Translations under genes and position numbers: made by a program
Sequence record: OQ411014.1
Reading direction: 5' to 3' (one strand)
Length of the DNA stretch: 64,000 bases
Source: Escherichia phage EJP2
The notes under the pieces: model-generated
What the model was told of the DNA's origin: nothing
Seen by the model: only the letters and a program-made list of their open reading frames with translations
Databases searched by the model: none
In this document: piece after piece, positions 1 to 64,000 of the stretch
Layout of the letters: every line of letters starts with the position of its first letter
Numbering within the stretch: position 1 is the first letter of the stretch

Positions 1-1
1 C

Positions 2-538
2 TGCTTAGATGAGAATCAAACTCATCTTATTGAACTGGCAGAAGATGGTATCATTCTTGAAAAAGTACCTGATATTTTTTCTTATGATGAAGAGTACAGC
101 TTGAGTCTACTTGAAAAGATTCACCCTGATGCATCTAAAGAGTACGACCGCCGAGCGAAGATGGCACGTATCAACCATGAAGCAGACTCGGTTGTGTATA
201 CAACTCTAATGCAGATGCGGGAAGGGAGAGTTGAAGTTGCAGGTAAAGACAAGTACAATATGGTTTTCTCGAATGGATTATCAGTCTGGACTGAAAACCG
301 ATATTTTGCTTTCGGACACTTGACCAAGAACGACGACAATCCTCGGTTCAATACTGTTAGATTCAACTGGGAATATGAGCGTTACTCTAAATTCACATTC
401 ATGTGGCTGGTGGATGTTTATCTTGAACATTATGAGAATGAAGTATGGCGTGGTCGCCGTGCCATGTACTCACATGATGATATTCAAGATCAAGAACAAT
501 CTGAAAAACTAAGATTCAAGAATGCAATCACATGGTAA
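2..538 (+). CDS. hypothetical protein, 5' end probably outside window
   Basis: ORF-track start at 101 is a TTG; the frame stays open back to the window edge with no stop. No recognisable motifs. Confidence 0.45.
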   Translation, partial: CLDENQTHLIELAEDGIILEKVPDIFSYDEEYSLSLLEKIHPDASKEYDRRAKMARINHEADSVVYTTLMQMREGRVEVAGKDKYNMVFSNGLSVWTENRYFAFGHLTKNDDNPRFNTVRFNWEYERYSKFTFMWLVDVYLEHYENEVWRGRRAMYSHDDIQDQEQSEKLRFKNAITW

Positions 539-598
539 AAGAATATTATGATGCATGGATAACAGAGATTATGATATTCATGAATATTATAGACTCTG

Positions 599-784
599 GT
601 GTATTACAGTATGGTAATCCAAAAGCAACTCTTGAACTCTTACAGTACTGTCAAGAGGTTTGGTATCGCTGAGTTAGATGAAGAATATCATTACTTTCAA
701 GGTGAATTACTAAAATACTTCAATGATTACAATAACTCTAGGTACGTTCCTAGATTATTTTTCTTTCATTCTGAGGATATGTAA
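599..784 (+). CDS. hypothetical small protein
   Basis: 61-aa ORF with GTG start (alternative ATG at 611). Its stop overlaps the next start (TAATG). Confidence 0.3.
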   Translation: MYYSMVIQKQLLNSYSTVKRFGIAELDEEYHYFQGELLKYFNDYNNSRYVPRLFFFHSEDM

Positions 785-1233
785 TGACGTTAGAAGAATT
801 ACTAAGTACTCATAAGTACTACATTGATGATGATAATAAAAATATTTCGGCTATCATTTCTATGTTGAATACAAAGTACAACCTACATGGTAAGTCCCCT
901 AAAGCTGACGAAATTTTGGAATCACCGAAGAAATTTTTGATGTACAATCCAAAAACAAAGTGCATTCGACTTGTTGACAAAAGTTACTTAGCACCAGAAA
1001 CAACATTTACGGATATCGTCCGTGTGTACACTGGATTGCCATTCACTATCAATCATTTATTCGTTGAGGTGTACAGTACTGGAAGTCCTAATTACTGGAA
1101 TTATGCAGTACATAAAGGTGATGTAACACGTTACTTCAAACTGACCAAACTCAATGCTTGGCTTGAAGAAGAATACGTTGATACATCTGAAATGATCAAA
1201 ATTGAAGATTCGTACATACAAAATGTGAGATAA
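784..1233 (+). CDS. hypothetical protein
   Basis: 149-aa ORF, start overlaps upstream stop. No recognisable motifs. Confidence 0.55.
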   Translation: MTLEELLSTHKYYIDDDNKNISAIISMLNTKYNLHGKSPKADEILESPKKFLMYNPKTKCIRLVDKSYLAPETTFTDIVRVYTGLPFTINHLFVEVYSTGSPNYWNYAVHKGDVTRYFKLTKLNAWLEEEYVDTSEMIKIEDSYIQNVR

Positions 1234-1254
1234 CGTCACAAAATGTGATATAAT
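1225..1254 (+). promoter_or_regulatory. early sigma70-type promoter (GTGAGA -35, TGn extended -10 TATAAT)
   Basis: -35 1225-1230, TG 1246-1247, TATAAT 1249-1254. Member of the TTGAGA-N18-TATAAT family. Confidence 0.45.
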
Positions 1255-1282
1255 GGAATAACACACTAAAGAAGGAAACTAT

Positions 1283-1426
1283 ATGAAACTACTCCGTAAT
1301 AGCTTATTTGCGTTTTACATGGATTATCAAATCTCGCTAAAACTAAATCCAGTACTGACAGTACTAGGAACAGCCACTGTTGCAGCTTTCACTGCATGGT
1401 TAGTTACACTGTTTTGTGCTCTATAA
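1283..1426 (+). CDS. putative small membrane protein (47 aa)
   Basis: ATG at 1283 follows an AAGAAGGAAAC RBS and the early-promoter motif at 1225-1254. C-terminal hydrophobic stretch VLTVLGTATVAAFTAWLVTLFCAL. Absent from the ORF track because it is under 60 aa. Confidence 0.4.
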   Translation: MKLLRNSLFAFYMDYQISLKLNPVLTVLGTATVAAFTAWLVTLFCAL

Positions 1427-1441
1427 TCTTAGGATAACAAA

Positions 1442-2071
1442 ATGACAACTCACGTTAGGTATTATATTGCATATAATGGAAGACCAGTTCGTTCTATTGG
1501 ATTAGATCTTGAGCCAGTAATGTCTGTACAGACTAATCTATACTTCAGTACTGAAGAAGAAGCAGACTCTTTCATTATGACTAGGATTGCAACTGCGTCC
1601 ACTACACTTTATCATATTCATTTTGATTGTATTGATAAGTACTCAATCGTCAAAGAAATTGTTCAGTTGGAACCGTGCAGTACTAAAACTAATTATATGC
1701 GAAACTATACTCTAACTTGGTTGCGATTACTCGACCAGGATATCTGTACTGATTCTATGATTTCCACTACTATACGTGCGTTCGTCATGCGTGGGTTTAG
1801 TACATCAGGATTGGATTTAGAAGAAGTGAAAAACTTGATTTTGGGTAATCCAAAACTTCAAAAAACCATTGACAAACTTATTCCAAAGCATATAATCTCT
1901 AATATTGAAAATTACATGCAAGATGGTTTAGTCAATGCTCCGGTGGAAGAGCTTGAATTCTTGAATCTAACAATTTCAGATGAAATGAAATTTGATCTTG
2001 ACTTCGAAGAACTCTTCCCTTACAATAAGTTCAAACCAACAAAATGGGAAAATCATGGAACTAGTAACTGA
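1442..2071 (+). CDS. hypothetical protein
   Basis: 209-aa ORF. No recognisable motifs. Confidence 0.6.
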   Translation: MTTHVRYYIAYNGRPVRSIGLDLEPVMSVQTNLYFSTEEEADSFIMTRIATASTTLYHIHFDCIDKYSIVKEIVQLEPCSTKTNYMRNYTLTWLRLLDQDICTDSMISTTIRAFVMRGFSTSGLDLEEVKNLILGNPKLQKTIDKLIPKHIISNIENYMQDGLVNAPVEELEFLNLTISDEMKFDLDFEELFPYNKFKPTKWENHGTSN

Positions 2072-3308
2072 AGGTCGCAAACTCGTAACAATTCGTAAAA
2101 TCAATGCAATTGATGCAATTGAAGGTGCAGATCTGATTGTCAAAGCAACTGTTGACGGTTGGGATGTAGTTGTGAAGAAAGATGAATTCAACGTTGGGGA
2201 TTACTGTGTATTCTTCGAAATCGATTCATTCCTTCCAGTACAGACACCACAATTCGCATTCTTGGCGGGTTCAGGCTGTAAACTCGATGAACAGAATGTA
2301 GAACGTTTCCGTCTACGTACTCGTAAACTTCGCGGGGTAGTCTCTCAAGGCTTGGCTCTACCAGTATCTCTATTTGAGGCAGTACTGGAAGCTATTGACG
2401 AAGCTGGTGGTCATCACCCTGACTCGTACACTACAACGGCACGTGAAGAACTCCTAGTGAGTCTAGAGGCGAATCGTGAAGGCATTGAGCAATTCCTCAA
2501 TGTAACCAAATACGAGCGTCCTGATGAGCGTAATGGCGGTACTGGTGCATCTAAGTGCAAAGCTGCTGGTAACTTCCCTATCGTCATTCCTAAGACTGAT
2601 GAAGACCGTATTCAGAACGTAATGGGTAAGTACTCTCAGACTATGAAAGGTGTTGCATTCCGTAAATCACTGAAACTGGATGGTTCTAGCCAGACAATTG
2701 CATTCATTAGCAATCCTGATTTCTTTGTAGATAAAGTTGATGAAGAAGTCCGTGCATGGAATGAAGAGACTCAAGAACTTGAAGTTGTTGAAGTGAAGCC
2801 ATACCCGTTCCAATGGGAAGATGGTCAGGTAGCAGTATGTTCTCGCAATCTTGCGTTGAAATTTGATGCTGAATCTCACTTCTGGAAAGCAGCACTGAAA
2901 GATGATATTCCAGCACGTCTGAAAGAGTACTGTGTTCGTAATGACCGCCAACTAGCACTACAAGGCGAAGTAATGGGTCCTGGTATCCAAGGGAACCGTG
3001 AAGAACTGACCGAACATCAATTCTACGTATTCCGTATTTGGGATATTGATAATAAATGTTTCCTTGATGATGGTGATTTCTTGACACTATCTGCACTACT
3101 GGGATTGACTACAGTACCGCAAGGTGATATCGTGTACTTCTTCGATGAATACACTTCTATCAAAGAAGCATTGGCATCTGCTGACCACGCATCTATCAAG
3201 CATAAGATCGCGGAAGGCGATGTGTTCAAAAGTGTATCTAAAGTGAATGGTGTTACTGTACACTTCAAGGTAATCAACAACAAATTCTTGCTCAAATGTG
3301 AGGACTAA
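2055..3308 (+). CDS. putative ATP-dependent RNA ligase (N-terminal OB-like domain plus nucleotidyltransferase domain)
   Basis: Covalent nucleotidyltransferase motif I KxDG (SLKLDGSS) and a motif-IV-like QGEVMG. N-terminal GADLIVKATVDGWDVVV...VGDYCVFFEIDSFLP resembles a tRNA-binding OB fold. Start moved from 1992 to ATG 2055, which has an RBS. Confidence 0.5.
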   Translation: MELVTEGRKLVTIRKINAIDAIEGADLIVKATVDGWDVVVKKDEFNVGDYCVFFEIDSFLPVQTPQFAFLAGSGCKLDEQNVERFRLRTRKLRGVVSQGLALPVSLFEAVLEAIDEAGGHHPDSYTTTAREELLVSLEANREGIEQFLNVTKYERPDERNGGTGASKCKAAGNFPIVIPKTDEDRIQNVMGKYSQTMKGVAFRKSLKLDGSSQTIAFISNPDFFVDKVDEEVRAWNEETQELEVVEVKPYPFQWEDGQVAVCSRNLALKFDAESHFWKAALKDDIPARLKEYCVRNDRQLALQGEVMGPGIQGNREELTEHQFYVFRIWDIDNKCFLDDGDFLTLSALLGLTTVPQGDIVYFFDEYTSIKEALASADHASIKHKIAEGDVFKSVSKVNGVTVHFKVINNKFLLKCED

Positions 3309-3916
3309 TGAAGAAAAAATTCGGCGTGGCGATAAATGACGCCGACTATGCTGTAACATCATATGACGATGCTGGTAAACGCCAGCATTGTCCCTTTTAT
3401 CGAAGATGGGCGAGTATGATAAATCGATGTTATGGTGATGTTGGTGCAACATACACTGAATCCTATGTATGTGATGAATGGTTAACCTTCTCTAACTTTA
3501 AGAGATGGATGGAAACACAAAAATGGGAAGGTATGGAGTTGGACAAAGATTTACTTTATATCAACAATAAGGAATATGGCCCAAATACATGTTTATTTTT
3601 ACCAAAGGTTATTAATTCACTATTCGTTGATAGTAAATCGAGCCGTGGTACTAATCCGATTGGTGTATCTTTTGAAAAACGTCGATTGAAATATGAAGCA
3701 TATATATCAATTGATAATAAGAAAAAACATCTTGGATATTTTGATAACCCAATTGATGCACATGTAAAATGGCAACATGCAAAATTGAAAGTATTGGAAG
3801 ATTTCATGAAAACGTTATCTGACCCTATACATATACAAATTGTAGATTTGCGAATCAACAAGCTAAAGAATGATATACAATCAAATATCATAACCGAATC
3901 TTTACATCATTTCTAA
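3308..3916 (+). CDS. AP2-domain protein, homing-endonuclease-like
   Basis: N-terminal YRRWASMINRCY...YVCDEWLTFSNFKRWM motif typical of phage free-standing endonuclease-like genes. C-terminal GVSFEKRRLKYEAYISIDNKKKHLGYFDNPIDAHVKW fits an AP2 DNA-binding domain. TAATG overlap with the upstream gene. Confidence 0.45.
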   Translation: MKKKFGVAINDADYAVTSYDDAGKRQHCPFYRRWASMINRCYGDVGATYTESYVCDEWLTFSNFKRWMETQKWEGMELDKDLLYINNKEYGPNTCLFLPKVINSLFVDSKSSRGTNPIGVSFEKRRLKYEAYISIDNKKKHLGYFDNPIDAHVKWQHAKLKVLEDFMKTLSDPIHIQIVDLRINKLKNDIQSNIITESLHHF

Positions 3917-3928
3917 AAAGGAAATAAT

Positions 3929-4123
3929 ATGATCAAAAAACGTCTAACTGTATATTGCAGTGGTGCACCTAATTTCTTTATCTATGGTGTAACAAAAGAT
4001 AATGAAACGTACAGCCTTATTGATAACCAGTACTGGATTCGTGCATCAAATGATTTGACACCTGCTGAAATTTCAGTAATGACTGTAGTTGAATCTGACT
4101 GTATGTATAACGTTCAAGAGTAA
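3929..4123 (+). CDS. hypothetical protein
   Basis: 64-aa ORF with AGGAAATAA-type RBS. Confidence 0.4.
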   Translation: MIKKRLTVYCSGAPNFFIYGVTKDNETYSLIDNQYWIRASNDLTPAEISVMTVVESDCMYNVQE

Positions 4124-4143
4124 ATAAAGTTGTATTGTTAGTA

Positions 4144-4172
4144 TTGACAATCAAACAGTTTCGAGATAGACT
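4144..4172 (+). promoter_or_regulatory. sigma70-type promoter
   Basis: TTGACA 4144-4149, 17-bp spacer, TAGACT 4167-4172. Upstream of the LysM-lysozyme gene. Confidence 0.4.
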
Positions 4173-4279
4173 AGTGTTTCACTAGAGCTATGTAGAAAGT
4201 CCAAAAGAGGCTTTGTGCAAACGGAGCCTAATAACTCCTGTTGCTGAAGCTACACAATAATTAGCAAATAGGAGGAATT

Positions 4280-5200
4280 GTGCATAAAGCGATACAAGAA
4301 CTCAAAACTCGTACTAAGGTTGTTCTATTAGTAAGTTTTCTGTTGCTTGCCGCTGCTATTGGATTATATGGTTTATATCAAAATGATCGTACTACATCAT
4401 CGGGTTCAGAAGAATCAGTAGTACAAAATCAAATTCAAAAGCAACCAGTTACAACGTTACCAATGCAAAAGGCAACAGTACTGGAAAGCAGGAAGCAATA
4501 CGTAGTGCAAGCAGGTGATAGTTATTGGATCATCACTAATAAGATGAAACCTAATAACGTTGAACCACTTGAGTATATGGCAGTACTGAAGAAAGTGAAT
4601 AACAATGTTCAGTTACACACTGCTGTACCAATCTACGTGCCGAATGACAATGATTTGATGCATGTTACATTACCAGATGTGGTTGTCAAATTTGACGTAT
4701 ACGACGATATTGTCGTAAACCACATCAAGGAAGCAGAAGGTTCGAAGGAAGCACAGTCTAATAACAAGAGACGTCTTCTGGGTGGTAAAGTAGGTCCGTC
4801 ATTTAGTAAAAATCGTTTCTATCCTTACAAGGACACGAAAGGAAATTATACTATTGGGTACGGTCATTATATTGGTCCCAAAGAGTCCGAAGCGAGAAAG
4901 TATCGTTTTGGGTTGACCGAACGTGAAGCACACAAACTGTTGATTCAGGATATGAAAAAGACTCGTGAAGATTTCATATTGTTGCTGAAGCGTAAAAATG
5001 CAGTGAATCTAAGTGTTGAACAGCAACGTGTTTTATACGAAATGGCATTCAACATGGGCGTTGACAAACTGAGTACATTTGGTAAACTATGGAAAAGTGT
5101 AGAACGTCAAAATGAAAAGAAGTTCAAAAAAGAAATTGAGAACTCATTGTGGTACAGACAAGTAGGCAACCGTGCTGAAATGTTACTGAGTTCTCTATAA
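4280..5200 (+). CDS. membrane-anchored LysM plus T4-lysozyme-like (GH24) muramidase
   Basis: GTG start with AGGAGG RBS. N-terminal TM helix VVLLVSFLLLAAAIGLYGLY, LysM-like YVVQAGDSYWII, and C-terminal YKDTKGNYTIGYGH...SLWYRQVGNRAEML matching the T4 lysozyme core. Confidence 0.7.
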   Translation: MHKAIQELKTRTKVVLLVSFLLLAAAIGLYGLYQNDRTTSSGSEESVVQNQIQKQPVTTLPMQKATVLESRKQYVVQAGDSYWIITNKMKPNNVEPLEYMAVLKKVNNNVQLHTAVPIYVPNDNDLMHVTLPDVVVKFDVYDDIVVNHIKEAEGSKEAQSNNKRRLLGGKVGPSFSKNRFYPYKDTKGNYTIGYGHYIGPKESEARKYRFGLTEREAHKLLIQDMKKTREDFILLLKRKNAVNLSVEQQRVLYEMAFNMGVDKLSTFGKLWKSVERQNEKKFKKEIENSLWYRQVGNRAEMLLSSL

Positions 5201-5216
5201 CAGAGAGGTGTTATAT

Positions 5217-5549
5217 ATGCTAAATGTAAACGTTCAAGGTAATGTAGAAATCACTGACGCAATTCATGAACATATTCTGGCTGAAGCGGATCATCTAGAA
5301 AAGTACAGTACTGATAAAGTACTGGAACTTGATGTTCACGTGAAAAAAGAACACAAAACTCAATACACTGTAACAATCGTTGGTAACGGCAAATCCAGTA
5401 CTGCCAACGCTGCTGATTTATACAAAGCAATCACTGACTCCTTTGGTAAAATGGATAAAGTGCTTGGTAAAGATAAGAGTGTAAAAATCAGTCGCCGTAA
5501 CAATCCTGTTCATCCTGTTGAAATTGACTTGACAGAAGACGAAGAGTAA
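5217..5549 (+). CDS. hpf: ribosome hibernation promoting factor / RaiA (YfiA) homolog
   Basis: NVEITDAIHEHILAEADHLEKY...DLYKAITDSFGKMDKVLGKDK aligns along its length with the bacterial HPF/YfiA family. ATG at 5217 with AGAGAGGTG RBS. Confidence 0.75.
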   Translation: MLNVNVQGNVEITDAIHEHILAEADHLEKYSTDKVLELDVHVKKEHKTQYTVTIVGNGKSSTANAADLYKAITDSFGKMDKVLGKDKSVKISRRNNPVHPVEIDLTEDEE

Positions 5550-5561
5550 TACATAATACAA

Positions 5562-5586
5562 GGAAGCCATATGGCTTCCTTTTTTA
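5562..5586 (+). terminator. rho-independent terminator
   Basis: Hairpin GGAAGCCATATGGCTTCC followed by a T-run. Confidence 0.6.
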
Positions 5587-5590
5587 ATAT

Positions 5591-6139
5591 ATGGAGAACA
5601 CAATGAGTGAATTTACAAAGGTAATCAATAAGGTTCGTAGTTTCACTGCTGAAGATTGGCACAGAACCAAACATGGCTCGTGGGAATCTTTTGACAAATA
5701 TAGTTTTCGTTCAGCAGATTATGAAATTATGTCCGAAGATATGGAAGATTTTGTTCTAGGTGATAGTACTCCATATCGTGAAGTACTCCCACTAATCGGT
5801 CATGTTGTTTGGCACGCTGAAGAGATGTCATATAGTAAAGATCTGCACTCAATTCAAATTATTGTTGGGTCTTCTAAAAGGAAAGGTGATATCACACTAT
5901 ATGTGCGTAAAGATTTGGTGTATCTGGTAAATGACACATTACGATACACGGAAAATCCCGAAGACTGCCCTACAGAATCGCAGTACTTCCAAATCTTACT
6001 TGAACAACCTGAATTTCCTGACATGTCCTACGATGAGTTCAAATCTTTGTTCACACTGTATGATCATTTGAACGAGGTAATCACAAAAGGTAAAACAATG
6101 ACATTTGCTGGGAGTAGATATCATGATTACAATGCTTGA
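5591..6139 (+). CDS. hypothetical protein
   Basis: 182-aa ORF (alternative start at 5603). Follows the terminator at 5562-5586. Confidence 0.55.
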   Translation: MENTMSEFTKVINKVRSFTAEDWHRTKHGSWESFDKYSFRSADYEIMSEDMEDFVLGDSTPYREVLPLIGHVVWHAEEMSYSKDLHSIQIIVGSSKRKGDITLYVRKDLVYLVNDTLRYTENPEDCPTESQYFQILLEQPEFPDMSYDEFKSLFTLYDHLNEVITKGKTMTFAGSRYHDYNA

Positions 6140-6242
6140 AGAAGACTGGGGCGTAGGTGGGGATTACAATCCATTTGAACCTGAAGAAAAAGAAGAGTCC
6201 CCATCGTGGTGGGATTGGGTTCGTGGATTATTCGGGCGATAA

Positions 6243-6657
6243 TATGAAAATAGAACCTGAACGCATTGCTAAACTAAAACAACTCATGGAACATACGTTA
6301 GAACTTCCACGAGAAAATCTAACATCATTCACAACCAAACCTTGGTGTACAGGTTGGTGGGTTAGTGATTATGTTTATGCTGATTATGACCACAACGAGC
6401 TAATGATTTGTGTACTGAAAAGTGACGTGGTGTGGGGACAGACTGGTAAGTTATACATAAGTTCAAATCACGTTCAATTGATAAAAACTGCACCACCGTT
6501 TACACTTAGCGTTCCGAGAATCAGTACTGAAGAAGAGTATTTTCAACAGTCAACACTTCATGATTTGACAAATTTGGACTTGGATTTCTTTTTGACTTGT
6601 AATAAACTCTATTCACTATGTTGCAGTTTACACACGATTGGGGATACAGATGTATAG
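6243..6657 (+). CDS. paralog-family protein 1 (conserved STEEE-YFQ-LHDL-LDLDFF C-terminus)
   Basis: First of four tandem paralogs. C-terminal ISTEEEYFQQSTLHDLTNLDLDFFL. Start set at ATG 6243 by alignment with paralog N-termini. Confidence 0.55.
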
Positions 6658-7042
6658 TCGTATGCTAAAAGAACTGAATGAACTTCTGGTGAATGTATTG
6701 GGATGGCCTGCTGATAATTACAGATACATCAGAGAACGTGATTTAGGAACCATCAGAGATTGCTGGGTGAATAAATTCACATTCGCAGAAGATAATTGTG
6801 GTGATGTTTCGGTATCTTTGTCTAAATGTTCGGATATTGATTTTTGTTACATCAAGATATTGGAAGATGCAGTGGAGTTCCGAAAAGGATTGTCTACGAT
6901 TTGGAGTTACCCACGATTGAGTACTGAAGAAGAGTTTTTTCAATTATCAGTACTGCATGATACATCTGGCTTGGATTTGGACTTCTTTTTGAATTGCACT
7001 AAACTATACAACCTGGGCAAAATTGCACTAATAGAGGGATAA
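6650..7042 (+). CDS. paralog-family protein 2
   Basis: C-terminal LSTEEEFFQLSVLHDTSGLDLDFFL. ATG at 6650 with GGGGA RBS. Overlaps the upstream stop. Confidence 0.55.
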   Translation: MYSRMLKELNELLVNVLGWPADNYRYIRERDLGTIRDCWVNKFTFAEDNCGDVSVSLSKCSDIDFCYIKILEDAVEFRKGLSTIWSYPRLSTEEEFFQLSVLHDTSGLDLDFFLNCTKLYNLGKIALIEG

Positions 7043-7043
7043 C

Positions 7044-7454
7044 ATGGCTATGAATCCAAATAAAGTAGTACAGCTAAGAGATTTACTACCGTACATTTTA
7101 GAACTTCCTGAGAAAGCACATAAACGATTGTCCTTCCGATATGAAGTTGGTGGTGGGTGGATCAATGACTTTGTGAATGTATTTTTCATCAATGACAAGC
7201 TCACAGTTTCCGTGACTGCTGATGTGGAGTTTAAAACTGGTTACTTCACTATAAGCGAAAATACAGTTGAATATTACACTTCCAATAAAGGTGGTGCGAA
7301 ACCGGAAATAACGTACAAACTTGTCAGTACTGAAGAAGAGCATTTCCAGGAGTCACTAATTCATGATTTAACACTTTTAGATCTGGACTTCTTCCTGAAC
7401 TGTGCTAAAATATACGCACTATGTGATGATTTGATCACGATTGATTATTATTGA
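7044..7454 (+). CDS. paralog-family protein 3
   Basis: C-terminal VSTEEEHFQESLIHDLTLLDLDFFL. GAGGGA RBS. Confidence 0.6.
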   Translation: MAMNPNKVVQLRDLLPYILELPEKAHKRLSFRYEVGGGWINDFVNVFFINDKLTVSVTADVEFKTGYFTISENTVEYYTSNKGGAKPEITYKLVSTEEEHFQESLIHDLTLLDLDFFLNCAKIYALCDDLITIDYY

Positions 7455-7462
7455 GGATTATA

Positions 7463-7864
7463 ATGTACAATAGTGTAATGATGCAGCATTTCACTACAAT
7501 GATTGGTGCTGCCATGAATAGTCCTAAACTGAAAACGTTACGCATCATTGATGGTGCGTGCTGGATTACAGAAAATGCTTTTATCTGGATGCATGAGAGT
7601 CGTGATAAATTAACTATCACAATAAAGCCATCATTTAGTTTAGAAGAGATACTACAACATAGTAGTATTGATATCAAACATGATAGTATAGATATTCGTA
7701 ACTCCCATAACCCAAAAGGTATTAATATCCCACGTATTAGTACTGAAGAAGAGTACTTTCAACAAAGTACTATTCATGATTTATCAAATTTCAACCTTGA
7801 TTTTTTCAAACAATGTGCAGTACTGTTCGATAAAACATGGGATCAACTTACATGGTGTAAGTAG
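7463..7864 (+). CDS. paralog-family protein 4
   Basis: C-terminal ISTEEEYFQQSTIHDLSNFNLDFF. ATG at 7463 with GAGGA RBS. Confidence 0.55.
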   Translation: MYNSVMMQHFTTMIGAAMNSPKLKTLRIIDGACWITENAFIWMHESRDKLTITIKPSFSLEEILQHSSIDIKHDSIDIRNSHNPKGINIPRISTEEEYFQQSTIHDLSNFNLDFFKQCAVLFDKTWDQLTWCK

Positions 7865-7891
7865 TATTTTACATTATTATGAGGAACTAAA

Positions 7892-9001
7892 ATGAAAAAG
7901 TATTTGGTTGGTGGTTTTGTACGCGATAAGCTACTTGGCTTACGTCCTAAAGACAAAGATTATGTCTTGGTAGGAGCGACCCCGCGTGATATTCAGTACT
8001 TAAAAAGTATTGGATATGAGCAGGTTGGTGCAGACTTCCCTGTGTTCTTGGATAAGGACGGCAATGAGCACGCACTTGCCCGTACTGAACGCAAGGTGTC
8101 TGATGGCTATAATGGCTTTGAAGTGAATACACAAGGTGTAACGCTTCAGGAAGACTTGTATCGTCGTGATTTGACCATCAATGCGATTGCCTTTGACCCA
8201 CAGTTAAAGGTACACGTAGACCCATATGGTGGCAAAGAAGACCTAAAGAACAAAGTACTGCGACATGTATCTGAACATTTTGAAGAAGATCCAGTACGTA
8301 TTCTGCGTATCGCTCGTTTCAGTGCACGTTATTCGGACTTTACAGTACATGAAAGTACTGAATCGTTGATTCGCCGTATGATCAATCGTGGCGATATTTC
8401 TGAATTGACTAAAGAGCGAGTGTACGTAGAATTCGAGAAAGCATTCTCCGAAGAAGAGCCAGTTATCTTCCTGGAGAAGCTATCCAAATGGGGAGCCATG
8501 AGTAAGTTGATTCCTGGTAATCCTGAAAGTACTTACAAGACTATTGAATACATTAGTTCCAATTGTACTTTAGCGTATAAGGATTTTTACTTGTGGGCTG
8601 AACTAATTGGTTCTAATGAAGTACAAAAAGATGGAGTCTTTGGTCAGGTCAAGCTACCATCGCGTTACTCTAAGTTCAGTGCGTATGTATGCAAGCACGC
8701 GGATAGTATCAAGAATTTCCGTAAGAGCACCCCAGAAGAAATGGTAAATATTCTTACTGAGATGAGCGTAAAGAACAACGGTGGTGAAGAGTACTTGTAC
8801 AAAGTACTGGAATACTTTATCCTACGTAAAGAGATTGATTTGGACTTAGAAGATTTGATTATTCGAGTTTATGATCGCTTTGAGAATACGGTCATTGGTA
8901 ATATTGATCAGATGCTTAAAGATGGAACTATCACTTCACGTGAAATTCCTTCTTTTGTGAAAGAGAAGCGAATCGCTGAGGTGGAAAAAATCTTCAAATA
9001 A
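7892..9001 (+). CDS. cca: CCA-adding tRNA nucleotidyltransferase (class II head domain, no HD domain)
   Basis: N-terminal LVGGFVRDKLLG...DKDYVLVGATP...GADFPVFL...ALARTERK...RRDLTINAIA closely matches bacterial CCA-adding enzymes. At 369 aa it lacks the C-terminal HD domain. Confidence 0.9.
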   Translation: MKKYLVGGFVRDKLLGLRPKDKDYVLVGATPRDIQYLKSIGYEQVGADFPVFLDKDGNEHALARTERKVSDGYNGFEVNTQGVTLQEDLYRRDLTINAIAFDPQLKVHVDPYGGKEDLKNKVLRHVSEHFEEDPVRILRIARFSARYSDFTVHESTESLIRRMINRGDISELTKERVYVEFEKAFSEEEPVIFLEKLSKWGAMSKLIPGNPESTYKTIEYISSNCTLAYKDFYLWAELIGSNEVQKDGVFGQVKLPSRYSKFSAYVCKHADSIKNFRKSTPEEMVNILTEMSVKNNGGEEYLYKVLEYFILRKEIDLDLEDLIIRVYDRFENTVIGNIDQMLKDGTITSREIPSFVKEKRIAEVEKIFK

Positions 9002-9002
9002 A

Positions 9003-9032
9003 TTGAGATATTTTCGAAAAAAGTGATATATT
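9003..9032 (+). promoter_or_regulatory. early promoter (TTGAGA -35, TGn TATATT)
   Basis: TTGAGA 9003-9008, TG 9024-9025, TATATT 9027-9032. Confidence 0.45.
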
Positions 9033-9064
9033 ATAAGTATCTGAGATATGTAAGAGATAAAAAT

Positions 9065-9742
9065 ATGCGATATACATGCGGGATAATATTTTATCGAAAC
9101 GGTCAGATACTTGTAGGTCACACGACTGGTCAGAGTCATTGGGATTTACCGAAAGGTAAGACTGAAGGTTCTGAGACATTCAAGGAAGCGGCAGTTCGTG
9201 AATGCTATGAAGAAACTGGATACAGTATTGATGAACGAGATTTACTGTACTTAGGTGATGTATCATACAGAAAGGGAAAGCGTTTAGTACTGTTCTTTTA
9301 CACAGCCAAGACGAAACCAATTGCTGAAGAGTTGCAATGTATCAGTACTTACACGAATAAGTACGGTATTGTACGTCCAGAGTTGGACAAATTCAAGTAC
9401 ATAGACATTGAGGACTGTGAACTCTACTTGACTGAACGGATGTGTGATAGTATAATCAAAGCTATTACACAATTTGATAAAAAGACAAATAAAAAGGAAG
9501 ATAATATGAAAGTTGTAATTTATGGTCGTAAAGCTGGTTGTAAGTGGTGTACTACTGCTAAAGAAGTTTGTGAAACTAACTCAATTGATTTTGATTTCAT
9601 TGATTTAGATGAAGCTGGTATTGATGGTGCTAAACTCGCTGAAATTTGTGGCACTCCAGTACGTACTGTTCCACAAATTTTCGTTGACGATCAACACATT
9701 GGTGGTTGTACTGAGTTTATTTCGCACCTATCCAAAATGTAA
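9065..9742 (+). CDS. Nudix hydrolase joined in-frame to a glutaredoxin-like domain
   Basis: Complete Nudix box GKTEGSETFKEAAVRECYEETGY. C-terminal 78 aa is glutaredoxin/NrdH-like (CKWC, TVPQIFVDDQHIGG) and has its own internal ATG at 9506 with an AAGGAAG RBS, but no stop separates the two domains. Confidence 0.7.
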   Translation: MRYTCGIIFYRNGQILVGHTTGQSHWDLPKGKTEGSETFKEAAVRECYEETGYSIDERDLLYLGDVSYRKGKRLVLFFYTAKTKPIAEELQCISTYTNKYGIVRPELDKFKYIDIEDCELYLTERMCDSIIKAITQFDKKTNKKEDNMKVVIYGRKAGCKWCTTAKEVCETNSIDFDFIDLDEAGIDGAKLAEICGTPVRTVPQIFVDDQHIGGCTEFISHLSKM

Positions 9743-9750
9743 GGTTTCAA

Positions 9751-10002
9751 ATGTCAAGTCTTCAAGAATTCCATAACAAAAGTTCTGCACAAGCCCAGCG
9801 ACTTGCTAAACATTTTGGTGTAGAACTCAAGATGCCGGATTTAGCAGAAATAGAAGCGAAAGCAAAGCATCGCATCATGTTGATGGAGAAGTATCATGAG
9901 CAGAAAGATATGTACGATGCAGCGATTCATAAACTGCTTGACATTGTACCTGCTGATGTATTACAATCTATCATATCGAAACTGCTAAATTCTTCGAAAT
10001 AA
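9751..10002 (+). CDS. hypothetical protein
   Basis: 83-aa ORF. No recognisable motifs. Confidence 0.5.
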   Translation: MSSLQEFHNKSSAQAQRLAKHFGVELKMPDLAEIEAKAKHRIMLMEKYHEQKDMYDAAIHKLLDIVPADVLQSIISKLLNSSK

Positions 10003-10053
10003 ATAACAATGAAGGGTAACAAATCCTTCGTTATGAAATTTGGGAGAAATACT

Positions 10054-10299
10054 ATGACTAGTTTCCGTGAACAATTGGCTCAAGGTAAATTCGAGAGCAA
10101 AACATCCAGTACTAACATTCCTAAGAAAAGTGCTTTTCTGGGAACAATTACTGAAGATGGTTATTGTGATTACAACGTGCCAGAAGACTCTTGGTATGTT
10201 AGTAAGGACATGAAACGCAGTATTCGCTTACACCAAAGTACGGTTGCGAGAAAACAACGTAAGGAACTTCGTCGTTTATTGACGGGTTCTGAAGACTAA
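10054..10299 (+). CDS. hypothetical protein
   Basis: ATG at 10054 with GGGAGA RBS; the ORF track starts earlier at 10009. Followed by the terminator at 10307-10336. Confidence 0.45.
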   Translation: MTSFREQLAQGKFESKTSSTNIPKKSAFLGTITEDGYCDYNVPEDSWYVSKDMKRSIRLHQSTVARKQRKELRRLLTGSED

Positions 10300-10306
10300 T
10301 AATTTA

Positions 10307-10336
10307 AAAGGACTCCTAAATCAAGAGTCCTTTTTT
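10307..10336 (+). terminator. rho-independent terminator
   Basis: GGACTC ... GAGTCC stem followed by TTTTTT. Confidence 0.55.
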
Positions 10337-10350
10337 CATCGAGATAAAAT

Positions 10351-10851
10351 ATGAATAACATCACACATCACGTAGGAAATCTTTTCAACTTATATAAAGA
10401 AGTAGGTGAAGAGAATAACAGTACTGATAGTGAAGTAATGAACGTTATTATTCATGGTTGTAACGCACAAGGTCGTATGGGTTCTGGTTTTGCTAAAGAA
10501 TTACGTGCACGTTTTCCTGGTGCTTATAACGAATATAAAAAACAGTACGAAAGTACTGGACTTCAGTTAGGAAAGAACGTATACTACTTACCACATGATG
10601 AAAACACCCTTATCGTAAATGCTATCACTCAAGAGTATTACGGATATGATGGTAAGAAGTACGTTAGTTATGACGCAATTGATGATTGTATGATTGAACT
10701 AAATACTCTACTTTCTGGAATGGATGGAAATATCCAAATTCACTTCCCAAAAATCGGAGCCGATTTAGGTGGTGGTAATTGGGAAGTAATCAAAAGTATC
10801 ATTGAAACACGGGTAATCTTTGGTACTAAGCATCTATATACCCTAGTATAA
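10351..10851 (+). CDS. macro domain protein, TARG1/OARD1-like ADP-ribosyl hydrolase
   Basis: HGCNAQGRMGSGFAKELRARFPG and PKIGADLGGGNWEVIKSIIE match the RMGAGIA and RIGCGLDRLQWENV segments of TARG1-type macro domains. Confidence 0.7.
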   Translation: MNNITHHVGNLFNLYKEVGEENNSTDSEVMNVIIHGCNAQGRMGSGFAKELRARFPGAYNEYKKQYESTGLQLGKNVYYLPHDENTLIVNAITQEYYGYDGKKYVSYDAIDDCMIELNTLLSGMDGNIQIHFPKIGADLGGGNWEVIKSIIETRVIFGTKHLYTLV

Positions 10852-10882
10852 TTTTATCAATAACTTCAAAGGAATGAACAAC

Positions 10883-11215
10883 ATGGCTACTGAAAAAGCA
10901 CAAATCGTCGTAAAACTACTACACATTGCAGGTCAAGGTCCAGTACTAGCAGTACTACAAGGTGAAACCAACGATTCCCTAATCACCATGCATCCAGCAC
11001 AACTTGGTCAAGATGAGAATGGCGATATTCAAATCCTATCCTATCTTGGTGGTCTAGTTGCTGAAGATGCACCAGTAGTATTCATGAAGTCTAACATTGT
11101 TGCGGTATGTGAAGTTGAACCGACTCTAGGTAAAGAATACGTTTCTGCTGTAGAAGCATTGACAAAATCCTCTGTTGGTGTTATTATGCCTCCAGAAAAG
11201 AAAATCATTCTATAA
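10883..11215 (+). CDS. hypothetical protein
   Basis: ATG at 10883 with AAGGA RBS. No recognisable motifs. Confidence 0.5.
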   Translation: MATEKAQIVVKLLHIAGQGPVLAVLQGETNDSLITMHPAQLGQDENGDIQILSYLGGLVAEDAPVVFMKSNIVAVCEVEPTLGKEYVSAVEALTKSSVGVIMPPEKKIIL

Positions 11216-11234
11216 GACAAAATAAGGTACTAAT

Positions 11235-11621
11235 ATGATCCGTAAAGAAGACACCAAACCAGTTGTAACTTTCCAAGCAATCGTAGTACTGAAAGGTACT
11301 GCACCAGAAGTCATTGCAGCAGAGTTAGTAATGGCAGGGATGACTACTCTACATCAGTACAATCCAAAGTCCAATTCATTTGTAGGTAATTATGAAGCGG
11401 GTGAATTCACTAAACATTGGGATTCATGGGTAAAAGACAATGACTTGCGTCAAGCTGTGTACTTTGCGGATAATATTGACCAGCTAAACGAAGTATCGTA
11501 TTTGGCAGAACTAGAAAGCGTTCCAATGAACGCATTCGATGAAGATAGTAGTGTTCTAGTACTGGGACCGTTCAGTGGAGAACGTATTGACTATCTGACC
11601 ACGAACTTCACTAAAGCATAA
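11235..11621 (+). CDS. hypothetical protein
   Basis: 128-aa ORF. No recognisable motifs. Confidence 0.55.
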   Translation: MIRKEDTKPVVTFQAIVVLKGTAPEVIAAELVMAGMTTLHQYNPKSNSFVGNYEAGEFTKHWDSWVKDNDLRQAVYFADNIDQLNEVSYLAELESVPMNAFDEDSSVLVLGPFSGERIDYLTTNFTKA

Positions 11622-11682
11622 TAAAATAAAAAAGCATCTCTAAATACAGTAACAGTAAACGTTACTTATGAAGAGGTGCTTT

Positions 11683-12468
11683 ATGGCATATGATTATCAG
11701 GGCAACCCAGAAGCCCCAAATTACGACCACAGAGAAAAATTAAAAGATGTAATTACTACACGTCTAGGAGCTGGGGCAGTAGAAGTAGAAATTACTGATG
11801 ACCAGTTAGAGTTAGCTATTGACATGGCAGTAGAGAACTACAGAGCGTGGTCAGGCAATTCCAAAGAAGAATCATTCTTGCATATGAAACTATTCCCATC
11901 TGAATCAGTCTATGTGTTACCAACAGAAGTTGAAATCGTTCGCAGAATTTACCGCAGGGGTAATGGTGTAGTATCAGGAAACAGTAGTACTGTTGACCCA
12001 TTTAGTCTTGCTTATAGCAATACTTATCTATTATCGGCAGTTCGTGGTAGTACTGGTGGTGGTCTATTAACTTATGACTTGTATCACCAATTTGATGAAA
12101 CTGTAGCACGTCTATTCGGTCGTGAGATTATATTCCAATGGAACCCAGTTAACAAAAAACTAATTATTGATCGTGACATTCGTGGTGAAGAAGATGTACT
12201 ATTACATGTGTACCAAAACGTACCAGAGCCAATGCTATTCAAACAGCAAATGACTTATCCTTGGTTGCGTGATTGGGCTATGTCTGAAGCGATGCTAATG
12301 TTAGGTCGTAACCGTTCTAAATTTGCTACCCTTCCAGGGCCACAAGGTACATTCAGTATGGATGGTAATGAACTTCGCCAGGAAGCAATGGCAATGCAAG
12401 AGAAATTAGAGCAACAAATCCGTAATTACAGAGATGGTTCAATGCCATTATCTTTCATTATTGGATAA
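11683..12468 (+). CDS. hypothetical protein, possibly virion (neck/tail) associated
   Basis: ATG at 11683 with GAGGTG RBS. Sits just upstream of the dNMP kinase and tail sheath genes. Function not recognised. Confidence 0.5.
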   Translation: MAYDYQGNPEAPNYDHREKLKDVITTRLGAGAVEVEITDDQLELAIDMAVENYRAWSGNSKEESFLHMKLFPSESVYVLPTEVEIVRRIYRRGNGVVSGNSSTVDPFSLAYSNTYLLSAVRGSTGGGLLTYDLYHQFDETVARLFGREIIFQWNPVNKKLIIDRDIRGEEDVLLHVYQNVPEPMLFKQQMTYPWLRDWAMSEAMLMLGRNRSKFATLPGPQGTFSMDGNELRQEAMAMQEKLEQQIRNYRDGSMPLSFIIG

Positions 12469-12504
12469 AGTACTTTTACAGTACTGAAGTTTCAATACAA
12501 TACT

Positions 12505-12540
12505 AGAGATGCACTATAATGGTGTCATCTCTTTTCTTTT
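12505..12540 (+). terminator. rho-independent terminator
   Basis: AGAGATG ... CATCTCT stem followed by a T-rich run. Confidence 0.45.
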
Positions 12541-12557
12541 ATATAAAGGAGTTATAT

Positions 12558-13202
12558 ATGGCACGGAAGATTGTAGCTATCAATGGGACAATTGGTTCAG
12601 GTAAGGACACATTTAGTGAAGAGTTTATTCAAGCTGGGTGGCATCGAATGTCATTTGCTTCTACACTAAAGGATGCTGTAGCAGTTATCTTTGGTTGGGA
12701 TCGTGAAATGTTAGAAGGTAATACTAAGGAAGCCCGTGTAATTCGTGAAACACGCGATGAGTACTGGAGTGTAAAACTCGGTCGTGAAGTTACTCCACGC
12801 TGGGTACTTCAAAACTTCGGTACTGATGTTGTTCGTACTCATTTTCATGATAATACGTGGGTATTTTCATTAGAAAACCAGATGCGTAAAATTGAAGGTA
12901 ATATTATTATTACTGACTGTCGTTTCCCGAATGAAATTCAGATGCTTCAAGAGAACGATGCAGTACTAATTGAAGTTCAACGTAACACTCCAGAATGGTA
13001 TGGTAAAGCATATGCATACAATTCAATTATAGATTCTGGTGCTTCTGCTGAAATACCTTCAGTACTGCAAGATATTCATCGTTCTGAATGGGCGTGGATT
13101 GGTCGTAATAAGAACAGAATTTTAGTAGAGAATAGTGGTACAATTGAAGAGCTACATAAGCAAGCTAGTTGGATTCGTCACGGTATAGAGGACTCTAAGT
13201 AG
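12558..13202 (+). CDS. deoxynucleoside monophosphate kinase (T4 gp1-like)
   Basis: Walker A GTIGSGKDT and FGTDVVRTHFHDNTWV, IITDCRFPNE blocks colinear with T4 Dnmk. ATG at 12558 with AAGGAG RBS. Confidence 0.8.
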   Translation: MARKIVAINGTIGSGKDTFSEEFIQAGWHRMSFASTLKDAVAVIFGWDREMLEGNTKEARVIRETRDEYWSVKLGREVTPRWVLQNFGTDVVRTHFHDNTWVFSLENQMRKIEGNIIITDCRFPNEIQMLQENDAVLIEVQRNTPEWYGKAYAYNSIIDSGASAEIPSVLQDIHRSEWAWIGRNKNRILVENSGTIEELHKQASWIRHGIEDSK

Positions 13203-13285
13203 TCCCTTTCAGTACATTAGATTTAATCCTCCAATAAATAACATTATACGAATATTCTATAATACCAATTTTTTGGAGGATTAAA

Positions 13286-15931
13286 ATGGCTGATCTATTA
13301 TCACCAGGTGTAAGTGTAACAGTCACTGATGAGTCAATGAGCGGTGCTTCTGCTCCAGGGACTGTCCCACTTATCATCATTGCAACTGCACAAGACAAAT
13401 TGGTTCCAGGCAGCACATCTGTTGCACCAGGGACTCTCAAAGCGAACGCTGGTAAACTACAGCTACTAACTTCACAAAAAAATGCCCTTGACGTATTCGG
13501 GACACCTATTTTTCAGAAACATTTAGGTTCAGTAGTTCAAGGCGACGAATTAAACGAATACGGCTTACATGCTGCTTATTCATATTTGGGAATTGCAAAC
13601 CGTGCTTATGTAGTACGTGCTGACATCGACCTAGCACAGCTAGCACCAACTGGTACTGCACCAACTGGCCCTGTTACCAACGGTAAACTATGGTTAGATA
13701 CTACTGCAAGTCAAGTTGAAGCATATGTTGCTAAGAAAGATGACCCACAATCATTCTACGACTGGCAACTAAAACCAGTACGCATCGTTAGTGCGGCTGA
13801 TATTGCTGATGTTGATACTATTGGTCTAAACGTTGATGACCTAGTACTACGTTACAACCCAGCGAATGGTCAACTACTAATGTACAAATTTTCTGCTGCT
13901 GGTCTAGTTCAAGTTGAAACTTACCTATCACCAATCAACAAAGTACCATCAGGTATTGAATACAATGAAGGTGATATTTGGATTCGTGATGGTTTCACTA
14001 AATCTGGTTCTAACTACTTCGGTACTCGTTTTGTTATTAAACGTTATGCTTCTCTAACTCGCGTATGGCAGAATGTTGATACCTTTACTGGTACAAGTTT
14101 CTATGAAATTGAATCTAAAACTGGTGTAATGTCGTCTTCTTACATCACTGCACTATTCGATTATGATAGTAATAGTTTCTCCTTCTATATGCAACGTGCT
14201 TCATTACCTACCGTTACCGCTGGTGCAGTTCCAGTTGGTCAATCTTCGGTAAACACTGCTGCTGTTGATGGTTTCTTAACTGTTAATTATCTAAATAAAT
14301 CCGTTAAAGTACTAGCAGTACTACAAGGTCAACTAATTAATGCTGCTGTTATCATTGAAAATTTGAATAAGAGTTCAGTACTAATTAACGCAGGTTTCAC
14401 ATTCACTGGAACACAAGATGTTGTCATTACTAACCGTAATGGATATAGTTTTAAAGTGAGTCAATCAGACGAAGTGATTTTTAGCCAACAAGAACTCAAG
14501 AAACTAACTCAAGATAGCAGTAACTATGCACTAGTTAACGTTAACAACCTAGTAACTTCAGCAACCGAACCACGTGCTGTTGCACCAGAAGGTACTTACT
14601 GGTATGACTTTAGTAACTCTGACAATCTTGAAGTAACTCTTTATACTGCTAATACCAGTACTGAAGATTGGGATCTAGTAATTGCTAGTGACAAGTACAT
14701 CCAAGTTGATGAACCTGCTGCTGACCGTTCTTTCTGGGTTCTACCACTATCTCAAGGTATTGATGGTTATGAGTTCTATCGTAACGTAAATGGTGAGTGG
14801 ATTAAACTAGATCCAGCAGACCAAAGTACTCTAAACGGTATGATTTACGAAGACTTCAATGACGAAGTACCAAGTGCTAACCTATACCAAAACGGTATGC
14901 TTGCAATTGACCTAGGCAATACTGAAGGTGTTGTTAAACAAATGGTTAATGGTAAGTGGGTAGTAGTAAGTGGTGTTGCTATTGATGGTTCTGGTCTATT
15001 TGGTCGTCATGCACAACGTCAAATGATTGTTGAAGCTATGGCATCTGTTATCGTTAGCAACGAAGCGATTCGTTCTGAGACTGTCGATTTCAACCTAGCG
15101 GTTGCTCCTGGTTATGTTGAACTACTAGATGAACTAGTAACTCTAAACACTGACCGTAAAGAAACATCTTTCTTGATTACTGATGTTCCAGCACGTTTGA
15201 AACCTTCCAGTACTGACGTACAAGAATGGGCTACTAACGCTAACAACGCTCCAAGTAACGGTGATATCGGTCGTGTAACTGCATACGATTACGCTGCACA
15301 ATACATGGGTTGGTGCTTAGGTACTAACGTTGATGGTGAAGAAGTTGCTATTCCTGGTTCTTCTGTTGCACTACGTACCTATGCGTACAGTGACAGTGTT
15401 TCTTATGTATGGTATCCACCAGCAGGTACTGCACGTGGTGTTGTTTCCAACGCTGCTTCAGTAGGCTTCATCAATGATGAAGGCGAATATGAGCCAGTAG
15501 TTTACAACCAAGGCCAACGTGATATCATGTATATCAACAAGATTAACCCGATTGCAATGCGTCCAAACCGTGGTCTACTAGTTTATGGTGATAAGACACT
15601 AACTGCGAACGAAACTTCAGCACTAGCGAACGTAAACGTAGCACGTCTAATCGTATACATTCGTCGTCAACTAGACATTCTTGCTGAACCATTCCTATTC
15701 CGTCTAAACACCCCAAGTACTCGTCAGGAGTTCGCTGGTGTAGTGAACAGCTTCCTAGCAGAAATCGTTCAACTAAATGGCCTATACGACTTTACTGTTG
15801 TGTGTGATGAATCAAACAACACCCCAACTCGTATTGACCGTACTGAACTATGGATGGATATTGCGATTCAACCAACTCGTACAATTAACTACATTTATGT
15901 ACCAATTCGTATCGAGAAAACTCAAGCATAA
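13286..15931 (+). CDS. tail sheath protein (T4 gp18-like, 881 aa)
   Basis: N-terminus MADLLSPGVSV and C-terminus VVCDESNNTPTRIDRTELWMDIAIQPTRTINYIYVPI match contractile sheath termini. GGAGG RBS and downstream terminator. Confidence 0.92.
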   Translation: MADLLSPGVSVTVTDESMSGASAPGTVPLIIIATAQDKLVPGSTSVAPGTLKANAGKLQLLTSQKNALDVFGTPIFQKHLGSVVQGDELNEYGLHAAYSYLGIANRAYVVRADIDLAQLAPTGTAPTGPVTNGKLWLDTTASQVEAYVAKKDDPQSFYDWQLKPVRIVSAADIADVDTIGLNVDDLVLRYNPANGQLLMYKFSAAGLVQVETYLSPINKVPSGIEYNEGDIWIRDGFTKSGSNYFGTRFVIKRYASLTRVWQNVDTFTGTSFYEIESKTGVMSSSYITALFDYDSNSFSFYMQRASLPTVTAGAVPVGQSSVNTAAVDGFLTVNYLNKSVKVLAVLQGQLINAAVIIENLNKSSVLINAGFTFTGTQDVVITNRNGYSFKVSQSDEVIFSQQELKKLTQDSSNYALVNVNNLVTSATEPRAVAPEGTYWYDFSNSDNLEVTLYTANTSTEDWDLVIASDKYIQVDEPAADRSFWVLPLSQGIDGYEFYRNVNGEWIKLDPADQSTLNGMIYEDFNDEVPSANLYQNGMLAIDLGNTEGVVKQMVNGKWVVVSGVAIDGSGLFGRHAQRQMIVEAMASVIVSNEAIRSETVDFNLAVAPGYVELLDELVTLNTDRKETSFLITDVPARLKPSSTDVQEWATNANNAPSNGDIGRVTAYDYAAQYMGWCLGTNVDGEEVAIPGSSVALRTYAYSDSVSYVWYPPAGTARGVVSNAASVGFINDEGEYEPVVYNQGQRDIMYINKINPIAMRPNRGLLVYGDKTLTANETSALANVNVARLIVYIRRQLDILAEPFLFRLNTPSTRQEFAGVVNSFLAEIVQLNGLYDFTVVCDESNNTPTRIDRTELWMDIAIQPTRTINYIYVPIRIEKTQA

Positions 15932-15945
15932 TTTGTGAAATAATA

Positions 15946-15975
15946 AAGGGAACCTTATGGTTCCCTTTTTCTTTT
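15946..15975 (+). terminator. rho-independent terminator after tail sheath gene
   Basis: GGGAACC-TTAT-GGTTCCC followed by TTTTTCTTTT. Confidence 0.6.
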
Positions 15976-16051
15976 CTAGTAACTACATTATGTGATAATT
16001 TTCTGATAAATATATTAAAGATAATTTTCCTTGTGAATTGGAGATCAATAC

Positions 16052-16741
16052 ATGGCAAATATGATAGATAAATATGGAGTCCCACTTCCTGGTGGTGGTC
16101 GCATTTCCATGAAGCAACCTAAAGCGAAATATAAGTTTCGTGTTATCTTCTTTGGCTTTGGTGTCGGGGATGATGGCAACTACATTACTGTAGATACAAA
16201 TACTGTTGGTGCAGTTCATGTGGAACACGAAGATGTAACCGTACATAGCTATAACAGTTCTGCACACTATAAAGGTAAGTACACTTGGAGTCCAATCGAA
16301 GTTGCTTTTCGTGATAGCGTTGGTAACATGAGTGCGAAAGCAGTTTACAACCAAATGCGTAAAGAATTTAACTACTACACCCAAGAATCCCGTATGACTG
16401 ACTCACAGTTCAAGTTCGAAATGTGGATTCAAGAGCTAGACGGTTCTAACAGTGAATCCACTACCAACCTATTCGAAGGTACTCTAAGTACTTGGGTATG
16501 TCAGGGTTGCTTTATTTCTGACTCTAACTTCGGTGAATGGGATTACTCCAGCAGTGATGCACAAGTAATCACCATGACTGTACGACCAGATGGTTGTGCA
16601 AAACTAGGTCCAGAAGGTCAACCATTCGGTGATGAAGTTTCCGGTAACGGTACTCCAGAAAACGCTACTAGTATTAGTGGTGCACAAACTGCAATTTCAA
16701 GTACTTCTATTACTGATAGTAACTTCTACAACGAACAATAA
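16052..16741 (+). CDS. tail tube protein
   Basis: Immediately downstream of the sheath gene. Paralogous to the next gene (MANMIDKYGVPLP...KAKYKFRV). Confidence 0.65.
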   Translation: MANMIDKYGVPLPGGGRISMKQPKAKYKFRVIFFGFGVGDDGNYITVDTNTVGAVHVEHEDVTVHSYNSSAHYKGKYTWSPIEVAFRDSVGNMSAKAVYNQMRKEFNYYTQESRMTDSQFKFEMWIQELDGSNSESTTNLFEGTLSTWVCQGCFISDSNFGEWDYSSSDAQVITMTVRPDGCAKLGPEGQPFGDEVSGNGTPENATSISGAQTAISSTSITDSNFYNEQ

Positions 16742-16767
16742 TAATAAAAGTACTTTTCAGTACTACA

Positions 16768-16801
16768 AAAGCCTTGGAAAAACATTCCGAGGCTTTTTTT
16801 A
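16768..16801 (+). terminator. rho-independent terminator after tail tube gene
   Basis: GCCTTGG ... CCGAGGC stem followed by TTTTTTT. Confidence 0.55.
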
Positions 16802-16846
16802 TGCTAAATAAATGATAATATGTTTTTTACAGATAGAGGTTACTTT

Positions 16847-17620
16847 ATGGCAAATATGTTAGACAAATACGGTGTACCGCTACCTAGTGGAGCTAACCGT
16901 ACAATGCTCCAGCCAAAAGCAAAGTATAAATTCAGAGTAATTGTATACAATTTCGGTACTGAGATTGATGAACGTGATCACATCGCACTGGACGTTGATG
17001 CAGTAGATAGACCAAGCATTACATTCAAAACACATAAGGTGTTTCAGTTCACCACGAACTCATCCTATGTTGGTAGCCACGACTGGAACCCAATTAAATT
17101 AACAATTCGTGATTCTATTGGTAACAAAAGTACTAAAGCGATTTCACGTCAATTACAAAAACAACTTGACTTTCAACGTAGGATTACGGCAAAATCAGAA
17201 CAGGATTATTCAGGCTATAAGTTCGGCATGATTATCCAAATGCTAAATGGTAGAAATAGTGATGATTCTCTTGACAATCTAGGAAGAGACACTATAATTG
17301 ATGCTGCAACTGCTGCAACCAATAATGGTGGTTTAGTTAACGCTGTGGATCAATTCCTAGGTGGAAGCAACTACAACAGTGCTGGAGTTATGGAGTACTT
17401 TGTATGTACTGGTTGTATCATAACTGATACCGACTATGATTCACTGGACTACTCTTCAAGTGCACCATTGAAAATATCCCTTACTATTAAGCCGGATACT
17501 GTACATCAATTTGATTCAATTGAGGAAATGTATAAAACCCGCATATCTTCTTTACTACCAGATGGTGTGAATCAGGGTCTTGATATACTTGATCGCATAA
17601 TCGGTTCAGTAGGTTTATAA
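16847..17620 (+). CDS. tail tube protein paralog
   Basis: N-terminus MANMLDKYGVPLPSG...KAKYKFRV nearly identical to the upstream gene. ATG at 16847 with GAGG RBS. Confidence 0.65.
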   Translation: MANMLDKYGVPLPSGANRTMLQPKAKYKFRVIVYNFGTEIDERDHIALDVDAVDRPSITFKTHKVFQFTTNSSYVGSHDWNPIKLTIRDSIGNKSTKAISRQLQKQLDFQRRITAKSEQDYSGYKFGMIIQMLNGRNSDDSLDNLGRDTIIDAATAATNNGGLVNAVDQFLGGSNYNSAGVMEYFVCTGCIITDTDYDSLDYSSSAPLKISLTIKPDTVHQFDSIEEMYKTRISSLLPDGVNQGLDILDRIIGSVGL

Positions 17621-17630
17621 GGAGAATAAT

Positions 17631-19739
<2,109 letters not shown>

Positions 19740-19764
19740 ATGAAACTACTGTTATGGAGTTATT

Positions 19765-20304
19765 ATGAATAATCTACAGAAAATTTTAACAGACAGCTTA
19801 CCAGTACTGGAATACCGCATTAAATTTGCGGTAGAGCCGTCTAAAGAGGATTTGAGTAAAATCCACAATCGCTTGAACGACCGATATGATGCAATTGAGA
19901 TTTCCCCTCTAATGAAATCAATCTTCCAAACACGCCCACTTGAGTTTTATGAACTCGATTGTGGTGAAATTTGGTGGTTAGATTTCAAATGTAATCGTGG
20001 TGTTCAACCTGAAGTACTACTATATGAAATCGGCAATATGCTCAAATGGTCTGAAGCACTATTACGTGTTCGTGGTAAATATGAGCCTATTGAAATCGAA
20101 GATGTACTGGACGATTCTGAAGAATTGGATTTTGATGAAATCGAACCAGTGATTGGTCAGCCATTTGGTGAACCCTTTGAGCCTGAAGCACAGGACATTG
20201 CGGGTCAACAACGTGCTGATGACGCAGTAAAAAATGCAAAAGAACGTTTAGGTAGATCACAGTACAGTAATTATATGTCTGCTGGTTATGGGAAAAAAGG
20301 ATAA
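19765..20304 (+). CDS. hypothetical protein
   Basis: 179-aa ORF with acidic C-terminal half. Confidence 0.55.
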   Translation: MNNLQKILTDSLPVLEYRIKFAVEPSKEDLSKIHNRLNDRYDAIEISPLMKSIFQTRPLEFYELDCGEIWWLDFKCNRGVQPEVLLYEIGNMLKWSEALLRVRGKYEPIEIEDVLDDSEELDFDEIEPVIGQPFGEPFEPEAQDIAGQQRADDAVKNAKERLGRSQYSNYMSAGYGKKG

Positions 20305-20307
20305 TAT

Positions 20308-20865
20308 ATGAGTATGTTACACGAACTATTTGAAGATGCCGAACCACTGAATGAGCGTCCTTATTCACGCACTCAATCAGCAATTGACTCCGCTAAGGGT
20401 GGAGTCAAGGGTATGTTCGGCTCCGGTCAAGTTGAGCAAGGAGCACGTGAAGCTGGTGATGTTGCTAACCGTCTATGGGTTGATTTCAAACGTATGATTG
20501 GTCGCAAATACGGAAAAGCTCAATCATCAGTACCTTTTGCTGATGTAGAAGCATTTTTCAAAACTAACCAACTAGATACCAAAGGTCTAGGTTCTAATGC
20601 TAATCGTACATTCACCCCTAAAGATGTAGGTAATGCACTATTAGCAGCAGCACGTGAGCAAGTCACTGCTGAGTATCGTCAATCACCTCCAGAACAAGCC
20701 CCTAACGCACCACAGGCGGCTCCTGCACAGGCACAAAGCGATTCTGAATCAGCACCAGTACCACCACAATCTAACCCCGCAGGACAAGCTGTAGACGGCT
20801 TAGAAGCTAAGATTGCATCACTTTCTAAAGCAGAACGTGACCAATTACTAGCAATGCTAGGGTAA
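20308..20865 (+). CDS. hypothetical protein
   Basis: 185-aa ORF with Pro/Ala/Gln-rich C-terminal region. Confidence 0.55.
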   Translation: MSMLHELFEDAEPLNERPYSRTQSAIDSAKGGVKGMFGSGQVEQGAREAGDVANRLWVDFKRMIGRKYGKAQSSVPFADVEAFFKTNQLDTKGLGSNANRTFTPKDVGNALLAAAREQVTAEYRQSPPEQAPNAPQAAPAQAQSDSESAPVPPQSNPAGQAVDGLEAKIASLSKAERDQLLAMLG

Positions 20866-20879
20866 TAGGAGAATAAACC

Positions 20880-22358
20880 ATGATCAATATTTTCGGTACT
20901 AATAATGTAGTACCTAACGGCTACATTTATAAGACACACAAAGGTTCCGAATACATTTTTCTAGAAGGATTCTGGTTCAACCATTCTAATCTAAAGATGG
21001 TTGACCCAGCCAAAACTACTAAAATGAATGAGGCAGCATCCGCACAAATCTTGAAACATAATAGTACTGGGAAGCAAATGATTGGTGAATCTTTTTCCTT
21101 TACTGGTAATGATTATGTATACTTAGGTGAAGGTCGATTCACTGAAAACGGCGTTATAGTCGAATCTTCAGTACTGACTGAACTTATGGCAGATGATGAT
21201 CGCGTATATAAGGTATCCCGTGAAACCCTAAACAAAGAATGGGCTACATTGAACTTCTATATCCTTCCACCACACGCAGAAGATGTTTCTATCCCTGCTG
21301 GTCTTGAAGTTGAAGGGTTCAAATTCGTTCCTAAAGGACAACGTTTCATTGATATGCAAACTGGTCGGCCTGCATCCCCTGAAATGACCCGTAAATTACA
21401 TGCTGCTGGTATGCGTTTAGCGAGACAACAAGCAACATCCAACCAACTAGTTCCAATCAACTCAACTCTAAAGATGGGTAATGCTGTTGCTACTTGGAAT
21501 GGTAAAGATTTTTGTGATAATGATGGCAACGTTGTAGTACCAGCAGCACAAGCATCTAATATTTTCTCCAAATATAAGCAATTTGTACACGCAAACCCTA
21601 ATGATTTCCAGAGTTTAGTACAAGACACTAGCAAAGAACAACGTTTTGGTGTTGGTGAAAAGCCTGTTCAGAAACAACCTGTTACTGAAGCTGATGAAGA
21701 AGGTAAAGGTTTAGTTGTTCCTGACGGATATACTATTGTTTCTAAGTCACAAATCCCGTATTATAAAAAGAATGGTGAGTGGATTTCTACTAAAACTAAG
21801 AAACCAATCAACTCATCTGCTGCTAAGAGTGTTGAACGTGCTGCACAAGTCCGTATTGCTGAATACAACAAGTCCGCACCAGTGAAAATTGGTGAAGAAT
21901 GGACTTCAAGTAAAGGTAAAACTTATACTTATGTAGGTGATGACCGATTTATCAGTACTGATGGAAAGCTAATCCCTAAAGATTCTGCTAAAAAGATTCT
22001 TGCAAAACTCGAAGGTGAGCGTAAAGTAGATACTGATAGTCCTTTGGATACAAAAGACAAAGAGCCTAAAGTTCAAGATGCACCAAAACAAGATGCACCG
22101 AAGAGTGAACCAGAAGTTCAGAGTCAAGAAGAACCAAAACAAGATGCACCGAAGAGTGAACCAACACCTTCCAGTACTGAAAACAGTGAACTGTCATCTT
22201 TAGCTGATGCTATCAAACAACATCCTAAAGCGAGAAAGATCACAGTACTGATGACTCGCGGTGACAAGGTATCATTACTAGCAGCGGATTTGATTCTAGC
22301 TGGTAAGGAACAAGATGCTATCAAGATTTTGAAAGCATTAAATAGTAATGATGAATAA
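20880..22358 (+). CDS. hypothetical protein with repeated motifs
   Basis: Recurring Y-x-Y-x-G-(D/E)-x-(F/W) modules and a duplicated KQDAPKSEP segment encoded by a 28-bp exact direct repeat. Confidence 0.6.
   Translation: MINIFGTNNVVPNGYIYKTHKGSEYIFLEGFWFNHSNLKMVDPAKTTKMNEAASAQILKHNSTGKQMIGESFSFTGNDYVYLGEGRFTENGVIVESSVLTELMADDDRVYKVSRETLNKEWATLNFYILPPHAEDVSIPAGLEVEGFKFVPKGQRFIDMQTGRPASPEMTRKLHAAGMRLARQQATSNQLVPINSTLKMGNAVATWNGKDFCDNDGNVVVPAAQASNIFSKYKQFVHANPNDFQSLVQDTSKEQRFGVGEKPVQKQPVTEADEEGKGLVVPDGYTIVSKSQIPYYKKNGEWISTKTKKPINSSAAKSVERAAQVRIAEYNKSAPVKIGEEWTSSKGKTYTYVGDDRFISTDGKLIPKDSAKKILAKLEGERKVDTDSPLDTKDKEPKVQDAPKQDAPKSEPEVQSQEEPKQDAPKSEPTPSSTENSELSSLADAIKQHPKARKITVLMTRGDKVSLLAADLILAGKEQDAIKILKALNSNDE
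22085..22164 (+). repeat. 28-bp exact direct repeat pair within a CDS
   Basis: AAAACAAGATGCACCGAAGAGTGAACCA at 22085-22112 and 22137-22164. Confidence 0.6.
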
Positions 22359-22376
22359 TTTATAAGGATTTATGAA

Positions 22377-23351
22377 ATGAAAAACAAAATCAATGAAGCA
22401 TCTATCAAACTTGATGTGAACGGTCTTGAGTCATCTGACTTCGATACCTTATCCCGTATGCTTGCTCTAGCTGGTCAAGCTGAAACACAGGGTGGTAATA
22501 ACCCTGGTATGTCCGAACTACCAAAAATGAAAGCATTCGACTTTGATGCATTTGGTGGTGACGAAGCTGAAGTTGAACCAATTCCTTCTGCTGATCCATT
22601 TGGAGAGCCGGAGGCTGAACTTTCCGTCGAACCAATGGCAGAACCTGAAGTTGGTTCTGAAGAAGAACTTTCTCTTGACTTAGATGGTTCACCGTCACTA
22701 GAATCTGGTGATGAGTTCGAAGAAGATGATTTCGATTTCGGACGTATGTCTGAACTAGCTGGTCTAGGTGAAAGTGTTTCTCTAGCAACTTCAGAAGACG
22801 AAGCTGGTGAAGGTGAAGTAGAAGATGCTGATGAACTTGCCAAAGATGAAGAAGATGCAGCAGCAGAAGAACTTTCTGAAAAACTACTCCCTGACCTATC
22901 TCTAGATGAAGATGCTGAAGCACGATCTGACGATGGTGATCGTCACCACGTTGTGGATTCAAAAGAACATGGTCCATTCAGTACTGAACGTGAAGCTGTT
23001 CATGATGCAATGCGTGTAACCAATGGTACTGAATTCGAACATTTTGCTATCATCCCAGGAAAAGACGGTTATTACTGGAGACGTAACCTACAAGAAGGTT
23101 TCGATAACGAACCAGAACCAGAAGTTGTTGATATGGATGGTATTGAAAATAGTCGTCATGAATTCAAACGTGTTCCAGGAACTGCACTTGGTGATAACCC
23201 ACTAAAAGAATCTGAAGATGAAGACTCAGATAAGTGTGACAAATGCCACGAAGATCCATGTGAGTGTTCGGACGAGAAACTAGATGAAGATGTATCTGAC
23301 ATTCTAGAGAGCATCAATGCTCGCTACAATGAATACATCAAAGGTCTATAA
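22377..23351 (+). CDS. highly acidic protein with C-terminal Cys cluster
   Basis: Long Asp/Glu-rich low-complexity region. C-terminal DKCDKCHEDPCECSDEK. Confidence 0.6.
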   Translation: MKNKINEASIKLDVNGLESSDFDTLSRMLALAGQAETQGGNNPGMSELPKMKAFDFDAFGGDEAEVEPIPSADPFGEPEAELSVEPMAEPEVGSEEELSLDLDGSPSLESGDEFEEDDFDFGRMSELAGLGESVSLATSEDEAGEGEVEDADELAKDEEDAAAEELSEKLLPDLSLDEDAEARSDDGDRHHVVDSKEHGPFSTEREAVHDAMRVTNGTEFEHFAIIPGKDGYYWRRNLQEGFDNEPEPEVVDMDGIENSRHEFKRVPGTALGDNPLKESEDEDSDKCDKCHEDPCECSDEKLDEDVSDILESINARYNEYIKGL

Positions 23352-23352
23352 T

Positions 23353-23748
23353 ATGGATTATCGGTCATTAGTAGAATCTCTTGACAATATAATGCATGGT
23401 GAAGAGGGTTCGGATGAACTCTCTCCACAAGAATTACTAAAAGGGATTGTTCAATCACTACAGGGAATCACAAACTGTATCAGTGCTGAAGAAATCCAAG
23501 ATTATGATGCATTGATAGAAGTTTTGAAAGATGTGAAAAATATGCTTGACGAAGTTCAAGATACCCAATATAATGAACCCCATCAAGACGAGACAGTTGA
23601 AGAAGACCTTCTACCTCTTGATAGTATTGAAGGTAACGAGTTAGGTACTAAAGGTATGGGGCCAACAATCGACAGTGCTGGTAAACAGAACTACGCGAAG
23701 AAAGACGGCAAATCATACGCAGAGCGGAAAGGCTTCGTAGGTCCATAA
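23353..23748 (+). CDS. hypothetical protein
   Basis: ATG at 23353 directly after the upstream stop; the ORF track starts at 23317. Confidence 0.5.
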   Translation: MDYRSLVESLDNIMHGEEGSDELSPQELLKGIVQSLQGITNCISAEEIQDYDALIEVLKDVKNMLDEVQDTQYNEPHQDETVEEDLLPLDSIEGNELGTKGMGPTIDSAGKQNYAKKDGKSYAERKGFVGP

Positions 23749-23749
23749 T

Positions 23750-24130
23750 ATGATGATGATACCGCCAACTGATCGTACTGACTCCCAGATGGAAGTACTT
23801 TCTAAAATACGGTCAGTACAAGTGGAAAAATCTGACTTAACCGACCGTTTAGTACTGAAGTCTATCTTTGAAAATTACAGATCCGGTTCGGGTATGAGAT
23901 TGAGTAAATTTGGTAAAGAGATGTGCATTGAGCATGAACTCTATGAGTTTGCTAAGTTTAATATCCCTAAAGGAACTAAGAAATCAGTACTGTTTATAAC
24001 GCTTGACAGATTATGCAAAGAGCCGTATTATGTAGAAGGTTTCGATGTGTTTCTGTCGGATGCACAAGTAATAACAGAACTGACATTTTGTTGTGATGAT
24101 TTTGAAAAATTGATTAAACTTTATTTGTGA
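23750..24130 (+). CDS. hypothetical protein
   Basis: 126-aa ORF. No recognisable motifs. Confidence 0.5.
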   Translation: MMMIPPTDRTDSQMEVLSKIRSVQVEKSDLTDRLVLKSIFENYRSGSGMRLSKFGKEMCIEHELYEFAKFNIPKGTKKSVLFITLDRLCKEPYYVEGFDVFLSDAQVITELTFCCDDFEKLIKLYL

Positions 24131-24154
24131 CAAACCAATAAAGTGTGATATAAT
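24125..24154 (+). promoter_or_regulatory. early promoter (TTGTGA -35, TGn TATAAT)
   Basis: TTGTGA 24125-24130, TG 24146-24147, TATAAT 24149-24154. Confidence 0.45.
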
Positions 24155-24301
24155 AGTTTTACAGTTTACAAGGCACTCTGATTTAAAATAAAATAAAATC
24201 AAAAGTGCCTTCTCTTTTGCCAAAATTTATGATACACTATAAATTCTGACAAAAGCATCTCACTAAAACGAGATGAGTTAAAAAAAGATTTAAAAAAGTG
24301 G

Positions 24302-24330
24302 TTGACAAGGCATTAAGAAGTACGTATAAT
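24302..24330 (+). promoter_or_regulatory. perfect-consensus sigma70 promoter
   Basis: TTGACA 24302-24307, exactly 17 bp, TATAAT 24325-24330. Upstream of the MoxR/VWA operon. Confidence 0.6.
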
Positions 24331-24448
24331 TAATCACATCAAGACGAGAACGTGATTGAACAAATGAGAAAAAGGACTTGACTCTACCAACGGATTTTGG
24401 TAAACTAAACAAACTTTACTTATCATCAATAAATGAGGAATCAATACT

Positions 24449-25780
24449 ATGTCTACTAACAACGACCTGCTGAACATCAAACTGTCCCCAAAACAAGCTA
24501 AAGCTGCTATGGAAGCTGCTGACCTGTGCCGCGATAGTCTGATGATTTGGGGTGCACCTGGTATCGGTAAATCCGCAATTGCACGTCAATACGCTGATGA
24601 GAAATATCCACTGCGTAAAGACAACGTTGGTCGTATCGCATCTCTGAACAATCGTATTGCTCAAGAAACTGATGCTGATGAGAAGAAAGCACTAGAACGT
24701 GAACTGGCTTCACTAGAATCCAAACTGATTGATCAAGATACCAACTTCATTGACTTCCGTCTGTCTCAGATTGAACCAACTGACTTACGTGGTATCCCAG
24801 TTCCAGAAAAACTGTTCCGTTCTACTAACGGTAACCTGTTGAAAGAATCTGAACTGGCTGAAGCGAAAGAGTACGTAGCTGAAACCGCAGTAACTTGGGC
24901 TGCTCCTAAAGTACTGAAACTGGCTGACGATTGGAAAGGTGTGATTCTGTTTGATGAAATCAACTCCGCAATGCCGATTGTACAAGCAGCGTCCTACCAG
25001 CTAATTCTGGACCGTTGTGTTGGTGAAATGAAACTACCATCTACTGCACTGATTCTTGCAGCAGGTAACCGTGACGGTGACGGCGGTGTAACTTTCACCC
25101 TAGCTACTCCACTGCGTGACCGTATGACTCACATTGAAGTCACTCCGAATCACACTGACTGGATTGATGACTATGCAATCAACAAGCGTCTGAACGCAGC
25201 GACTGTAGCATTCATCAACAACACTGGTAGCAAGTACTTCAACACGCTAGACCCGAACAACCCAAGCCATGCTGGTGGTACTTCTCCACGCTCTTGGGAA
25301 AAAGTAGCCGAGTACGAAGATCTGAATCAAAAAGGTCTGTTGACTAAAGAAATCTACCGTGCTATGATTGCTGGACGTGTTACCGATGGTATCGCAGTTG
25401 AGTACATCGAGTTTGTTGAGAACGTTGCATCTCTACCAGATACCATGAAGATTCTGACTGGTGAGATCAAAGAGATTGATAAAGACTTGGATATTTCTTC
25501 CAACTACTTCATCACTCTGAACCTAGTGTACAAGATTATCGCACTCTTCGAAGAGAAGAATGAGAAACGTCTAAGTGCAGAAGAGTGGAACCAAATGGCG
25601 AATAACTTCGTAGTGTTCCTAGACCACAACTTCTCTGCAACACAAGGTGAGTTGGCAGTACTAGCAATTCGTAACATTACTATCGCAGGTGTTACTATGT
25701 CTTACAACGATGTTCCAGCGTTCCAGCCGTTCGTAAAACGCTACATGGGTCTAGTTCGTAAAGCACGTGCACTGAAGTAA
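24449..25780 (+). CDS. MoxR/CbbQ-like AAA+ ATPase (AAA_5 type)
   Basis: Walker A IWGAPGIGKS and Walker B ILFDEINSAMP. GAGGAA RBS. Preceded by a perfect-consensus promoter. Confidence 0.8.
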   Translation: MSTNNDLLNIKLSPKQAKAAMEAADLCRDSLMIWGAPGIGKSAIARQYADEKYPLRKDNVGRIASLNNRIAQETDADEKKALERELASLESKLIDQDTNFIDFRLSQIEPTDLRGIPVPEKLFRSTNGNLLKESELAEAKEYVAETAVTWAAPKVLKLADDWKGVILFDEINSAMPIVQAASYQLILDRCVGEMKLPSTALILAAGNRDGDGGVTFTLATPLRDRMTHIEVTPNHTDWIDDYAINKRLNAATVAFINNTGSKYFNTLDPNNPSHAGGTSPRSWEKVAEYEDLNQKGLLTKEIYRAMIAGRVTDGIAVEYIEFVENVASLPDTMKILTGEIKEIDKDLDISSNYFITLNLVYKIIALFEEKNEKRLSAEEWNQMANNFVVFLDHNFSATQGELAVLAIRNITIAGVTMSYNDVPAFQPFVKRYMGLVRKARALK

Positions 25781-25790
25781 TAACTCAAAA

Positions 25791-25817
25791 GGAGGCTGAA
25801 TAATCAGTCTCCTTTTT
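25791..25817 (+). terminator. rho-independent terminator
   Basis: GGAGGCTGA-ATAA-TCAGTCTCC followed by TTTTT. Confidence 0.55.
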
Positions 25818-25840
25818 AAACAAACCGAGGAAATCATATA

Positions 25841-27253
25841 ATGAGTAAATTCAATAATTTGTCTACTAAACTTCCCGATTCAGTTTTGCAAGAATGTAAT
25901 GAACGTATGGTACTAGCTCGTACTTCACTGATGCTCTCTAAACCATTCTTTGGTGTTTTGGCATCTCGTCTTCGCCCAGTACCGAATGATACTTGGTGTC
26001 GTACGATGGCAGTAGATGGCAAACACTTGTACTATAACGTAGAATTCGTTATGGGTTTACAAGACCAAACTAAACGTGCACAATACGAAGAAGCACTAAA
26101 AGAATCAATCGACGATATCAGTACTGAACAAATCAATGACGTACTGAACGGTCTATCTGACCAGAACCTGATTGCTGTACTGTGTCATGAAATTCTTCAC
26201 TGTGCTTATGACCACTTCTTGCGTCGTGGTATGCGTGACCCACAACTGTTCAACAAAGCTGCTGACTATGCAATCAACCAGATTCTAGTTCGTGAAAACA
26301 TTGGTAAGATTCAGTCTTCTTGGTTGTACGACAAGAAATATGACGGAATGACCGCTGAAGAAATCTATGTTCTTCTTGAAGAAGAGAAGAAGAAAGAAGA
26401 GCAAGAAAACGGTGGTGGTGATGGCGACGGTGATGGTTCCGATGACCAAGATGGCGATGGTGACGGAAACAGCAACGGTGGTGGTAAGAAGAAAGGTAAG
26501 AAAGGTAAAGGCGGCACAATTGACCAGCATGACGTACCACAAGAAGGTGATGGTGAAGTAAGTGATGCCAAGCGTCGTGAATATATGGAAGATTTCAAAA
26601 CTGCAATGATGAACGCAGCACGTGCTGGTGGTACTCCAGCAGAAATCGAACGTATGATTGACTCCTTCACTAAACCAAAAATCGACTGGCGTTCTAAACT
26701 ACAACGTACTATGCGTTCTTGCATGAAGTCCGATGTAATTTTCTCTAACCCAAGTCGTCGTTCTTGGAGTACGGGCTTCGGTCACAGTGGTTCTTTCTTT
26801 GGTTCTCCTATCTTCCCAGGACTGAAACCAGATGAAGATATTGATATTGCAATTGCACTTGATGCGTCAGGTTCTATCAGTAATGATATGTTGCGTGACT
26901 TCATCAGTGAAGTGATGGGAATCACCAAACAGTTCAAACAGTTCAAGATTCGTATTATGACTTTTGATACTAAGGTTTATACTGTTCGTGATTATAAAAC
27001 TGGTGAAGAGAAGAAGATTCTAGAATATCCAGTTCATGGAGGTGGTGGTACTGATTTCCAAGCAGTTTGGGATCATATGCGTGATGACAACTACCGTCCA
27101 AAACAACTCGTAATGTTCACTGATGGTGAGCCGTGGGATTCCTGGGGTGACGAAAACTATTGTAAGACTCTTTTCGTAATCCACTCCAACCCTGAAAAGA
27201 TTGCACCATTCGGTGAAACCGTACACTACGAGTACGAAGCGAAGCAACACTAA
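25841..27253 (+). CDS. VWA-domain protein with N-terminal HExxH metallopeptidase-like motif
   Basis: HEILHCAYDH motif; MIDAS LDASGSIS and MFTDGEP in the C-terminal VWA domain; Gly/Asp low-complexity linker. Partner of the upstream ATPase. Confidence 0.75.
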   Translation: MSKFNNLSTKLPDSVLQECNERMVLARTSLMLSKPFFGVLASRLRPVPNDTWCRTMAVDGKHLYYNVEFVMGLQDQTKRAQYEEALKESIDDISTEQINDVLNGLSDQNLIAVLCHEILHCAYDHFLRRGMRDPQLFNKAADYAINQILVRENIGKIQSSWLYDKKYDGMTAEEIYVLLEEEKKKEEQENGGGDGDGDGSDDQDGDGDGNSNGGGKKKGKKGKGGTIDQHDVPQEGDGEVSDAKRREYMEDFKTAMMNAARAGGTPAEIERMIDSFTKPKIDWRSKLQRTMRSCMKSDVIFSNPSRRSWSTGFGHSGSFFGSPIFPGLKPDEDIDIAIALDASGSISNDMLRDFISEVMGITKQFKQFKIRIMTFDTKVYTVRDYKTGEEKKILEYPVHGGGGTDFQAVWDHMRDDNYRPKQLVMFTDGEPWDSWGDENYCKTLFVIHSNPEKIAPFGETVHYEYEAKQH

Positions 27254-27261
27254 TATAAATA

Positions 27262-27298
27262 ATGCGTAAGTTCAGGATGTTCTTACGCATTTTATTTT
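27262..27298 (+). terminator. rho-independent terminator
   Basis: ATGCGTAAG ... CTTACGCAT stem followed by TTTTATTTT. Confidence 0.55.
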
Positions 27299-27326
27299 GA
27301 GATATCATAAGAAATTGTGATATAAT
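27297..27326 (+). promoter_or_regulatory. early promoter (TTGAGA -35, TGn TATAAT)
   Basis: TTGAGA 27297-27302, TG 27318-27319, TATAAT 27321-27326. Confidence 0.5.
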
Positions 27327-27358
27327 ATGAGTACAATAAACAATACATGGAGTGTATT

Positions 27359-27589
27359 ATGAGTGAACAAAACCAAGAACAACTAAGCATTGAAATTGAA
27401 GATATCATCAATGCAACCAAAATCATGGAAGCAGCAATCAAAGCGGGTGCTTTCGGTGTTGAAGACTTAGTAAAAGTTGCACCAATTGTTGACCGTTTCA
27501 TCAAGTTCAGTAATGCAATTATTGAACAACACAACAAAAATGTTGAAGCTCAAGAAGCGGCACAAAATGGAGGTACTGACCATGAGTAA
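27359..27589 (+). CDS. hypothetical protein
   Basis: ATG at 27359 with GGAG RBS, downstream of the early promoter at 27297-27326. Confidence 0.45.
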   Translation: MSEQNQEQLSIEIEDIINATKIMEAAIKAGAFGVEDLVKVAPIVDRFIKFSNAIIEQHNKNVEAQEAAQNGGTDHE

Positions 27590-28232
27590 GATTATCCGTC
27601 ACCAAGGTGTAGTTCGTAGTACTGGTTCCCGTGTGTTCGTTCTATGGCGACACATTCCTGATGATATCAACCACTGCCTAGTCATTTATCGTGACTCTAT
27701 TCCTGAAGTTTATATGCATACAGTGAATGAACTTGTAATGAATCAAGGTCAGAAAAGCGTTGAACTATGGGAAGTGATGGATAAAGTTGGTTATCTTGAT
27801 AATCGTAAAATGCTTGATGTTCTACACAATCTAGGTTATATTCGTAAGCAACGTACATGTGACATTGACATGCACGTGGGTGGTGGTGCGAAAGTTGCAC
27901 TCGACGAACTAAATGCTAGTATTCTTGAAGAGCGTATCCATCAAGATGGTAAAGTCAAAGACTTCAACCCATTTGATGCAAATGCACAAGACAGTACTGC
28001 TGAACGTGGTACAATCGTTGATAAACTAATTGCAGATGCAGAACAGTATCTACGTCTTCATGAAGAAAATCTTGAACGTGCTTATAACATCGACCCATCT
28101 CGTCGTCCAGTAGTTGAAGCGGCTGGTGAAGAAGATGATACCACATTCTCTATCGTTCTTGAGAAAGGCGTTTCCCAAGCGAAAGCAATTGAAATCGTCA
28201 AAAAAGCACTAGCAGCACAAAAGGCAAAATAA
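27582..28232 (+). CDS. hypothetical protein
   Basis: ATG at 27582 with GGAGG RBS. Overlaps the upstream stop. Confidence 0.5.
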   Translation: MSKIIRHQGVVRSTGSRVFVLWRHIPDDINHCLVIYRDSIPEVYMHTVNELVMNQGQKSVELWEVMDKVGYLDNRKMLDVLHNLGYIRKQRTCDIDMHVGGGAKVALDELNASILEERIHQDGKVKDFNPFDANAQDSTAERGTIVDKLIADAEQYLRLHEENLERAYNIDPSRRPVVEAAGEEDDTTFSIVLEKGVSQAKAIEIVKKALAAQKAK

Positions 28233-28233
28233 T

Positions 28234-28530
28234 ATGACTCGTGATGAAATCATTCAAATGATTCTCACTGAGCGTAATCGTCAAACAGAGAATCCAAACA
28301 CTGTTTCTGACTTACACAAAACCAAAAATGATTGGGCTGCTTTGGCAGCCTATTATTTGTTTGAAGGTGCAAGTCGTTCCGATAAACATGTATCTTTCGA
28401 AGAGTTTCGTAGTTCTCTAGTTCAAACTGCTGCCGTCATTATTGCAGCACTAGAAACCAGCTATGCTCATGAGAATGAAACGGTTCGAGATTTACTATCT
28501 CAACTGGAAAATAAAGATGACAAGCAATGA
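28234..28530 (+). CDS. hypothetical protein
   Basis: 98-aa ORF. No recognisable motifs. Confidence 0.45.
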   Translation: MTRDEIIQMILTERNRQTENPNTVSDLHKTKNDWAALAAYYLFEGASRSDKHVSFEEFRSSLVQTAAVIIAALETSYAHENETVRDLLSQLENKDDKQ

Positions 28531-29107
28531 GTTACAACTTGCTCTTAGTGATCTAGATAATGTATGTTATAGTGGCGGTGCTAAAGGGGCAGACCGCCTC
28601 TTTGGTATCTGGGCTACTGAAAATGGTTTTCAAGAAGTACATTTCTCTTTCAAGAAACATAATTATGTTGTAGATGAAAGTACTATCATTGAAATTCCAG
28701 ATTCGATTCTACAGGATAGTACTGTAATCGATAAACTCAAGAAAGCGAACTACTCTTTAGGAAGAAGTATTCCAAAGAAAGGTTCTTATGTTTATAATCT
28801 ACTTGCACGTAATACGTTTCAAGTTCTTCTTACTGAACGTGTGTATTGCATCAGTCCTTTAGCATCACCAACAACCGTTTCAGGTGGTACAGCATGGGCT
28901 GTTCAAATGTACATTGACCAGTACGAGAATCCTGTAATTTACGGTTATGACCCACTTCGGAAAGAAGCATATCAGTACTGTAATACTAAGAAAGAATTCA
29001 TTACAGTTGATTCTGTTCCAGCACCTACTGGTAAATGGACAGGTATTGGTTCACGTGAAACTACAGAGAATCACATGCAAGCATTCGTTAGTTACTTCAG
29101 GAGTTGA
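28517..29107 (+). CDS. hypothetical protein with SLOG/DprA-like Rossmann motif
   Basis: YSGGAKGADRLFG resembles the GxARGID-type signature of Smf/DprA-LOG superfamily enzymes. Weak assignment. Confidence 0.4.
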   Translation: MTSNELQLALSDLDNVCYSGGAKGADRLFGIWATENGFQEVHFSFKKHNYVVDESTIIEIPDSILQDSTVIDKLKKANYSLGRSIPKKGSYVYNLLARNTFQVLLTERVYCISPLASPTTVSGGTAWAVQMYIDQYENPVIYGYDPLRKEAYQYCNTKKEFITVDSVPAPTGKWTGIGSRETTENHMQAFVSYFRS

Positions 29108-29373
29108 TGATGAGTGATGAGTGTGATAATTGCGATTACCGTTATGAATCAGGCCACAGAGACGGATATGAGCAAGGTTGTAAAGACTCCAGTTCGGAAA
29201 ATTACGAACAAGGTTATAAAGATGCAAAAGACGAAGGTGCTAGAGAATTAGATGATCAATTAGCGAACATGAGTTCGAACTTCTCTAGTGTAATACGAGA
29301 TTTAGTTGCAAGGAATAAGCAACTACAGCAAGAAATTTATGAGATAAGGAAATCCAATGCAACAGCTTCATGA
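29104..29373 (+). CDS. hypothetical protein
   Basis: ATGA overlap with the upstream gene. Internal YEQGxKD repeats. Confidence 0.45.
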   Translation: MMMSDECDNCDYRYESGHRDGYEQGCKDSSSENYEQGYKDAKDEGARELDDQLANMSSNFSSVIRDLVARNKQLQQEIYEIRKSNATAS

Positions 29374-30289
29374 TTTATATTCAAAAGTACTAAACGAAGG
29401 TGTCACATCAGAAGACCGTACTGGTACTGGTACTATCAAACTGATTGGTCAACAAATGCGTTTCGATTTGAAAGAAGGCTTCCCAGCGACAACAACGAAA
29501 CGTCTAGCATGGAAAGCAATGACTTCTGAACTGTTGTGGTTCCTCGAAGGTTCACAAAACGAACGTCGTTTATGTGAAATTCTACATGGTACTACTGACC
29601 CAGAGAAACGTACAATCTGGACTGGTAACTATGAGAATCAAGGACAGAAACTTGGATACGTCAATGGCAATCTCGGCCCTGTTTATGGTAAACAATGGCG
29701 TGAGTGGGAAGATGTAGTTATCCTTCCTGGTGTGTACACTGAAGTAGTAAAACATACTGAAATGGGTTACAATCTAGTTGAACGTACTACTAGTGGTATG
29801 TATGTAATGCAACGTACTATTGACCAGATTGCAGTACTGGTTGATGGTTTGAAGAATGATCCAAACGGTCGCCGCCACATCCTATCTGCATGGAACGTTG
29901 GTGATTTAGATAAGATGGCACTACCACCTTGTCATAGTTTTGTTCAGTTCTTTGTGGTTGATGGTAAGCTAAGTTGCTCACTATATCAACGCAGTGCAGA
30001 TCTCTTTTTAGGTGTACCATTCAATATTTCAAGTTATTCTCTACTAACTCATATGCTTGCACAAGTGTGTGGTTTGGATGTTGGTGAGTTCATTTGGAAT
30101 GGTGGTGACTGTCACATTTATCTAAACCACATCGACCAAGTTCGTGAACAATTGTCACGTGAACCAAAAGAATTACCACAATTGTGGTTGGATGAAAATA
30201 TTACTGATATTGATACATTTACAATGGATTCGTTCAAACTTCTGAACTACAATCCTGATTCAGTAATCAAAGCACCAATGGCAGTTTAA
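29357..30289 (+). CDS. thyA: thymidylate synthase
   Basis: RTGTGT...QMRFDL, ELLWFL and active-site PPCHSF ... LGVPFNISSYSLLTHM motifs. Confidence 0.9.
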   Translation: MQQLHDLYSKVLNEGVTSEDRTGTGTIKLIGQQMRFDLKEGFPATTTKRLAWKAMTSELLWFLEGSQNERRLCEILHGTTDPEKRTIWTGNYENQGQKLGYVNGNLGPVYGKQWREWEDVVILPGVYTEVVKHTEMGYNLVERTTSGMYVMQRTIDQIAVLVDGLKNDPNGRRHILSAWNVGDLDKMALPPCHSFVQFFVVDGKLSCSLYQRSADLFLGVPFNISSYSLLTHMLAQVCGLDVGEFIWNGGDCHIYLNHIDQVREQLSREPKELPQLWLDENITDIDTFTMDSFKLLNYNPDSVIKAPMAV

Positions 30290-30294
30290 TGCCA

Positions 30295-30326
30295 AAATAA
30301 AAGGAGCCTAATGGCTCCTTTTTTAT
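30295..30326. terminator. bidirectional terminator between convergent thyA and fiber operon
   Basis: A-run, GGAGCC-TAAT-GGCTCC, T-run. Confidence 0.6.
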
Positions 30327-32245
30327 TATCTGTATGTTATGATGACACGACCATTAAAGCGAACATCTGGTGTTGCCGGAATGGACAGTACTGCATTAGT
30401 AGGGGAGATAGATACACTATCAACTTCTACTAGGTTGTAATTAGAACCAACTAGTTCTTGAACTACGATTGACTGAATGTTAGTACCTGTGATAGTATAA
30501 GTGTAATATGAACCACTTAATACCCAAGAACTTGTAGTAAATGATTGTTCAACACCACCACCACTTACAGTAGTCCATTGACCATTTGACTTCTGCATTA
30601 CAGTGTTACGTTGAGTACTGTAAGCAATCATACCATCTTCACCCACAGCGTTGTCTATTGGATTAAGTTTAGGAAGACCAATACCATAACGGTTGAACTT
30701 AGTTCTTACTGCTGCTCCATCATTAATTGTCATATCACCAAAAGCTGTCATGTCTAATTTTAGATTACCAGTAATTTGTGATATTGCTGTTGCAGTTGTT
30801 GCATGTTCAAATGTCAAAATTCCTGCTGGCATCATGTTAAGATTTTTGAATCTATTACTTGAACCATTGAAAGTTGTAGTTGTTTGAAAAGCACTATTCG
30901 CATTAACAACGAGAGTATCAGTATTTGTGTCACCGAGAATTGTATTCCCCTTAACTGTCATATTAGCATCAGTAATAACTGCTCCGTGGAATTCAGTACT
31001 GGCATCTTTGAACTCAACTTGGTTCTTATTTGCAATACTAACGGTCATGATATTATTGATTGCACTTAGACCAACGTTCGCTGTATTACCAGTACCTTGG
31101 AATTGTAATGCAGGAGCAGTTGTTGGGTTAACGTTAGCTGCTTGAATTACAATAATACCAGTTGGGTTGATTCTAAATTTCTCAACTCCTGAAGTACTGA
31201 AACCCATTGTTCCGGTTGCTTGGTGGAATATACCAGTTTTAGTATCAGTCCATTGTGTTGGGTCAATACCAGTATTAGTTACTGGGTCATATAATGCATC
31301 GTTAAATGCAATTGCTGGTTCAGTAGCAGAGCCATATACAACACCTAAACGTCCTTTACCTGCACCACCCTTGTTCATAGAGTCACCTGTGCGACGTAGA
31401 GCACCTAGAGCGGACGCATCGATAATAGACTGTACGGTACTATCATCACCTTCAAAACCGCGTCCTGAGCTATCTAGGAGCGTACTATCATACATTACAG
31501 TACTTGCAAGAATACTTACACGGCTGTTACGTAGGCGTTGTGCACGAGTACCGTTAAGGATTACCCAGTCACCATCGGTTAATGCTCTTTCTGTTGCTGG
31601 AGTTGCAGTGCTGACAAATGCATCAGTTAATTCGGTATCTTCAGCAAGGGAAGTTAAACCACCATGACCTGCTGGAACTGGAGTGATAATACGTCCGAAT
31701 GCGGATGTTACTTGACGAGAACCAGGAACGGTTGGGTTCGAATCTAGGTAGTACTTTATTTGTAACCAGTTACCTTGTCCACTAGGGTTTGTTGGTGTGA
31801 AAATAACCGAAGCTGCTGCTGTTGGGTTTGCATTGAAGTGAGTTTGTGCAGCATTCATAATACCACGAACGATATAGTACTCACCTGAGTTTGCCGTTGT
31901 TGGTGTGGGGAGTGGGGTATACACACCTGGGGTTAATGGTGGATCAATATCATCAGATAATGGGGAATATGTACCCACATAATGTAGCCCTGCTAATATC
32001 GAGTCCGGTAGTTGTGAAGTAAGTAAACGTCCATTATCGTCGAGCATTGCAAAACGGCGATACGCTACAGAACCGTCATCAAAAGTAATTGCCCCTTCAA
32101 ATGCTTCCCATCCTTTGTTATATCTAAACATACCAGCACGTTGAGTGTCATTAGTAGCTTTGCTTGGTGCTTTAGGCACTTCAAGGAATGTAGCACTATC
32201 AATGACTACACCACCTTCACCTTTAATTCTATATACACTAGCCAT
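30326..32245 (-). CDS. tail fiber / receptor-binding-like structural protein
   Basis: 639 aa, Thr/Ser/Gly/Asn-rich beta-type sequence. AAGGA RBS. Sits in the fiber module. Confidence 0.55.
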   Translation of the reverse strand: MASVYRIKGEGGVVIDSATFLEVPKAPSKATNDTQRAGMFRYNKGWEAFEGAITFDDGSVAYRRFAMLDDNGRLLTSQLPDSILAGLHYVGTYSPLSDDIDPPLTPGVYTPLPTPTTANSGEYYIVRGIMNAAQTHFNANPTAAASVIFTPTNPSGQGNWLQIKYYLDSNPTVPGSRQVTSAFGRIITPVPAGHGGLTSLAEDTELTDAFVSTATPATERALTDGDWVILNGTRAQRLRNSRVSILASTVMYDSTLLDSSGRGFEGDDSTVQSIIDASALGALRRTGDSMNKGGAGKGRLGVVYGSATEPAIAFNDALYDPVTNTGIDPTQWTDTKTGIFHQATGTMGFSTSGVEKFRINPTGIIVIQAANVNPTTAPALQFQGTGNTANVGLSAINNIMTVSIANKNQVEFKDASTEFHGAVITDANMTVKGNTILGDTNTDTLVVNANSAFQTTTTFNGSSNRFKNLNMMPAGILTFEHATTATAISQITGNLKLDMTAFGDMTINDGAAVRTKFNRYGIGLPKLNPIDNAVGEDGMIAYSTQRNTVMQKSNGQWTTVSGGGVEQSFTTSSWVLSGSYYTYTITGTNIQSIVVQELVGSNYNLVEVDSVSISPTNAVLSIPATPDVRFNGRVIITYR

Positions 32246-32295
32246 TTAATTGTCCTTAGAATAGATTTATATTAAGTATTTATTTGATGACCCCA

Positions 32296-32327
32296 AAAGA
32301 AAAGGCCAACCGAAGTTGACCTTTTTT
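32296..32327 (-). terminator. terminator hairpin with UUCG loop
   Basis: Minus-strand reading GGTCAAC-TTCG-GTTGGCC followed by a T-rich run. Confidence 0.45.
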
Positions 32328-32338
32328 CTAATTTCAAA

Positions 32339-32971
32339 TTATAGGATTACATCTCCCCATTTAGCTGCTAGACGAACTGCTTCATAATCTTGTGCTGCAT
32401 CAATTGCAGAACAGATTTCTTGTTCAGTGTCAAACAAGCCGTCACGATACAAGGAAATTTCCAAGTATAGTGCTTTGATTTCAGCAGCAGACATTACTAC
32501 ATCATTTCCTGATTTATCACGAATAGAAAGACTTTCAATGCTTGGGTCTACTAGTAATTCAATTAGCAAACCTTGAAGTTCAAGTCTACCTTCACTAGAT
32601 AGGTCAAATACATTCAAATCTTTTTCGTATTCAGATGTTGCGAGATAAGAACGATGTGCTTCAACACGTTGTTTCATCTCTGCACGAACGATTGCCAAAT
32701 CCATTGGCTTGTAGGTATAGGTATTAATGATTTTACCTTCTACATCATCCATCACAACTTCTTTTTTCTCAAATTCGCAGAACTCACCAGTACCGACATA
32801 ATTATCTTCTTGAATCCAAAAACCGTGAGTTAGACGCCCTTCGGCGTCTAACTTGGTAATGTCTCCAATAGTATAACCAGATACTAATGAACGTTGTCCT
32901 ACGGTGGAACTTGTATATTTCACGAATTCCCATTGGTCGAGTTCGTTCTTGTTAACTACTACATAAACCAT
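32339..32971 (-). CDS. hypothetical protein (possible fiber assembly factor)
   Basis: AAAGGAGA RBS. Immediately downstream of the giant fiber gene. Function inferred from position only. Confidence 0.5.
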   Translation of the reverse strand: MVYVVVNKNELDQWEFVKYTSSTVGQRSLVSGYTIGDITKLDAEGRLTHGFWIQEDNYVGTGEFCEFEKKEVVMDDVEGKIINTYTYKPMDLAIVRAEMKQRVEAHRSYLATSEYEKDLNVFDLSSEGRLELQGLLIELLVDPSIESLSIRDKSGNDVVMSAAEIKALYLEISLYRDGLFDTEQEICSAIDAAQDYEAVRLAAKWGDVIL

Positions 32972-32995
32972 TTGATTTATCTCCTTTAATTGATA

Positions 32996-35900
32996 TTATA
33001 CGTTACGTTGTGCAATAAACACGTCAATGGTAGAACCTACACCGCTGTATACTAACTGACAGATAGATACAGAGTTTGGAGTGGTGTTAATCGCAGTATC
33101 AGCACCAATCACACTATATGGAGGTGGTAGAGTTAGCGAGTGGTTACCAGTTGCGTCTTGTGTTACATATACGAACCAAGAACCTGCATATCCTGGGGTG
33201 ATTGGTAGGTTACCAACGGTAGTATCACCTGTTAGGGTAATGTTATACACGTTAGAAGTACCATCAGGAGTCCAAGTACCAGTTGCAGAAGCAGCCGGAG
33301 CAGCTTTAACTAGGTATTTGCTAGTACTTACCGATTCAGTTACTAGGTCGCCGATATCAGCAGTTAGTGTACCAGTTACTGTTAGGTTGTTAGCATTAAT
33401 TGTACCAGTACTATCAATATCAACAGCAGTTACTTTACCAGTGAAATCGGAGGTTCCAGATACAGTAAGGCTTGTAGCAGTGATTGCACCTGTGGTTACA
33501 GCAGCTAAGGTAGAAGTACCAGTTACTGTTAGAGTATCAGTTTCTAGACCGCCAGTAATTGCAGCACCATCAGCACTAACAGTTAGTTTACCACCAGTAG
33601 TTAGTGTAGTACCTACGCTCGCCGCAGCAGAGAAAGTAGCAGTACCAGTGCTGGATAGAGTACCAGTTACTGTGGTTGCACCAGTAATTGCAGCACCATC
33701 AGCACTAACAGTTAGTTTACCACCAGTAGTTAGTGTAGTACCAACTGTTGCAGCACCAGTAACTTCAAGAGTTACACCTTTCAAGAAGGAAGTGGAAGTA
33801 ACAGATTGTGCAACTAGATCAGAAGTACTTTGGTCTAGTGTACCAATGATACGACCATTAACAGTAAAGTCACCAGTACAAACTGCGTTACCGTTAAGCT
33901 GTAGGTTGTTGTTTACAGAACCACTTGCACCGATAACAGCAGAGTCAATTGTTGCTTGACCTTTAACTTCGAGTGTAGTACCAACAGATACCGCTTGGGA
34001 AGTTGTTACAGACCGTGGAGAAATATCACGACCAGTTAAGTCGATTTGAGCAGTGATAGTACCATCAACATCCAAGTTACCTGTGATGTGGGTGTTACCA
34101 GAAATCTCAGCAATATATTCTTCTTCGTCCCATACTAGAGTACCTACGTGTAGGTTTGTGGTAGAGGTCTTCTTGAAAGAAGCGGTTGCAGTTGCAGCAC
34201 CGTTCTGTGCGATATTACCAGCAGTTACTGTTAGGTCACCAGTAGTAATTGTTGCACCGTTATCAGAAGTTACAGAACCAAATTTACCTGCACCTGAAGC
34301 AGTGATTGCACCACCTAGGGTTGTTGCACCAGTAGTTACGGTTAGACCGTTATCAGAGGTTACAGAACCAAATTTACCTGCACCAGTACTGGTTAGAGTA
34401 CCACCAACAGTTGTGTTGCCAGTTACACCTAGTGTAGTACCAACAGTTGCACCAGCAGCAGTAGAAACACTATTAACAGATAGGTCAGCACCCGCGAGGT
34501 TTAGACCACCAGCAGGAGTGAATGTACCATTAACGGTCATGTCACCAGTTGCTACCGTGTTACCTGTGATATCTAGTGATGCTAGAGTTGCTTTACCTGA
34601 AGTACTTAGAGTACTAACAGATGTTGCATCAGCAGTTACATCAGCTAGGGTAGATGCACCAGTTACATTTAGTGTAGTACCGATATTTGCACTGTTTAGA
34701 GTTGCTAGACCAGAAGTACTTACAGTACTTAGGGAAGTATTACCAGATACACCTAGGGTTGTAGTAACGCTTGCAGCGTTCGCATTGACAGTTCCTAGAG
34801 TAGATACGCCAGTTACTTCTAGAGTAGTGTTAACTTTAGCACCGTTTAGTGTTGCCAAACCAGTAGTCGTTAGTGCATCAGTAGTTACATCAGCTAGGGT
34901 AGATGCACCAGTTACATTTAGAGAACCACCAACAGTTGTGTCGTTAGTACTGGATAGTGTTAGTGCACTTAGGTTAGTTGCACTTAGGTCGAATTGACCA
35001 TCAACAGTCAAATCACCAGTTACATGAGCGTTACCGAGAGAGTTAAGAGACTTAACAGTTACATCAGTTGTGCTTAGGTCGATTGCTCCAGCAGTTAGTG
35101 TACCAGTTGCATGGAAATCACCAGTTACGTTGGTAGATTTAGCAAGTTGTACAGTAGTTCCAGCAGTTGTAAAGGAAGCAGCAGATACAGCACCAGTTGC
35201 GGATACAGATGAAGCACCAATTGCACCAGCAGTTACACCAGCAAGAGTAGTTTCACCAGTTACTGCTAGAGTACCAGAAGCAGTTACATCAGCCAGGGTT
35301 GAAGCGGCAGATACAGTTACAGCACCTAGAGTTGCTTCGTCGCTTGCTAATTTAGGGAATGTATTTGTTTTAGCAGCATCAGTAGATACAAAACTTAAAG
35401 CAGTTACATCAGCACCAGATAAGTCAACAGTACCAGATACAGCTAGGTTGCCACCGATTGTTGCACCTTCAGTAGTCGTAATAGACTTGGAAGCAATATC
35501 AACAGAAGATAGGTCAAAACCACCAACTGGGGTAAATGTCCCATTAACTGTTAGGTTTTTATCAGCAACAACATCACTTGCTAGAGTTACTGTGCCAGCA
35601 CCAAGTGGAGCAGCTTGAACAGTTGCGGATTCTACCGAAGCACCTTTAACAATACCAGTTGCAGTAATGTTTGTTGCAGAGATATCACCAATGGATTCAA
35701 TACCGCCATTAGGCTTGAAAGAACCAGTTACAGTTAAGTCTTTTGCAGCGACTGCATTACTTGCCAATGTTACTGTACCAGCACCAGCAGCAGCACCTTG
35801 AATAGATGGAACAGTTGCAGTTGCAGCACTTACATCACCAGTTGCAGCGAAAGATACAGCACTGATATCACCAGTTGCATCAATATCACCAGCATTTACA

Positions 35901-38605
35901 GTACCAGCAGTGATGGTAGTACTAGATAGAGTTGGGATGGTGCTTTGTGCAACAGTTGCAGTAATAGATTTAACATTAATATCCGCAGCACTTAGGTCGA
36001 ATGTACCGTCAACAACAAGGTTTCCACCAACGTTTACGTTACCTGTAGTGGTTACAGATGCAGCATCAACAGCAGTAGTACTTAGGTCAATTGAAGCTGG
36101 GGTTAGAACACCAGAAATAGTTACGTCATTTGCAAAAGTGGTATTACCAGTAATGCTTGGAACAACTAATGAATCAGCAGTTACTGAAGCTAATGTTGAA
36201 GCACCAGTTACGCTTAGAGATGCAGCAGATGCAGCACCGATTGCAGAAGCACCAGTTACATTTAGAGAACCACCATTAACTTCACCAGTTGCAGTGACAG
36301 AAGCAGCAGTTACAGCACCAGTTGCCGCGACAGATTCAGCAGAAACGCCAGCAGTTGCTACAACAGAGTTCGGTGCGATATCAAGACCGTCAACGTTTGC
36401 AGCAGCAGTTACACCAGTAGTAGTACCAGTTACAACTAGGTCTTTAACAGTTACAGTTTGACCATTAACAGTTACGTTACCACCAATTGTTGCACCAGCA
36501 GTTGCAGTGATTTCACCTGTTACGCCTAGAGTACCACCAACAGTTGCGTTGCCAGTTACAGCAGCGTTACCACCTACAGATAGATCAGTACCAACAGTAG
36601 TGGTGGTTACAGATTCTAGAGTATTACCATTAAGGGCAGCAGTTGCTACAACAGAGTTAGGTGTTAGGTCTTGACCACTAACATCAACAGTTAGACCAGT
36701 TACAACACCAGTAAATTCAACATCAGCAAGAATTGATTTACCATCAACTTTTAGTTGTGGTTGTGCAGTACCGATAGTACTGTTACCTTGGATGTGAACA
36801 TAATCCATAGTGGATTTGCCTAGTGCAGTTAGACCAGCAGTACCACCAACGTTACCAACAGATGCGTTCTGTAGTAGTGCTTTATCAGCTACAAGGTCAG
36901 AAGTTGCGATTTTGTATGGTTCGATGCTGGATTTGGTGTCGCTTGGGCGAGCCGGATCGTTATATGCAAATTGTAAAATACCGTGGTTACCAGATTCGCC
37001 ATCAATAACGTTTAGAGTACTAAAGTTAGCGATTGAAGTTCTTGCACCAGTTAAGTTACCAGATAGAGTTAGGTTTTGTAGAGTACTTGGACCAGAAACA
37101 TTTAGAGATGTTGCATTAATATCAGTAAATGAAAGACCAGATACTGCACCAGTAATAATCAAATCACCAACTGTGGTTTTTTGTAGTACTGTATCACCAG
37201 TTACTTCTAGTTTTGGTGTTGCTTCACCAATAGTACTGTTACCAGTAATGCTTAGGTAATCAATAGTTGCTTTACCTAGTGCTTTTAGACCAGCAGTACC
37301 TGCTACATCACCAACTTCAGCAGCTTTAAGAACAGCTTTGTCAGCTACTAGATCAGAAGTTGCCATTTTGTATGGTTCGATACTTGATTTTGTGTCATTT
37401 GGACGAAGTGTGTCATTATAAGCGAATTGTACAATGCCGTGGTTTCCAGCAGTACCGTCATCAACAGTAAAAGTACTGAAGCGTGCTACTGAAGAGTTAC
37501 CACCAGTTAGGTTGCCACTCATGTTAACGCCAGCTAGAGTTGATGCACCAGATACGTTTAGAGTTGCTACGTTTAGGTCAGTGAATGAAAGACCAGATAC
37601 TGCACCAGTAATTGTTAGGTTACGAACTGTAGTATCTTGTAGTACTGATTTACCAGTTACTTCTAGGAAGTTATCAGCAGTACCAATAGTACTGTTACCA
37701 GCAATTTTTAGGTAATCGATTTTTGCATTACCGAGAGCGTGTAGACCGTGGTCATCGCCACCACCAACAACACCAACGGTTGCTACGTCAGTTTGGATAT
37801 CGTTGGTATCAATTTCTTGAGTACTAACTTTGTACGGCTCAAGGCTAGTTTTGATATCAGAAGGACGTAGTGGGTCGTTATATGTGAACTGAACACTACC
37901 AGTTTGACCGGAAACACGATATTGGTTTACGGATACAGTACTGTTTGCACCAGTTACGTTACCTTGGATAGTAGTTGCACCTTTAATGTTTACGTTGTTA
38001 AGATCACTTAGTGTTTTAACTTCGATGTTATTGAAAGTACCAGCATCCATAGTGTAAGTGCCACTTAGAGTACCATTGATTTCCACATCACCTAGTGTTG
38101 TTTTGCCAGTTACGTCTAGAGTACTGTCAAGTACTGCTGCACCTTTAGCATGTAGGGCTTCAGTAGTTGTACTACCTAGAGCTACAGTACTAGTTGGTTC
38201 AGTAGAAAGATTGCCATTAACTTTTGCATTACCAGATACGGTTAGGCTATCAGCAGAAGTTTCTTTAAATGAAGCACTACCAGTAGTTTGAGTAATATTT
38301 GAATTAAAAGTTGCTTCGGCATCAACAGCCAAAGTACCTTTAACACTTACTGTATCAGTTAGAGCGTCACCAAGAACGGTATTACCAGATACGTTAAGAT
38401 TTCCGAGATTAGAAGTACCAGTACTTGTAATGTCAGCGAATTGAGCAGAACCCGTCACTGTGATAGCAGTGAATGTGGCATCTGCGAAAGAAACAGTGCC
38501 TTCTACAGAAAGATTTTGCTTGAATACAGCATTACCCTTCAATAGTAGGTCTTTGTCAATCGTTGCTCCACCGAGAACGCCTAGATCAGTTTTAATTGAA
38601 TACAT
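32996..38605 (-). CDS. giant repetitive tail fiber protein (1869 aa)
   Basis: GGAGGG RBS. Long runs of VTG/SGN/ATG beta-helix-like repeats and three ~150-aa tandem repeat units. Confidence 0.7.
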   Translation of the reverse strand: MYSIKTDLGVLGGATIDKDLLLKGNAVFKQNLSVEGTVSFADATFTAITVTGSAQFADITSTGTSNLGNLNVSGNTVLGDALTDTVSVKGTLAVDAEATFNSNITQTTGSASFKETSADSLTVSGNAKVNGNLSTEPTSTVALGSTTTEALHAKGAAVLDSTLDVTGKTTLGDVEINGTLSGTYTMDAGTFNNIEVKTLSDLNNVNIKGATTIQGNVTGANSTVSVNQYRVSGQTGSVQFTYNDPLRPSDIKTSLEPYKVSTQEIDTNDIQTDVATVGVVGGGDDHGLHALGNAKIDYLKIAGNSTIGTADNFLEVTGKSVLQDTTVRNLTITGAVSGLSFTDLNVATLNVSGASTLAGVNMSGNLTGGNSSVARFSTFTVDDGTAGNHGIVQFAYNDTLRPNDTKSSIEPYKMATSDLVADKAVLKAAEVGDVAGTAGLKALGKATIDYLSITGNSTIGEATPKLEVTGDTVLQKTTVGDLIITGAVSGLSFTDINATSLNVSGPSTLQNLTLSGNLTGARTSIANFSTLNVIDGESGNHGILQFAYNDPARPSDTKSSIEPYKIATSDLVADKALLQNASVGNVGGTAGLTALGKSTMDYVHIQGNSTIGTAQPQLKVDGKSILADVEFTGVVTGLTVDVSGQDLTPNSVVATAALNGNTLESVTTTTVGTDLSVGGNAAVTGNATVGGTLGVTGEITATAGATIGGNVTVNGQTVTVKDLVVTGTTTGVTAAANVDGLDIAPNSVVATAGVSAESVAATGAVTAASVTATGEVNGGSLNVTGASAIGAASAASLSVTGASTLASVTADSLVVPSITGNTTFANDVTISGVLTPASIDLSTTAVDAASVTTTGNVNVGGNLVVDGTFDLSAADINVKSITATVAQSTIPTLSSTTITAGTVNAGDIDATGDISAVSFAATGDVSAATATVPSIQGAAAGAGTVTLASNAVAAKDLTVTGSFKPNGGIESIGDISATNITATGIVKGASVESATVQAAPLGAGTVTLASDVVADKNLTVNGTFTPVGGFDLSSVDIASKSITTTEGATIGGNLAVSGTVDLSGADVTALSFVSTDAAKTNTFPKLASDEATLGAVTVSAASTLADVTASGTLAVTGETTLAGVTAGAIGASSVSATGAVSAASFTTAGTTVQLAKSTNVTGDFHATGTLTAGAIDLSTTDVTVKSLNSLGNAHVTGDLTVDGQFDLSATNLSALTLSSTNDTTVGGSLNVTGASTLADVTTDALTTTGLATLNGAKVNTTLEVTGVSTLGTVNANAASVTTTLGVSGNTSLSTVSTSGLATLNSANIGTTLNVTGASTLADVTADATSVSTLSTSGKATLASLDITGNTVATGDMTVNGTFTPAGGLNLAGADLSVNSVSTAAGATVGTTLGVTGNTTVGGTLTSTGAGKFGSVTSDNGLTVTTGATTLGGAITASGAGKFGSVTSDNGATITTGDLTVTAGNIAQNGAATATASFKKTSTTNLHVGTLVWDEEEYIAEISGNTHITGNLDVDGTITAQIDLTGRDISPRSVTTSQAVSVGTTLEVKGQATIDSAVIGASGSVNNNLQLNGNAVCTGDFTVNGRIIGTLDQSTSDLVAQSVTSTSFLKGVTLEVTGAATVGTTLTTGGKLTVSADGAAITGATTVTGTLSSTGTATFSAAASVGTTLTTGGKLTVSADGAAITGGLETDTLTVTGTSTLAAVTTGAITATSLTVSGTSDFTGKVTAVDIDSTGTINANNLTVTGTLTADIGDLVTESVSTSKYLVKAAPAASATGTWTPDGTSNVYNITLTGDTTVGNLPITPGYAGSWFVYVTQDATGNHSLTLPPPYSVIGADTAINTTPNSVSICQLVYSGVGSTIDVFIAQRNV
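33552..33742. repeat. 62-bp exact direct repeat pair within the fiber gene
   Basis: Identical 62-mers at 33552-33613 and 33681-33742, encoding duplicated SVGTTLTTGGKLTVSADGAAITG. Confidence 0.65.
34257..34383. repeat. near-exact direct repeat of about 37 bp within the fiber gene
   Basis: CGTTATCAGARGTTACAGAACCAAATTTACCTGCACC occurs at about 34257 and 34347, encoding GAGKFGSVTSDNG twice. Confidence 0.55.
36560..37950. repeat. three tandem ~450-bp repeat units inside the giant fiber gene
   Basis: Encoded segments (I/S)VQF(T/A)YND..RP(S/N)D.K(T/S)S(L/I)EPYK ... IDYL.I.GNSTIG recur three times. The nucleotide similarity is visible but diverged. Confidence 0.6.
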
Positions 38606-38664
38606 GTAATCCCTCCATTGGATTGTTAATAAGGAACACTTTTCCTGAGCTATGTTATTTCTTA

Positions 38665-38672
38665 TATTTATA
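38665..38672 (-). promoter_or_regulatory. T4-type late promoter box TATAAATA
   Basis: Exact TATAAATA on the minus strand upstream of the giant fiber gene start (38605). Confidence 0.4.
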
Positions 38673-38688
38673 CATCTTCATAATAATA

Positions 38689-38733
38689 AAACCGGATTAG
38701 GTCGATCCTTTCCGGTTTTATTTTTTATTTTTT
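38689..38733. terminator. terminator hairpin flanked by A-run and T-runs
   Basis: AACCGGA ... TCCGGTT followed by TTTTATTTTTTATTTTT. Confidence 0.45.
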
Positions 38734-39614
38734 TATTTCCCACTAATTACAACTTTCCCACTAAATGGTAGATAAGATGAGAACGTTACATTACCAGCTA
38801 CGTCGATAGTACTGTCAACAGTTACAACGTTATATGGGGAACTTGATGTTGCAGAATCAACCTCATTTTCCATAATAGCCAAATACAACGGACCAATTTC
38901 TTGACCATGTGTTGATTGCGGAATTGTTAGTGAATATTTCCCAGCAGAAGAACTCCATTGAGCCTTATTGACTGGTGAACTATATGGTGCTGTCATAGTT
39001 GTTGCTCCTATAAGTTTTACTATTACATATTCTGTCGGTACTGCGTCTGTACTGATTGTCACATTACCTACTGCATCAAGTGTTACGTTCATACCAATTG
39101 TATTCCCGCCTGGATCTTGCACTTGTACAAGCAGATCTGAACCGCGTTTGTGTACGGATTCAGGTAGACTAAACACATATTGTGAACCTTGCAAAACGAA
39201 ATCACCAGGCATCGAGGTGTGTGCAGTAACATAGTCGGAATCTGTTGTTGGGGCGGGTTTCTTAAAAGGTTTCCAGATGTCCTGGTCTTTAAAGAATATT
39301 TGTACAATACTAGTACCGTCAACTTGGAAATAAGTATCTCCATTAATCCCTAATGAAACGTCAGGCTCATCAGTTCCTGATAAAGCACCACCGGAACCGC
39401 CAGCGTTGTGCTCATTAAAGTAATTCAATGTTACTAAGTGTGATGGATTTATCGGTGCACCTGCACTGACGGGAACAAGTTCAGTTCCTTGATAGTTTTG
39501 GACTTGCATTTCTGTTTTGCCAGGAGCATAATCTACTGAACTAAAACGAACTCCACCCTTACCAAGAAAGAACGTCTTCTTCATGGTTCCTTCTAAGTTA
39601 GAAAAAACTGCCAT
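38733..39614 (-). CDS. tail fiber-associated protein
   Basis: AAGGAGAA RBS. 293 aa. Position in the fiber module. Confidence 0.5.
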   Translation of the reverse strand: MAVFSNLEGTMKKTFFLGKGGVRFSSVDYAPGKTEMQVQNYQGTELVPVSAGAPINPSHLVTLNYFNEHNAGGSGGALSGTDEPDVSLGINGDTYFQVDGTSIVQIFFKDQDIWKPFKKPAPTTDSDYVTAHTSMPGDFVLQGSQYVFSLPESVHKRGSDLLVQVQDPGGNTIGMNVTLDAVGNVTISTDAVPTEYVIVKLIGATTMTAPYSSPVNKAQWSSSAGKYSLTIPQSTHGQEIGPLYLAIMENEVDSATSSSPYNVVTVDSTIDVAGNVTFSSYLPFSGKVVISGK

Positions 39615-39629
39615 TGTGAGTTCTCCTTA

Positions 39630-40748
39630 TTATATGTTATTTGAAATTGGCACATCTGGTAGTTGATATGCCATTTGGATAGTGACATTCATTTTACCAG
39701 TTGGACTGTTGTTAACTGATGAATCAAAAACACAAGAAAGAATTTCATCTTTATCACTTGGTTCGTGATTAACTTCGTTTACTATGTATTTACGTGCTTC
39801 TGCAATATCAAAATAATCTTTAGGTGCAATTACAGTACCGTCAATTTTTGATTGTGCTGTACCACCAAAACGAACGAACATACCATCTTCAATCATTGAG
39901 TAACCTTGAGTAACATCAATTTGAATATCAGTTACTACATAACCTTTAGGACATGTTCCAACCACTAGTACTGCGTTAGTGAATGAGTTATCAATTACGT
40001 TATGAACGATGTAAACACTATCACCATTTTTACCTGGGTCGCCTTGAATACCTTTATCACCCTGAATACCCTGCTTACCACGGAAAGGAATTGGATTACT
40101 CCATTCTTTTTGACCCGGAACACTAGCACTTTCTTTTACATAGTATAACATACCATCATCAGTGTCATATACAGTGTAATTGTATGGAAGGTTAGTAATA
40201 TCTGGAAGTTCAGTTGCTTCTAAATCGATTTTAAAAACACCCTGTTCACCTTTAGGGCCAGTCCACTGATAAGGACCACGCCAATCAGTTGTAGGTTCAT
40301 CATACATCCAAATAGAGCCAGTACTGGTATCGAAGAAAGTATACTCATCGAATAAGTTAGTTGTAGGCTTTGTAGTACCACTGGAATCAATTGTGAATGG
40401 GCGGCCTGGGTCACCTTTTTCACCTTTACCGATTTCAGTACTGTTCCATGTTACTGGTGTTACATCTACATCAGAGGTTTTAAAATAGAGGATACTCTTA
40501 TTGTTTGCTAGACTTAGATATGACCAACCCAATGGTTTTTCGGGTCTAAAAGTCATGTCTGGAATTTCAAATCCAACTTCATCTGGGTAGAAGTCTGTAC
40601 CGTTCTTACCATTCATACCAACAACGTGGCCTAAGTTTTCGATGGTGTTATCGGGGTAGGTACAAATCAAATCACCAGAGGCGTTTATCTTGAATTTTAG
40701 TCCAGCGTTATTACAGGAAGATGAAGATCCATTAAATGAAATTGTCAT
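39630..40748 (-). CDS. tail fiber protein with short collagen-like Gly-x-x repeats
   Basis: GKQGIQGDKGIQGDPGKNGD and GEKGDPG segments. AAGGAAA RBS. Confidence 0.55.
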   Translation of the reverse strand: MTISFNGSSSSCNNAGLKFKINASGDLICTYPDNTIENLGHVVGMNGKNGTDFYPDEVGFEIPDMTFRPEKPLGWSYLSLANNKSILYFKTSDVDVTPVTWNSTEIGKGEKGDPGRPFTIDSSGTTKPTTNLFDEYTFFDTSTGSIWMYDEPTTDWRGPYQWTGPKGEQGVFKIDLEATELPDITNLPYNYTVYDTDDGMLYYVKESASVPGQKEWSNPIPFRGKQGIQGDKGIQGDPGKNGDSVYIVHNVIDNSFTNAVLVVGTCPKGYVVTDIQIDVTQGYSMIEDGMFVRFGGTAQSKIDGTVIAPKDYFDIAEARKYIVNEVNHEPSDKDEILSCVFDSSVNNSPTGKMNVTIQMAYQLPDVPISNNI

Positions 40749-40814
40749 ATTTATTTCCTTTTTTAAATTGCTTTATTATGAATATTTATCACTCTCTGAT
40801 TACATTCGCTGCCG

Positions 40815-40822
40815 TATAAATA
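40815..40822 (+). promoter_or_regulatory. T4-type late promoter box TATAAATA
   Basis: Exact TATAAATA 33 nt upstream of the ATG at 40855. Confidence 0.45.
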
Positions 40823-40854
40823 AGTAAAAGTTCATAAAAGAGGGGCTTATTAAA

Positions 40855-41352
40855 ATGGCTTTAAGATCAAAGAATTTTCTATTCAAAAGAAAGGGTAAAG
40901 ATGGCGAGTGGTATGATTTCCAAGATTCAGACTCGTGGTACGATACCAATAACGATTATCATTGGAATGAAGTTTCGTTACCACTGGCTGCTGGGGGATA
41001 CTATGGCAGTACTACAGGATTACATACAATTGCATTCACACTACGTCAATTCGTTGGTCGTATATATGTTGAAGCAACTCTGTCAAGCAACCCTGAAGAA
41101 GCGGATTGGTTCCCAATTAAGTTTACTGAATCTTGTCGGTACTATATGGAATTCACGGATACCAGAATTTACGATGAAAATCGTGACAATTTTATTGAAG
41201 AATCAGGGGCAACCGGAACATTTGCCGAAACTCTAGTTGGTAACTTCACATACCTTAGAGTCGGTATTGAACGTAATTACATTAGTATTGACCCAACCGA
41301 GTATCAGAAACGCAAAGGTGGGAAATTAGAAGAAGTTCAAATTAATTTCTAA
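40855..41352 (+). CDS. hypothetical virion protein
   Basis: GAGGGG RBS. Preceded by TATAAATA at 40815-40822. Confidence 0.5.
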   Translation: MALRSKNFLFKRKGKDGEWYDFQDSDSWYDTNNDYHWNEVSLPLAAGGYYGSTTGLHTIAFTLRQFVGRIYVEATLSSNPEEADWFPIKFTESCRYYMEFTDTRIYDENRDNFIEESGATGTFAETLVGNFTYLRVGIERNYISIDPTEYQKRKGGKLEEVQINF

Positions 41353-41363
41353 GGAAAAATAAA

Positions 41364-41972
41364 ATGGAAAACAAAATCGAACAACCAAGATTGTTTGTTA
41401 AAGGTCATGTGCTGATTACTGATGTTACTGACCCAGAAAACACAAAAGTAGTTTTGGATAAATCAAACGCAATCCATCCAGAAAACATGAGTCGTGCTAT
41501 TGCAAACGCTCTGGCAGCAAACGTAGATAGTGCTGGAGTAAGTTTAGGGGCTGTTTCTGAAATGCGTTTTGGTAATGGTGGTACTGTAGTGTTGAGTACT
41601 GGGCGTGTTACCTATAAATCCCCACGCGTCACTTCGTATGGTGGTTTGTATTCTGAAACTTATTCTAAAAAGATTAACCCACGTATTAATACTGGTGTTG
41701 ATGAACAATATAATAACATCACGACCGTTCACATTCCCGGACAGGCATATACTGACTTGGTATGCTTATGTACATTAGGTTTAAGTGAGCCGTCAGACCA
41801 AGCTGTTAGTTCCAGTACTTCAATGGATGGAACTTATGTATTTGATGAACTCGGTCTATATACTGACGGTACTAGTGGTTTACCACTATCACATATTATT
41901 TTCCATCCAGTTGAGAAAAGTGCAAACCGTATTCTACAAGTAAAATATACTGTGCGTGTTCAACTTCAATAA
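41364..41972 (+). CDS. hypothetical virion protein
   Basis: AAGGAAAAA RBS. 202 aa. Confidence 0.5.
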   Translation: MENKIEQPRLFVKGHVLITDVTDPENTKVVLDKSNAIHPENMSRAIANALAANVDSAGVSLGAVSEMRFGNGGTVVLSTGRVTYKSPRVTSYGGLYSETYSKKINPRINTGVDEQYNNITTVHIPGQAYTDLVCLCTLGLSEPSDQAVSSSTSMDGTYVFDELGLYTDGTSGLPLSHIIFHPVEKSANRILQVKYTVRVQLQ

Positions 41973-41981
41973 GGATAAGAT

Positions 41982-43079
41982 ATGATTAACTATGAAATTA
42001 AACGTGCCAATGGTAAAATATATGCATCAATCCCCAATAACGCAATATTGGGTCCGAACTCACCAAACCAAAACCCAGTACCGATCAACTTGGTCGGTCG
42101 TAATAAGGTAGGTTATGGTCAAGCATACAATGAAAACGCATTGTGGTTAGCAGAAAACTTTGCTGGTCAATATGCACCAAAGGGTAACGTAACAGGCCAA
42201 CTATGGTATAAGTATACATCTGGTACAGGGGAATTACTAGTAGCTCTTAAAGATGATGCTGCTCAACCAGTAGATTCACAAACCGAATTAGAATGGGGTG
42301 CTATCCCTGCTATTACAGTGTTTAATACTGTCCCTGATGGTACTAACTCAATTATGGGGCGTATGGTACTAACAAATAATGGCGACCGTCTGATGGTTCT
42401 CATGAAGGATAAAGAGTGGCGTGAAATTCAAACTACTCGTCCTTCTAACAAACAGTATGAACGTCTACTAGATATTAACTATGACACAGGTGAGAAATTC
42501 ATTTCTTATACACAAACTAACAGTACTAAACCAGTTGCATACTTTAACGTTGGTGGTGCTCCTATTGTTGATTCGAACGGTTATACTACCTTCCAAGATG
42601 GCGATGGTGTATTCAACTTCGGTGCGAACTATTTCTTTGAAATGAATATTATCGCCCGTCAAGTCACTAATACTGGCACTACTGTAGTTCCCCAACCTGC
42701 AAACTATAAGACTTGGCAGATTAAAGGTCAGTTTTATGTTGATAACGCTGGTAATTTCACACCTGGCGTTACTGTGGCTTCGGCTCTACCAGATCCACGT
42801 AAGGTTGCTAACCTAACACAGATTAAAGATGAAATCACTAGTACTCAAGGTACATGGGATGTTAACGTAGTAATCAACGGGGTTGATACATCAGTCCCTG
42901 GTGCAAACGGAAATACTGGGGCTGATTATGAAAACTACGTCCTAGGTTCACTAAACTCTACAAAACACTTAGGTATTCGTATTGACGGTACTGTTTCTGG
43001 TCTTGGTGCTGGTCAATCTACTCTAACACAGTGGAGTGTACTACTAAAAATCACGGGTGTTCCTCCGGTTGGTGTTTAA
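41982..43079 (+). CDS. putative tail fiber / baseplate protein
   Basis: 365 aa, Gly/Asn/Thr-rich. Followed by terminator hairpins. Confidence 0.5.
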   Translation: MINYEIKRANGKIYASIPNNAILGPNSPNQNPVPINLVGRNKVGYGQAYNENALWLAENFAGQYAPKGNVTGQLWYKYTSGTGELLVALKDDAAQPVDSQTELEWGAIPAITVFNTVPDGTNSIMGRMVLTNNGDRLMVLMKDKEWREIQTTRPSNKQYERLLDINYDTGEKFISYTQTNSTKPVAYFNVGGAPIVDSNGYTTFQDGDGVFNFGANYFFEMNIIARQVTNTGTTVVPQPANYKTWQIKGQFYVDNAGNFTPGVTVASALPDPRKVANLTQIKDEITSTQGTWDVNVVINGVDTSVPGANGNTGADYENYVLGSLNSTKHLGIRIDGTVSGLGAGQSTLTQWSVLLKITGVPPVGV

Positions 43080-43083
43080 TACA

Positions 43084-43111
43084 AATGAAAAAAGGAACCC
43101 GAAGGTTCCTT
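43084..43111 (-). terminator. terminator with UUCG tetraloop
   Basis: Minus-strand reading AAGGAACC-TTCG-GGTTCCTT followed by TTTTCATTT. Confidence 0.5.
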
Positions 43112-43587
43112 TAGAATATATATGGCAAGCTGTTGAAAAATGGCTTGCCATTTTTTATTGATTGCCATAGTGAGTTAAAGTCTGTTATAATATTGGTATT
43201 ATACAAAGTGCTTTTAGCTCCAGGGTGTAGTGGTTTAGGCCAGTTTCCTATCTTGACCCACGAATATCCTGCACTTTCATGGTTAAGTTCTGGTATAAAT
43301 TCACCCTGTACCACAACTATAAATGAATAATATTTAAACTTTCCATTTTTAGTACAGAATACATCGAAAGGGATTATATCTTCAATGTCCGGTACTGAAT
43401 CACCCAACTCTTCTGAGATTTCTCTATGAAGTGCTTGAATAGGAGTTTCAGTACTTTCAATCTTCCCACCAACGAAACCCCAGTTGTTTGCATATGTAGA
43501 AGTGTCTGAACGCAAGTTCAGCATCATCCTTCCAGTATTCTTCGATAAAAATATTGCTCCTACTGCTTCGTTAGTCATCTTTGTCAT
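43111..43587 (-). CDS. Nudix hydrolase
   Basis: Nudix box GKIESTETPIQALHREISEELG (G-x5-E-x7-R-E-U-x-E-E-x-G). Confidence 0.7.
   Translation of the reverse strand: MTKMTNEAVGAIFLSKNTGRMMLNLRSDTSTYANNWGFVGGKIESTETPIQALHREISEELGDSVPDIEDIIPFDVFCTKNGKFKYYSFIVVVQGEFIPELNHESAGYSWVKIGNWPKPLHPGAKSTLYNTNIITDFNSLWQSIKNGKPFFNSLPYIF
43123..43156 (+). terminator. rho-independent terminator
   Basis: TGGCAAGC ... GCTTGCCA stem followed by TTTTTT. Confidence 0.5.
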
Positions 43588-43589
43588 CC

Positions 43590-44930
43590 TTATGTGTTTC
43601 TAAAGCCAATCCTCCAATACCCTTGTCTATATTTGTTCATAATGGCCTTGTGCCAGCCAAACTTTGTGGTATACTTATACATTCCACTATCACTTGAGTT
43701 ATAAACATAATCAGTAATACTTGCTGGAGGGATAAGTTCAATACCTTGAGAAGTTATTCGAACAATATATTCAGGTGGGATACGATTATCCTTGTAGAAA
43801 ATATCACGTTCTGATATATTTACATAATATTGCTCCGGTATAGCTCCATTTAACTCTTGACTTTCAGTGACGAAAGCAACAATTGCCAATTGACGCTTCA
43901 TTAGTGAGTTATCAACTTCAACAATAATCTTATTCGCGGTATCATCAGAACCAATACTCAGTACTGTACCTTTGATTGCGGATGTGTCTTCAATTCCTCG
44001 TTGGAATTTGATGAACATTTCCTTCTTATCGAAGCTCGGTTCCAAATATTTGAGGTATATAGGCCATGAGAAGATTTTGTTATTGGCACTCAGCTTGTTA
44101 AGAGATGAATTCACAAGTGTTAGCTCATATTTTGACGTGGATGCACCTGGCTGTGTGATTTCATCCACCAATATACACATGTTTTTCGGTGTGAAGACAT
44201 CAACAATCGGTTCAGACCAGTTAGTTAGTTCAATATCGAGTTCGTCTTTCGCGTTATGCACGTTAGTAACGATTTGACTAATGAGTTTTGGTTTTTCAAC
44301 TGTTCCTGGAAGAGAAAACCACACAGTACTTTTGAATGATAAGGTCATTATGTCCATATCAGTGTCTGTGCCTTGTGGCATAGCACGAGAACTGAACTGA
44401 CAATCAATCAATTCAACATCAGTTGCTGAAGTCCAGTCTAATGGGTTCTCCGAAAGCTGTAAAGTTATCGATGGACTGAATAAAGTTGTGATTTGTTCGA
44501 ACAATTCCATTTTATTAGTTAATGTAGTTGTCCAAATGTTCAAATCAAACACAAATGTCCACGGAACAGGGTTGTATCTGGTAATCAAGTACTGTTCATC
44601 CAGTTCTTTTGTGTACTCGTTCTGTGCAGGGGACTTATTAGTCCCCATAATCACCTGTTCAGCCACTGGTGAGCGAATAGAATTGCGTTCCATCTTCAAT
44701 GACTGTACACTTATAGTCATCATTGGAGCAGTTGGTACTGTGTTTTCTGAACCTCCACTGATAATATACGCAGCTAAACGTGAAATATCAGCGTATCTGC
44801 AAGGTACACCACGATAAACTGGTAGACCTGCATCGTCAATTGAGTGTAGTACTTTGAAATCACCAAAAACTCTTATTAAGTGTTTCAGTACTCGTCTGAA
44901 TTGACCGTCATAATAATATTCTACTTTCAT
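43590..44930 (-). CDS. virion structural protein (baseplate or tail associated)
   Basis: 446-aa ORF with AAGGAA RBS in the structural operon. Function not recognised. Confidence 0.5.
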   Translation of the reverse strand: MKVEYYYDGQFRRVLKHLIRVFGDFKVLHSIDDAGLPVYRGVPCRYADISRLAAYIISGGSENTVPTAPMMTISVQSLKMERNSIRSPVAEQVIMGTNKSPAQNEYTKELDEQYLITRYNPVPWTFVFDLNIWTTTLTNKMELFEQITTLFSPSITLQLSENPLDWTSATDVELIDCQFSSRAMPQGTDTDMDIMTLSFKSTVWFSLPGTVEKPKLISQIVTNVHNAKDELDIELTNWSEPIVDVFTPKNMCILVDEITQPGASTSKYELTLVNSSLNKLSANNKIFSWPIYLKYLEPSFDKKEMFIKFQRGIEDTSAIKGTVLSIGSDDTANKIIVEVDNSLMKRQLAIVAFVTESQELNGAIPEQYYVNISERDIFYKDNRIPPEYIVRITSQGIELIPPASITDYVYNSSDSGMYKYTTKFGWHKAIMNKYRQGYWRIGFRNT

Positions 44931-44938
44931 GTTGTTCC

Positions 44939-46435
44939 TTATTTCTTATGAACACGGTAAACAATGTTCGGTTTAACTGCATCTTCCAACGGTACTCTGT
45001 TTGGACTATTAACAAAATCAGTTTTAGCTTTATCTGCACCAACCCACGGCTGACGACCGCCATAATCAAATATAGCCCATGATTTCTTATCGTCTGAGTA
45101 CTCCCAAAGCGTAACTGGGGTGTAATCAGTACGGTAAAAGTACTCACCATCAACTGGATTGCTTGGGAATTCAGTACCTTCACCTACAGTTCCTCTAGCT
45201 GGTGGAATCTTAGGTCTAGAGTCCGCAGAAAGAGTGATGTCGGCAGCAATACTACCTGAAGTGAATGGTACGTTGCTATGTTCATCAGGTGGAATCACCC
45301 ATGTAACACCATCATCCAGTACTTGATATAATTGTGGTTCAGCGTATAATACATAGAAGTCACCAGCGTCATTAGGTACACTTTCACCGGACTTAACGTA
45401 CGGTAAATCACAGTTCAACCATTTCTTGACATCTTTATCGTACTGATATAAAGTATATCCACTGACATCTGCTTCTTGCTCTTTAAAAAAGAAATCTCCG
45501 TCACTCGGTCTGCGAGGGAATGTGGTTCCGTACTTAACTTGGACTTCATCCCAGCTAGAATTCTCGAACTCCATCAGTACTGGATATGTTTTCTTAATGT
45601 AGAACATATTTGCTGAAGGTTTTTCAGGGAAATCATATCCACTTAAGATAACTCTTGACAGTTCCCATATATCTGATCTATCATTATATATGTGCTCATT
45701 AGTCCAGTGCATGTATGGCACTTCATCATCGGCTTGGATAATGATTTTGTTCATAATATCCATTTCGTTGTTGTAGTTACTGTTTTCACTACCACCATTA
45801 TTACCACTTGAGTTACCATTTCCGTTATTCGGATCATCTGGGTCATCTGGGAAGTTGTTATTGTCTAGGATTCCAGAATATTCAGGACTATCGGTTAGTG
45901 GTTTAACACGAAGTTTGAAAATATGGTGTTGCCATGTGACGGAGTAACCTTCGGATGTTCTAAACGCATCTTGAACGACATAGAAACGGTTCAAACCTGA
46001 ATCTTTTCCTATAACGTCAAAATCGCGTAAGTTAGGAAGTTCGATGACATCGCCTGGAATAATTTTTCTTCCCACGCGTTGCATCATTGTGTTATAATGG
46101 ATTGTAATGTCCATAGTGTTAAAGTTGAAGAAAATCCCTGGCATTTTTAAGTCAGGAGTTGCTTCTTGAATTTGGTACACTGCACTAAGTGTTATAGCTT
46201 CTAAGTTATATTCACGTTGTGCTGATTCACCGAAGATAATGTCACCGATACTAGAAATATCTAGTTGACCATCTCCGGTTTGTAGTGTACCATCATCATT
46301 AGTTGCTAATTGTTTTGGACCAACATAAGCGTACAGCCACATATCAACACCACCGATATTGTACTGTTCGGCAATGTTGCGGTCGATGAAACTATAATCA
46401 TTAGTTCGACCTTTTTTCCACATTTTGTATGCCAT
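44939..46435 (-). CDS. virion structural protein
   Basis: ATG at 46435 with TGGAGA RBS; the ORF track starts at 46492. First gene of the leftward operon. Confidence 0.5.
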   Translation of the reverse strand: MAYKMWKKGRTNDYSFIDRNIAEQYNIGGVDMWLYAYVGPKQLATNDDGTLQTGDGQLDISSIGDIIFGESAQREYNLEAITLSAVYQIQEATPDLKMPGIFFNFNTMDITIHYNTMMQRVGRKIIPGDVIELPNLRDFDVIGKDSGLNRFYVVQDAFRTSEGYSVTWQHHIFKLRVKPLTDSPEYSGILDNNNFPDDPDDPNNGNGNSSGNNGGSENSNYNNEMDIMNKIIIQADDEVPYMHWTNEHIYNDRSDIWELSRVILSGYDFPEKPSANMFYIKKTYPVLMEFENSSWDEVQVKYGTTFPRRPSDGDFFFKEQEADVSGYTLYQYDKDVKKWLNCDLPYVKSGESVPNDAGDFYVLYAEPQLYQVLDDGVTWVIPPDEHSNVPFTSGSIAADITLSADSRPKIPPARGTVGEGTEFPSNPVDGEYFYRTDYTPVTLWEYSDDKKSWAIFDYGGRQPWVGADKAKTDFVNSPNRVPLEDAVKPNIVYRVHKK

Positions 46436-46477
46436 TTTGAATCTCCAAAAAGAAATCGTATAAATGTATTTATTTTT

Positions 46478-46507
46478 TTGAGACAAATGCAAAAGATGTG
46501 ATATAAT
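46478..46507 (+). promoter_or_regulatory. early promoter (TTGAGA -35, TGn TATAAT)
   Basis: TTGAGA 46478-46483, TG 46499-46500, TATAAT 46502-46507. Upstream of the ClpA-like gene. Confidence 0.5.
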
Positions 46508-46554
46508 AGATTATGAAGCACATAAAACTACTTTTTTTTTAGGAGAGAATTATA

Positions 46555-48840
46555 ATGAGTCAAACTTTCATTCAAATCTTCACCGATACTGAAAACTTTG
46601 CACAGAGTCTTGGTCATCGTTATATGTCTATCGACCATCTTTCAGTAACCGTGCTACAAATTCCTAGCATCATTGAAGCGTTGAATGCAATGTCTCTCGA
46701 TGCGGAACAAATCCAAGAACGTGTTCACCAGTACTTGAAAAGTGCTAACATTCCAGAGATTCCACAGAGTACGATGGAAGCTATTGGTGAAGATCGTGCG
46801 GCTATGAGCATTCAAATGTCTCGTATCATGGCTGAACTAAGCAAGAAAGCTGTACTGGAACAATTGAAGACTGATGATTATACTATTGCTCCGTACTTTG
46901 TACTTTTTGAATGTTTGTCCTTCCCTAATACTGCAATTGAAGCAGTACTGGAAGAATTAGGAACAACTCGTACTGAAGTGGCTCGTTCTCTTCAGAAACA
47001 TGTTGAACAAGTTGAACCATCAGTAGAACTAACTAAAACTTTCCAAGAACCGACTAAAGAGGGTAAACGAGTGGCACAACAACCACAGTCCAAGTCTAAG
47101 GGTATTGAAGATTACACCACTAACCTGACAGAAAAAGCTCGTAATGGCAATCTTGACCCGATGATTGGTCGTACCAAGGAACTCCAGAACCTAATCGAGA
47201 TTGTTTCTCGTAAGAATAAAAAGAATGCGTGTCTGACTGGTGAACCTGGTGTTGGTAAAACTCAAATCATTGATGGTTTGGCTCAAGCAATCGCTGATGG
47301 GAATGTTCCAGAGCATTTACAAGGTATTGAGATTCTTTCTCTGAACATGGGTGCGTTTACTGCGGGTACTAAGTATCGTGGTGAGTTCGAAGAACGTGTT
47401 GATGATTTCTTGAAAGAATTGAAAACTCGTGATAACGTAATCGTATTCATTGACGAACTACATACTATCATGGGTGCAGGTTCCAACAGTTCTGGTTCTA
47501 TGGATATGAGTAATCTTATCAAACCAGCACTATCAAGTGGTGAAATCCGTGTTATCGGTGCAACTACTTACGAAGAATATCGTAAACACATTGAGAAAGA
47601 TGGTGCACTAGCACGTCGCTTCATGAAAGTTGATATTGTTGAACCTTCTTTCAGTGAAACTCGTGAAATTGTACTCGGCGTTACCAGTACTTATGAGAAG
47701 TTCCATGAAGTTTCTTTCAGTGAAGCAGCAATTGAAGCAGTACTGAACCTGTCTAACAAGTTCATGAAAAACAAGCGTTTCCCTGACAAAGCACTAGATC
47801 TTCTTGATGCAGCAGCGGCAATGAAACGTACTCGTGGTGAAGACGATAATATCGTTCAAGAATCACACATCCAAGAAGTTGTGGCACGCATTGCTAACCT
47901 GGATATTTCTGTGGTAGCATGTAACGAAAGCGAACGCATGTCTAACCTACCAAATGCACTACGTTCTCGTGTATTCGGTCAAGATGATGCAGTTGAAAAA
48001 CTGGTTGATAACGTAATGGTTGCTCGTGCAGGTCTACGTGATAGTGCGTCAGTACAGGGTGCGTTCATTTTCCAAGGGCCGTCCGGTACTGGTAAAACTG
48101 AAATCGCTAAAGCACTTGCTGATGCAATGGGTTCTGAACTAATTCGTTTCGATATGTCAGAGTTTGCTCAAGAGCATACTGTATCCAAACTAATCGGTTC
48201 CCCTCCAGGTTATGTTGGTCACGAATCCGGCAACGGTCTACTGTTAGACAAAGTAGAACAATTCCCGAACTGTGTCCTGCTTCTGGATGAAATTGAAAAG
48301 GCTCACCCTAACATTCTACTAACCTTTCTACAGGTTCTAGATGAAGGTCGTCTAACTGGCTCTCAAGGTAAAACAGTATTCTTCAATAACGTAACTGTTA
48401 TCATGACTACTAACCTAGGTGCTAAACAAGCAGAAGTTCGTGCAATCGGTGGTTCCGGTGGCGACGATGGTATGGACAAAGCACTAAAAGCGTTCCTCCG
48501 TCCAGAGTTTCTAAACCGTATCGACAGTGTTGTGAAATTCAAAGAACTATCTGCTGAGGCAATTGATTCTGTAATCACCAAGTTCATGGCTTCTCTGGAA
48601 GAAACCGTTGCACCTAAAGGTGTTACCGTGAAACTAACTACCGAAGCACGTGCATGGTTGGCTAAGAATGGTGTTCAGGTTGGTATGGGTGCACGTCCAA
48701 TGAAACGTACCATCGAAAAACACATTCGTGTCCCACTAGCTAAAGAAATGCTTTGTGGTTCTCTACAAAATGGTGGTTCAATTACGTTTGACGTGATTGA
48801 TGGAACTCTAGGTGTAAAATCCAAACGTTCTAAAAAATAA
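46555..48840 (+). CDS. clpA: ClpA-like two-ring AAA+ unfoldase
   Basis: Duplicated Clp N-domain. D1 GEPGVGKT ... FIDELHTIMGAG and D2 GPSGTGKTE ... LLLDEIEKAHP. No ClpB middle domain. Colinear with ClpA over about 760 aa. Confidence 0.85.
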   Translation: MSQTFIQIFTDTENFAQSLGHRYMSIDHLSVTVLQIPSIIEALNAMSLDAEQIQERVHQYLKSANIPEIPQSTMEAIGEDRAAMSIQMSRIMAELSKKAVLEQLKTDDYTIAPYFVLFECLSFPNTAIEAVLEELGTTRTEVARSLQKHVEQVEPSVELTKTFQEPTKEGKRVAQQPQSKSKGIEDYTTNLTEKARNGNLDPMIGRTKELQNLIEIVSRKNKKNACLTGEPGVGKTQIIDGLAQAIADGNVPEHLQGIEILSLNMGAFTAGTKYRGEFEERVDDFLKELKTRDNVIVFIDELHTIMGAGSNSSGSMDMSNLIKPALSSGEIRVIGATTYEEYRKHIEKDGALARRFMKVDIVEPSFSETREIVLGVTSTYEKFHEVSFSEAAIEAVLNLSNKFMKNKRFPDKALDLLDAAAAMKRTRGEDDNIVQESHIQEVVARIANLDISVVACNESERMSNLPNALRSRVFGQDDAVEKLVDNVMVARAGLRDSASVQGAFIFQGPSGTGKTEIAKALADAMGSELIRFDMSEFAQEHTVSKLIGSPPGYVGHESGNGLLLDKVEQFPNCVLLLDEIEKAHPNILLTFLQVLDEGRLTGSQGKTVFFNNVTVIMTTNLGAKQAEVRAIGGSGGDDGMDKALKAFLRPEFLNRIDSVVKFKELSAEAIDSVITKFMASLEETVAPKGVTVKLTTEARAWLAKNGVQVGMGARPMKRTIEKHIRVPLAKEMLCGSLQNGGSITFDVIDGTLGVKSKRSKK

Positions 48841-48844
48841 GAAA

Positions 48845-48878
48845 ATAAAAAGGAGCCTTTCGGCTCCTTTTTTTTATT
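48845..48878. terminator. bidirectional terminator between ClpA-like gene and giant gene
   Basis: A-run, GGAGCC-TTTC-GGCTCC, T8 run. Confidence 0.6.
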
Positions 48879-51800
48879 TGATTAATCCAATAAGAATTAC
48901 AGGTGCAATATCCAAACTATCAGAATAAGTACTCAATGGGATTGGTTCATAACCATCACCGTATACTGCAATTTCATTAGTGTTACCTAAATTCAATCCA
49001 GTACTGGTATACGTTACATCCTTTTCGTAATAATTCTGAACAGTACCGTTATAAGCTCGAACAACGAAGTTGTTTTTGCGAACAAGCATTTGTTCTGCAT
49101 TAGATAGGATAATATCGTCAGGTACAACACCAGGCATTGTAGCGATACCATTTTCATAGGTCATGGTGCTTGCCATCTTCGGCTGACTTACGTGAGTGAA
49201 GCTGTCAAACATTGACTTATAAACAACAGTAACAGTACTGTTAGTGTTAATATACACACCATCAACTAGTGGTTTACTATAGATCCAAGAACCATTGTTA
49301 GCAGTAGGGTTAATTTCAGCTACATCGTATTCAAATACTGAAATTTCCAACGCGTCGGTCATTTTAGTACGAACCAATTCACTTAGTACACCTTTACCGT
49401 ACACTGGTAGGTAATATCCATTATCAACCACAGTTCCATCTTCTAGTGTTTGTGTCTCATTAGTACTGTACCATACATCATAGTCATTGGTAGTTAGTTC
49501 TGGTTCATAATTACCACCAATTAAGGAAGTGTCATAGAACACATCATAATCTAGAGCATCGACTCTGTAAGAACGGTTATTAGTATAACGAGTAATTCCA
49601 CCAGCACTAAACTCTGGGTCATTGAAAGATGTAACTCTAACAATGTTGATACTAGTTGGTTTGTTCTGGTTGTAAAGTGATTCATCAGTACTGTTATAAG
49701 TACTAGTGAAAGTTAATCCACCAATAGTTACAGTATTACCAGATACCGAAGTTACTTTAAACAACTTAGGACGATTAGCATCTTTAATTGTTGCTACACT
49801 CAATACAGTTTTCCAAGAACCATCGTTAATAGCGACTGCGTAATCTGAATTGTCTGGGACAAATACAGCTACCGTTTCGCCAACAACGAAATCATTATCA
49901 CCGTCAAGTTCAACAACACCACTTACTGAAGTTACGTTCTTAATACGATATGAATATTGAATTTCATTCTTTTCCAAAATGCTTCTATTCATGTATTCAA
50001 GAGCAACATCATAACGTGGAATACTTACAAGGGCTTCTGAGCGATTATATGGGTTTTGTACGATATAACCTTCAATATTAAAGTTACCTTGATCACGTAA
50101 TTGTGTCTGTACTGAAGTATCAAATCCATATCCATCAACTGTGAATCTTAGCTGTGCCATATCACGTTTAGATGGGTTAAGTTCTGAAATGTCTACAAAT
50201 ACAGGATCGTTAGTACTGTTAGCGACACCAACAACGGAGTTAATAATAGTTTTAGTTTGTGATTCTAGAGCTAAGTTATCGAATGCGTTTTTATCATCAA
50301 AGAATACTTCTTTATTCAAGCCTGACATGATTTGTAAGAAATCACTATATAGTGGGTTCTTATCATCTTCTGGAACGTCATCAAGTGATGGTTGGCTTAG
50401 GCGAACCATATCCCCATCAGTGATATACACTTCTTCCATATATTCTTCTATGCCAACATTCGAAGGAATGCTATAATCTTTTCCTGGAGTAGTTTCACTC
50501 ATTAGGAAAACATATTTCCTAGGCATCAACACTACTGCATAAGCATCAACATCAAGATTCTCTAATACTTTCTCTGCTGCACTATACGGGTCAGTTTCAT
50601 CAGGATTATAAGTCCCTCTAAGTGCTGATAGAACGTGTACTGCATCAGTATAGAAACGATTAGATTCTGGATTATCATCAGTTTCAGGGATTACATATTT
50701 CCATGTATATAAACCGTATTCATATTCCATGTACTCTAGAATCTCAATGTGAGAGAATCCAGGGTTTGCTTCCTTAACTTGATCATAAATCAAATCATAC
50801 ATTGGTTTGCTGTAAGAGATATAACCATAGTTTTCACCATTGCTTGCACTAAATCCAAACGGCAACCTTGTGCTTGGGTTATCACTCAGTACTAGACCTT
50901 TAAATGGACAACCTACTTCAGAACCAATAGTTTCATCAGATTTGGAAGTTGTTAGCTTCAAACGGTTTGAAAGCGTGTTGTACTGAACATAGTTGCGTAC
51001 TTCACTAACCGATTCAGATTTCTCTTCTGCTTCTGCAATTACACGATTAAGTGTAGCTGTAAATTCATCAGATGCTTCAACATCATTAATTAGTGTTGCA
51101 TACATTTGGTCTAAACCATATTTCAAACCACTACTAATATTCATGTTCGGATAGTACTGCGTAATACCGTTCATGATTAATGTTTCCAACTCAGCATTAT
51201 TAATTTCAGGGAAAGTATATGCATAACGCTGGAGCATGTAGTGGGAGCCTTTTACAAGGAAGTCACCAGTATTAGATTGGTATTTCTTGTTCACGTTTTC
51301 TAGTGTTGTTATATCTGCCATATCGGAAGATGGTTTGCACTGGAAGTTGTCAAAGTCAAGAATAACATCAATCTCTTGGAAACGGCGGTTTGGTAGTACG
51401 AAGTTATTTGGTAGTGAGCCTACGATTTCCCACTTCTGACTTACATCGTTGAATTGAGCATATTCGTAATCCCAAATATCTTTTTGTGTTTTAACCCAAG
51501 CACCATCAACATAGATATAACCGTTAGGATCTAAATCGTTTAATAGACCGTTGATTTCATCTTCATCAGATGTCTTCTGCTCTATTTGTGAACGGATTTT
51601 AGTTCTGTATGGTTTCACTTCTTCAAAGTACTGTACGATTTCATTTATTAAATTACCATCAGTAGTTGATCTTTGTTGTAGTGATTGGTCTAGACCAATA
51701 ATATAAATGTAAGAGGTTTTGAATACCCAGTCCACGACTTTCTGCTCAGTGTGTACGTACTTAACCATGTCAAATACTACAGTACTTTGTACAGAGTTGA

Positions 51801-54800
51801 ATGAACCTTTGAGTAGTGCTAATGCTGCACGAACGTTTTTCTCATTATTCGTTAATGCACCATCGCTGTTGTATTGTGAGTAGTTGTTATAAAGAACATT
51901 GTTCAATTGTACAGTGCTCTTCTCACGACCAACTGCTACCCATTGAACTTGACCACGTGATTCAGTTTTTTCATATAATGTCCAGACACCATCGGCATCG
52001 GTAATACGAATCAAATCACCAATCTGGTAGTTTTTAGTGTTAGCAATTTGAATGCTTGTTTCTTCGGTATATTCTGATTCTTCATCAAAACCAACACTAT
52101 ACCAATCAGCATAATCCCAGTAGGTTGTCATATCTAATGAAGTACCAAGCTGATCAATATAGTCAGTTTGCTTAATCATAGTATGTTGACCTTCACCACG
52201 ACTCTCTAGAGTGATAGTTACCGCAGTACCAGAAGTACTTGGGCTATTCATCAAGTGAATGTAACCGTTGTCGTCGTAATGCACAAAGTACACACTAGTA
52301 CGGTTTAGTGGTGCTGGTAATGTACCATTAGTATTAACCAGTACTGCGTCATTCTCTACAAATTTGTTTTCATTTGTGGTGATAACCAATTCGTTGTTAT
52401 AAGTTAGTACTTTAAATCCAACTTCGTTCGGGTTCACAGCGTCAGTCTTCTTAAAGAAGATATCATCCATTACTACAGTGTCAGTTGTCATGTTAATATG
52501 CTTGTACACATTGTTTGCTGAATCAACAAACGTCCTACGAGCTTCTATAACGTCCATAAACCATGTTTTGTTTGCACCTAGACCCAAGTCAGTACTTGGA
52601 TAAGATAACTCAACCACGTTGCCGTTTAGGAGGGTTTCTTGAGACTCCAAAGAGTTCCATAGAGAATTCCAAATAGCTGGGTTGAAGTTGTATTCTTCAC
52701 CTTCTTTACAAAGTTGATACTGTTCATGTTTAATAACATCATCATTATTTTCTTTGTAAGAAACAGTCAATATACTCTTATCATCGTTAATGTCGTGCTG
52801 CATATTAGATAGAATAAAAGAATTCTCATCTACTGGGGAGAACCAAGGAACTCCGAGTACTGAAGGATCAGCAATAATGCGAGCAATCTCATTACAAGAT
52901 TTGGTACGATGCTTAACATGTGGAGTATAGATTGTATCTTTAACCCAGAAGTAATACATTGGCACATAAGTGTTAGTACTAGCATCATATTCAACAAAAT
53001 AAGAATAGTTTTCAGTAACTGCTGTACCGGATGGTAGGTAAGTGGTCTGGCCTTTATTTTGTTTTTGTTGTTCAGTGCAATACTGATCCCAGTTATATGG
53101 TTCTACTGGCGATTTAACCCATTCGTACACATCAATACTACCATGTGGAAGGATTTTACCCCAATTATAACGCTTATATTCTAGAGTCTTATTTACATCG
53201 ACGTTCCCATTAGCATCAAGGATTGGACGAGTATAATCCATGAAGAATGCAGAAGAAGTATCCCACCAAACTTCACCAACTTTATCAGAACCCCAAGCTA
53301 GTAATGTTTCACCATCACTATTGTAGGTTGCTGGGTCACGAGTAGAGGTATATGAAACGTTTGACATTGCCACACCAGGGATAATACCATTGATTGGGTC
53401 ATATGTGTTAATATACATCTCAACAACGTTAGTCATGGAGTTGTAGGTACTTGGGCGGTCGAACAACGAACTGTTAGGTGCTAAGTACTCATATTTTTTC
53501 TGAACGTATGCATCTTTCGCTGCTTTAGTACTGAAACGTGGAACGTATTTGTACATTACAGGTTCTGCACCACTGAAATCAAAATCTACAGTACTGTCGA
53601 ATGCAACAACTATAGTATTTGCAGTAACACCATAGAATTGTGTTTCTTCACGTAGGAAATCAGGCATATAACCGGACTCATCAACGAAGAAGTAAGTATC
53701 ACCATTACTTAGTGTAGATGAAGAACTTAATTCTAGTGTTACTTTCTGTGCTGCGTATTGGTCATCAGTAATAATTGGAGTAATTTTCTTCAAAGTGATA
53801 TTGGTTTTAACAATATCATAGATATTCCAGTTATCATTAGAATCCTGAAGAACCCATACAGACGATGGTAGTGTATTGTAATCGGAAGTATACTTAGAAC
53901 GGTCTTCATAAGCAGTTTGTAGGTCTAGAGTAGTGAATGACACTTCATCTAGAGTTACAGGGCCGATATTTGGCAACTGAATGTTGTCAGATGCACCTTT
54001 ACGCATTGGGAAAGAGAACAAACCATGTGGACGAGTAATCCAACGTGGGTCTACACCTGTTTTACCAAAATAAACGATGTTATTTGCAGTACTGTCCACA
54101 GTTGCATTCTGGTCGAATGTAACCAATTGTGGTTGTTGAGCAAATTCGTTGTTAATTAGTTGGAACTGTAGGTTCTTTTTGCCATATACGTTGCCATATT
54201 CACCGATTTTGAAAGCCCACTCTTGTAGTGCTTTGTAACCTTCGGTATTATAGGTTTTTGATACACGTAGAACACGTTCGAGTACTTGATTAGTACCTTT
54301 GTCACGGATGAAGCCTTTATAGAAATCAACGCGGGCTGGTTCTGATGTGATCATTTCGTTTAAGTAACTTCTGGACTGGTATCCAATTAAATGATTCGCT
54401 AGGGAACGCAATTGAACATCAGATACTGGATTTTCAGTGTCATAATAGTGTCTAAAGTCATCTACTAGTTTTTCAAAGTCAGGTAGTGTGCCAGTTTCGA
54501 GGATAATAAAGCCAGGTGCTTCCAAACGACCATTCCATGAGCCAGTTACATAACCGTACATACGAATCAATTCTTGAATTGAACCATAAGTTGGAATATA
54601 GATGTTATCACCAAAAATAGTTTTATCATCAAACACGATAGCATGTTCATAAGCGATTAAGCTCAAACGAATAAGAGCAATACGCTTGTTGTATTCTTCT
54701 AAACTACGAACAGTGATGATGTTACCGATACGTGCAGTTTCAATTTCATACGGACGAATACCTGTATTATTATCATCTAGTAGAGTCCATAGACCACCAC

Positions 54801-57800
54801 TATATTGTGCAACTGATTCAACAGAACCAAAAGACGCACCGAATTTAACACTTTTAGTACTTGGAGAACAAGAAATATATTCACCACGAGCTAGAGCAGT
54901 CTGACTCCAGTTCAAATAATCCTTCGCAATTTGATTCCAGTTTAGAGTGTTGCCGTTCTCGTCAGTTTCTTCGAAAATAAACCCAACACGTTCCAAATAT
55001 TCACCATAAGCACACAAGAAAGTGTAAACTTCTTGGAAAGAATTCAGTACTGTACCGTATTCAATACTTTGAACTTTATCAGTGTACTCATTGTAATGAA
55101 CTACTGTACGATTACCTTCACGAATAGTAACACGCTTACCATTACGGTTAGGAGTTAAGTATTTGAAGGATGCACCAACTAGATCATAACCAGTAATCTG
55201 ATATCCAGTGCCGTTCCATGTGATATCAACAGCACTCATTGATTCTTCACGGATGGAAGAGCTACGAACTAGACCGATATGTTGGTTTTCTTGAGAAATT
55301 AGACCGAATGTATCAGAATAAAAACTCAATTGGTCTTCTTTACTGAATCCACCAAGTTTATGACCCACATTAATATGTGAACTACGTAAAACGTCACCGT
55401 ACTTAGTAGTAATATCCATTTGTTTGTACTGTAGGTGATCAGTTATGAACATTTGGTATCCTAGGATACGGCTATTGTTCTCATTGTTCACTAGTGTAGT
55501 ACTGTTTAGGTTCAAACGTTGGTTGGTTTCACCAAATAGGAACTGTTCTTTACCACGATAAACTGTTTTAAGAGTACTACCACGAGTATCATAGAAATAG
55601 TTTGCAAACTGTGCTGGTTTAGCACGATATAGTAGTAGAGCTTCATCATATGGGAACATTGCAGTGTTGCGGTAAGTGAATTCAATATCACCCATGTCAC
55701 CATAAGACCACGGTTCTGCACGATGATCAAGGGAACCAGCCACTAAACCTAGAACTTCTGGAGCAATCAGTTCAAATGTGCGAATTTCTTCACCATCTGC
55801 TGTGAAATTACCAGTACCTTTAATAACGAATGGCTGTTTACCAAAACGTTTGTATTTTGCATAAGTTCCTTTGTTCTTACCATATAGAATTGTACCAGTA
55901 CTAGCGTCACCTTTAATACTACCAACATCCCATAGACCACTTGGTACTAATTGGTTGTTTTCATCAATAACTTCAGCTTCATACACGTATACAACTTCAG
56001 TTGGGTCTTCACCAATACGAATTTTGGTTGGTTCATATTCTTGGTTCCACCAAGATGGGCGTTGAGCAAAACCTAACATTTCCCACGGGTGGGTTGCTGG
56101 GCGATATGTACCGAACATGTCACTATAAATTGCTCTCCATGAGCCACGTGCTGGAATATCGGTAACAACGCCATCAACAACATAAGTTGTTCCTTTGTAG
56201 TTCCAAGTTAACCAGTTATTTGCATCATAATCATGTGTACTGTTATCAATACCGTTAGTTGCGATGAAGTTAGTGTAACCACGTAGTAGAAGTGTTTGCT
56301 TCTCGTCACGAGTATAGTCAGTTTCAGTAAAATAAGGAGTCGGGAATAGATCACTCTGAACAAGTTCAGGTACATAATCAATATCTTTGAAATCATTATC
56401 AATACTGTTGAAAATACGGTTTTCTAGTTCGTAAATCACATCATCCATACGACCTACACCATTCAGTACTTTATACGCCTTGGTAATTGTACCAGTATGG
56501 CTTACGTTATAACAACCTAGGTCACGACCAGCATACATATAAGTCGCTTTCTGTGGAGCGTACGCTTTTAGAATACCAATAAACTGTGGAGTCGGTGGAA
56601 TGAAGGCACGAATGTTAGAACTGGAACTACCCATCGCATCAATGAAGAATGGGAAAGTATTATTCTTACCAACGTTAATATTATTAAGAATTGCGTCAAC
56701 AATATTAGATGCACTGTTGGAAGTGAATGCAGATGGATCTTCATTGTACATATTAACCATTTGAGTATTGAATTTGTTCATGAAACGGAAGTATTCAGAT
56801 TGCATAAATTCAATTGCAGCAAATAGGTCAATATTTTCATTCGCTGTGTTAATCATTAGTGGAAGCATAGATGCTTCGTTCTGGATAATCTTAGTACCGA
56901 CAGAGTTATCAACTAGACCTTTAGCAAGACGTTCTTCGTAGTCGTTAAAATCATTTACTGTACCAGTAGTGATGTTACGTTGAATAATTTCTTGGAAATG
57001 TGGTGTATATAGACTTTGATCAATATAAGTGATAAAATCATTATACGGGTTGTTCTGTAGGTTGATTGGAATTTCATAAGAACCCAAGTTAGTATCTGGT
57101 GTTTGTACAGGACTGTAAGTTCTGATTTCAACAATGCTATCATCGGTTAGTTTGATAGAACTATCTAGAGTTATAGATTCAACAAGACCATTTTTATCCA
57201 ATTTAGTACTGAACTTTGTGGTTTCTTCTGTACCAACACGCACATAAAGTACATCTGTGCTTGATGATAGGTTGACACGTTGAGCTAGTTCAAATGTGTG
57301 GTTAAAAAGTTCAGATGGAACGTAGTCATTACCAGCTTCACGATGCCAGTCCATAAAAGTACTGTTATCTGCTTTGTAATATTTGAATGTTGCATCAATA
57401 TCCATTACATAAGCGTACATATTTTCAATTGGATTTTGGAAATTATTCATCTCTTGTACAGTACTGAATACATTGTACATAGAGGTTTTGGTCATAGCAG
57501 GAACTTGACGAACATACTGTTTGGTAAATTCATCGCTACGATCCCAGTCTGATTTTAGATTTACTGAACCGTCAGAACCAATTACGTTATAGTAATACAA
57601 ACCAGAAATTTCAGTAGTTGCTCCAACTTTATCATAATCATAACGAGTACTCTGAATGAAGTTCTCGAAAACATAATAGTTGTAAGAGTTCAATTCAACG
57701 TTAGTGTTATAGATTTTATTGTAGTTGTAGTCAAAGTTAACTTTAAGGCCAAATAGTGGGGAACCTTTAAAAGAACTACTTGGGTAAATTTGAGGATCGT

Positions 57801-58887
57801 TTAGTTTAGTCCCGTTGCGATCATACAATTGGAACAATGGGGTACTGTTAATACCTGATTTAACTTGTGTACGAATCCATGCTGAACCATTCCAGTACAT
57901 AGAAGTGTTTTCATAAACTTGACCAGATTTAATTAGAACAACGTCACCACGCAAAGGTTCACCCGTTGGGCGTAGCTCAGATTCTTCATCTTCATCAAGA
58001 GCAAGACCATATACACGAGTGCCAGCTTCGGTTTGTTTAATGTAAACTTTATAGATTCTGTTATTTTCACCGCTGTTACCGATACTAGTGAATAGAATAC
58101 GGTCACCAGCTTTAAGAATAAAACCATCAACACGAATTTCATCAGAAACTGATTTCTGTACAATATCTTCTGGTTTGATGGAGTCTGATAGGTACGTGAC
58201 TACACCACGGAAAGTAGTTCCGTAATTCATTAGTTCGATGTTTTTGTTATATTCAATGATTGGTGCTTGAGCATGAGTGAAGCGTTCATCTTGAGTCATG
58301 TCATCAGTTAGTACTGTGCCGTCTGGTAATTCTTGACCTACAGTAAACCAATAGTTTTGTAGTGACCATGTGTTACCGTTATCAGCACCACGTTCCATAA
58401 CGATATAATCCGGTGCAATACCAAATTCGTTATTATTGTCCCAAACATAAGAACTGTAGTTCATCATTTTATTTGGGTTGATTGGTGGAGTCCATGAATA
58501 AAACTTACCATCAAATAGGCGTGACTGGTTATCAGTTAAGGAACCATAATGGGACATATATCCTACTAGGTCTTCATAGAACTGCATAGAGCGAACGCTT
58601 GTGTCGGTATTACGAGACACATAAACTGGTGATAGTTGGTAGTCTTGGCGTTGTTGAGAACTTTCTTTGATGAAAATCTTTCCAGCCGCTGACGGAGTAC
58701 CACGGTCACCTATATACCCGTCAACAATTTCTTGTTCGGCAGGGTTGAACCATTGCTGGATTACATCATCACAAAAAGTTTGGATCTGTTCTAGACCTTG
58801 CATCCACTCAGGCAATCTTTTAATGAATAGCTTTTTTTGTACAGCATCTGCCGCTAGGGTTGGCTGGAACTTAAATTCATTCGACAT
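48874..58887 (-). CDS. giant virion protein (about 3337 aa), probable baseplate/fiber network component
   Basis: Single uninterrupted ORF. ATG at 58887 with GGAGAA RBS. TATAAATA late-type box upstream. Adjacent to baseplate genes. Confidence 0.65.
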   Translation of the reverse strand: MSNEFKFQPTLAADAVQKKLFIKRLPEWMQGLEQIQTFCDDVIQQWFNPAEQEIVDGYIGDRGTPSAAGKIFIKESSQQRQDYQLSPVYVSRNTDTSVRSMQFYEDLVGYMSHYGSLTDNQSRLFDGKFYSWTPPINPNKMMNYSSYVWDNNNEFGIAPDYIVMERGADNGNTWSLQNYWFTVGQELPDGTVLTDDMTQDERFTHAQAPIIEYNKNIELMNYGTTFRGVVTYLSDSIKPEDIVQKSVSDEIRVDGFILKAGDRILFTSIGNSGENNRIYKVYIKQTEAGTRVYGLALDEDEESELRPTGEPLRGDVVLIKSGQVYENTSMYWNGSAWIRTQVKSGINSTPLFQLYDRNGTKLNDPQIYPSSSFKGSPLFGLKVNFDYNYNKIYNTNVELNSYNYYVFENFIQSTRYDYDKVGATTEISGLYYYNVIGSDGSVNLKSDWDRSDEFTKQYVRQVPAMTKTSMYNVFSTVQEMNNFQNPIENMYAYVMDIDATFKYYKADNSTFMDWHREAGNDYVPSELFNHTFELAQRVNLSSSTDVLYVRVGTEETTKFSTKLDKNGLVESITLDSSIKLTDDSIVEIRTYSPVQTPDTNLGSYEIPINLQNNPYNDFITYIDQSLYTPHFQEIIQRNITTGTVNDFNDYEERLAKGLVDNSVGTKIIQNEASMLPLMINTANENIDLFAAIEFMQSEYFRFMNKFNTQMVNMYNEDPSAFTSNSASNIVDAILNNINVGKNNTFPFFIDAMGSSSSNIRAFIPPTPQFIGILKAYAPQKATYMYAGRDLGCYNVSHTGTITKAYKVLNGVGRMDDVIYELENRIFNSIDNDFKDIDYVPELVQSDLFPTPYFTETDYTRDEKQTLLLRGYTNFIATNGIDNSTHDYDANNWLTWNYKGTTYVVDGVVTDIPARGSWRAIYSDMFGTYRPATHPWEMLGFAQRPSWWNQEYEPTKIRIGEDPTEVVYVYEAEVIDENNQLVPSGLWDVGSIKGDASTGTILYGKNKGTYAKYKRFGKQPFVIKGTGNFTADGEEIRTFELIAPEVLGLVAGSLDHRAEPWSYGDMGDIEFTYRNTAMFPYDEALLLYRAKPAQFANYFYDTRGSTLKTVYRGKEQFLFGETNQRLNLNSTTLVNNENNSRILGYQMFITDHLQYKQMDITTKYGDVLRSSHINVGHKLGGFSKEDQLSFYSDTFGLISQENQHIGLVRSSSIREESMSAVDITWNGTGYQITGYDLVGASFKYLTPNRNGKRVTIREGNRTVVHYNEYTDKVQSIEYGTVLNSFQEVYTFLCAYGEYLERVGFIFEETDENGNTLNWNQIAKDYLNWSQTALARGEYISCSPSTKSVKFGASFGSVESVAQYSGGLWTLLDDNNTGIRPYEIETARIGNIITVRSLEEYNKRIALIRLSLIAYEHAIVFDDKTIFGDNIYIPTYGSIQELIRMYGYVTGSWNGRLEAPGFIILETGTLPDFEKLVDDFRHYYDTENPVSDVQLRSLANHLIGYQSRSYLNEMITSEPARVDFYKGFIRDKGTNQVLERVLRVSKTYNTEGYKALQEWAFKIGEYGNVYGKKNLQFQLINNEFAQQPQLVTFDQNATVDSTANNIVYFGKTGVDPRWITRPHGLFSFPMRKGASDNIQLPNIGPVTLDEVSFTTLDLQTAYEDRSKYTSDYNTLPSSVWVLQDSNDNWNIYDIVKTNITLKKITPIITDDQYAAQKVTLELSSSSTLSNGDTYFFVDESGYMPDFLREETQFYGVTANTIVVAFDSTVDFDFSGAEPVMYKYVPRFSTKAAKDAYVQKKYEYLAPNSSLFDRPSTYNSMTNVVEMYINTYDPINGIIPGVAMSNVSYTSTRDPATYNSDGETLLAWGSDKVGEVWWDTSSAFFMDYTRPILDANGNVDVNKTLEYKRYNWGKILPHGSIDVYEWVKSPVEPYNWDQYCTEQQKQNKGQTTYLPSGTAVTENYSYFVEYDASTNTYVPMYYFWVKDTIYTPHVKHRTKSCNEIARIIADPSVLGVPWFSPVDENSFILSNMQHDINDDKSILTVSYKENNDDVIKHEQYQLCKEGEEYNFNPAIWNSLWNSLESQETLLNGNVVELSYPSTDLGLGANKTWFMDVIEARRTFVDSANNVYKHINMTTDTVVMDDIFFKKTDAVNPNEVGFKVLTYNNELVITTNENKFVENDAVLVNTNGTLPAPLNRTSVYFVHYDDNGYIHLMNSPSTSGTAVTITLESRGEGQHTMIKQTDYIDQLGTSLDMTTYWDYADWYSVGFDEESEYTEETSIQIANTKNYQIGDLIRITDADGVWTLYEKTESRGQVQWVAVGREKSTVQLNNVLYNNYSQYNSDGALTNNEKNVRAALALLKGSFNSVQSTVVFDMVKYVHTEQKVVDWVFKTSYIYIIGLDQSLQQRSTTDGNLINEIVQYFEEVKPYRTKIRSQIEQKTSDEDEINGLLNDLDPNGYIYVDGAWVKTQKDIWDYEYAQFNDVSQKWEIVGSLPNNFVLPNRRFQEIDVILDFDNFQCKPSSDMADITTLENVNKKYQSNTGDFLVKGSHYMLQRYAYTFPEINNAELETLIMNGITQYYPNMNISSGLKYGLDQMYATLINDVEASDEFTATLNRVIAEAEEKSESVSEVRNYVQYNTLSNRLKLTTSKSDETIGSEVGCPFKGLVLSDNPSTRLPFGFSASNGENYGYISYSKPMYDLIYDQVKEANPGFSHIEILEYMEYEYGLYTWKYVIPETDDNPESNRFYTDAVHVLSALRGTYNPDETDPYSAAEKVLENLDVDAYAVVLMPRKYVFLMSETTPGKDYSIPSNVGIEEYMEEVYITDGDMVRLSQPSLDDVPEDDKNPLYSDFLQIMSGLNKEVFFDDKNAFDNLALESQTKTIINSVVGVANSTNDPVFVDISELNPSKRDMAQLRFTVDGYGFDTSVQTQLRDQGNFNIEGYIVQNPYNRSEALVSIPRYDVALEYMNRSILEKNEIQYSYRIKNVTSVSGVVELDGDNDFVVGETVAVFVPDNSDYAVAINDGSWKTVLSVATIKDANRPKLFKVTSVSGNTVTIGGLTFTSTYNSTDESLYNQNKPTSINIVRVTSFNDPEFSAGGITRYTNNRSYRVDALDYDVFYDTSLIGGNYEPELTTNDYDVWYSTNETQTLEDGTVVDNGYYLPVYGKGVLSELVRTKMTDALEISVFEYDVAEINPTANNGSWIYSKPLVDGVYINTNSTVTVVYKSMFDSFTHVSQPKMASTMTYENGIATMPGVVPDDIILSNAEQMLVRKNNFVVRAYNGTVQNYYEKDVTYTSTGLNLGNTNEIAVYGDGYEPIPLSTYSDSLDIAPVILIGLIK

Positions 58888-58922
58888 TTTATTCTCCATA
58901 AAATTCATTTCTTCATTTGTTT

Positions 58923-58930
58923 TATTTATA
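58923..58930 (-). promoter_or_regulatory. T4-type late promoter box TATAAATA
   Basis: Exact TATAAATA on the minus strand about 36 nt upstream of the giant gene ATG (58887). Confidence 0.4.
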
Positions 58931-58937
58931 AAAGAAA

Positions 58938-58961
58938 TAAAGGCGACCGAAGTCGCCTTTA
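58938..58961 (-). terminator. terminator hairpin with UUCG tetraloop
   Basis: Minus-strand reading AAGGCGAC-TTCG-GTCGCCTT followed by a T-rich run. Confidence 0.5.
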
Positions 58962-58964
58962 ATG

Positions 58965-61900
58965 TTAGTTACCAATATTAATGTTACTCTTAGCCAAAGA
59001 ACTGACTATCTGAACGTTATCTACCGTTGCAGTACTGATAAACAACTGGTCAGGTCTACAAGGTATTTCAAACAATTCACCGAACTTACTATTGGGGTCT
59101 TGTGGAACGATCACAACTGCTGCCACATCAGTAGCCATACTTACTTGAATGTAAGTACTCAATTCTGTGAAGTAGAATGTCTCACCAAAGTCCCAGTTCT
59201 GAACATCGAAGTAATTACGAGTCAACTCGACAACTTTCTGACGAATTTCATCATTACTCAATGTGGTAGTAGGTAGTTTAACGATTTTTAAATCTGCACG
59301 ATAATCTTCATCTGCACTTGCACCAAATAGTTTTAAGAACTCAGCACTATGCCAAATGGAACTATCACTAATTACCATTTTACCCTCAACTTCAGTAAAC
59401 ATGTCTTGTAATTCAACTGATGTTGGTGGTTTAGGGAATTCACCAACTGCACCATTCTTAATCCAGATATTAACTGAATCATAATAGTTAGTAGTTAGAA
59501 CATACATATCAATTAAGTTTGTACGGCTTGGGTCGATACGGTTATCATCTGGAGCATAATGTTTCCATTGGAAATTTATACCGGTACGTGCACCAGTCCT
59601 GACAGTGTATTCATTACTCACATCAACATAACCATAATAAGACAATTTTAGCTTCTCGTCTTTATCATCTTGACCTTCATTCTGTGTTGCACGATAGAAT
59701 GCGAGTTCAGGACTGATAGTACTAGTGTCAGTTGGTAGCATCAGGTTGGAAATGAAATTATCAAGACGTTCGTTGTTGTTACCAACTGTTTGTTGAATGA
59801 AATGATATTCACCATCGTACTGATATGCAATCAAATACCCTGAACCATGATTATACAAATCACTAAAAGAATTGCTTCTTATTTGAACATTTCGCAAGAA
59901 CTCTTTTCTACGATACGCATTCACTTCTGCGTTTGCTTGTGCAGTGGTGTAAGTCCATGATGTATCAAGAATAGTATATGAATCATCATCTTCCAACATA
60001 TCAATAGTAAAATCATCGTTCTCATGGAATATCAACACACCACCATATTTTTGAAGGTCAGTACCGGACAATGTTGGAACTAAGCTACTGTACAAATCTG
60101 GTTCAAGAGGAATACCGTTGCTATCAGTGTTTTTACTAGTTATGATAACACGAGAACCATCAAGATATCCATTCTCTTGTTGAATAGTATCGTAGATTTG
60201 GAAATCAATATTCTGACTGTAACCCAAGTTACTTGTGTAAGATGCGTTATTGTTTAGGATTGCAATCTTGTCAGACTGAACAGTACCAGTACTGATATCA
60301 CTAATCTTCTTGGATGAAACAAAGTAGAATTTAACTTTAGAACCACCAACAAAAATGTACTCAACACCATTACTAACAAATTCCCATGATTCCGCAGTGT
60401 ATTGAACGTTCACTAGAATTGGATATGTAATACCATTATATAGAATTGTTGAACCACTGTATGTTCCTTCAATTGGAATCCATGTATGGGATGATGTGTC
60501 ATAGATGATAACGAAATCAGTCTTCTTATCAATGGCTGCTGCAATTTGTTGAACTTCAGAAGTATTGAACTTAACACGATATGGTTCAATATAAGAATCA
60601 ATAGTCATTGCTGCATCTACTGGTGTAGACAATACATAATAACCATCATCCAGTACTGATACGATAGAAGTCCAAACGGAGTTACCAGTAGTACCTTCCA
60701 TCTTAATCAACGTACCAACTTCATAGGTTTCAATCGGTACACCACTCTGTAGGAATTGACCATAAGTATTGTTCGTATAAGATGAGTTGTGCTCTGGAGT
60801 CCATATTTGGTTAAACGTAACAACGATTGTGTTGCTGTCCCATTGTTGATAATATTGAATAACAGAGTTCTCCCCAAGCAATGGTTGAATATTATCTATC
60901 ACAATACTTTCATTGCTTTTTGGTGATGGTAGAAGAAGAGTGTTACTCTTATTCACGTTCTCTTTATACATTGCACCATCATCACTAAACACATCAGTGT
61001 TTTGATATTTCCCAGTAGGGTCATTGATATCAATGAATCTGGACATACCGCTATAGATACGGTTTAGTGCTTTTCCTTTAATTACTGCGTTACCTAGCAT
61101 TAGTGGTGCGATATTATAATCTTCACCAGTAACGAAACGGTCTTGGGTGTAATACATTTGTGGAGCACGGTCTTTAATCTGTTCGATGGTTTCAGCACTC
61201 TGTGCTAGTCTGGATTCACGTTGTAGTGTGAATTTGACATCCAATGAACTATTTTCATAATCAGTTTGTGACTTAGTACGGTAAACATACTTAACACTTT
61301 TATTCTGAATTGAACTGGTCTTGATAGTGTATGATTTACCATTACTAACACGATACCATACACGGTATGTACCACGAGGAACAGTACCTGAACGTGCATC
61401 TGGATACTTAATTGTGATTTGGTCACGGTCACGAGTAGTTACAGAATAAATTGTTTTCTTTTGACGATCAACTGAGTTATATGCAATACTTTCCATTGAT
61501 GGAACTTGTGTCCATTTGGTTCTTACTATACCATCTTCGTTGATTTCTTGAACCCATACATCAGTTTGGTTTATATTGTCAACGTTCACATCCTGTAAAC
61601 GGTTTTCAATTCGAGTATCATACTGATAATCACTATAAGACAATGAACCTTGTTTAAAGTAAACAAAGAAGCCTGTATCTGGTGAACTAAAACCATTACC
61701 ATCATTTGAATAGATAATGTACTTCTGGTCTTGTGGTTCTGGCATACGTTCAGAAACACCAACAGTACTGATATCTGGGTTAACAACTTCGAACGTTACT
61801 GTTTCGCCGTTGATGTTTGCACTAAATGGCATATTAGGAGCACTCATAGGTAGAGTGTTCATGCGATACAATTGAGTGTTAATACCATTAATCATAATCT

Positions 61901-62426
61901 TCTTAACTGGATTACCAAATTGGTTAGTACTGATGAATGAACTATTCATAACTAGAATAAAGTTCTCGTACCAGTTAGGATCTGCTGGGTCATTCCATTG
62001 AATCGTACGGCCTTTAAGAGATTGGTTGTAGCTGTTTAGTACGTCTTGGTTTGTTTTAATTTCAGTAATTTTGGCTACTGCACGACCTGGATAAGCACGC
62101 TTAGGTGAATACGAAATCATCTTAGCAAGTTTCAGTACTGAAGCTCTGCGTTCTGCGGTATCTAGGAAGTTTTCACGAGTGTTCATGTCCATACGGAATG
62201 CCAAGTTCTGCCCTAGCATACTAATGGTGTCGAGAATGAAGATGAATTCGTCGTTTTCAATCCAGTCGTTGAACTGATCTGGATAAGTGATTCGTAGATA
62301 CTCTACCATACTTTCACGAATCGTATCAAAGTCAAAAGCGGTAAGGTTGATCTTATAAAAACTCTCATACACCTGCTTCCAGTCCTCGGCAGTGTATAAG
62401 TTGGACTGTCTTTTTTGTTGTGCCAT
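58965..62426 (-). CDS. large baseplate wedge-like protein (about 1153 aa)
   Basis: ATG at 62426 with AAGGA RBS. Immediately downstream of the gp25-like gene, as gp6/J-type wedge genes are. Confidence 0.55.
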   Translation of the reverse strand: MAQQKRQSNLYTAEDWKQVYESFYKINLTAFDFDTIRESMVEYLRITYPDQFNDWIENDEFIFILDTISMLGQNLAFRMDMNTRENFLDTAERRASVLKLAKMISYSPKRAYPGRAVAKITEIKTNQDVLNSYNQSLKGRTIQWNDPADPNWYENFILVMNSSFISTNQFGNPVKKIMINGINTQLYRMNTLPMSAPNMPFSANINGETVTFEVVNPDISTVGVSERMPEPQDQKYIIYSNDGNGFSSPDTGFFVYFKQGSLSYSDYQYDTRIENRLQDVNVDNINQTDVWVQEINEDGIVRTKWTQVPSMESIAYNSVDRQKKTIYSVTTRDRDQITIKYPDARSGTVPRGTYRVWYRVSNGKSYTIKTSSIQNKSVKYVYRTKSQTDYENSSLDVKFTLQRESRLAQSAETIEQIKDRAPQMYYTQDRFVTGEDYNIAPLMLGNAVIKGKALNRIYSGMSRFIDINDPTGKYQNTDVFSDDGAMYKENVNKSNTLLLPSPKSNESIVIDNIQPLLGENSVIQYYQQWDSNTIVVTFNQIWTPEHNSSYTNNTYGQFLQSGVPIETYEVGTLIKMEGTTGNSVWTSIVSVLDDGYYVLSTPVDAAMTIDSYIEPYRVKFNTSEVQQIAAAIDKKTDFVIIYDTSSHTWIPIEGTYSGSTILYNGITYPILVNVQYTAESWEFVSNGVEYIFVGGSKVKFYFVSSKKISDISTGTVQSDKIAILNNNASYTSNLGYSQNIDFQIYDTIQQENGYLDGSRVIITSKNTDSNGIPLEPDLYSSLVPTLSGTDLQKYGGVLIFHENDDFTIDMLEDDDSYTILDTSWTYTTAQANAEVNAYRRKEFLRNVQIRSNSFSDLYNHGSGYLIAYQYDGEYHFIQQTVGNNNERLDNFISNLMLPTDTSTISPELAFYRATQNEGQDDKDEKLKLSYYGYVDVSNEYTVRTGARTGINFQWKHYAPDDNRIDPSRTNLIDMYVLTTNYYDSVNIWIKNGAVGEFPKPPTSVELQDMFTEVEGKMVISDSSIWHSAEFLKLFGASADEDYRADLKIVKLPTTTLSNDEIRQKVVELTRNYFDVQNWDFGETFYFTELSTYIQVSMATDVAAVVIVPQDPNSKFGELFEIPCRPDQLFISTATVDNVQIVSSLAKSNINIGN

Positions 62427-62496
62427 AATTAATCCTTGCGTTCTAATATGAGTTATATATCTTACGTTTTCTATGCACACGTATTATGAATTTATT

Positions 62497-62527
62497 TATC
62501 CAAAAAGAAAGACACCCGAAGGTGTCT
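62497..62527 (-). terminator. terminator hairpin with UUCG tetraloop
   Basis: Minus-strand reading AGACACC-TTCG-GGTGTCT followed by TTCTTTTT. Confidence 0.5.
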
Positions 62528-62533
62528 TAGAAA

Positions 62534-62926
62534 TTATGCGGCATTTGAAACAATTGCCATCTTTTCGTTCGCTTCTCTGTCGAACTGTATGAATAGAGTT
62601 TCTTCGGTGTCGAGTTCCACATAGTAAAGGAACAAGTTAACACGAAAACCTCTATCAGTACTTAGGACTTCAACATATTGGAGTGAAACTCTAGGGTCAC
62701 CAGCAACAATGCGACGAGCATCCGCTTCTAATAGATTTTTATTACTATAAATGTCCAATTCAAATAATAAATCCCACCCTACAAATCCATATTGTGCATC
62801 CATAGCACGTTCACCTTTTCTGGTGTTGAAGTGGTTTAATAGATCGCGTTTGACTAGCTCCACATCATAAAGAACTTCAGTTCTTCCCACCTGTGGGGAT
62901 GCAAACCCCTTGTATATCACTGCCAT
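62534..62926 (-). CDS. baseplate wedge protein, gp25/GpW-like
   Basis: NTRKGERAMDAQYGFVGWDLLFE ... RVSLQYVEV pattern as in T4 gp25-family proteins. Confidence 0.7.
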   Translation of the reverse strand: MAVIYKGFASPQVGRTEVLYDVELVKRDLLNHFNTRKGERAMDAQYGFVGWDLLFELDIYSNKNLLEADARRIVAGDPRVSLQYVEVLSTDRGFRVNLFLYYVELDTEETLFIQFDREANEKMAIVSNAA

Positions 62927-62941
62927 ATTATTTTATCCTTA

Positions 62942-63430
62942 TTATTGGGATTCTACAATACGAGCTAATTTCTCTGCACGTGAAGTAGTTTGCTTATACC
63001 AAGTACTATCACGCATTTGACGTCCAGCTTCTTTATAATCACCCGCACCCATAGCAGCTAATGCTTTTTTGAAACCTAGAACACGACGTTTACCCATTTG
63101 AAAACACATTTGCCACAATACACGCTGGAGATCAATACCACCTTTCATACCGAATTGCTCATAAATCTCTTTTGCGTCATTAAATGCAACAGTTGCGTCT
63201 TTAATTAGTAGTGCATCGCCTTCTGACTCAGTTAAACCATTAGGAAATGTTTCGCCATTTACTAGCAAGTGACCATAACCAATAGTTGGTAAACCTAGAC
63301 TGTCTTTATATACATGAAACCGCCCGTTTTTAAAATATCCCTTCTTAGTTTGATAAGCGATAGTACCTTCATGCTCACGTACTTCTTTGTGGAAGATACT
63401 ATCGTCATTTTTTAAAACCCAATTGCTCAT
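62942..63430 (-). CDS. T4-lysozyme-like muramidase (GH24)
   Basis: HEG ... YKDSLGLPTIGYGHLL (Glu, Asp and Thr equivalents present) and CFQMG ... DSTWYKQTTSRAEKL colinear with T4 lysozyme. Confidence 0.8.
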   Translation of the reverse strand: MSNWVLKNDDSIFHKEVREHEGTIAYQTKKGYFKNGRFHVYKDSLGLPTIGYGHLLVNGETFPNGLTESEGDALLIKDATVAFNDAKEIYEQFGMKGGIDLQRVLWQMCFQMGKRRVLGFKKALAAMGAGDYKEAGRQMRDSTWYKQTTSRAEKLARIVESQ

Positions 63431-63463
63431 AATTTACCCTCTGTTATGTTAGTGGTAAATTAT

Positions 63464-64000
63464 TTATGCACATGCCTCGATTCTGCGTGCTAATTCCTCA
63501 ACACGTCTACGAGTTTGTCTATACCAAGTACTGTCACGCATTTCATGGGCTGCTAATTTGTAATTGCCTGCTGCTAGTGCTTTTAAGAAATTGGTAAACC
63601 CACGAACGCCACCACCACGTGTTTTACTACCAGCACCAAGCTGGAATACCATCTCTGTCAGTACTATCTGTGCCATATAAGGTGTTTGCATCTTATATTC
63701 AGCATAAATTTGACATGCAGAGTTTACGGATGAAACCAAATCTTTTTTAAGAATAGTTTCAGCTTCAGCTTCTGTAATACCATTAGGGAAACCACCATCT
63801 GCTCTAGTTAGGAAGTGACCATAACCAATTGTCAGACCATGAGCATCAACATAAGGCCAGAATCTACCATTACGGAAGGTTCCAACTGATGTTTGGTATC
63901 CAATGTTACCTTCAAACTCTTTAATATCCGAAACAAGCTGGTTATCACTCGGTTGTACCTTCCAACCAATCTTGGATTTGTCAATAGAACTCAAATCAAC
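63464..64000 (-). CDS. T4-lysozyme-like muramidase paralog, start at or beyond window edge
   Basis: FEGNIGYQ ... HGLTIGYGHFL ... DSTWYRQTRRRVEEL. The only in-window start is a TTG at 63994 and the frame is open to nt 64000. Confidence 0.7.
   Translation of the reverse strand, partial: VDLSSIDKSKIGWKVQPSDNQLVSDIKEFEGNIGYQTSVGTFRNGRFWPYVDAHGLTIGYGHFLTRADGGFPNGITEAEAETILKKDLVSSVNSACQIYAEYKMQTPYMAQIVLTEMVFQLGAGSKTRGGGVRGFTNFLKALAAGNYKLAAHEMRDSTWYRQTRRRVEELARRIEACA

Follow-up and report, generated by a model that had tools for sequence, protein, structure and literature searches.

The window, which is the whole 64,000-nucleotide stretch of Escherichia phage EJP2 analyzed here (OQ411014.1), covers the late region of a Rak2-like enterobacterial jumbo phage and is 77% identical to Erwinia phage Hallingskeid. 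Its genes include those for neck/adaptor, tail-sheath, tail-tube and fibre proteins, and a dispersed array of the palindrome AGTACT runs through genes of both strands (1..64000). A first-pass annotation had judged this hexamer by eye to be in roughly ten-fold excess. Exact counting found 193 copies (3.0 per kb, or about one per 330 bp), and AGTACT ranks first among all 4096 hexamers in the window. The excess is thus real and stronger than claimed, given that base composition predicts 21.1 copies and that dinucleotide-preserving shuffles (n = 100) yield 25.0±4.5, with a maximum of 35. The by-eye tallies also hold, with 12 sites in 1-3000, 8 in 13.3-16 kb and 13 in 16-20 kb.

More demanding null models, two of which the annotation had proposed, do not reproduce the observed frequency. 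The Markov-2 expectation is 47 copies, and that of the proposed Markov-order-3 null is 84. In the proposed synonymous-codon shuffles (n = 300), which hold every protein and the codon usage of each gene fixed, AGTACT occurs 53.8±5.9 times, with a maximum of 73. The octamer CAGTACTG, the preferred extended form of the motif here, accounts for 55 of the 193 sites, versus 0.8 expected by composition and 6.8±2.1 by synonymous shuffles.

Sites are distributed in a near-Poisson, slightly even manner (variance/mean of 0.96 at 1 kb and 0.71 at 2 kb), and the largest AGTACT-free gap is 1.5 kb. Within the window, density is even over genes, strands, positions within genes, and conserved and accessory genes. 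No gene lies far from the mean, the smallest P value being about 0.04 before correction for 58 genes. The 1869-aa fibre gene has 25 sites (4.5 per kb), and the gene for a 3344-aa virion protein has 33 sites in 10 kb.

Some sites form local arrangements. Recurring pairs spaced 9-11 bp had been reported, and every listed pair exists; the window holds 10 such tight pairs versus 1.7 expected, but the excess is limited to this window and does not appear in relatives. On the plus strand, AGTACT-GAC-AGTACT at 1351..1365 has a predicted hairpin of -8.3 kcal/mol, and both of its sites (1351 and 1360) fall within a small unlisted ORF of about 50 codons, in which CCA GTA CTG ACA GTA CTA encodes P V L T V L. 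Another plus-strand pair (5307..5323, 11 bp start to start) lies in a ribosome hibernation factor-like gene. On the minus strand, two pairs (34601/34610 and 34715/34724, spanning 34601..34729) occupy repeats of the 1869-aa fibre gene, a pair at 38120..38135 (10 bp start to start) lies in the fibre gene, and one at 49687..49704 (12 bp start to start) lies in the 3344-aa virion protein gene.

Sites in intergenic DNA had also been noted; they exist, but only four are truly intergenic (12469, 12480, 16749 and 16759), and these form two pairs. The first, AGTACT-TTTAC-AGTACT (12469..12485), lies immediately past the neck/adaptor stop codon, has a folding energy of only -4.9 kcal/mol, and was not found at the equivalent place in Hallingskeid or PBECO4. 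The second, AGTACT-TTTC-AGTACT (16749..16764), follows the first tail-tube gene and lies upstream of a real GC-rich terminator (16771-16800) and a late promoter-like GCTAAATAA (16803). We rejected the possibility that AGTACT pairs are intrinsic terminators, since they have weak folding (-4.9 kcal/mol) and no U run, and conserved GC-rich terminators adjoin them.

Two further arrangements involve repeated sequence. An identical 22-mer, AGTACTAGCAGTACTACAAGGT, had been seen in two genes, and we located it on the plus strand at 10942..10963 (encoding V L A V L Q G in gene 10874-11215) and at 14308..14329 in the tail-sheath gene. The second AGTACT of the sheath copy (14317) arose where four relatives have GTTCCT (Val-Pro), which became GTACTA (Val-Leu). 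This copy differs by three clustered substitutions, with one amino-acid change, and its end state is identical to the sequence 3.4 kb away; the copy at 10942..10963 is the likely donor. Also on the plus strand, four tandem paralogous genes (6157-7864) that are 30-47% identical each keep AGTACTGAAGAAGAG (6523, 6920, 7326 and 7739), and the last of them has three AGTACT sites in 33 bp (7739..7771).

The reading that the signal resides in DNA, and is not a codon-pair effect, is upheld jointly by the synonymous shuffles, counts per codon phase and flanking symmetry. AGTACT occurs 107, 26 and 54 times in codon phases 0, 1 and 2, versus 31, 6 and 10.5 in the synonymous nulls, an enrichment of 3.4- to 5.1-fold in each phase. 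In logos oriented by sense strand, the flanks C (-1) and G (+6) are over-represented whichever codon position they fall on; the flanking G reaches 61% at the third codon position (background 12%) through use of the rare Leu codon CTG. Among Ser-Thr dipeptides, 107 of 168 (64%) are encoded by AGTACT, and the dipeptide itself is in excess (168 versus 119 expected, with 123 for Thr-Ser); 52 of 125 Val-Leu dipeptides also lie within the motif. AGTACT thus overrides coding preferences and bends both codon choice and protein sequence. The enrichment of all phases, the symmetric C/G flanks, the writing of Ser-Thr as AGTACT and the even spread place the signal in double-stranded DNA.

The enrichment is a property of a clade. 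We counted AGTACT in the whole Hallingskeid genome and in 22-50 kb segments of other relatives and of three negative controls. Observed/expected ratios range from 5.6 to 11 in the window, Hallingskeid, PBECO4, Munch, BF, CBB, GAP32, Muenster and XbC2. Hallingskeid carries 1313 sites (11 times expectation), with AGTACT as its top hexamer and CAGTACTG as its top octamer (412 copies). In contrast, AGTACT is depleted in PA5oct (1 versus 8.4 expected), in T4 (4 versus 13.5) and, in a comparison that the annotation had also called for, in 50 kb of E. coli K-12 (3 versus 11.6). Density is 2 to 8 per kb in the enriched phages versus about 0.06 per kb in the E. coli segment, and the contrast is approximately 50-fold for the window. 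As the annotation had supposed, the excess runs against a general depletion of palindromes, which is extreme in these phages: 22 palindromic hexamers are wholly absent from a 366-kb relative.

Sites are both conserved and turned over. The window and Hallingskeid share 30 of 72 sites, versus a 22% baseline. Where the amino acids are conserved between these two phages, 26 of 29 sites (90%) also keep the same nucleotides, versus 38-39% for controls, and such retention at synonymous positions (90% versus 38%) agrees with the annotation's suggestion of a positive role. However, conservation alone cannot separate selection from repair that protects existing sites. Phase-0 sites fall on less conserved residues (33% versus 59%), which implies that new sites are gained by amino-acid change. 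Flank preference also varies: the window, Hallingskeid, PBECO4 and Muenster favor C..G, Munch, BF and CBB favor A..T, and G..C is least used in every phage examined. Such drift between subclades is expected if a reader of the motif co-evolves with the phage.

In relatives, AGTACT also belongs to the conserved architecture of strong early promoters, A-AGTACT-TGACA/TGCAA-N9-TTC-AGTACT-GTATAAT, found in the terminal-repeat/early region. Two copies of the word, spaced 20-22 bp, flank the -35 element, so that one abuts the -35 and the other abuts the -10. Both copies are as invariant as the -10 hexamer, whereas the spacer between them varies. The arrangement is present in three genera, occurs in 74 phage records with 6-21 copies each and in 10 IMG/VR stretches, and one record annotates the -35 and -10 elements at such a promoter. 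It was not found in the 64-kb window, and promoter-embedded copies make up only about 3% of AGTACT sites. Paired symmetric sites at fixed positions that overlap core promoter elements, as is typical of operators, were therefore found in relatives only. Alternatively, the promoter copies might have no operator function and be a by-product of the genome-wide pressure for AGTACT, felt at the unconstrained positions of a promoter family that was duplicated.

The explanation that we favor, and put forward tentatively, is that AGTACT, preferred here as CAGTACTG, is a clade-wide palindrome maintained by selection as the site of a putative phage-encoded, symmetric dimeric DNA-binding protein. This protein would bind AGTACT on double-stranded DNA. 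With 2-8 sites per kb in phage and about 0.06 in the host, a reader of AGTACT would be directed almost exclusively to phage DNA, where its binding could mark or organize the genome as a whole. The same reader might control early transcription at the paired promoter sites, most simply by shutting it off. A binding site for an abundant phage protein was among the annotation's proposals and best fits the symmetric octamer, the drift of flanks and the paired promoter copies, although the search for the protein itself came up empty: no recognizable DNA-binding protein or domain occurs among 30 window proteins, and no DNA-binding domain among 30 early-region proteins of Hallingskeid. In these phages, around three quarters of genes have no annotation. 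The data establish the enrichment, its symmetry and residence in DNA, its conservation and turnover between genomes, how far it extends in the phage family tree, and, for relatives, its unmodified state in the nanopore data and its position in early promoters. From these patterns we infer a reader, its phage origin and an effect of its binding.

A more ambitious version of this proposal, which we consider unlikely but worth stating, is that AGTACT is a sequence-encoded self-identity code, in which a reader of the 11-fold enriched palindrome replaces base modification in discriminating phage from host. These jumbo phages have T4-like ancestry and yet are without hydroxymethylcytosine. The protein would switch off the terminal-repeat early promoters; it might further shield or organize the genome, or target host DNA, which is without the word, for shut-off or degradation. 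Under the self-identity proposal, the purging of 22 other palindromes would make the whole palindrome content a designed contrast with the host.

It is about equally conceivable, and likewise improbable, that AGTACT is a cis-acting signal for an enzyme of DNA transactions and not an architectural or regulatory binding site. The candidates, which share this low probability jointly, are a preferred primase or topoisomerase II site, a transient nick for clamp loading or recombination-dependent replication, and a Chi-like helicase-nuclease signal. The annotation's own suggestion of a recombination or packaging signal was neither supported nor contradicted by the data. A palindrome works in either orientation, and a process that acts on the whole genome would be well served by sites that, like these, recur about every 300 bp, evenly and irrespective of genes. 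A relative encodes a T4-type replisome, primase, topoisomerase II, UvsX/UvsY, a gp46/47-like nuclease and endonuclease VII, and the sheath-gene 22-mer resembles a short ectopic conversion begun at AGTACT. However, extended flank identity between sites is rare, and the fixed paired positions around the early-promoter -35 are left unexplained. Primase sites known so far are trinucleotides, which argues against the primase candidate. Nicks at about 1300 sites would have broken nanopore reads, but no nick-type coverage drops were reported for Hallingskeid or Kaldavass, whereas such drops were described for another phage (PMC11780129).

A neutral drive is less probable still. Biased mismatch repair or gene conversion could create or restore AGTACT, or sites could be spread by preferential recombination, as for uptake sequences. 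Biased repair or conversion has been proposed for HIP1 and, in E. coli, for very-short-patch repair. Many site positions are lineage-specific, some through amino-acid changes; density is higher where proteins are less constrained; one site is apparently the product of ectopic short-patch conversion; and Klebsiella phage Muenster is annotated with a Vsr-like endonuclease domain. This gene is missing from that locus in the window and in Hallingskeid, however, and there is neither a cognate methyltransferase nor methylation at the motif. Moreover, none of the 18 one-mismatch neighbors of AGTACT is depleted, contrary to what specific conversion predicts, the promoter architecture is not accounted for, and existing sites are positionally conserved well above background. 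For HIP1, the same positional conservation was taken to favor selection (PMC5861425).

We regard it as quite doubtful that a protein of the Enterobacterales host reads the motif and is exploited by the phage. The enriched phages were isolated mainly on Enterobacterales, and the Pseudomonas relative PA5oct is without enrichment, but the flank preference varies by phage subclade, unlike what is expected for a conserved host factor. A specific candidate is the nucleoid-occlusion factor SlmA, whose capture on phage DNA would block cell division; its 12-bp consensus GTGAGTACTCAC has an AGTACT core (PMC3020112). SlmA requires G at position 1, T at position 2 and a purine next to them at position 3 (PMC3020112), and full GTRAGYRCTYAC matches number zero in all phage sequence examined, including the 1313 Hallingskeid sites. 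GTR half-sites are at chance level (33 of 2626 in Hallingskeid and 8 of 386 in the window), and the preferred flank, with G before and C after, is the one least used everywhere. These sequence requirements rule out SlmA as the reader of AGTACT.

The annotation's suggestion of a DNA modification target, such as ScaI-type N4-cytosine methylation or hypermodification, is contradicted and very improbable. Methyltransferases typically target palindromic hexamers, these phages encode methyltransferases, and HIP1 abundance tracks cognate orphan methyltransferases (PMC4390886). Nevertheless, comparison of native and amplified DNA by nanopore sequencing detected modification only at GATC and CCWGG in Hallingskeid, the closest relative, and additionally at TGCAT in Kaldavass, and not at AGTACT (PMC11780129). 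The two Hallingskeid methyltransferases, a C5-cytosine enzyme and a Dam-family enzyme, account for its two motifs one to one, and no methyltransferase or endonuclease of AGTACT specificity was found among window genes. Also, modification alone lifts avoidance and cannot create an 11-fold excess. Least probable is an effect at the level of codons, peptides or RNA (a favored Ser-Thr codon pair, a peptide motif, or an AGUACU mRNA element or hairpin), which, although 55% of sites are phase-0 AGT-ACT and tight pairs could form small hairpins, is ruled out as a sufficient explanation by synonymous shuffles that reach 54 and not 193, by phases 1 and 2 being enriched as much as phase 0 or more, and by symmetric flanks in sense orientation, and is further opposed by the motif's occurrence, at up to 12.9 per kb, in the non-coding DNA of relatives, promoters included, by hairpins that are weak (-4.9 kcal/mol) and adjoin real terminators, and by the absence of tight pairs as a clade feature.

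By analogy, AGTACT may best be read as a viral counterpart of HIP1, the highly iterated palindrome GCGATCGC of cyanobacteria (PMC4390886; PMC5861425). Each is a short palindrome and the most abundant word of its length, occurs in genes in all frames as well as between genes, is conserved in position between related genomes beyond background, has no gene-level function, and resides in genomes that otherwise avoid many palindromes. Unlike HIP1, AGTACT is an AT-rich word of a virus and not a cell, occurs at 2 to 8 sites per kb, contributes to a conserved promoter architecture, and is accompanied by neither a cognate (orphan) methyltransferase nor detectable methylation at the motif.

Other systems are more distant. 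The uptake sequences USS/DUS of Pasteurellaceae and Neisseriaceae, and Chi, are also over-represented short words whose density separates own from foreign DNA. They are non-palindromic, act in one orientation, and have known readers (the uptake receptor and RecBCD), whereas AGTACT is a palindrome without orientation, and nothing here shows uptake or exonuclease control. SPO1 TF1 and phi29 p6 are abundant phage genome-binding proteins that also repress early promoters, and they resemble the proposed reader in combining genome-wide preference for phage DNA with special early-promoter sites. TF1 recognizes hydroxymethyluracil DNA and p6 recognizes bendability, neither of them a defined hexamer; the analogy is functional only, and no homologue was identified. 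The stoperators of mycobacteriophage L5 are likewise sites of an early-promoter repressor that are scattered through the genome, but they are about 30 asymmetric 13-bp intergenic sites oriented with transcription in a temperate phage, whereas AGTACT has approximately 1300 symmetric sites, mostly within genes, in a virulent phage. The E. coli SlmA-binding sequence GTGAGTACTCAC is a dispersed palindrome with the same core, read by a dimeric helix-turn-helix protein (PMC3020112), but the flanks that SlmA requires are absent and disfavored in AGTACT sites.

We found no earlier description of AGTACT enrichment in the literature. If our reading is correct, this would be the first highly iterated palindrome described in a virus. 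A function for HIP1 has been lacking for 30 years, and AGTACT phages may be a tractable model for that puzzle, offering a 350-kb lytic phage of E. coli and its relatives, some 1300 sites, negative-control cousins and a defined promoter context. The reading predicts that one of the unannotated genes, which make up roughly 75% of the total, encodes a sequence-specific protein, and it points to a way in which a large phage whose DNA is ordinary could tell self from host with no base modification. In practical terms, the single word AGTACT is diagnostic of the clade. Candidate therapeutic phages include several of the relatives, and the abundance of the motif predicts that members of the clade would be extremely sensitive to any AGTACT-specific restriction system.

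Exact counting bears out the over-representation of AGTACT that the first-pass annotation had noticed by eye. With 193 copies, AGTACT is the commonest hexamer in the window, versus 21 copies expected from base composition, 25.0±4.5 (maximum, 35) in dinucleotide shuffles, 47 under a Markov-2 model and 84 under a Markov-3 model. Permutation of synonymous codons within each gene yielded 53.8±5.9 copies, and this null is generous, because the motif has already raised the codon usage that the shuffle keeps. The hexamer is not the whole of the true core: the octamer CAGTACTG occurs 55 times, versus 0.8 expected from composition and 6.8±2.1 in synonymous shuffles. The annotation's local counts were all correct, and the tight pairs and identical 22-mer that it listed are all present.

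The AGTACT signal resides in double-stranded DNA; the annotation had proposed a signal at the DNA level. Sites are enriched in every codon phase (phases 0, 1 and 2), with counts of 107, 26 and 54 versus 31, 6.1 and 10.5 in the synonymous nulls. When each site was oriented by the sense strand of its own gene, the flanks were symmetric, with C enriched at -1 (51%) and G at +6 (47%) at whatever codon position. For example, G occupies the third codon position in 61% of phase-2 sites, versus a background of 12%, and thus forces CTG, a rare Leu codon in the window. AGTACT encodes 107 of the 168 Ser-Thr dipeptides, which are themselves in excess (119 expected; Thr-Ser, 123), and 52 of the 125 Val-Leu dipeptides lie inside the motif. 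The spacing of sites across the window is approximately random or slightly more even than random. No gene is a strong outlier in site density (the lowest per-gene P, uncorrected for 58 genes, is about 0.04), and no effect on density in the window was found for strand, position within the gene, or conserved versus accessory status. A mobile mini-element or templated copying was rejected, as flank identity between sites is near geometric, the only exceptions being paralogues, internal repeats and one 22-mer.

Pairs of sites 9-14 bp apart number 14 in the window (about 3.4 expected), and gaps of 15-38 bp only 2 (about 13 expected). Tight pairs lie at 805-820, 1351-1365, 5307-5323, 8790-8808, 10942-10956, 12469-12485, 14308-14322, 16749-16764, 34601-34729, 38120-38135 and 49687-49704. 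Neither the excess nor the deficit was seen in eight relatives, and a tight pair with a 15-38-bp exclusion zone was therefore rejected as a functional unit, strong as it is in the window. Terminator hairpins were also rejected: those that the pairs form are weak and lie next to the real terminators.

The window belongs to a jumbo myophage genome. It is without a close match among 50,697 GenBank phage records, and an exact 36-mer search of IMG/VR did not recover it. In GenBank, Erwinia phage Hallingskeid comes nearest, at 77% nucleotide identity, ahead of the Asteriusvirus coliphages PBECO4 and 121Q (about 73%), and gene order is that of Hallingskeid and the Asteriusvirus coliphages. Genes were called by us as longest ORFs, and several identities were confirmed by Pfam among 30 window proteins scanned. 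In order, they encode RNA ligase, lysozyme, ribosome hibernation factor, tRNA nucleotidyltransferase and Nudix hydrolase; neck protein, dNMP kinase, tail sheath (13286-15931), three tail-tube paralogues and head completion protein; virion proteins, MoxR ATPase with its vWA partner, and thymidylate synthase; and finally fibre and baseplate proteins, among them a 3344-aa protein. The latter is a single ORF (48874-58908), whose counterpart in Hallingskeid is a virion structural protein of similar size, and it adjoins a ClpA/ClpB-type double-AAA ATPase of 761 aa (46555-48840). Pfam gave no match for four tandem paralogous genes at 6157-7864, which run to about 135-165 codons, are 30-47% identical and each keep AGTACTGAAGAAGAG at the corresponding position. 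The sheath and first tube genes are succeeded by conserved GC-rich intrinsic terminators and then by the T4-late-like promoter words GATAAATA and GCTAAATAA (15948-15970, 16005-16020, 16771-16800 and 16803-16814), a layout present in 8 of 8 relatives.

AGTACT enrichment is a trait of the clade, not of this genome alone nor of its host. In 22- to 48-kb segments of the Rak2-like jumbo phages Hallingskeid, PBECO4, Munch, BF, CBB, GAP32, Muenster and XbC2, observed/expected ratios are 5.6-9.2, and AGTACT ranks first to sixth among hexamers in each. The whole Hallingskeid genome, assembled from eight pieces, carries 1313 copies versus 118 expected, and its commonest octamer is CAGTACTG (412 copies). 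Overall, sampling was by segments of 22-50 kb for the negative controls and for every relative but Hallingskeid. In such segments AGTACT is depleted in the more distant Pseudomonas relative PA5oct (1 vs 8.4 expected) and in T4 (4 vs 13.5), as it is in 50 kb of E. coli K-12 (3 vs 11.6); phage enrichment together with host depletion amounts to a contrast in density of about 50-fold. Preferred flanks vary with the subclade. The window shares a preference for C..G with Hallingskeid, PBECO4 and Muenster; Munch, BF and CBB favor A..T; and every phage examined uses G..C least. Density in Hallingskeid is uneven, at 5.7-7.6 sites per kb in the first 30 kb, which holds small early genes (12.9 per kb in its intergenic DNA). 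The middle of the genome has 3-4 per kb, and the late structural region, the window's counterpart, has 1.8-2.7 per kb. The share of Ser-Thr written as AGTACT is uniform across that genome (56-66%), and early proteins are richer in Ser-Thr.

Other palindromes have been purged from these genomes to an extreme degree. The 366-kb Hallingskeid genome lacks 22 of the 64 palindromic hexamers altogether, although 21-50 copies of each would be expected; those lacking include CAGCTG, CTGCAG, CCATGG, GGATCC, GTCGAC, GAGCTC, CTCGAG, GGTACC and all eight pure-GC palindromes. These hexamers are likewise missing in the window, PBECO4, Munch, BF, CBB, GAP32 and XbC2, but T4 and PA5oct have them at roughly the expected frequency. 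AAGCTT is absent from the window (21 expected) yet has 93 copies in Hallingskeid.

Reading of intergenic spacers in the first 30 kb of Hallingskeid revealed that, in relatives only, near-consensus sigma-70-type early promoters of two families incorporate AGTACT: C-AGTACT-A-TTGACA-N9-GAT-AGTACT-GG-CATAAT and A-AGTACT-TGCAt-N9-TC-AGTACT-GTATAAT. The two AGTACT copies of such a promoter are 20-22 bp apart, one abutting or overlapping the -35 element and one adjoining the -10 element. The second family occurs at 86-94% identity in 74 phage records, with 6-21 copies per genome that are often within the terminal repeat. It is also found in Muenster and Yersinia phage fHe-Yen9-03, where both AGTACT copies are as invariant as TATAAT and the spacer between them varies; the fHe-Yen9-03 record annotates -35 and -10 exactly there. 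Among ten IMG/VR stretches with the promoter pattern, nine have 5.3-6.9 sites per kb and one has 3.0. No early promoter of either family is found in the window. Since only about 3% of sites are embedded in promoters, this architecture is a clue to what reads AGTACT, not the cause of the excess. The leader 3' of many early promoters (Hallingskeid 5-20 kb, Muenster terminal repeat, fHe-Yen9-03) contains TTGAAACGA/TGAAACG, which matches the "-35" of a divergent class of promoters described in CBB and GAP32.

We tentatively favor the reading that AGTACT is the recognition site of a putative DNA-binding protein that acts as a dimer and evolves along with the phage. This reading draws on the symmetric octamer, flanks that drift with phage lineage, the lack of modification, genome-wide upkeep at the expense of protein sequence, and the pairing of copies around the -35 of the strongest early promoters, at a distance of about two helical turns. 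AGTACT might instead be a signal for a DNA transaction enzyme, a possibility that we rate as low. No candidate reader was found by Pfam among 60 proteins (30 from the window and 30 early Hallingskeid proteins); these scans gave a ParE-like protein, a DksA/TraR zinc finger and the Dps/ferritin-like DUF5856. The DUF5856 gene of Hallingskeid, annotated as a "starvation-inducible transcriptional regulator" (8245-8691 of segment L001), has weak ferritin/Dps-like similarity, lies some 3 kb upstream of the stretch that corresponds to the start of the window, and is conserved in PBECO4. That these phages may have a Dps-like protein coating DNA could merit attention. Hallingskeid also carries, at 23.5-33 kb, eight tandem paralogues annotated as "regulator of chromosome condensation" (RCC1-like repeats), adjoining a virion protein gene.

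Codon alignments of the window with Hallingskeid (73% identity) indicate that AGTACT sites are both maintained and renewed. Of the aligned window sites, 30 of 72 are common to both phages, versus a 22% baseline for hexamers, and where the amino acids are conserved the whole hexamer is unchanged in 26 of 29 cases, versus 38-39% for all other hexamers. Phase-0 sites fall at residues less conserved than average (33% vs 59%), and lineage-specific sites often involve several base differences and an amino-acid change. Selection, or repair protecting existing sites, would explain this conservation, and the alignments cannot fully separate the two. A specific conversion pathway is disfavored because all 18 one-mismatch neighbours escape depletion, and a neutral drive by repair or conversion is distinctly improbable. 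The identical 22-mer lies in two unrelated genes (10942-10963 and 14308-14329). At the second sheath-gene site (14317), GTTCCT (Val-Pro in four relatives) became GTACTA (Val-Leu), which produced the match to the copy 3.4 kb away; relative to those relatives, the sheath 22-mer differs by three clustered substitutions, Pro to Leu. It has the appearance of a short ectopic gene conversion that started from the shared AGTACTAGCAGT.

That a host factor reads AGTACT is highly improbable; capture of SlmA, the host protein considered, is excluded by its flank requirements. The further proposal of the annotation, that AGTACT is a modification target, did not hold up and is extremely improbable as an explanation. 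A published nanopore comparison of native with amplified DNA found only GATC and CCWGG modified in Hallingskeid, and one further motif, TGCAT, in Kaldavass (PMC11780129). Hallingskeid has two predicted methyltransferases, a C5-cytosine enzyme and a Dam-family enzyme, and thus one for each of its modified motifs; methylation at AGTACT is therefore unlikely. The suggested search for a methyltransferase or DNA-binding protein likewise found neither domain in 30 window proteins (Pfam). Muenster encodes a 667-aa protein with an annotated Vsr-like (PDB 1CW0) endonuclease domain (7251-9254 of segment L007), inserted between the neck and dNMP kinase genes; neither the window nor Hallingskeid has this gene at that locus. 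A codon or dipeptide explanation was rejected on the synonymous and codon-permutation shuffles and the per-phase analysis, and codon or RNA effects merit almost no credence.

The closest known phenomenon is HIP1 of cyanobacteria, which resembles AGTACT in hyper-abundance, occurrence in all frames and positional conservation (PMC5861425). HIP1 is linked to cognate methyltransferases (PMC4390886), unlike AGTACT, for which the corresponding test was negative. The RaK2, CBB, PA5oct and Hallingskeid papers do not mention AGTACT enrichment in a text search, and no report of it appeared in the literature on the motif or on palindromes in phages or this clade, within searches that were partly poorly targeted and of incomplete subscription coverage.

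The main new lead is AGTACT in the early promoters of relatives, outside the window. The proposed dimeric protein would bind phage DNA and almost no host DNA. Its action would resemble that of SPO1 TF1 or phi29 p6, with no claim of membership in those families, and what its binding would achieve across the rest of the genome is inference. At early promoters, it would most simply be a repressor.

Follow-up and report, generated by a model that had tools for sequence, protein, structure and literature searches.

Promoter-Like Sites in the EJP2 Window

A stretch of 64,000 nucleotides from Escherichia phage EJP2 (OQ411014.1), referred to here as the window, was analyzed. It represents a new relative of the Rak2/GAP32/CBB/121Q jumbo myoviruses, and its best match is Erwinia phage Hallingskeid (~77% identity). 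Five putative promoters had been proposed from the letters of this DNA (the sequence-only reading). All of them were found on the plus strand at the positions proposed, each with TGA directly 5' of the -10 hexamer. The sites, with their weight-matrix scores in bits, and the elements next to them are the following:

1225..1254, plus strand, site 1: GTGAGA-N18-TATAAT, GTGAGATAACGTCACAAAATGTGATATAAT, core TGAGAT-N17-TATAAT at 1226-1254, 26.2 bits; putative targets, the gene of a small hydrophobic protein of 47 aa (ATG 1283) and those that follow it
9003..9032, plus strand, site 2: TTGAGA-N18-TATATT, TTGAGATATTTTCGAAAAAAGTGATATATT, 18.5 bits
24125..24154, plus strand, site 3: TTGTGA-N18-TATAAT, TTGTGACAAACCAATAAAGTGTGATATAAT, 22.5 bits
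24170..24219, plus strand, terminator-like hairpin with a U-rich tail in the ATPase leader; fold energy -14.2 kcal/mol, z = -3.35
24302..24330, plus strand, second promoter upstream of the ATPase gene: canonical TTGACA-N17-TATAAT, between the leader hairpin and the ATPase ATG at 24449
27262..27290, plus strand, hairpin ATGCGTAAG / CTTACGCAT with a T run that runs into site 4, read from the sequence
27297..27326, plus strand, site 4: TTGAGA-N18-TATAAT, TTGAGATATCATAAGAAATTGTGATATAAT, 25.7 bits
46466..46473, minus strand, T4-late-like motif ATAAATAC, adjoining site 5 and facing a minus-strand virion structural gene
46478..46507, plus strand, site 5: TTGAGA-N18-TATAAT, TTGAGACAAATGCAAAAGATGTGATATAAT, 28.4 bits

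The architecture first described, TTGAGA 18 bp from the -10, was recovered, but the conserved register is better given as TGRRAY placed 17 bp from TATAAT, and the non-canonical G of TTGAGA lies at position 5, not at position 4. The common core of the five sites comprises 29 bp, TG(A/T)GA(T/C)-N17-TATAAT with an invariant (T)GTGA extended -10, and is longer than had been described. GTGATATAAT occurs exactly four times on the plus strand of the window and never on the minus strand; the fifth site carries GTGATATATT in its place.

A generic sigma70-like scan of the window gave no enrichment over shuffles and, therefore, matches to the consensus are by themselves weak evidence. TTGAGA-N17-19-TATAAT was matched twice in the window, with 0.06 matches expected. 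The pattern TGRRAY-N14-TGNTATAWT gave four exact matches and one with a single mismatch, precisely the five sites, with 0.88 matches expected by chance at up to one mismatch. When a weight matrix trained only on 18 published CBB sites and 4 Hallingskeid sites was applied, the same five ranked on top of ~128,000 window positions (18.5-28.4 bits), and the next-best positions reached 13.5 and 9.6 bits; the original list of sites is thus complete for the window.

The sites lie upstream of plus-strand genes or operons, as had been noted, with start codons 28-47 nt downstream except in the ATPase leader, where the distance is 294 nt. The 47-aa product behind site 1 has a hydrophobic C-terminus. Site 2 starts 2 nt past the stop codon of a tRNA nucleotidyltransferase gene and 32 nt upstream of a Nudix-glutaredoxin fusion gene (ATG 9065). 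Site 4 is separated by 32 nt from the downstream ATG 27359, where an operon begins whose last genes are a DprA-like gene and thymidylate synthase (29357-30289; supported by Pfam). Site 5 is placed 47 nt upstream of a ClpA/B-like AAA+ gene (46555-48840), within a divergent intergenic region. Pfam confirmed the identities previously given to the Nudix-glutaredoxin fusion and the ClpA/B-like ATPase; the gene behind site 3, named MoxR, matched only a generic phage ATPase family.

Site 3 carries the variant box TGTGAC and can alternatively be read as GTGACA-N16. The hairpin in its leader begins ~10 nt after the predicted transcription start and would yield a ~55-nt transcript or serve as an attenuator. 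Hallingskeid, 121Q, RaK2, and CBB all retain this hairpin, and one of its pairs shows a compensatory change; it had no match in Rfam and is listed by the CBB authors as the terminator Torf215 (PMC5259590). The hairpin before site 4 is likely the terminator of the upstream ATPase-DUF2201 unit, and in the Hallingskeid and 121Q orthologues of this site a hairpin with a T run likewise directly precedes the promoter.

Conservation of the Class in Related Phages

Each of the five sites has a counterpart at the orthologous position in Hallingskeid, and three of them fall on "Promoter 1" sites published for CBB. The orthologue of site 1 is found at Hallingskeid L009 2006-2034 (TGGGATACGTCCCAAAAATGTGATATAAT). 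Site 2 corresponds to Hallingskeid L001 4297-4325, 121Q L003 6186-6214, and, flanked by the same two genes, CBB Porf_193 (108,832-108,860). Site 3 corresponds to Hallingskeid L001 19822-19850 and to a CBB sequence, TGAAACG..TTGTGGTATAAT, absent from the published CBB promoter list; canonical TTGACA promoters occupy its position in 121Q and RaK2. Site 4 is matched by Hallingskeid L001 22859-22887, 121Q L003 25199-25227, and Porf_218 (127,475-127,503). Site 5 is matched by Hallingskeid L001 40887-40915 and Porf_235 (145,858-145,886), and its position is taken by TTGTAGACA in 121Q and by TTGACA in RaK2. Porf_234 and Porf_235 show the same back-to-back layout as the late-like motif and site 5. The spacing, combined with perfect -10 geometry, is conserved at matching intergenic positions across four or more phage genera.

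The complete Hallingskeid genome contains 29 strict sites (~0.1 expected), all 29 on the coding strand; behind most of them, a start codon or the 5' end of a tRNA follows at a distance of 8-77 nt. Downstream are the genes of topoisomerase II, DHFR/RNase H/Dda, primase/DnaB, SSB, exonuclease, tRNA-Ser/Arg, and a gp55-like late sigma factor. These data support a genuine, phage-specific promoter class with an extended -10 and a non-canonical -35-like hexamer, as had been suggested. The class is not new, having been predicted in GAP32 and in CBB, where "Promoter 1" (TGAAACG...TATAAT) was described as a "divergent RpoD-like" class (Buttimer et al., 2017; PMC5259590, Table S6).

Conservation of the -35-like box exceeds the needs of sigma70. 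Across the 29 Hallingskeid sites T1, G2, A5, Y6, and R7 are invariant and G4 is present in 28; conservation thus continues past the hexamer, with a preference for TCC at positions 10-12, and G at -16 and A at -13 are also invariant, more than sigma70 requires. A partial dyad, GGAT-NN-ATCC, is perfect in 3 of the 29 sites (0.22 in shuffles) and matches in at least three of four positions in 14; it was not evident in the window or CBB sites. The box differs between lineages, being TGAAAC in CBB, TGGGAT in Hallingskeid, and TGAGAY in the window (Fisher tests: p = 4e-12 at position 4 between lineages; p = 0.003 at position 3 for the window versus Hallingskeid).

Promoter Classes and Timing

Three classes, TGRRAY, TTGACA, and ATAAATA, are spatially separated. 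A canonical class, AGTACTGTATAAT (TTGACA-N16-TATAAT, spacer ..AGTACTG), has 16 copies in Hallingskeid, all at 1-46 kb of the record, the small-ORF end, where none of the 29 TGRRAY-class sites is located. This early class has a canonical -35 and no TG at -15/-14, and the TGRRAY class shows the reverse arrangement. Structural genes in the window are preceded on both strands by (A/C)TAAATA motifs, late-type elements of the T4-like ATAAATA kind.

The label "early" originally given to the sites is therefore doubtful: the class is missing from the 46-kb small-ORF end and precedes replication, tRNA, and late sigma genes instead, for which a middle or delayed-early timing fits better. In RNA-seq of the related phage PA5oct, whose growth is rifampicin-sensitive, uncharacterised small ORFs were expressed early and genes of DNA metabolism from 15 min onwards. 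Activation of DNA-metabolism genes once the first wave of infection has passed is a likelier role for the sites than immediate-early transcription.

Candidates for the Factor Reading the Box

The early TTGACA box is unchanged in both CBB and Hallingskeid while the TGRRAY box shifts. A reader encoded by the phage is suggested by this, with the RpoD-like sigma factor of the clade as the likeliest candidate; a phage sigma would be at least as likely as the modified host RNA polymerase proposed earlier. Every clade has an RpoD-like sigma, in which Pfam detects regions 2 and 3 and, weakly, region 4; the EJP2 gene does not lie within the window. The protein evolves fast (41% identity between Hallingskeid and CBB), and its gene has a TTGACA-type promoter in Hallingskeid and an RpoD-like one in CBB. 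The region 4.2 helix of the phage protein departs from that of sigma70 at E585, R588, and Q589. No simple residue match links this helix to the -35 dialect: the RaK2 sigma has H at position 588, yet the RaK2 boxes are GAAC/GACA. Several sigma70 residues tied to -10 or TG reading are also absent, W433 and W434 being replaced and E458 being V in 4 of 4 phages and, therefore, reading of TGTGATATAAT by this protein is not predicted by homology. Group 2 jumbo phages have been inferred to recruit the host polymerase with their own sigma factors (Iyer et al., 2021).

Our preferred, though tentative, reading is that the five sites belong to a genome-wide pre-late (middle or delayed-early) class of Rak2/GAP32/CBB-like jumbo myoviruses, read by a phage sigma in a cascade whose timing and reading factor we infer. 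Each site combines a perfect sigma70-type TATAAT, the invariant (T)GTGA, an A-rich distal spacer, and the lineage-specific TGRRAY (TGAGAY here) exactly 17 bp upstream, and would start transcription of non-structural genes scattered among late structural genes. Host sigma70 holoenzyme would read the canonical TTGACA early promoters of the small-ORF end, where the RpoD-like sigma gene lies. This sigma, on host core polymerase, would then read the TGRRAY/extended -10 class before replication and nucleotide-metabolism genes, tRNAs, chaperone-like ATPases, and the gp55-like sigma gene, whose product would in turn read the ATAAATA late promoters. Against this, some orthologous RaK2 and 121Q sites are canonical TTGACA, which blurs the class boundary, and TGnTATAAT is optimal for sigma70, so that sigma70 holoenzyme should initiate there without any -35 element.

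The latter points would suit a reading close to the original proposal, with early promoters read by an unmodified or only covalently modified sigma70 holoenzyme, in which the -35 is hardly needed beside the extended -10 and TTGAGA at 18 bp is a slightly degenerate -35, identical to TTGACA in 5 of 6 positions. T4 early promoters likewise join a non-canonical -35 to an extended -10. We consider this proposal unlikely, because the class avoids the small-ORF end, home of a separate canonical class, and its gene set, late sigma gene included, fits T4-like middle genes. Moreover, bases foreign to sigma70 (GGAT or GAGAY) are fixed over dozens of unlinked sites and shift in concert between phages, as a dispensable -35 would not, and the invariant G at -16 and A at -13 again exceed the sigma70 requirement.

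Sigma appropriation of the T4-middle type, which we likewise regard as doubtful, would keep host sigma70 on the extended -10, with one phage factor blocking or remodelling sigma70 region 4, silencing -35-dependent early and host promoters, and a phage DNA-binding activator, possibly a dimer, recognising the box at -35 to -24 (TGGGAT..ATCC / TGAGAY). AsiA-type inhibition in T4 discriminates -35-dependent from extended -10 architectures, and the two classes here are built in just these opposite ways. The -10 half, TG included, is exactly what sigma70 reads best, its TG-contact residue E458 is missing from the phage sigma, and the Hallingskeid box extends beyond the hexamer with a partial dyad. 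However, this dyad is weak and confined as described above, the box is unlike the MotA box, and no AsiA or MotA is annotated among 675 Hallingskeid CDS. A tblastn search with T4 AsiA returned, in an evenly spread 30 of 1169 matches, only genomes of about T4 size (136-200 kb) or small fragments, and the conserved RpoD-like sigma would be left without a promoter class. That the sites are a chance repeat or another cis element (a replication, packaging, or recombination signal) would agree with the unenriched generic scan but is highly improbable, given their strict placement on the coding strand at a fixed short distance before start codons or tRNA 5' ends, often just after terminators, with perfect -10 geometry and a spacing conserved across genera.

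Comparison With Known Systems

The closest known class is "Promoter 1" of CBB and GAP32, a MEME prediction. It shares with the window sites the 29-bp geometry with the hexamer 17 bp upstream of TATAAT, the extended -10 (RTGn), the A/T-rich distal spacer, the gene-matched orientation, and the association with DNA-synthesis and gp55-like sigma genes; Porf_193, Porf_218, and Porf_235 even occupy the same intergenic positions. The hexamer differs, TGAGA(T/C) in the window and TGAAAC(G) in CBB, and base -13, a fixed A in the window (GTGATATAAT), varies in CBB.

T4 middle promoters, in which a MotA box at -30 and a sigma70 -10 are used through AsiA/MotA sigma appropriation, also have a sigma70-type, often extended -10 and a phage box in place of the -35. 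They drive replication, nucleotide-metabolism, and late sigma genes and come after an early sigma70 class and before a late class of the gp55 type (TATAAATA-like). By contrast, the MotA box is TGCTT centred at -30, whereas TGRRAY covers -35 to -30, and MotA/AsiA homologues were not found in the EJP2 relatives, which carry an RpoD-like sigma that T4 lacks.

Phage-encoded sigma70-family factors with their own promoters are known in SPO1 (gp28), phiEco32 (gp36), and 7-11 (gp47) (PMC8948821). As proposed here, an early-made phage sigma redirects host core polymerase to a phage-specific class, and the 7-11 promoters are similarly bipartite, with 16-bp spacing. In those systems both promoter elements depart from the host consensus, whereas in the class described here phage specificity is limited to the -35 half, the -10 half being identical to the host optimum. 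Finally, bacterial extended -10 (TGn) sigma70 promoters share the TG at -15/-14 beside a consensus TATAAT and a weak or non-canonical -35, but the window class differs in its lineage-specific, non-sigma70 hexamer and in T-17, G-16, and A-13 kept at dozens of sites.

Promoter-Like Sites in the Window

Five promoter-like sites were read out from the window, all on the plus strand and at exactly the positions named by the sequence-only reading. Pectobacterium phage CBB has promoter predictions (Porf_) at the same intergenic position for three of them:

1225-1254, + strand: site 1
9003-9032, + strand: site 2, between the tRNA nucleotidyltransferase and Nudix genes; CBB Porf_193
24125-24154, + strand: site 3, before the ATPase gene; corresponds to a CBB site absent from Table S6 of the CBB paper
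27297-27326, + strand: site 4, after the DUF2201 gene; CBB Porf_218
46478-46507, + strand: site 5, before the ClpA gene and back-to-back with a late motif; CBB Porf_235

Alignment on the -10 hexamer confirmed the shared architecture proposed from the sequence and showed a longer common sequence than had been described, with the core (T/G)TG(A/T)GA(T/C)A, a spacer turning A-rich and then (T)GTGATATAAT. In the window, GTGATATAAT occurred four times on the plus strand and never on the minus strand, and TGNTATAAT eight times and never, respectively. GTGATATATT was present once among the sites, and an A-rich run precedes it and each GTGATATAAT. All five sites carry TG at -15/-14 beside a TATAAT-like hexamer, and a hexamer starting with TG exactly 17 bp 5' of TATAAT (a 29-bp unit). 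TTGAGA had been taken as the -35 element, but the register conserved across genomes is TGRRAY, 17 bp from TATAAT; the unusual G assigned to position 4 of TTGAGA is actually at position 5.

The pattern TTGAGA-N17-19-TATAAT gave two matches in the window against 0.06 expected, and TGRRAY-N14-TGNTATAWT recovered exactly the five sites, four of them exactly and one with a single mismatch. A weight matrix trained only on other phages (18 published CBB and 4 Hallingskeid sites) ranked the five sites 1-5 among all window positions on both strands, with scores of 18.5-28.4 bits, the runners-up reaching 13.5 and 9.6. This ranking is the strongest of the tests on the motif, and it leaves the earlier list of sites complete for the window. 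A generic sigma70 consensus scan showed no enrichment of the window over shuffles (74 vs 70, 51 vs 51, and 73 vs 70), and therefore only the specific motif is informative. The motif observation is correct and statistically solid.

At site 1, TGTGA-N7-TCACA (1223-1240) resembles a CRP site with 7-bp instead of 6-bp spacing; being present at a single site, it was discarded as a general feature. The Hallingskeid orthologue of this site has TGGGA-TACG-TCCCA, a perfect 5-bp inverted repeat.

Relatives and Gene Content

Megablast grouped the window with the Rak2/GAP32/CBB/121Q-like jumbo myoviruses (~350 kb) and gave Erwinia phage Hallingskeid as the top match (~77% identity, over part of the query only). 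An exact search of IMG/VR with a 44-mer from site 5 gave no match. Full synteny was observed with Hallingskeid, 121Q, RaK2 and CBB, in the common order tRNA nucleotidyltransferase, Nudix, tail sheath and tubes, ATPase, DUF2201/VWA, thymidylate synthase operon, minus-strand tail genes, ClpA-like ATPase and giant structural protein. Two long ORFs and two hairpins belong to the structural part:

32996-38605, - strand: 1869-aa ORF, tail-fibre homologue
48874-58908, - strand: 3344-aa ORF, syntenic counterpart of the relatives' giant "virion structural protein"
48847-48872 and 58938-58961: bidirectional terminator hairpins

Pfam and PHROGs supported the previous gene calls Nudix-Grx fusion, ClpA/B-like and ThyA, and the gene called MoxR matched only a generic phage ATPase family. 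The Nudix and glutaredoxin domains are fused in a 225-aa ORF (9065-9742), and the Hallingskeid gene is of similar length. They are encoded by two adjacent genes in 121Q and CBB and also by two ORFs in RaK2, the second of which is annotated only as glutaredoxin-similar. An exact TATAAATA was located at 27254-27261, directly 3' of the DUF2201 stop codon and just 5' of the terminator hairpin ahead of site 4.

A Published Promoter Class and Its Variant Box

Three promoter classes were described in the CBB genome paper using MEME (PMC5259590). The first is RpoD-like, with TTGACA and an UP-like element, and is concentrated in a region of small ORFs that the authors consider early; the second, "divergent RpoD-like," has a classic -10 and TGAAACG replacing the -35, is also found in Cronobacter phage GAP32, and lies mostly 5' of DNA-synthesis genes and the gp55-like sigma gene; the third is a T4-late-like ATAAATA ahead of structural genes (PMC5259590). 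An ungapped alignment was obtained between the five window sites (e.g., TGAGATATCATAAGAAATTGTGATATAAT) and the 18 sites, each of 29 bp, in Table S6 of that paper (e.g., TGAAACGTACCAAAATTTTATGGTATAAT; PMC5259590). A bioinformatic prediction of the class has thus been published for GAP32 and CBB, and the window contributes a further member with a variant box.

Every window site (5/5) has G at position 4 of the box, where every CBB site (18/18) has A (p = 3e-5), and the window box is to be regarded as a lineage variant of the CBB-type box, TGRRAY. Positional orthologues with TGGGAT or TGAGAT-N17-TATAAT were found in Hallingskeid for all five sites. Two of the orthologous positions in 121Q have GTGGGAC boxes; at others, the boxes of RaK2 and 121Q are closer to canonical, TTGACA or TTGAAC.

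Genome-Wide Distribution and Predicted Timing

The whole Hallingskeid genome was scanned with the strict TGRRAY-class pattern, and 29 sites were obtained against ~0.1 expected, all on the gene strand and most of them 8-77 nt 5' of a start codon or tRNA 5' end. They lie ahead of:

topoisomerase II; DHFR/RNase H/Dda helicase; primase/DnaB helicase; SSB (two tandem sites); exonucleases
a block with the clamp loader
two tRNA clusters
the gp55-like "sigma factor for late transcription"
the Nudix, ATPase, thymidylate synthase and ClpA units

Identical promoter copies, TGGGATAAGTACTGAAAATGTGATATAAT, stand 8 nt before tRNA-Ser genes (Hallingskeid locus L006, 10740-10768 and 22672-22700), which indicates that the class drives phage tRNA clusters too. 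At three other Hallingskeid sites (L007, 2000-2028; L009, 2006-2034 and 39253-39281) the promoter ends 4-10 nt before the annotated start codon, reflecting either mis-annotated starts or leaderless or nearly leaderless mRNAs.

None of the 29 sites fell within 1-46 kb of the Hallingskeid record, a run of small hypothetical ORFs with its own class, TTGACA-N16-TATAAT, whose spacer ends in ..CAGTACTG. AGTACTGTATAAT occurred 16 times, all in this small-ORF end and nowhere else in the genome. This class is very uniform (locus L004, 0.9-20 kb), and CAGTACTG is a palindrome containing AGTACT. TTGAC-N17-TATAAT gave nine matches in L004, 4/9 on the strand opposite the annotated genes. (A/C)TAAATA motifs, matching the T4-late-like "Promoter 3" of CBB, were detected in the window 16-66 nt before structural-gene starts on both strands, including the tail-sheath, tail-tube, tail-fibre and giant structural genes:

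5' of 11668, 13286, 16052, 16820, 19765 and 40855, + strand: (A/C)TAAATA
5' of 32245, 38605, 40748, 58908, 62480 and 63430, - strand: (A/C)TAAATA
46466-46473, - strand: T4-late-like motif adjoining site 5

The distribution in Hallingskeid and the window motifs together separate the three classes by place and gene function. This gives a clean predicted map (canonical early, TGRRAY/extended -10, and ATAAATA late) for poorly studied 350-kb phages, and the 29-bp pattern may be used to annotate transcription units and their likely temporal classes in new Rak2-like genomes.

The sites had been labeled early, a label against which the distribution of the class argues. The class is excluded from the Hallingskeid small-ORF end, where the canonical promoters that fit the host best are located, and drives genes of middle or delayed-early type. 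TTGACA at 16-17 bp, the hallmark of the immediate-early promoters of Rak2-like phages, is lacking from the five window sites, and the CBB authors likewise separate canonical RpoD-like (early) promoters from the divergent class (PMC5259590). The gene set under this class, including the late sigma gene, is expressed as middle or delayed-early in T4-like phages. RNA-seq is available for only one related jumbo phage, PA5oct, whose growth is sensitive to rifampicin; there, small uncharacterized ORFs account for the early transcripts, and those of DNA-metabolism genes follow at 15 min or later. A literature search for transcription-start or time-course data on GAP32, CBB, 121Q and RaK2-like phages found none. 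The proposed interpretation stands as to a phage-specific class of promoters; as to timing, the evidence from the gene sets, the distribution in Hallingskeid and the PA5oct analogy is indirect, and makes the class probably other than early.

What Reads the Box

In the Hallingskeid sites, T1, G2, A5, Y6 and R7 were found in 29/29 and G4 in 28/29, and T-17, G-16 and A-13 were also nearly invariant; this conservation lies far beyond what sigma70 would need. The box differed by lineage, being TG(A>G)AAC in CBB, TG(G>A)GAT in Hallingskeid and TGAGA(T>C) in the window, and the change was concerted across unlinked sites (position 4, Hallingskeid vs CBB, p = 4e-12; position 3, window vs Hallingskeid, p = 0.003). 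The early-class TTGACA was unchanged in both CBB and Hallingskeid. Region 4 of sigma70 is well conserved among the enterobacterial hosts of these phages. Since the box shifts by lineage while TTGACA and the host region 4 stay constant, the comparison points to a phage-encoded specificity factor for the box.

A candidate is the RpoD-like sigma encoded in every related clade. Its gene, which is outside the 64-kb window, lies downstream of a TTGACA-type promoter; the protein has Pfam regions 2 and 3 with a weak region 4, and evolves fast (41% identity, Hallingskeid vs CBB). When the protein is aligned to E. coli RpoD, the recognition helix of its region 4.2 shows changes at E585, R588 and Q589. 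The R588 position is S in CBB and H in Hallingskeid, 121Q and RaK2. A match of this residue with the -35 dialect was considered: it fits AA vs GG (CBB vs Hallingskeid/121Q), but not RaK2, which has GAAC/GACA boxes. Since there are three promoter classes but two phage sigmas, it would be most parsimonious for sigma70 to read the early TTGACA class, the RpoD-like sigma the TGRRAY class, and the gp55-like sigma the ATAAATA class; the same general inference has been made for group 2 jumbo phages (Iyer et al., 2021). That the RpoD-like sigma reads TGRRAY is put forward tentatively, at somewhat less than an even chance. The broader proposal comes close to an even chance: TGRRAY would be the -35 element of this sigma or of a new activator, its dialect having co-evolved with that fast-evolving factor as TGAAAC in CBB, TGGGAT in Hallingskeid and TGAGAY in EJP2, with the -10 half locked to the host optimum.

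In an alternative of the T4 type, sigma70 would stay on the extended -10 with its region 4 neutralized, and a phage activator would read the box. The phage sigma lacks W433 and W434 and has V at the TG-contacting E458, yet the motif has a -10 half optimal for sigma70; these features favor such an appropriation. Moreover, the early class has a -35 and no TG, and the TGRRAY class has TG and no sigma70 -35, the very contrast that AsiA-type inhibition exploits in T4. Positions 10-12 of the Hallingskeid 29-mers prefer T-C-C, giving a partial dyad GGAT-NN-ATCC centered near -28.5, in which "CC" right halves are confined to sites with G at position 3 (10/22 sites vs 0/7 with A), and a dimeric factor may bind this weak dyad. 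The dyad was retained as no more than a lead, as it was above shuffles but weak in Hallingskeid and not evident in the window or CBB. Against the alternative, AsiA and MotA are not among the Hallingskeid annotations, and 30 evenly spread rows of 1169 AsiA tblastn matches were T4-size genomes (136-200 kb) or small fragments, with no ~350 kb record among these 30. Appropriation is judged unlikely.

It is equally improbable that sigma70 alone reads the sites as early promoters; with the perfect TGnTATAAT, some sigma70-driven activity may occur from time zero, and the gene sets and distribution of the class speak against early timing. That the sites are not promoters is scarcely credible.

A Leader Hairpin at Site 3

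Additional elements were found between site 3 and the ATPase gene (24449):

24170-24219: terminator-like hairpin with U-rich tail, ~10-20 nt after the site-3 promoter (24125-24154)
24302-24330: second promoter, TTGACA-N17-TATAAT, after the hairpin and before the ATPase gene; in the window, only this near match to the Hallingskeid early-type TTGACA class was seen

The promoter-hairpin unit is also present in Hallingskeid, CBB, 121Q and RaK2, the stem showing a compensatory change, at the following loci:

L001 (Hallingskeid), 19822-19990
L003 (121Q), 22020-22330
L015, 30850-31160, and L017, 17050-17195 (CBB and RaK2)

The unit may be the source of a ~55-nt small RNA (to ~150 nt in RaK2) or act as an attenuator; such a ~55-nt RNA, if made, may be conserved in five phages. 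Rfam searches of the whole window (gathering thresholds) and of 24100-24460 (E <= 1) were both negative.

Comparison With Known Systems

Positional orthology across four genera, the three-class partition of the whole Hallingskeid genome and the concerted lineage-specific drift of the box, with constant host-type early promoters, are added here to the known predictions. If the co-evolution proposal is true, the clade would be a natural series for studying the drift of sigma region 4 specificity, and a new mechanism of middle transcription would operate in T4-related jumbo phages without MotA. The MotA box of T4 middle promoters is (a/t)(a/t)TGCTT(t/c)A, centered at -30; by contrast, the window has TGAGAY at -35 to -30 and no TGCTT at -30. 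As in the "divergent RpoD-like" class of CBB and GAP32, the window sites have R-T-G-n ahead of TATAAT as an extended -10, their distal spacer is A/T-rich, and they lie on the coding strand of non-structural and DNA-metabolism genes; sites 2-5 are at positions that correspond to those of CBB sites. They differ from the CBB consensus TGAAACG in the box itself, which is TGAGAT(A) at three sites, TGAGAC(A) at one and TGTGAC(A) at one.

Follow-up and report, generated by a model that had tools for sequence, protein, structure and literature searches.

An Rnl5-family RNA ligase and a class II CCA-adding enzyme of Escherichia phage EJP2 are probably separate RNA-end maintenance enzymes

The RNA ligase gene and the CCA-adding enzyme gene that lie within 7 kb on the same strand of Escherichia phage EJP2 are likely to encode two enzymes of RNA-end maintenance that are inherited separately, are probably also transcribed separately, and belong to a RaK2-like accessory set. 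The sequence analyzed here (the window) is a 64,000-nt stretch of record OQ411014.1, which comes from a RaK2-like jumbo phage. Both enzymes are ordinary and were already known from the annotation of relatives, whose records carry the labels 'RNA ligase' and 'tRNA nucleotidyltransferase'; both had also been treated under tRNA/RNA repair before, in the RaK2 paper (2013) and in a jumbo-phage survey of 2021. The database matches of both proteins are far above chance level. The features of the region, all on the + strand, are as follows:

1869-1896, +: perfect sigma-70 consensus TTGACA-16-TATAAT upstream of the ligase gene, a putative promoter by consensus match alone
2055-3308, +: ATP-dependent RNA ligase of the Rnl5 (DraRnl/NgrRnl, DRB0094) family, 417 aa (profiles, alignment)
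2082-2366, +: N-terminal OB-fold domain of the ligase, aa 10-104 (PF21189, E 9.7e-34; alignment to 5cot)
2478-3305, +: nucleotidyltransferase domain of the ligase, aa ~142-417 (Pfam, alignment to NgrRnl, residue check)
2673-2684, +: motif I, KLDG; K207 (nt 2673-2675), the predicted AMP-accepting lysine, aligns to NgrRnl K170
3308-3916, +: HNH-endonuclease family gene directly 3' of the ligase stop codon (PHROG 953, E 2.4e-79)
4280-5200, +: phage lysozyme gene, syntenic in relatives (PF00959)
5208-5549, +: HPF/YfiA-type ribosome hibernation factor gene (PF02482; TIGR00741, 41.8 vs cutoff 40.9)
5560-5581, +: terminator-like hairpin (9-bp stem, then T run) 3' of the HPF gene and ahead of the CCA gene
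7892-9001, +: class II tRNA nucleotidyltransferase (CCA-adding type) without HD domain, 369 aa (Pfam, BLASTP, PHROG/profile and structure matches)
7901-8263, +: head (catalytic) domain of the CCA enzyme (PF01743; motif strings)
8336-8518, +: neck domain with motif D EDPVRILRIARF (aa 132-143) and motif E ERVYVEFEK (aa 175-183) (PF12627)
8519-8998, +: all-helical body/tail domain, aa 210-369, not HD (AF2 model; Foldseek)

The ligase ORF has an ATG at 2055 and extends in frame upstream to an alternative TTG start at 1992; in two public contigs of 98.9% identity, gene callers give a 417-aa ligase that starts at the equivalent ATG. The first-pass annotation had named this ORF as a candidate RNA ligase whose OB-like N-terminal domain matches the Rnl5-type arrangement, and proposed an HMM assignment of its family, which bears the reading out: the protein scores 226.8 bits on TIGR02306 (RNA_lig_DRB0094; curated cutoff 151) and matches PF09414 (RNA_ligase) over aa 207-407 (E 1.1e-19) in addition to PF21189. 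It is also a full-length match to PHROG 968 'RNA ligase' (E 2e-102), and among solved structures its best match is NgrRnl of Naegleria (5cot, E 4.6e-41). In the alignment to 5cot, R8 and D57 of the OB domain are the counterparts of NgrRnl Arg4 and Asp53. Conserved residues further along the protein are K152, T181, D182, R185, K207-L-D209-G (motif I), R264, E305 (motif III), F326, E387 (motif IV), and K405 (motif V). All 13 of the ATP-, metal- and nucleophile-contacting residues of NgrRnl that were compared are kept; mutation of K170 in NgrRnl abolishes both adenylylation and sealing. As in DraRnl (DR_B0094) and NgrRnl (PDB 5COT), the OB domain comes first and the nucleotidyltransferase domain second, the nucleophile motif is KLDG, and there is no C-terminal appendage; unlike them, the EJP2 ligase is phage-encoded and exceeds them in length by ~75 aa, and its alignment to NgrRnl shows insertions at two places, about aa 110-141 and about aa 216-254. 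It shares phage-encoded ATP-dependent RNA ligation with the T4 system, but is not an Rnl1 of the T4 type, being without PF09511 and PF20819.

Characterized Rnl5 enzymes require ready 3'-OH/5'-PO4 nicks in duplex, a specificity that resembles T4 Rnl2 (sealing of nicks in duplexes whose 3'-OH strand is RNA), and they do not join single-stranded ends. The EJP2 ligase would be adenylylated by ATP at K207, transfer AMP to a 5'-phosphate, and seal the break through attack by a ribo-3'-OH. It should act at duplex-held nicks alone, with 3'-OH/5'-PO4 ends already present, and probably serves as a second, T4 Rnl2-like ligase for nicks in structured RNA or RNA:DNA. A different use would be in DNA transactions, with the ligase sealing nicks between a short RNA patch or primer and DNA while the 350-kb genome is replicated or repaired. 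For DraRnl and NgrRnl only the strand that supplies the 3'-OH must be RNA and the 5'-phosphate strand may be DNA, deletion of DraRnl makes Deinococcus more sensitive to ionising radiation, and the ligase gene lies downstream of thymidine kinase in the RaK2-like lineage, all of which are consistent with such a role. We nevertheless regard it as unlikely: relatives already carry an ATP-dependent DNA ligase and RNase H, no phage has furnished direct evidence for it, and the ligase gene is patchy among close relatives, so that an accessory counter-defence role would suit it better than a core replication role.

ORF 7892-9001, which is preceded by a GAGGA Shine-Dalgarno sequence, had been read as a class II CCA-adding enzyme lacking the HD domain. 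We reached the same assignment. Motifs A-E are all intact; Pfam gave PF01743 (aa 4-124) and PF12627 (aa 149-209) only, and no HD domain at E<=0.01. The head domain contains motif A GGFVRD...DKD (aa 7-23), motif B RRDLTINA (aa 91-98), motif C DPYGGKEDL (aa 110-118), and a flexible loop (aa ~58-78) that aligns to E. coli Cca without a gap. Over residues 1-208 (head and neck) the protein has 51% identity with E. coli Cca and shares its motifs A-E, whereas past residue 208 neither BLASTP nor profile comparison with E. coli Cca returned anything significant. There is no HD dipeptide anywhere in the protein and one His after residue 209. Its NF008137 score of 276 is under the cutoff of 451. The AF2 model (pLDDT 93) has the head-neck-body-tail fold, and Foldseek matches it full-length to class II CCA-adding enzymes (TM 0.71 to 3h38 and 0.68 to 7otr); its last 160 aa make up a conventional helical body/tail of the kind found in the Thermotoga, Planococcus, and Geobacillus enzymes. 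In the multifunctional E. coli Cca, the HD phosphohydrolase domain confers phosphatase and cyclic phosphodiesterase activities (per its product names), and the EJP2 enzyme, without that domain, should therefore lack both. No biochemically tested phage CCA enzyme or phage Rnl5 was found in the literature searched.

The CCA enzyme would bind tRNA with a shortened 3' end and rebuild C74-C75-A76 untemplated from CTP and ATP. Its likeliest job would be the repair or upkeep of tRNA 3' ends during infection rather than maturation, because the tRNA genes of the closest sequenced relative, Erwinia phage Hallingskeid, encode the 3' CCA (seven of seven end in N-CCA). Maturation of phage tRNAs whose genes lack CCA is the role proposed by the RaK2 authors, and the 5-33 tRNA genes carried by RaK2-like phages speak for it. 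Given the Hallingskeid genes and a window in which no tRNA gene was found, we consider maturation highly improbable as the function in EJP2.

The first-pass annotation went further and joined the two enzymes into a tRNA-repair pair. As a dedicated pair against host tRNA nucleases, with CCA restoration replacing the kinase-phosphatase of T4, they would have in their favor that two RNA-end repair enzymes are encoded on one strand 4.6 kb apart, that jumbo-phage surveys group ligases and CCA enzymes as RNA-repair equipment, that at least 10 relatives keep the gene order, and that a gene for HPF lies between them. A loose functional neighbourhood is possible because of this shared strand, the kept order, and the translation-related HPF gene. 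The comparative data argue against a dedicated pair. We surveyed a GenBank phage collection of 50,697 records (EJP2 itself is not among them), in which the two distributions, compared as genus-level counts and not by record-by-record intersection, are largely disjoint. The ligase occurs in 332 records, including 219 Pseudomonas and 44 Aeromonas phages, and the CCA enzyme in 505 (93 Vibrio, 49 Escherichia, 43 Erwinia, 38 Klebsiella, 30 Salmonella, and 21 Cronobacter phages); for the CCA enzyme, Pseudomonas falls outside the top ten and thus below 13 records. A full-length CCA orthologue is present in 75 records, a ligase at >=60% identity in only 26. In Escherichia phage PBECO4 the block lysozyme-HPF-CCA-NUDIX-Grx-macro is retained without the ligase, a ligase of 84% identity occurs in Klebsiella phage 05F01 (Stephanstirmvirinae) but lacks a CCA enzyme within 7 kb, and none was found within 10 kb of two distant ligase loci (L011 and L012).

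The sequence similarities are likewise incongruent. The ligase is nearest to versions in Salmonella and Klebsiella phages (64.6% identity to Hallingskeid, 80% to Munch, 87% to L002), and the CCA enzyme nearest to Hallingskeid (75.6%, vs about 60% for Munch and L002). Anticodon nucleases leave ends that must be healed before ligation. CCA addition heals neither 2',3'-cyclic-phosphate nor 5'-OH ends, the end-processing HD domain is missing, and joining of single-stranded ends is outside the known repertoire of Rnl5 enzymes. In addition, the terminator-like hairpin and six to seven unrelated ORFs intervene between the genes. A broad connection with tRNA/RNA end repair is reasonable, but with this spacing, the disjoint distributions, and the incongruent similarity, the dedicated pair is unsupported and we judge it improbable.

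The counterpart of the T4 pathway (Pnkp and Rnl1) is a module located elsewhere in the relatives of EJP2. Hallingskeid encodes Pnkp (PF13671 and PF25109, E 4e-40) and Rnl1 (PF09511 and PF20819) 700 bp apart and ~61 kb from its own Rnl5 gene; the arrangement recurs in contigs L026 and L027, and RaK2 and CBB are reported to possess both enzymes. No Pnkp is encoded within the window, and the Pnkp cluster was not found on the 125-kb contig of a near-identical strain; extrapolating from the relatives, EJP2 would have the Pnkp-Rnl1 module and CCA-encoding tRNA genes. Classical anticodon-loop repair in the RaK2-like lineage is probably the job of this separate module with its adjacent genes. The claim that CCA restoration stands in for the T4 kinase-phosphatase has against it the canonical pair in Hallingskeid, the need of Rnl5 enzymes for ready ends, and the absence of HD.

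The order ligase-lysozyme-HPF-small paralogs-CCA-NUDIX-Grx-macro is common to at least 10 relatives, and the ORFs between the two genes are those for the HNH endonuclease, lysozyme, HPF, and four to five small paralogs. EJP2 is alike in families and gene order to the RaK2-like orthologs (Munch CPT_Munch_208/_220, Hallingskeid CDS0485/CDS0471, CBB_181, and RaK2 gp031), at 65-87% identity for the ligase and 58-76% for the CCA enzyme. It differs from these relatives in that a single ORF carries NUDIX and Grx as a fusion and that the HNH endonuclease gene is inserted straight 3' of the ligase, a strain-specific insertion missing from the 98.9%-identical public contigs. Read-through transcription from the ligase to the CCA gene across the hairpin is possible. 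Munch has annotated terminators at positions corresponding to the 5560-5581 hairpin.

The window belongs to a jumbo myovirus of the RaK2-like type. Among GenBank phages, Erwinia phage Hallingskeid (366 kb) is the closest to it, and further relatives are Salmonella phage Munch, Serratia phage BF, Pectobacterium phage CBB, Cronobacter phage GAP32 and the Escherichia Asteriusviruses. The RNA ligase gene is followed by 3-4 kb of small genes, a tail lysozyme, a ribosome hibernation factor (HPF), a group of small paralogs, the CCA-adding enzyme, NUDIX and glutaredoxin (Grx) domains and a macro-domain protein, with the tail sheath further on. The order from ligase to macro gene is kept in Munch, Hallingskeid, nine IMG/VR contigs and two Logan contigs, and records of the relatives already name the two genes of interest 'RNA ligase' and 'tRNA nucleotidyltransferase'. 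The features of the locus are as follows.

Features of the ligase-CCA locus
2055-3308, plus strand: Rnl5-type RNA ligase, 417 aa
3308-3916: HNH-endonuclease-family gene, 202 aa, starting at the ligase stop codon (PHROG 953, E 2.4e-79)
5208-5549: HPF/YfiA-type ribosome hibernation factor (PF02482; TIGR00741 barely above cutoff)
5560-5581: terminator-like hairpin, 3' of the HPF gene
5591-7864: tandem small paralogs, four clear and one distant, 130-180 aa
7892-9001, plus strand: class II CCA-adding enzyme, 369 aa, preceded by a GAGGA ribosome-binding site
9023-9742: one ORF with a NUDIX hydrolase domain (aa 20-98) fused to a GrxA-type glutaredoxin (aa 162-236)
10351-10851: macro-domain protein (best NCBIfam match the DarG antitoxin macro domain, E 6e-10)

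The reading frame that ends at 3308 extends back to a TTG at 1992 and includes an ATG in frame at 2055; in two public contigs 98.9% identical to the window, gene callers start the 417-aa product at the equivalent ATG. A 12/12 match to the sigma-70 consensus (TTGACA-16-TATAAT) is found at 1869-1896, inside ORF 1442-2071 and ~160 nt upstream of the ligase start. The N-terminal OB fold of the ligase (PF21189, E 9.7e-34) covers aa 10-104 and the RNA-ligase domain (PF09414) aa 207-407, and the protein ends 12 aa past the motif V lysine K405. It thus has the architecture that defines Rnl5 in the published work, an N-terminal OB domain fused to a C-terminal nucleotidyltransferase domain without a C-terminal appendage. 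The curated equivalog TIGR02306 (RNA_lig_DRB0094) scored 226.8 bits, above its cutoff of 151.15, PHROG 968 ('RNA ligase') was matched end to end, and the best solved relative was NgrRnl, the Rnl5 of Naegleria gruberi (5cot, E 4.6e-41). The NgrRnl Michaelis complex shows which residues touch ATP, both metals and the nucleophile, and these were transferred onto the ligase-5cot alignment. All mapped contacts are conserved, comprising catalytic residues of motifs I, III, IV and V and the ATP contacts of the OB domain: R8, D57, K152, T181, D182 and R185 correspond to NgrRnl R4, D53, K121, T145, D146 and R149, and K207, D209, R264, E305, F326, E387 and K405 to K170, D172, R190, E227, F248, E312 and K326, respectively. 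The motif I nucleophile is K207 in KLDG. The phage protein differs from NgrRnl by two insertions, at ~aa 110-141 and aa 216-254. The first-pass annotation had proposed an Rnl5-type ligase with an N-terminal OB domain and a KxDG motif, to be checked by an HMM family assignment; the domain, family, structural and residue matches all bear this out.

NgrRnl and DraRnl (the Deinococcus radiodurans Rnl5, DR_B0094, whose phage homologues have been noted since 2007) are ATP-dependent and seal only 3'-OH/5'-PO4 nicks in duplexes whose 3'-OH strand is RNA; single-stranded RNA is not joined. The phage ligase is predicted to carry out the classic three-step ligation via K207-AMP. We favor as its target a structured RNA cut by host nucleases, a role that would parallel that of T4 Rnl2. 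Since a Deinococcus DraRnl knockout is radiation sensitive, a serious alternative is that the enzyme seals junctions between RNA and DNA during DNA repair or replication.

We examined the second enzyme by sequence, profile and model comparison. Its only Pfam matches are PF01743 and PF12627, and its residues 1-208 share 51% identity with E. coli Cca, the flexible loop being aligned gap-free (BLASTP). The head domain of class II enzymes carries motifs A (GGxVRD...DxD), B (RRD), C, D (EDxxR) and E. Aligned to E. coli Cca, motifs A-E are intact in the phage enzyme (GGFVRD..DKD, RRDLTINA, DPYGGKEDL, EDPVRILRIARF and ERVYVEFEK). E. coli multifunctional Cca has a C-terminal HD domain that confers phosphohydrolase activities, whereas the phage enzyme is without it: PF01966 gave no match, the HD dipeptide is absent from the protein and only one His occurs after residue 209. 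NF008137, the model of the E. coli-type multifunctional enzyme, is matched just at positions 1-208 of 409 and below cutoff. In the AF2 model (pLDDT 93, pTM 0.85, 26 homologues as input) and Foldseek comparison, the protein has the four-domain head-neck-body-tail architecture and aligns over ~380-400 columns with the enzymes of Thermotoga maritima (3h38, TM 0.71) and P. halocryophilus (7otr, 0.68) and with 1miv and 5hc9; the A-adding enzymes 1vfg and 4wc2 are also among the neighbors. Many of the homologues are likewise HD-less, at 360-375 aa. A degenerate HD domain at the C-terminus was considered and rejected: past residue 208 BLASTP found nothing significant against E. coli Cca (E=0.089, noise), a profile built from eight phage orthologues matches E. 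coli Cca over positions 1-212 only (hhalign), and the predicted fold is that of a body and tail. Given the missing HD signal and the alignment of the model to class II enzymes, the C-terminal third is predicted to be an ordinary helical body/tail. The earlier description of this ORF as a class II CCA-type enzyme lacking the HD domain therefore holds, with motifs, Pfam and fold in agreement.

The flexible loop is equal in length to that of E. coli Cca, with no deletion, and the enzyme scores 276 bits with Cca models vs 104 bits with the PcnB model. As a prediction from sequence, both features favor full CCA addition over CC- or A-addition or poly(A) polymerase activity. In Hallingskeid all seven tRNA genes encode N-CCA (7/7), so the enzyme would not be needed for their maturation; by analogy this suggests that it maintains or repairs the 3' ends of tRNAs in the course of infection, in agreement with the NCBIfam name of the E. 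coli Cca model, CCA addition/repair protein. The body and tail would grip the tRNA while the head-domain pocket restores the 3' CCA. The protein is identical in two Logan contigs (SRR22213601, 125 kb; SRR10386367, 57 kb). No tRNA genes (ARAGORN) and no structured RNAs (Rfam) were detected in the window, which supplies no RNA substrate or partner of its own.

The first-pass annotation had gone further and joined the two enzymes into a possible tRNA-repair pair, with CCA restoration in place of the T4 kinase-phosphatase step. Layout, distribution, history, chemistry and the presence of another repair module all speak against this, and by layout and co-occurrence the two genes do not look like a functionally coupled pair or operon. 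A 4.6-kb interval separates them and contains six to seven ORFs as well as the terminator-like hairpin. The HNH-family endonuclease gene, a 64-aa ORF, the lysozyme, HPF and the small paralogs (four to five) lie there, and Munch has annotated terminators at matching places. Among 50,697 phage records the ligase was found in 332 (Pseudomonas 219, Aeromonas 44, Erwinia 10, Salmonella 4, Klebsiella 3) and the CCA enzyme in 505 (Vibrio 93, Escherichia 49, Erwinia 43, Klebsiella 38, Aeromonas 36, Salmonella 30, Cronobacter 21), and the genus distributions are largely disjoint. Pseudomonas lies outside the top ten genera for the CCA enzyme, with fewer than 13 records; thus at least 200 ligase-bearing Pseudomonas phages are without it, and at least 46 of the 49 CCA-bearing Escherichia phages lack the ligase, both figures being genus-level bounds on record counts and not record-by-record tallies. 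PBECO4 keeps the lysozyme-HPF-CCA-NUDIX-Grx-macro series with the ligase absent. In the unrelated 147-kb Klebsiella phage 05F01 (Stephanstirmvirinae), a ligase of 84% identity lies in a group of small early genes with no CCA enzyme near it, and two distant ligase loci have no CCA enzyme within 10 kb.

The two genes also differ in history. The CCA enzyme is most similar to that of Hallingskeid (75.6% identity), with ~60% in Munch and in L002 (a relative's contig), whereas the ligase shows the reverse pattern (64.6% Hallingskeid, 80% Munch, 87% L002). Judged by these opposite identities, the ligase was evidently exchanged independently. Within 2000-9100, only the 3' two-thirds of its gene (2474-3308) reaches ~80% nucleotide identity with jumbo phages of Salmonella and Klebsiella, and the protein is nearer to those phages and to the Stephanstirmvirinae Klebsiella phage (84%) than to Hallingskeid (65%). 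This suggests that the ligase gene was replaced horizontally, perhaps with the help of the neighboring endonuclease.

As for the chemistry, anticodon nuclease cuts leave ends that need healing first; CCA addition does not heal them, the phosphohydrolase (HD) part of E. coli Cca is just what this enzyme lacks, and characterized Rnl5 ligases act on duplex nicks only, all of which counts against the pair. The T4-type system uses an Rnl1 ligase (PF09511 and T4_Rnl1_C) with a 5'-kinase/3'-phosphatase (Pnkp) encoded beside it, whereas ORF 2055 matches only PF09414 and PF21189 and the window has no Pnkp homologue (tblastn, E<=0.01). Homologues of the Hallingskeid Rnl1 and RlaP nucleotidyltransferase are likewise absent from the window. 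Hallingskeid, examined throughout its genome for repair genes, encodes a Pnkp (kinase and HAD_PNKP phosphatase, E 4e-40) 700 bp from an Rnl1 (RNA_lig_T4_1 and T4_Rnl1_C) that is itself ~61 kb from its Rnl5; the Pnkp adjoins Rnl1, not Rnl5, and an RlaP is also present. The arrangement of Rnl1, three small ORFs and Pnkp recurs in two metagenomic contigs. None of the Pnkp clusters recovered matched the 125-kb or the 57-kb Logan contig in length, the best candidate (P0122) being from other samples. By analogy with the relatives we infer that EJP2 itself probably carries Pnkp, Rnl1 and tRNA genes. We concluded that the Pnkp-Rnl1 module is a better candidate for T4-style repair than the ligase and CCA enzyme. 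Two further observations were made in Hallingskeid. A 143-aa 'RNA ligase' (308318-308749; 33993-34424 in stretch L020) matches anti-CBASS Acb1 (PF23474, E 4e-15) and adjoins Sir2 and NUDIX genes, so its label is probably wrong. A tRNA-Gly(UCC) at 86857-86942 (36857-36942 in stretch L016) was called at 86 nt, unusually long for a glycine tRNA, and an HNH endonuclease gene lies directly beside it.

The conserved gene order and the HPF gene between the two enzymes, a position kept in Munch, PBECO4 and the IMG/VR relatives, leave room for a loose translation-maintenance neighborhood. We consider it very unlikely that the Rnl5-HPF-CCA-NUDIX/Grx-macro block is a translation-apparatus maintenance island in which ligase and CCA enzyme cooperate. 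In this scenario, damage by a host defense nuclease or toxin would fall on the acceptor end of tRNAs. The CCA enzyme would restore the lost single-stranded 3' tail, while nicks in the acceptor stem or in other stems, which are not a preferred substrate of Rnl1, would be left to the duplex-specific Rnl5; if true, this would be a tRNA-repair route separate from T4 anticodon-loop repair. Both proteins are members of well-known families, and earlier work on RaK2-like phages has already annotated and discussed their arrangement. In the RaK2 paper (2013), the tRNA-related repair functions include a CCA-adding enzyme together with a polynucleotide kinase and an RNA ligase, the CBB paper describes two RNA ligases, one a T4 RnlA homologue proposed for tRNA repair, and a 2021 survey of 224 jumbo phages describes an RNA-repair toolkit made up of RNA ligases, kinase/phosphatases, RlaP nucleotidyltransferases and CCA-adding enzymes. 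Our literature search for experiments on phage CCA enzymes or phage Rnl5 returned comparative-genomic statements only. The value of the present analysis lies mainly in correct annotation, with little beyond; a tractable relative with Rnl5, Rnl1-Pnkp, RlaP and the CCA enzyme could reveal which host defense each counters.

The small paralogs have a common C-terminal motif, STEEE(Y/F/H)FQ.S..HD...LDLDFF, in alignment; their family matches are weak ones to PHROG 21500 (unknown function) only, and their copy number varies. NUDIX and Grx are fused in Hallingskeid (227 aa) and the near-identical Logan contigs (225 aa), and are separate adjoining genes in Munch and PBECO4. In each relative examined, the macro gene is again found downstream of the CCA enzyme, and its product could strip ADP-ribose marks as a counter-defense. 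The PHROG 953 match of the HNH-family protein is confined to the C-terminal half of the profile, with no Pfam match, and its Munch homologue (32% identity) sits elsewhere, after the lysozyme. A segment of ~608 bp (~3317-3924) is precisely missing in the Logan contigs L024 and L025, with ~13 bp matching on both junction sides; 3308-3916 looks like a free-standing homing-type endonuclease gene carried by only some of the strains. A second small strain indel was seen at ~641-649 of the window, where ~190 bp of the near-identical Logan contigs (L024 3181-3371) is missing.

What the first reader, a model, noticed from the sequence alone, without database searches (positions are those of the whole stretch)
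4280..5200. Three T4-lysozyme-like genes, one membrane-anchored with a LysM domain
ORF 4280-5200 combines an N-terminal TM helix, a LysM-like segment and a T4-lysozyme-like domain. Two further tandem T4L-like paralogs lie at 62942-63430 and 63464-64000 beside the baseplate wedge gene. In the two tandem copies the Glu, Asp and Thr catalytic equivalents appear present with an insertion between Glu and Asp. In the anchored copy the catalytic Glu position is uncertain. Possible roles are a signal-anchor-release type endolysin and baseplate-associated wall-digesting enzymes.
Basis: partly seen in the sequence, partly recalled or inferred. Interest (0 to 1): 0.45.

Follow-up and report, generated by a model that had tools for sequence, protein, structure and literature searches.

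The report
Three lysozyme domains of a jumbo phage
This jumbo E. coli phage (EJP2, RaK2-like group) carries three T4-lysozyme-type wall-cutting domains: a membrane-anchored LysM enzyme, a small soluble enzyme, and the tail-hub tip domain. The same trio has already been described in related phages, so the finding is real but ordinary.

Summary
All three sequences pass Pfam's Phage_lysozyme threshold and carry the Glu/Asp/Thr triad. All three share an insertion after the catalytic Glu.

One correction: "copy 3" (63464-64000, minus strand) is not a gene. It is residues 726-903 of a 903 aa gp5-like baseplate hub protein, cut by the window edge.

In the anchored copy (4280-5200) the "uncertain" Glu is E153, invariant in 42 homologues. 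Its TM helix and LysM domain are supported by family conservation, profile hits to solved LysM structures and an AlphaFold model.

The window is Escherichia phage EJP2. The same trio was described for RaK2 (2013) and CBB (2017), where the anchored enzyme is the predicted endolysin. The hub protein has been found in virions of relatives, and a homologue of the small enzyme is lytic in vitro.

The SAR label is doubtful:
- the TM helix is Leu-rich;
- it lies 120 residues from the active site;
- the protein has no cysteine.

A stable anchor or a cleavable signal peptide is equally possible. Which of the two free enzymes drives lysis is unresolved. Only the small one has a late-promoter motif. The anchored one sits in a non-late gene block behind a highly structured leader. 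Rz-like spanins lie just outside the window.

Novelty: already known. Interest: low.

The parts
4280..5200 (+). Copy A: 306 aa TM-LysM-GH24 protein, 100% identical to EJP02_183 of Escherichia phage EJP2; orthologue of CBB_187 / GAP32 gp180 / 121Q gp532
   Evidence: (phrog_15410 full length, E 2e-134)
4319..4378 (+). N-terminal hydrophobic helix, residues 14-33 (VVLLVSFLLLAAAIGLYGLY). It is preceded by a net-positive segment, which implies N-in/C-out topology. The conserved AAA-(I/F)-G could be a signal-peptidase site.
   Evidence: helix 3-27 in the model, at low pLDDT
4379..4483 (+). Ser/Thr/Gln-rich linker, residues 34-68, predicted disordered
   Evidence: pLDDT below 50 for residues 1-67
4493..4642 (+). 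Degenerate LysM domain, residues ~72-121, with a family-specific longer loop (KPxNVE) between the two helices
4697..5197 (+). GH24 (T4-lysozyme-like) domain, residues ~140-306. Catalytic E153 (4736-4738), D185 (4832-4834), T191 (4850-4852). 23-residue insertion, residues 155-177 (4742-4810), predicted as an extra beta-hairpin.
4226..4283 (+). Leader hairpin in which the Shine-Dalgarno AGGAGG (4270-4275) and the GUG start are base-paired. A second conserved stem-loop lies at 4208-4229.
   Evidence: (dG -19.4 kcal/mol, z -3.5). Internal control: SD pairing is not exceptional, but this leader is the most stable of 40.
4144..4172 (+). Sigma-70-like TTGACA-17-TAGACT (10 of 12 matches). Weak evidence only.
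   Evidence: 12 such sites found against 6.4 expected in the 2 kb region
5560..5581 (+). Terminator-like hairpin closing the unit formed by copy A and the HPF-like gene
62942..63430 (-). Copy B: standalone 162 aa soluble GH24 lysozyme. Catalytic E21 (63370-63368), D43 (63304-63302), T49 (63286-63284). 13-residue insertion after the Glu-Gly.
63461..63467 (-). Late-promoter-type motif ATAAATA overlapping the hub stop codon, 31 nt upstream of the copy B ATG
   Evidence: 11 of 15 occurrences lie within 100 nt upstream of a same-strand start; 0.66 expected
63464..64000 (-). Copy C: C-terminal GH24 domain (residues 726-903 plus stop) of a 903 aa gp5-like baseplate hub protein, cut by the window end. 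Catalytic E755 (63913-63911), D777 (63847-63845), T782 (63832-63830), with D-x4-T spacing.
62534..62926 (-). gp25-like baseplate wedge gene, last gene of the hub / copy B / gp25 unit
62509..62528 (-). Terminator-like hairpin after the gp25-like gene

Best explanation
The window is from the RaK2-like jumbo myovirus Escherichia phage EJP2. It carries the three-lysozyme set that is conserved across that group. All three are GH24 muramidase domains of one subfamily, marked by an insertion right after the catalytic Glu.

(1) Copy C is the C-terminal domain of the 903 aa gp5-like central hub protein. It is carried in the virion and most likely digests peptidoglycan locally during tail penetration. 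The domain identity is shown; the role is inferred from T4 gp5 and from virion proteomics of relatives.

(2) Copy A is inserted into the inner membrane by its N-terminal hydrophobic helix, with the LysM and lysozyme domains in the periplasm. It therefore reaches the wall without a large-hole holin. It most likely acts as the phage's endolysin, or one of two, degrading the wall so that the Rz-like spanins encoded about 10 kb upstream can finish lysis. Topology and domains are shown or predicted. Activity, release mechanism and timing are inferred.

(3) Copy B is a soluble cytoplasmic T4L-like enzyme with its own late-promoter motif inside the baseplate operon. It is either a holin-dependent second endolysin or a low-copy baseplate component.
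For: GH24 membership and triads. Folds: for A; for B (TM 0.72, rmsd 2.6 A to T4L; the top hit is the T4 gp5 lysozyme domain). Shared insertion, with B and C 45% identical. C is part of the hub gene. The hub has an OB fold, a beta-helix and a weak M23 domain. Hub homologues were detected in virions of CBB and phAPEC6, while homologues of A and B were not. The TM helix and positive-inside N-terminus of A are conserved. LysM. The CBB authors predicted the A orthologue to be the endolysin and reported growth inhibition on induction (data not shown). A purified homologue of B (LysUE1) lyses EDTA-treated cells. Small members of the same E-x21-D subfamily occur in prophages. An Rz-like spanin plus a lipoprotein pair lies on a near-identical contig. 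The trio was already reported for RaK2.
Against: No activity, localisation or timing data exist for this phage. No holin was identified in the window.

Copy A lies in a block of non-structural genes (RNA ligase, HPF-like, tRNA nucleotidyltransferase). That block has no late ATAAATA motif anywhere on its strand between 1 and 9998. This is unexpected for a classical late endolysin, and copy B does have the motif.

The Glu of copy A could not be aligned to T4L Glu11 by any local sequence method, because of the insertion. The assignment rests on invariance, a global alignment and model topology, not on a residue-level superposition.

The toxicity report for CBB_187 is 'data not shown'.
Confidence: 0.6

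Rival explanations
1. Copy B, not copy A, is the true lysis endolysin: a T4 gene e analogue released through a holin. Copy A would have another periplasmic role, such as wall remodelling during the long infection cycle or an auxiliary or back-up lysin.
For: B is the right size and fold for a soluble endolysin. It has a late-promoter motif 31 nt upstream. It was not found in virions of relatives. Its homologue is lytic in vitro. 147-150 aa members of the same subfamily sit in prophages of enterobacteria. B and C are 45% identical; T4 lysozyme and the T4 gp5 domain are related at about 43% identity (own knowledge). A lies in a non-late gene block.
Against: B is embedded between the hub and gp25 genes in nearly all relatives, which suggests a structural or assembly role. 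A low-copy virion protein can escape mass spectrometry; RaK2 missed even its hub protein. No holin has been identified. An exported, toxic lysozyme (A) would be hard to tolerate if it were not part of lysis.
Confidence: 0.3
2. Copy A is a genuine SAR endolysin. Its helix would leave the membrane when a pinholin collapses the proton-motive force, as in P1 Lyz, phage 21 R and N4 gp61.
For: It has an N-terminal TM domain on a GH24 muramidase, and no canonical holin lies nearby. The CBB authors suggested this. The A orthologue is toxic when induced. The helix contains a conserved AAA-x-G stretch.
Against: The published definition is a weakly hydrophobic, Gly/Ala-rich domain. It is about 120 residues from the catalytic Glu. 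The protein has no cysteine, so P1-type disulfide caging is impossible. The model does not dock the helix onto the enzyme, unlike the R21-type refolding.
Confidence: 0.2
3. The N-terminus of copy A is a cleavable Sec signal peptide (n-region 1-13, h-region 14-23, A-A-A cleavage motif 24-26), which releases a soluble periplasmic LysM-lysozyme.
For: A25 and A26 are nearly invariant, and position 24 is A/V/I across the family, which fits the -3/-1 rule. There is precedent for a claimed SAR domain turning out to be a signal peptide (T4 RI, cited in the reference list seen). Lactococcal LysP335 has a TM domain plus a predicted signal-peptidase site plus LysM.
Against: The hydrophobic stretch continues for 7 residues past the putative site, giving 20 in total, which is typical of a TM span. 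There is no polar c-region. No signal-peptide predictor was available here. A freely soluble periplasmic lysozyme would need another control to avoid premature lysis.
Confidence: 0.2

Closest known systems
CBB_187 / GAP32 gp180 / 121Q gp532: the predicted endolysin of RaK2-like jumbo phages (Buttimer et al. 2017, PMC5259590)
   Same: Orthologues of copy A (54-60% identity). They share the TM / LysM-like / lysozyme architecture and the same neighbour, an HPF-like gene.
   Different: Nothing fundamental. The LysM of the window copy is more degenerate, with no direct Pfam hit. EJP2 annotates the protein as hypothetical, and the EJP2 paper does not discuss it.
T4 gp5, the baseplate central spike and tail lysozyme
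   Same: OB-fold N-terminus, beta-helix, and a GH24 domain with the Glu/Asp/Thr triad. The gene lies next to the wedge genes, and the protein is virion-borne in relatives.
   Different: 903 aa against 575 aa. The lysozyme domain is C-terminal, after the beta-helix and a weak M23-like region, rather than central. It has a 13-residue insertion after the Glu. RaK2 and CBB had already noted this architecture.
T4 gene e lysozyme (T4L), and LysUE1 of jumbo phage UE-S1
   Same: Copy B is a 162 aa soluble single-domain GH24 enzyme that superposes on full-length T4L. LysUE1, a 162 aa homologue, is lytic on EDTA-treated cells.
   Different: E-x21-D spacing instead of E-x8-D. B sits inside the baseplate operon rather than at a lysis locus.
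SAR endolysins (P1 Lyz, phage 21 R, N4 gp61)
   Same: An N-terminal TM domain on a T4-type muramidase, implying holin-independent export.
   Different: The helix is Leu-rich rather than Gly/Ala-rich. A 120-residue spacer with a LysM domain separates it from the active site. There is no cysteine and no predicted docking of the helix.
Exported TM/signal-peptide endolysins with LysM in phages of Gram-positive hosts (e.g. Lactococcus LysP335)
   Same: An N-terminal TM domain, a possible signal-peptidase site, a LysM wall-binding module and a muramidase. It was proposed to wait at the membrane until released.
   Different: GH25 rather than GH24. Its LysM modules are C-terminal and duplicated. The host is Gram-positive.

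Membership tests
GH24 / Pfam PF00959 Phage_lysozyme (T4-type) | Profile match above the curated gathering score | tested here: met
   A 44.9 bits, B 33.7 bits and C 36.7 bits, against a cut-off of 22.3
GH24 / Pfam PF00959 Phage_lysozyme (T4-type) | Catalytic Glu, Asp and Thr equivalents of T4L E11/D20/T26 | tested here: met
   A: E153/D185/T191. B: E21/D43/T49. C: E755/D777/T782. The Glu-Gly and the Asp are invariant in alignments of 42 and 48 sequences. Caveat: Asp and Thr align directly to T4L. The Glu is assigned from invariance, a global alignment and model topology, because local alignments do not cross the insertion.
GH24 / Pfam PF00959 Phage_lysozyme (T4-type) | Two-lobed T4 lysozyme fold | tested here: met
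   Model of A: pLDDT above 90 over residues 68-306, Foldseek to T4L E 1.5e-6, target TM 0.62-0.66. Model of B: pLDDT 92.3, TM 0.72, rmsd 2.6 A over the full length. C was not modelled.
GH24 / Pfam PF00959 Phage_lysozyme (T4-type) | Muramidase activity | not testable with these tools
   Indirect only. A homologue of B (LysUE1) is lytic in vitro, and the orthologue of A is toxic on induction (data not shown in that paper).
LysM peptidoglycan-binding domain (PF01476) | Profile match of the window sequence itself | tested here: not met
   No PF01476 hit at E<=1 for the window copy
LysM peptidoglycan-binding domain (PF01476) | Homology at family level and beta-alpha-alpha-beta topology | tested here: met
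   38 of 42 homologues hit PF01476 (best E 1.3e-6). The family profile hits solved LysM domains: LytE 2.2e-9, 4uz2 3.6e-8 over the whole domain, Ecp6 1.6e-7. The model has E73-75, H82-89, H96-106 and E117-119.
SAR (signal-arrest-release) endolysin | N-terminal TM domain with N-in/C-out topology | tested here: met
   Residues 14-33, Kyte-Doolittle 2.58; the N-terminal segment is net positive; conserved in the family
SAR (signal-arrest-release) endolysin | Weakly hydrophobic helix rich in Gly/Ala (definition) | tested here: not met
   32% Gly/Ala/Ser/Thr with a Leu/Val/Phe core, against 53% (P1 Lyz) and 63% (R21) by the same measure.
SAR (signal-arrest-release) endolysin | The SAR helix takes part in regulating the adjacent catalytic domain (disulfide caging or refolding) | tested here: not met
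   The protein has no cysteine (sequence). About 120 residues, including the linker and LysM, separate the helix from E153. The helix is not docked in the model.
SAR (signal-arrest-release) endolysin | Release from the membrane on depolarisation | not testable with these tools
   Needs fractionation experiments
gp5-like baseplate hub / tail lysozyme | N-terminal OB fold and beta-helix in the same polypeptide as the lysozyme | tested here: met
   The 903 aa gene lies on a contig with identical DNA. The Hallingskeid orthologue has Phage_base_V at 25.6 bits (cut-off 23.8) and a DUF2345 beta-helix. These parts lie outside the window.
gp5-like baseplate hub / tail lysozyme | Presence in the virion | not testable with these tools
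   Homologues were detected by mass spectrometry in CBB (CBB_240) and phAPEC6 (gp241), but not in RaK2

The most novel reading that the evidence does not exclude
Copy A is neither a SAR endolysin nor a classical late endolysin. It would be a stably tethered or signal-peptide-processed periplasmic LysM-muramidase, transcribed outside the late regulon, whose translation is gated by a conserved leader hairpin that buries the Shine-Dalgarno and start codon. That would be a T4 gene e-like translational switch. Copy B would be the late, holin-dependent endolysin. RaK2-like jumbo phages would then use two differently controlled exit muramidases, or use A for a pre-lysis wall function.
Probability: 0.15. 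Interest if true: 0.5.

Novelty: already known. Interest (0 to 1): 0.2.

Why it matters
It matters little for discovery. The trio of lysozymes, the unusual hub architecture and the TM-LysM-lysozyme predicted endolysin were published for RaK2 (2013) and CBB (2017), and EJP2 itself is a published genome.

The open question is mechanistic and modest. No RaK2-like phage has an experimentally defined lysis system. It is not known whether the membrane-anchored LysM enzyme or the small soluble enzyme drives lysis, nor how the anchored enzyme is released. A cell-wall-binding module on an exported endolysin is rare in phages of Gram-negative hosts, and could interest people who engineer lysins.

Tried and rejected
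- Megablast of the baseplate end against the phage collection found nothing, so protein-level searches were needed.
- Pfam LysM on the window copy alone gave no hit. A family profile resolved it.
- phmmer and hhalign against T4L cannot cross the insertion, and start at T4L residue 14-16. A residue-level sequence alignment of the Glu was therefore not obtained.
- The holin/spanin search inside the window found nothing. The only other convincing membrane ORF is a 47 aa 'membrane protein' PHROG at 1283-1426.
- The T4 late promoter TATAAATA is absent near copy A and not enriched overall. The shorter ATAAATA from the CBB paper was informative.
- The promoter features in the fHe-Yen9-03 record are automated predictions and gave nothing useful.
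- NCBIfam added nothing beyond weak domain hits.
- The prophage context of small subfamily members is only weakly lysis-cassette-like, with a homing endonuclease inserted.
- The leader hairpin of copy A is stable and conserved, with some compensatory changes. The internal control shows that predicted SD pairing is common in this window: copy A ranks 9th of 40, median 0.66. Translational gating is kept as a hypothesis only. Rfam has no match.
- The EJP2 paper says nothing about these genes.

Full report
WHAT IS THERE. The three reading frames exist: 4280-5200 on the + strand (GTG start, 306 aa, "copy A"), 62942-63430 on the - strand (162 aa, "copy B") and 63464-64000 on the - strand ("copy C"). 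Each passes Pfam's curated threshold for PF00959 Phage_lysozyme, with E 1.8e-11, 5.3e-8 and 6.2e-9. A gp25-like wedge gene (PF04965) lies at 62534-62926. PHROGs assigns A full-length to phrog_15410 (unknown function). [quoted passage not shown]

IDENTITY OF THE GENOME. Copy A is 100% identical over its full length to hypothetical protein EJP02_183 of Escherichia phage EJP2. It sits on a 349,185 bp contig, which is the genome size given in the EJP2 paper. Protein searches place the window in the RaK2 / GAP32 / CBB / 121Q group of ~350 kb jumbo myoviruses. The closest annotated relative is Erwinia phage Hallingskeid, at 73% for A and 63% for C. Every listed relative has three matching places.

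CORRECTION: COPY C IS A DOMAIN, NOT A GENE. The frame is open to the last base of the window. In Hallingskeid and RaK2 the matching sequence is the C-terminus of a single 902 or 886 aa hub gene. A metagenomic contig encodes the identical copy B protein, and its DNA is identical to the window over the 537 bases of copy C. That contig has a 903 aa gene whose residues 726-903 are exactly the window fragment. The Hallingskeid orthologue carries an OB fold (Phage_base_V, above threshold), a beta-helix (DUF2345) and a weak M23 peptidase match ahead of the lysozyme. So the window holds two lysozyme genes plus the lysozyme domain of the gp5-like hub gene.

CATALYTIC RESIDUES AND THE INSERTION. Local alignments to T4 lysozyme (phmmer, hhalign) begin at T4L residue 14-16. 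They align YKDTKGNYTIGYGH of copy A with YKDTEGYYTIGIGH of T4L, which fixes the Asp20 and Thr26 equivalents. They do not reach Glu11, because all three domains carry an insertion directly after a Glu-Gly pair. In a 42-sequence family alignment of A, E153-G154 and D185 are invariant and T191 nearly so. In a 48-sequence alignment of B, E21, G22, D43 and T49 are invariant. A global alignment puts these Glu-Gly pairs on T4L E11-G12. In the AlphaFold models the Glu ends the first helix of the domain, as it does in T4L (own knowledge), and an extra beta-hairpin follows. The triads are A E153/D185/T191, B E21/D43/T49 and C E755/D777/T782. The insertion is 23 residues in A and 13 in B and C, with a shared motif EG-x3-Q...(K/R)N(G)(R/K)F-x-Y-x-D. 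B and C are 45% identical. A is 31% identical to each, and all three are 28-30% identical to T4L. The insertion is not peculiar to this phage. 100 of 120 homologues of B have E-x21-D, including 147-150 aa proteins in Pantoea, Rahnella and Klebsiella genomes. The most distant hits have the canonical E-x8-D.

COPY A ARCHITECTURE. Residues 14-33 form a strongly hydrophobic helix after a net-positive N-terminus, conserved throughout the family. This implies an N-in/C-out orientation with the rest of the protein in the periplasm. Residues 34-68 are predicted disordered. Residues 73-119 form beta-alpha-alpha-beta. Residues ~140-306 form the lysozyme fold with pLDDT above 90, and T4L is the top structural match. 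The window's LysM segment gives no Pfam hit by itself, but 38 of 42 homologues do. A profile of the segment finds solved LysM domains at 2e-9 to 2e-7.

IS COPY A A SAR ENDOLYSIN? A SAR domain is described as weakly hydrophobic, Gly/Ala-rich and flanked by charges. It is ~120 residues from the catalytic Glu. The protein has no cysteine, and the model does not dock the helix on the enzyme. Neither known SAR regulatory mechanism therefore fits. The nearly invariant A-A-A before (I/F)-G would also suit a signal-peptidase site. Export is well supported. SAR, a stable anchor and a cleaved signal peptide all remain open.

WHAT IS ALREADY PUBLISHED.
- The RaK2 paper reported "three potential lysozymes". 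It also reported the unusual hub protein with a C-terminal lysozyme, and the absence of a T4-type holin.
- The CBB paper described CBB_187 (TM / weak LysM / lysozyme) as the predicted endolysin, with orthologues in GAP32, 121Q and RaK2. It suggested a signal-arrest system and reported growth inhibition on induction (data not shown).
- The same paper described CBB_238/239/240 as gp25, a T4-type lysozyme and a gp5-OB / M23 / C-terminal lysozyme protein. Only 238 and 240 were confirmed in virions.
- phAPEC6 proteomics found only the 95.9 kDa hub lysozyme.
- LysUE1, the 162 aa homologue of B from an Asteriusvirus, was purified and lyses EDTA-treated cells. Asteriusvirus-type homologues are about 68% identical to B.
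- The EJP2 paper does not discuss any of this.

CONTEXT AND TIMING. Copy A and a downstream HPF-like gene form a compact unit that ends in a terminator hairpin. The pairing is conserved in CBB, XbC2 and fEgEco12. The surrounding genes are an RNA ligase, a homing endonuclease, a tRNA nucleotidyltransferase and NUDIX/glutaredoxin genes, not structural genes. The CBB paper proposed ATAAATA as the late promoter of this group. In the window, 11 of 15 occurrences lie within 100 nt upstream of a same-strand gene start, against 0.66 expected by chance. One occurrence overlaps the hub stop codon, 31 nt before the ATG of copy B. There is none on the + strand between 1 and 9998, the block that holds copy A. 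Upstream of A there is only a sigma-70-like match, and such matches are common by chance. So B looks late-expressed and A does not obviously.

THE LEADER OF COPY A. The leader is predicted to form a hairpin that pairs the Shine-Dalgarno and the GUG start (-19.4 kcal/mol, z -3.5). The CBB and fHe-Yen9-03 leaders do the same with different arm sequences. Across 19 distinct leaders the mean SD pairing probability is 0.71, against 0.56 for shuffled controls. Within one clade, 2 of 12 pairs show double compensatory changes. The internal control limits this: predicted SD pairing is common among the window's genes (median 0.66), and A ranks 9th of 40, although its leader is the most stable of all. 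I keep translational gating, reminiscent of T4 gene e (own knowledge), as a hypothesis only.

LYSIS PARTNERS. No holin or spanin is in the window. A near-identical contig (12 mismatches in the 921 bases of copy A) extends upstream of the window. About 10.4 kb before copy A it carries a 118 aa Rz-like spanin (phrog_1152, E 1.8e-10) overlapping a 107 aa lipoprotein-like gene. Just before the window start it carries an 82 aa holin-like membrane protein with no family match. The same spanin-like pair is present in fEgEco12, annotated as "FtsB" and "lipoprotein". The lysis genes of this lineage are therefore dispersed.

VERDICT. The most likely picture is a division of labour. The hub domain serves entry. 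The exported LysM enzyme serves as the endolysin, or one of two. The small late enzyme is either a second, holin-dependent endolysin or a minor baseplate component. All of this has been described for close relatives, so novelty is "already known" and interest is low. The remaining open question is which enzyme drives lysis, and how the anchored one is released and timed.

Noticed in passing
window 5208-5549 (+): A ribosome hibernation-promoting-factor-like gene lies 8 nt downstream of copy A in the same transcription unit (PF02482 E 1.7e-12; TIGR00741 41.8 bits against a cut-off of 40.9). The lysozyme-HPF pairing is conserved in CBB, XbC2 and fEgEco12.
   Followed up: partly
window 4208-4283 (+): The leader of copy A has two predicted hairpins. 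One is a conserved stem-loop built on GAGGCUUUGUGCAAA. The other pairs the Shine-Dalgarno and the start codon. This is the most stable leader of 40 genes in the window. The SD/start region (GAGGAATTGTGCATA) resembles the upstream motif with 3 mismatches. There is no Rfam match.
   Followed up: partly
window, 15 sites (e.g. 63467-63461 -, 62499-62493 -, 58929-58923 -, 13234-13240 +): ATAAATA is strongly tied to gene starts: 11 of 15 occurrences lie within 100 nt upstream of a same-strand start, against 0.66 expected. It lies mostly before structural genes, consistent with the late promoter proposed for CBB and GAP32.
   Followed up: yes
window 3308-3916 (+): The HNH homing-endonuclease gene between the RNA ligase and the small ORF upstream of copy A is absent from a near-identical metagenomic contig (L011). 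It looks like a mobile insertion that is polymorphic within this phage lineage.
   Followed up: partly
L011:2419-3095 and L011:8299-8547 (upstream of the window; window base 1 = L011 9218): An Rz-like spanin (118 aa) overlaps a lipoprotein-like gene (107 aa, MKKLILSIVFACTVLLCGC...), and there is an 82 aa holin-like protein with a charged C-terminus. The lysis genes are dispersed rather than in a cassette. The same spanin-like pair in fEgEco12 is annotated 'FtsB' and 'lytic conversion lipoprotein'.
   Followed up: partly
L001:3823-6531 (Hallingskeid hub gene): In the closest annotated relative, the hub lysozyme domain has Asp in place of the Thr26 equivalent (…NDIGYGH) and a longer loop after the catalytic Asp. 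Pfam no longer detects PF00959 there. Its catalytic mechanism or activity may differ.
   Followed up: no
L004:4256-6967 / L001 (hub gene, outside the window): The hub protein has a weak M23-peptidase-like region (E 0.0066) between the beta-helix and the lysozyme, so it may carry two wall-degrading modules. The CBB authors had already noted this.
   Followed up: no
window 58965-62480 (-): The mechanical ORF for the gp6-like wedge protein starts at GTG 62480. The PHROG alignment begins at residue 19, and gene calls on identical contigs give 1153 aa, so the real start is probably the ATG at 62426. An ATAAATA motif lies 67 nt upstream of that ATG.
   Followed up: partly
P0175-P0192 (Klebsiella aerogenes chromosomal homologues of copy B): These proteins are annotated as 122-129 aa, starting after the catalytic Glu (MGYYRNGMFRVYKD…). 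They are either mis-called starts or decayed prophage lysozymes.
   Followed up: no
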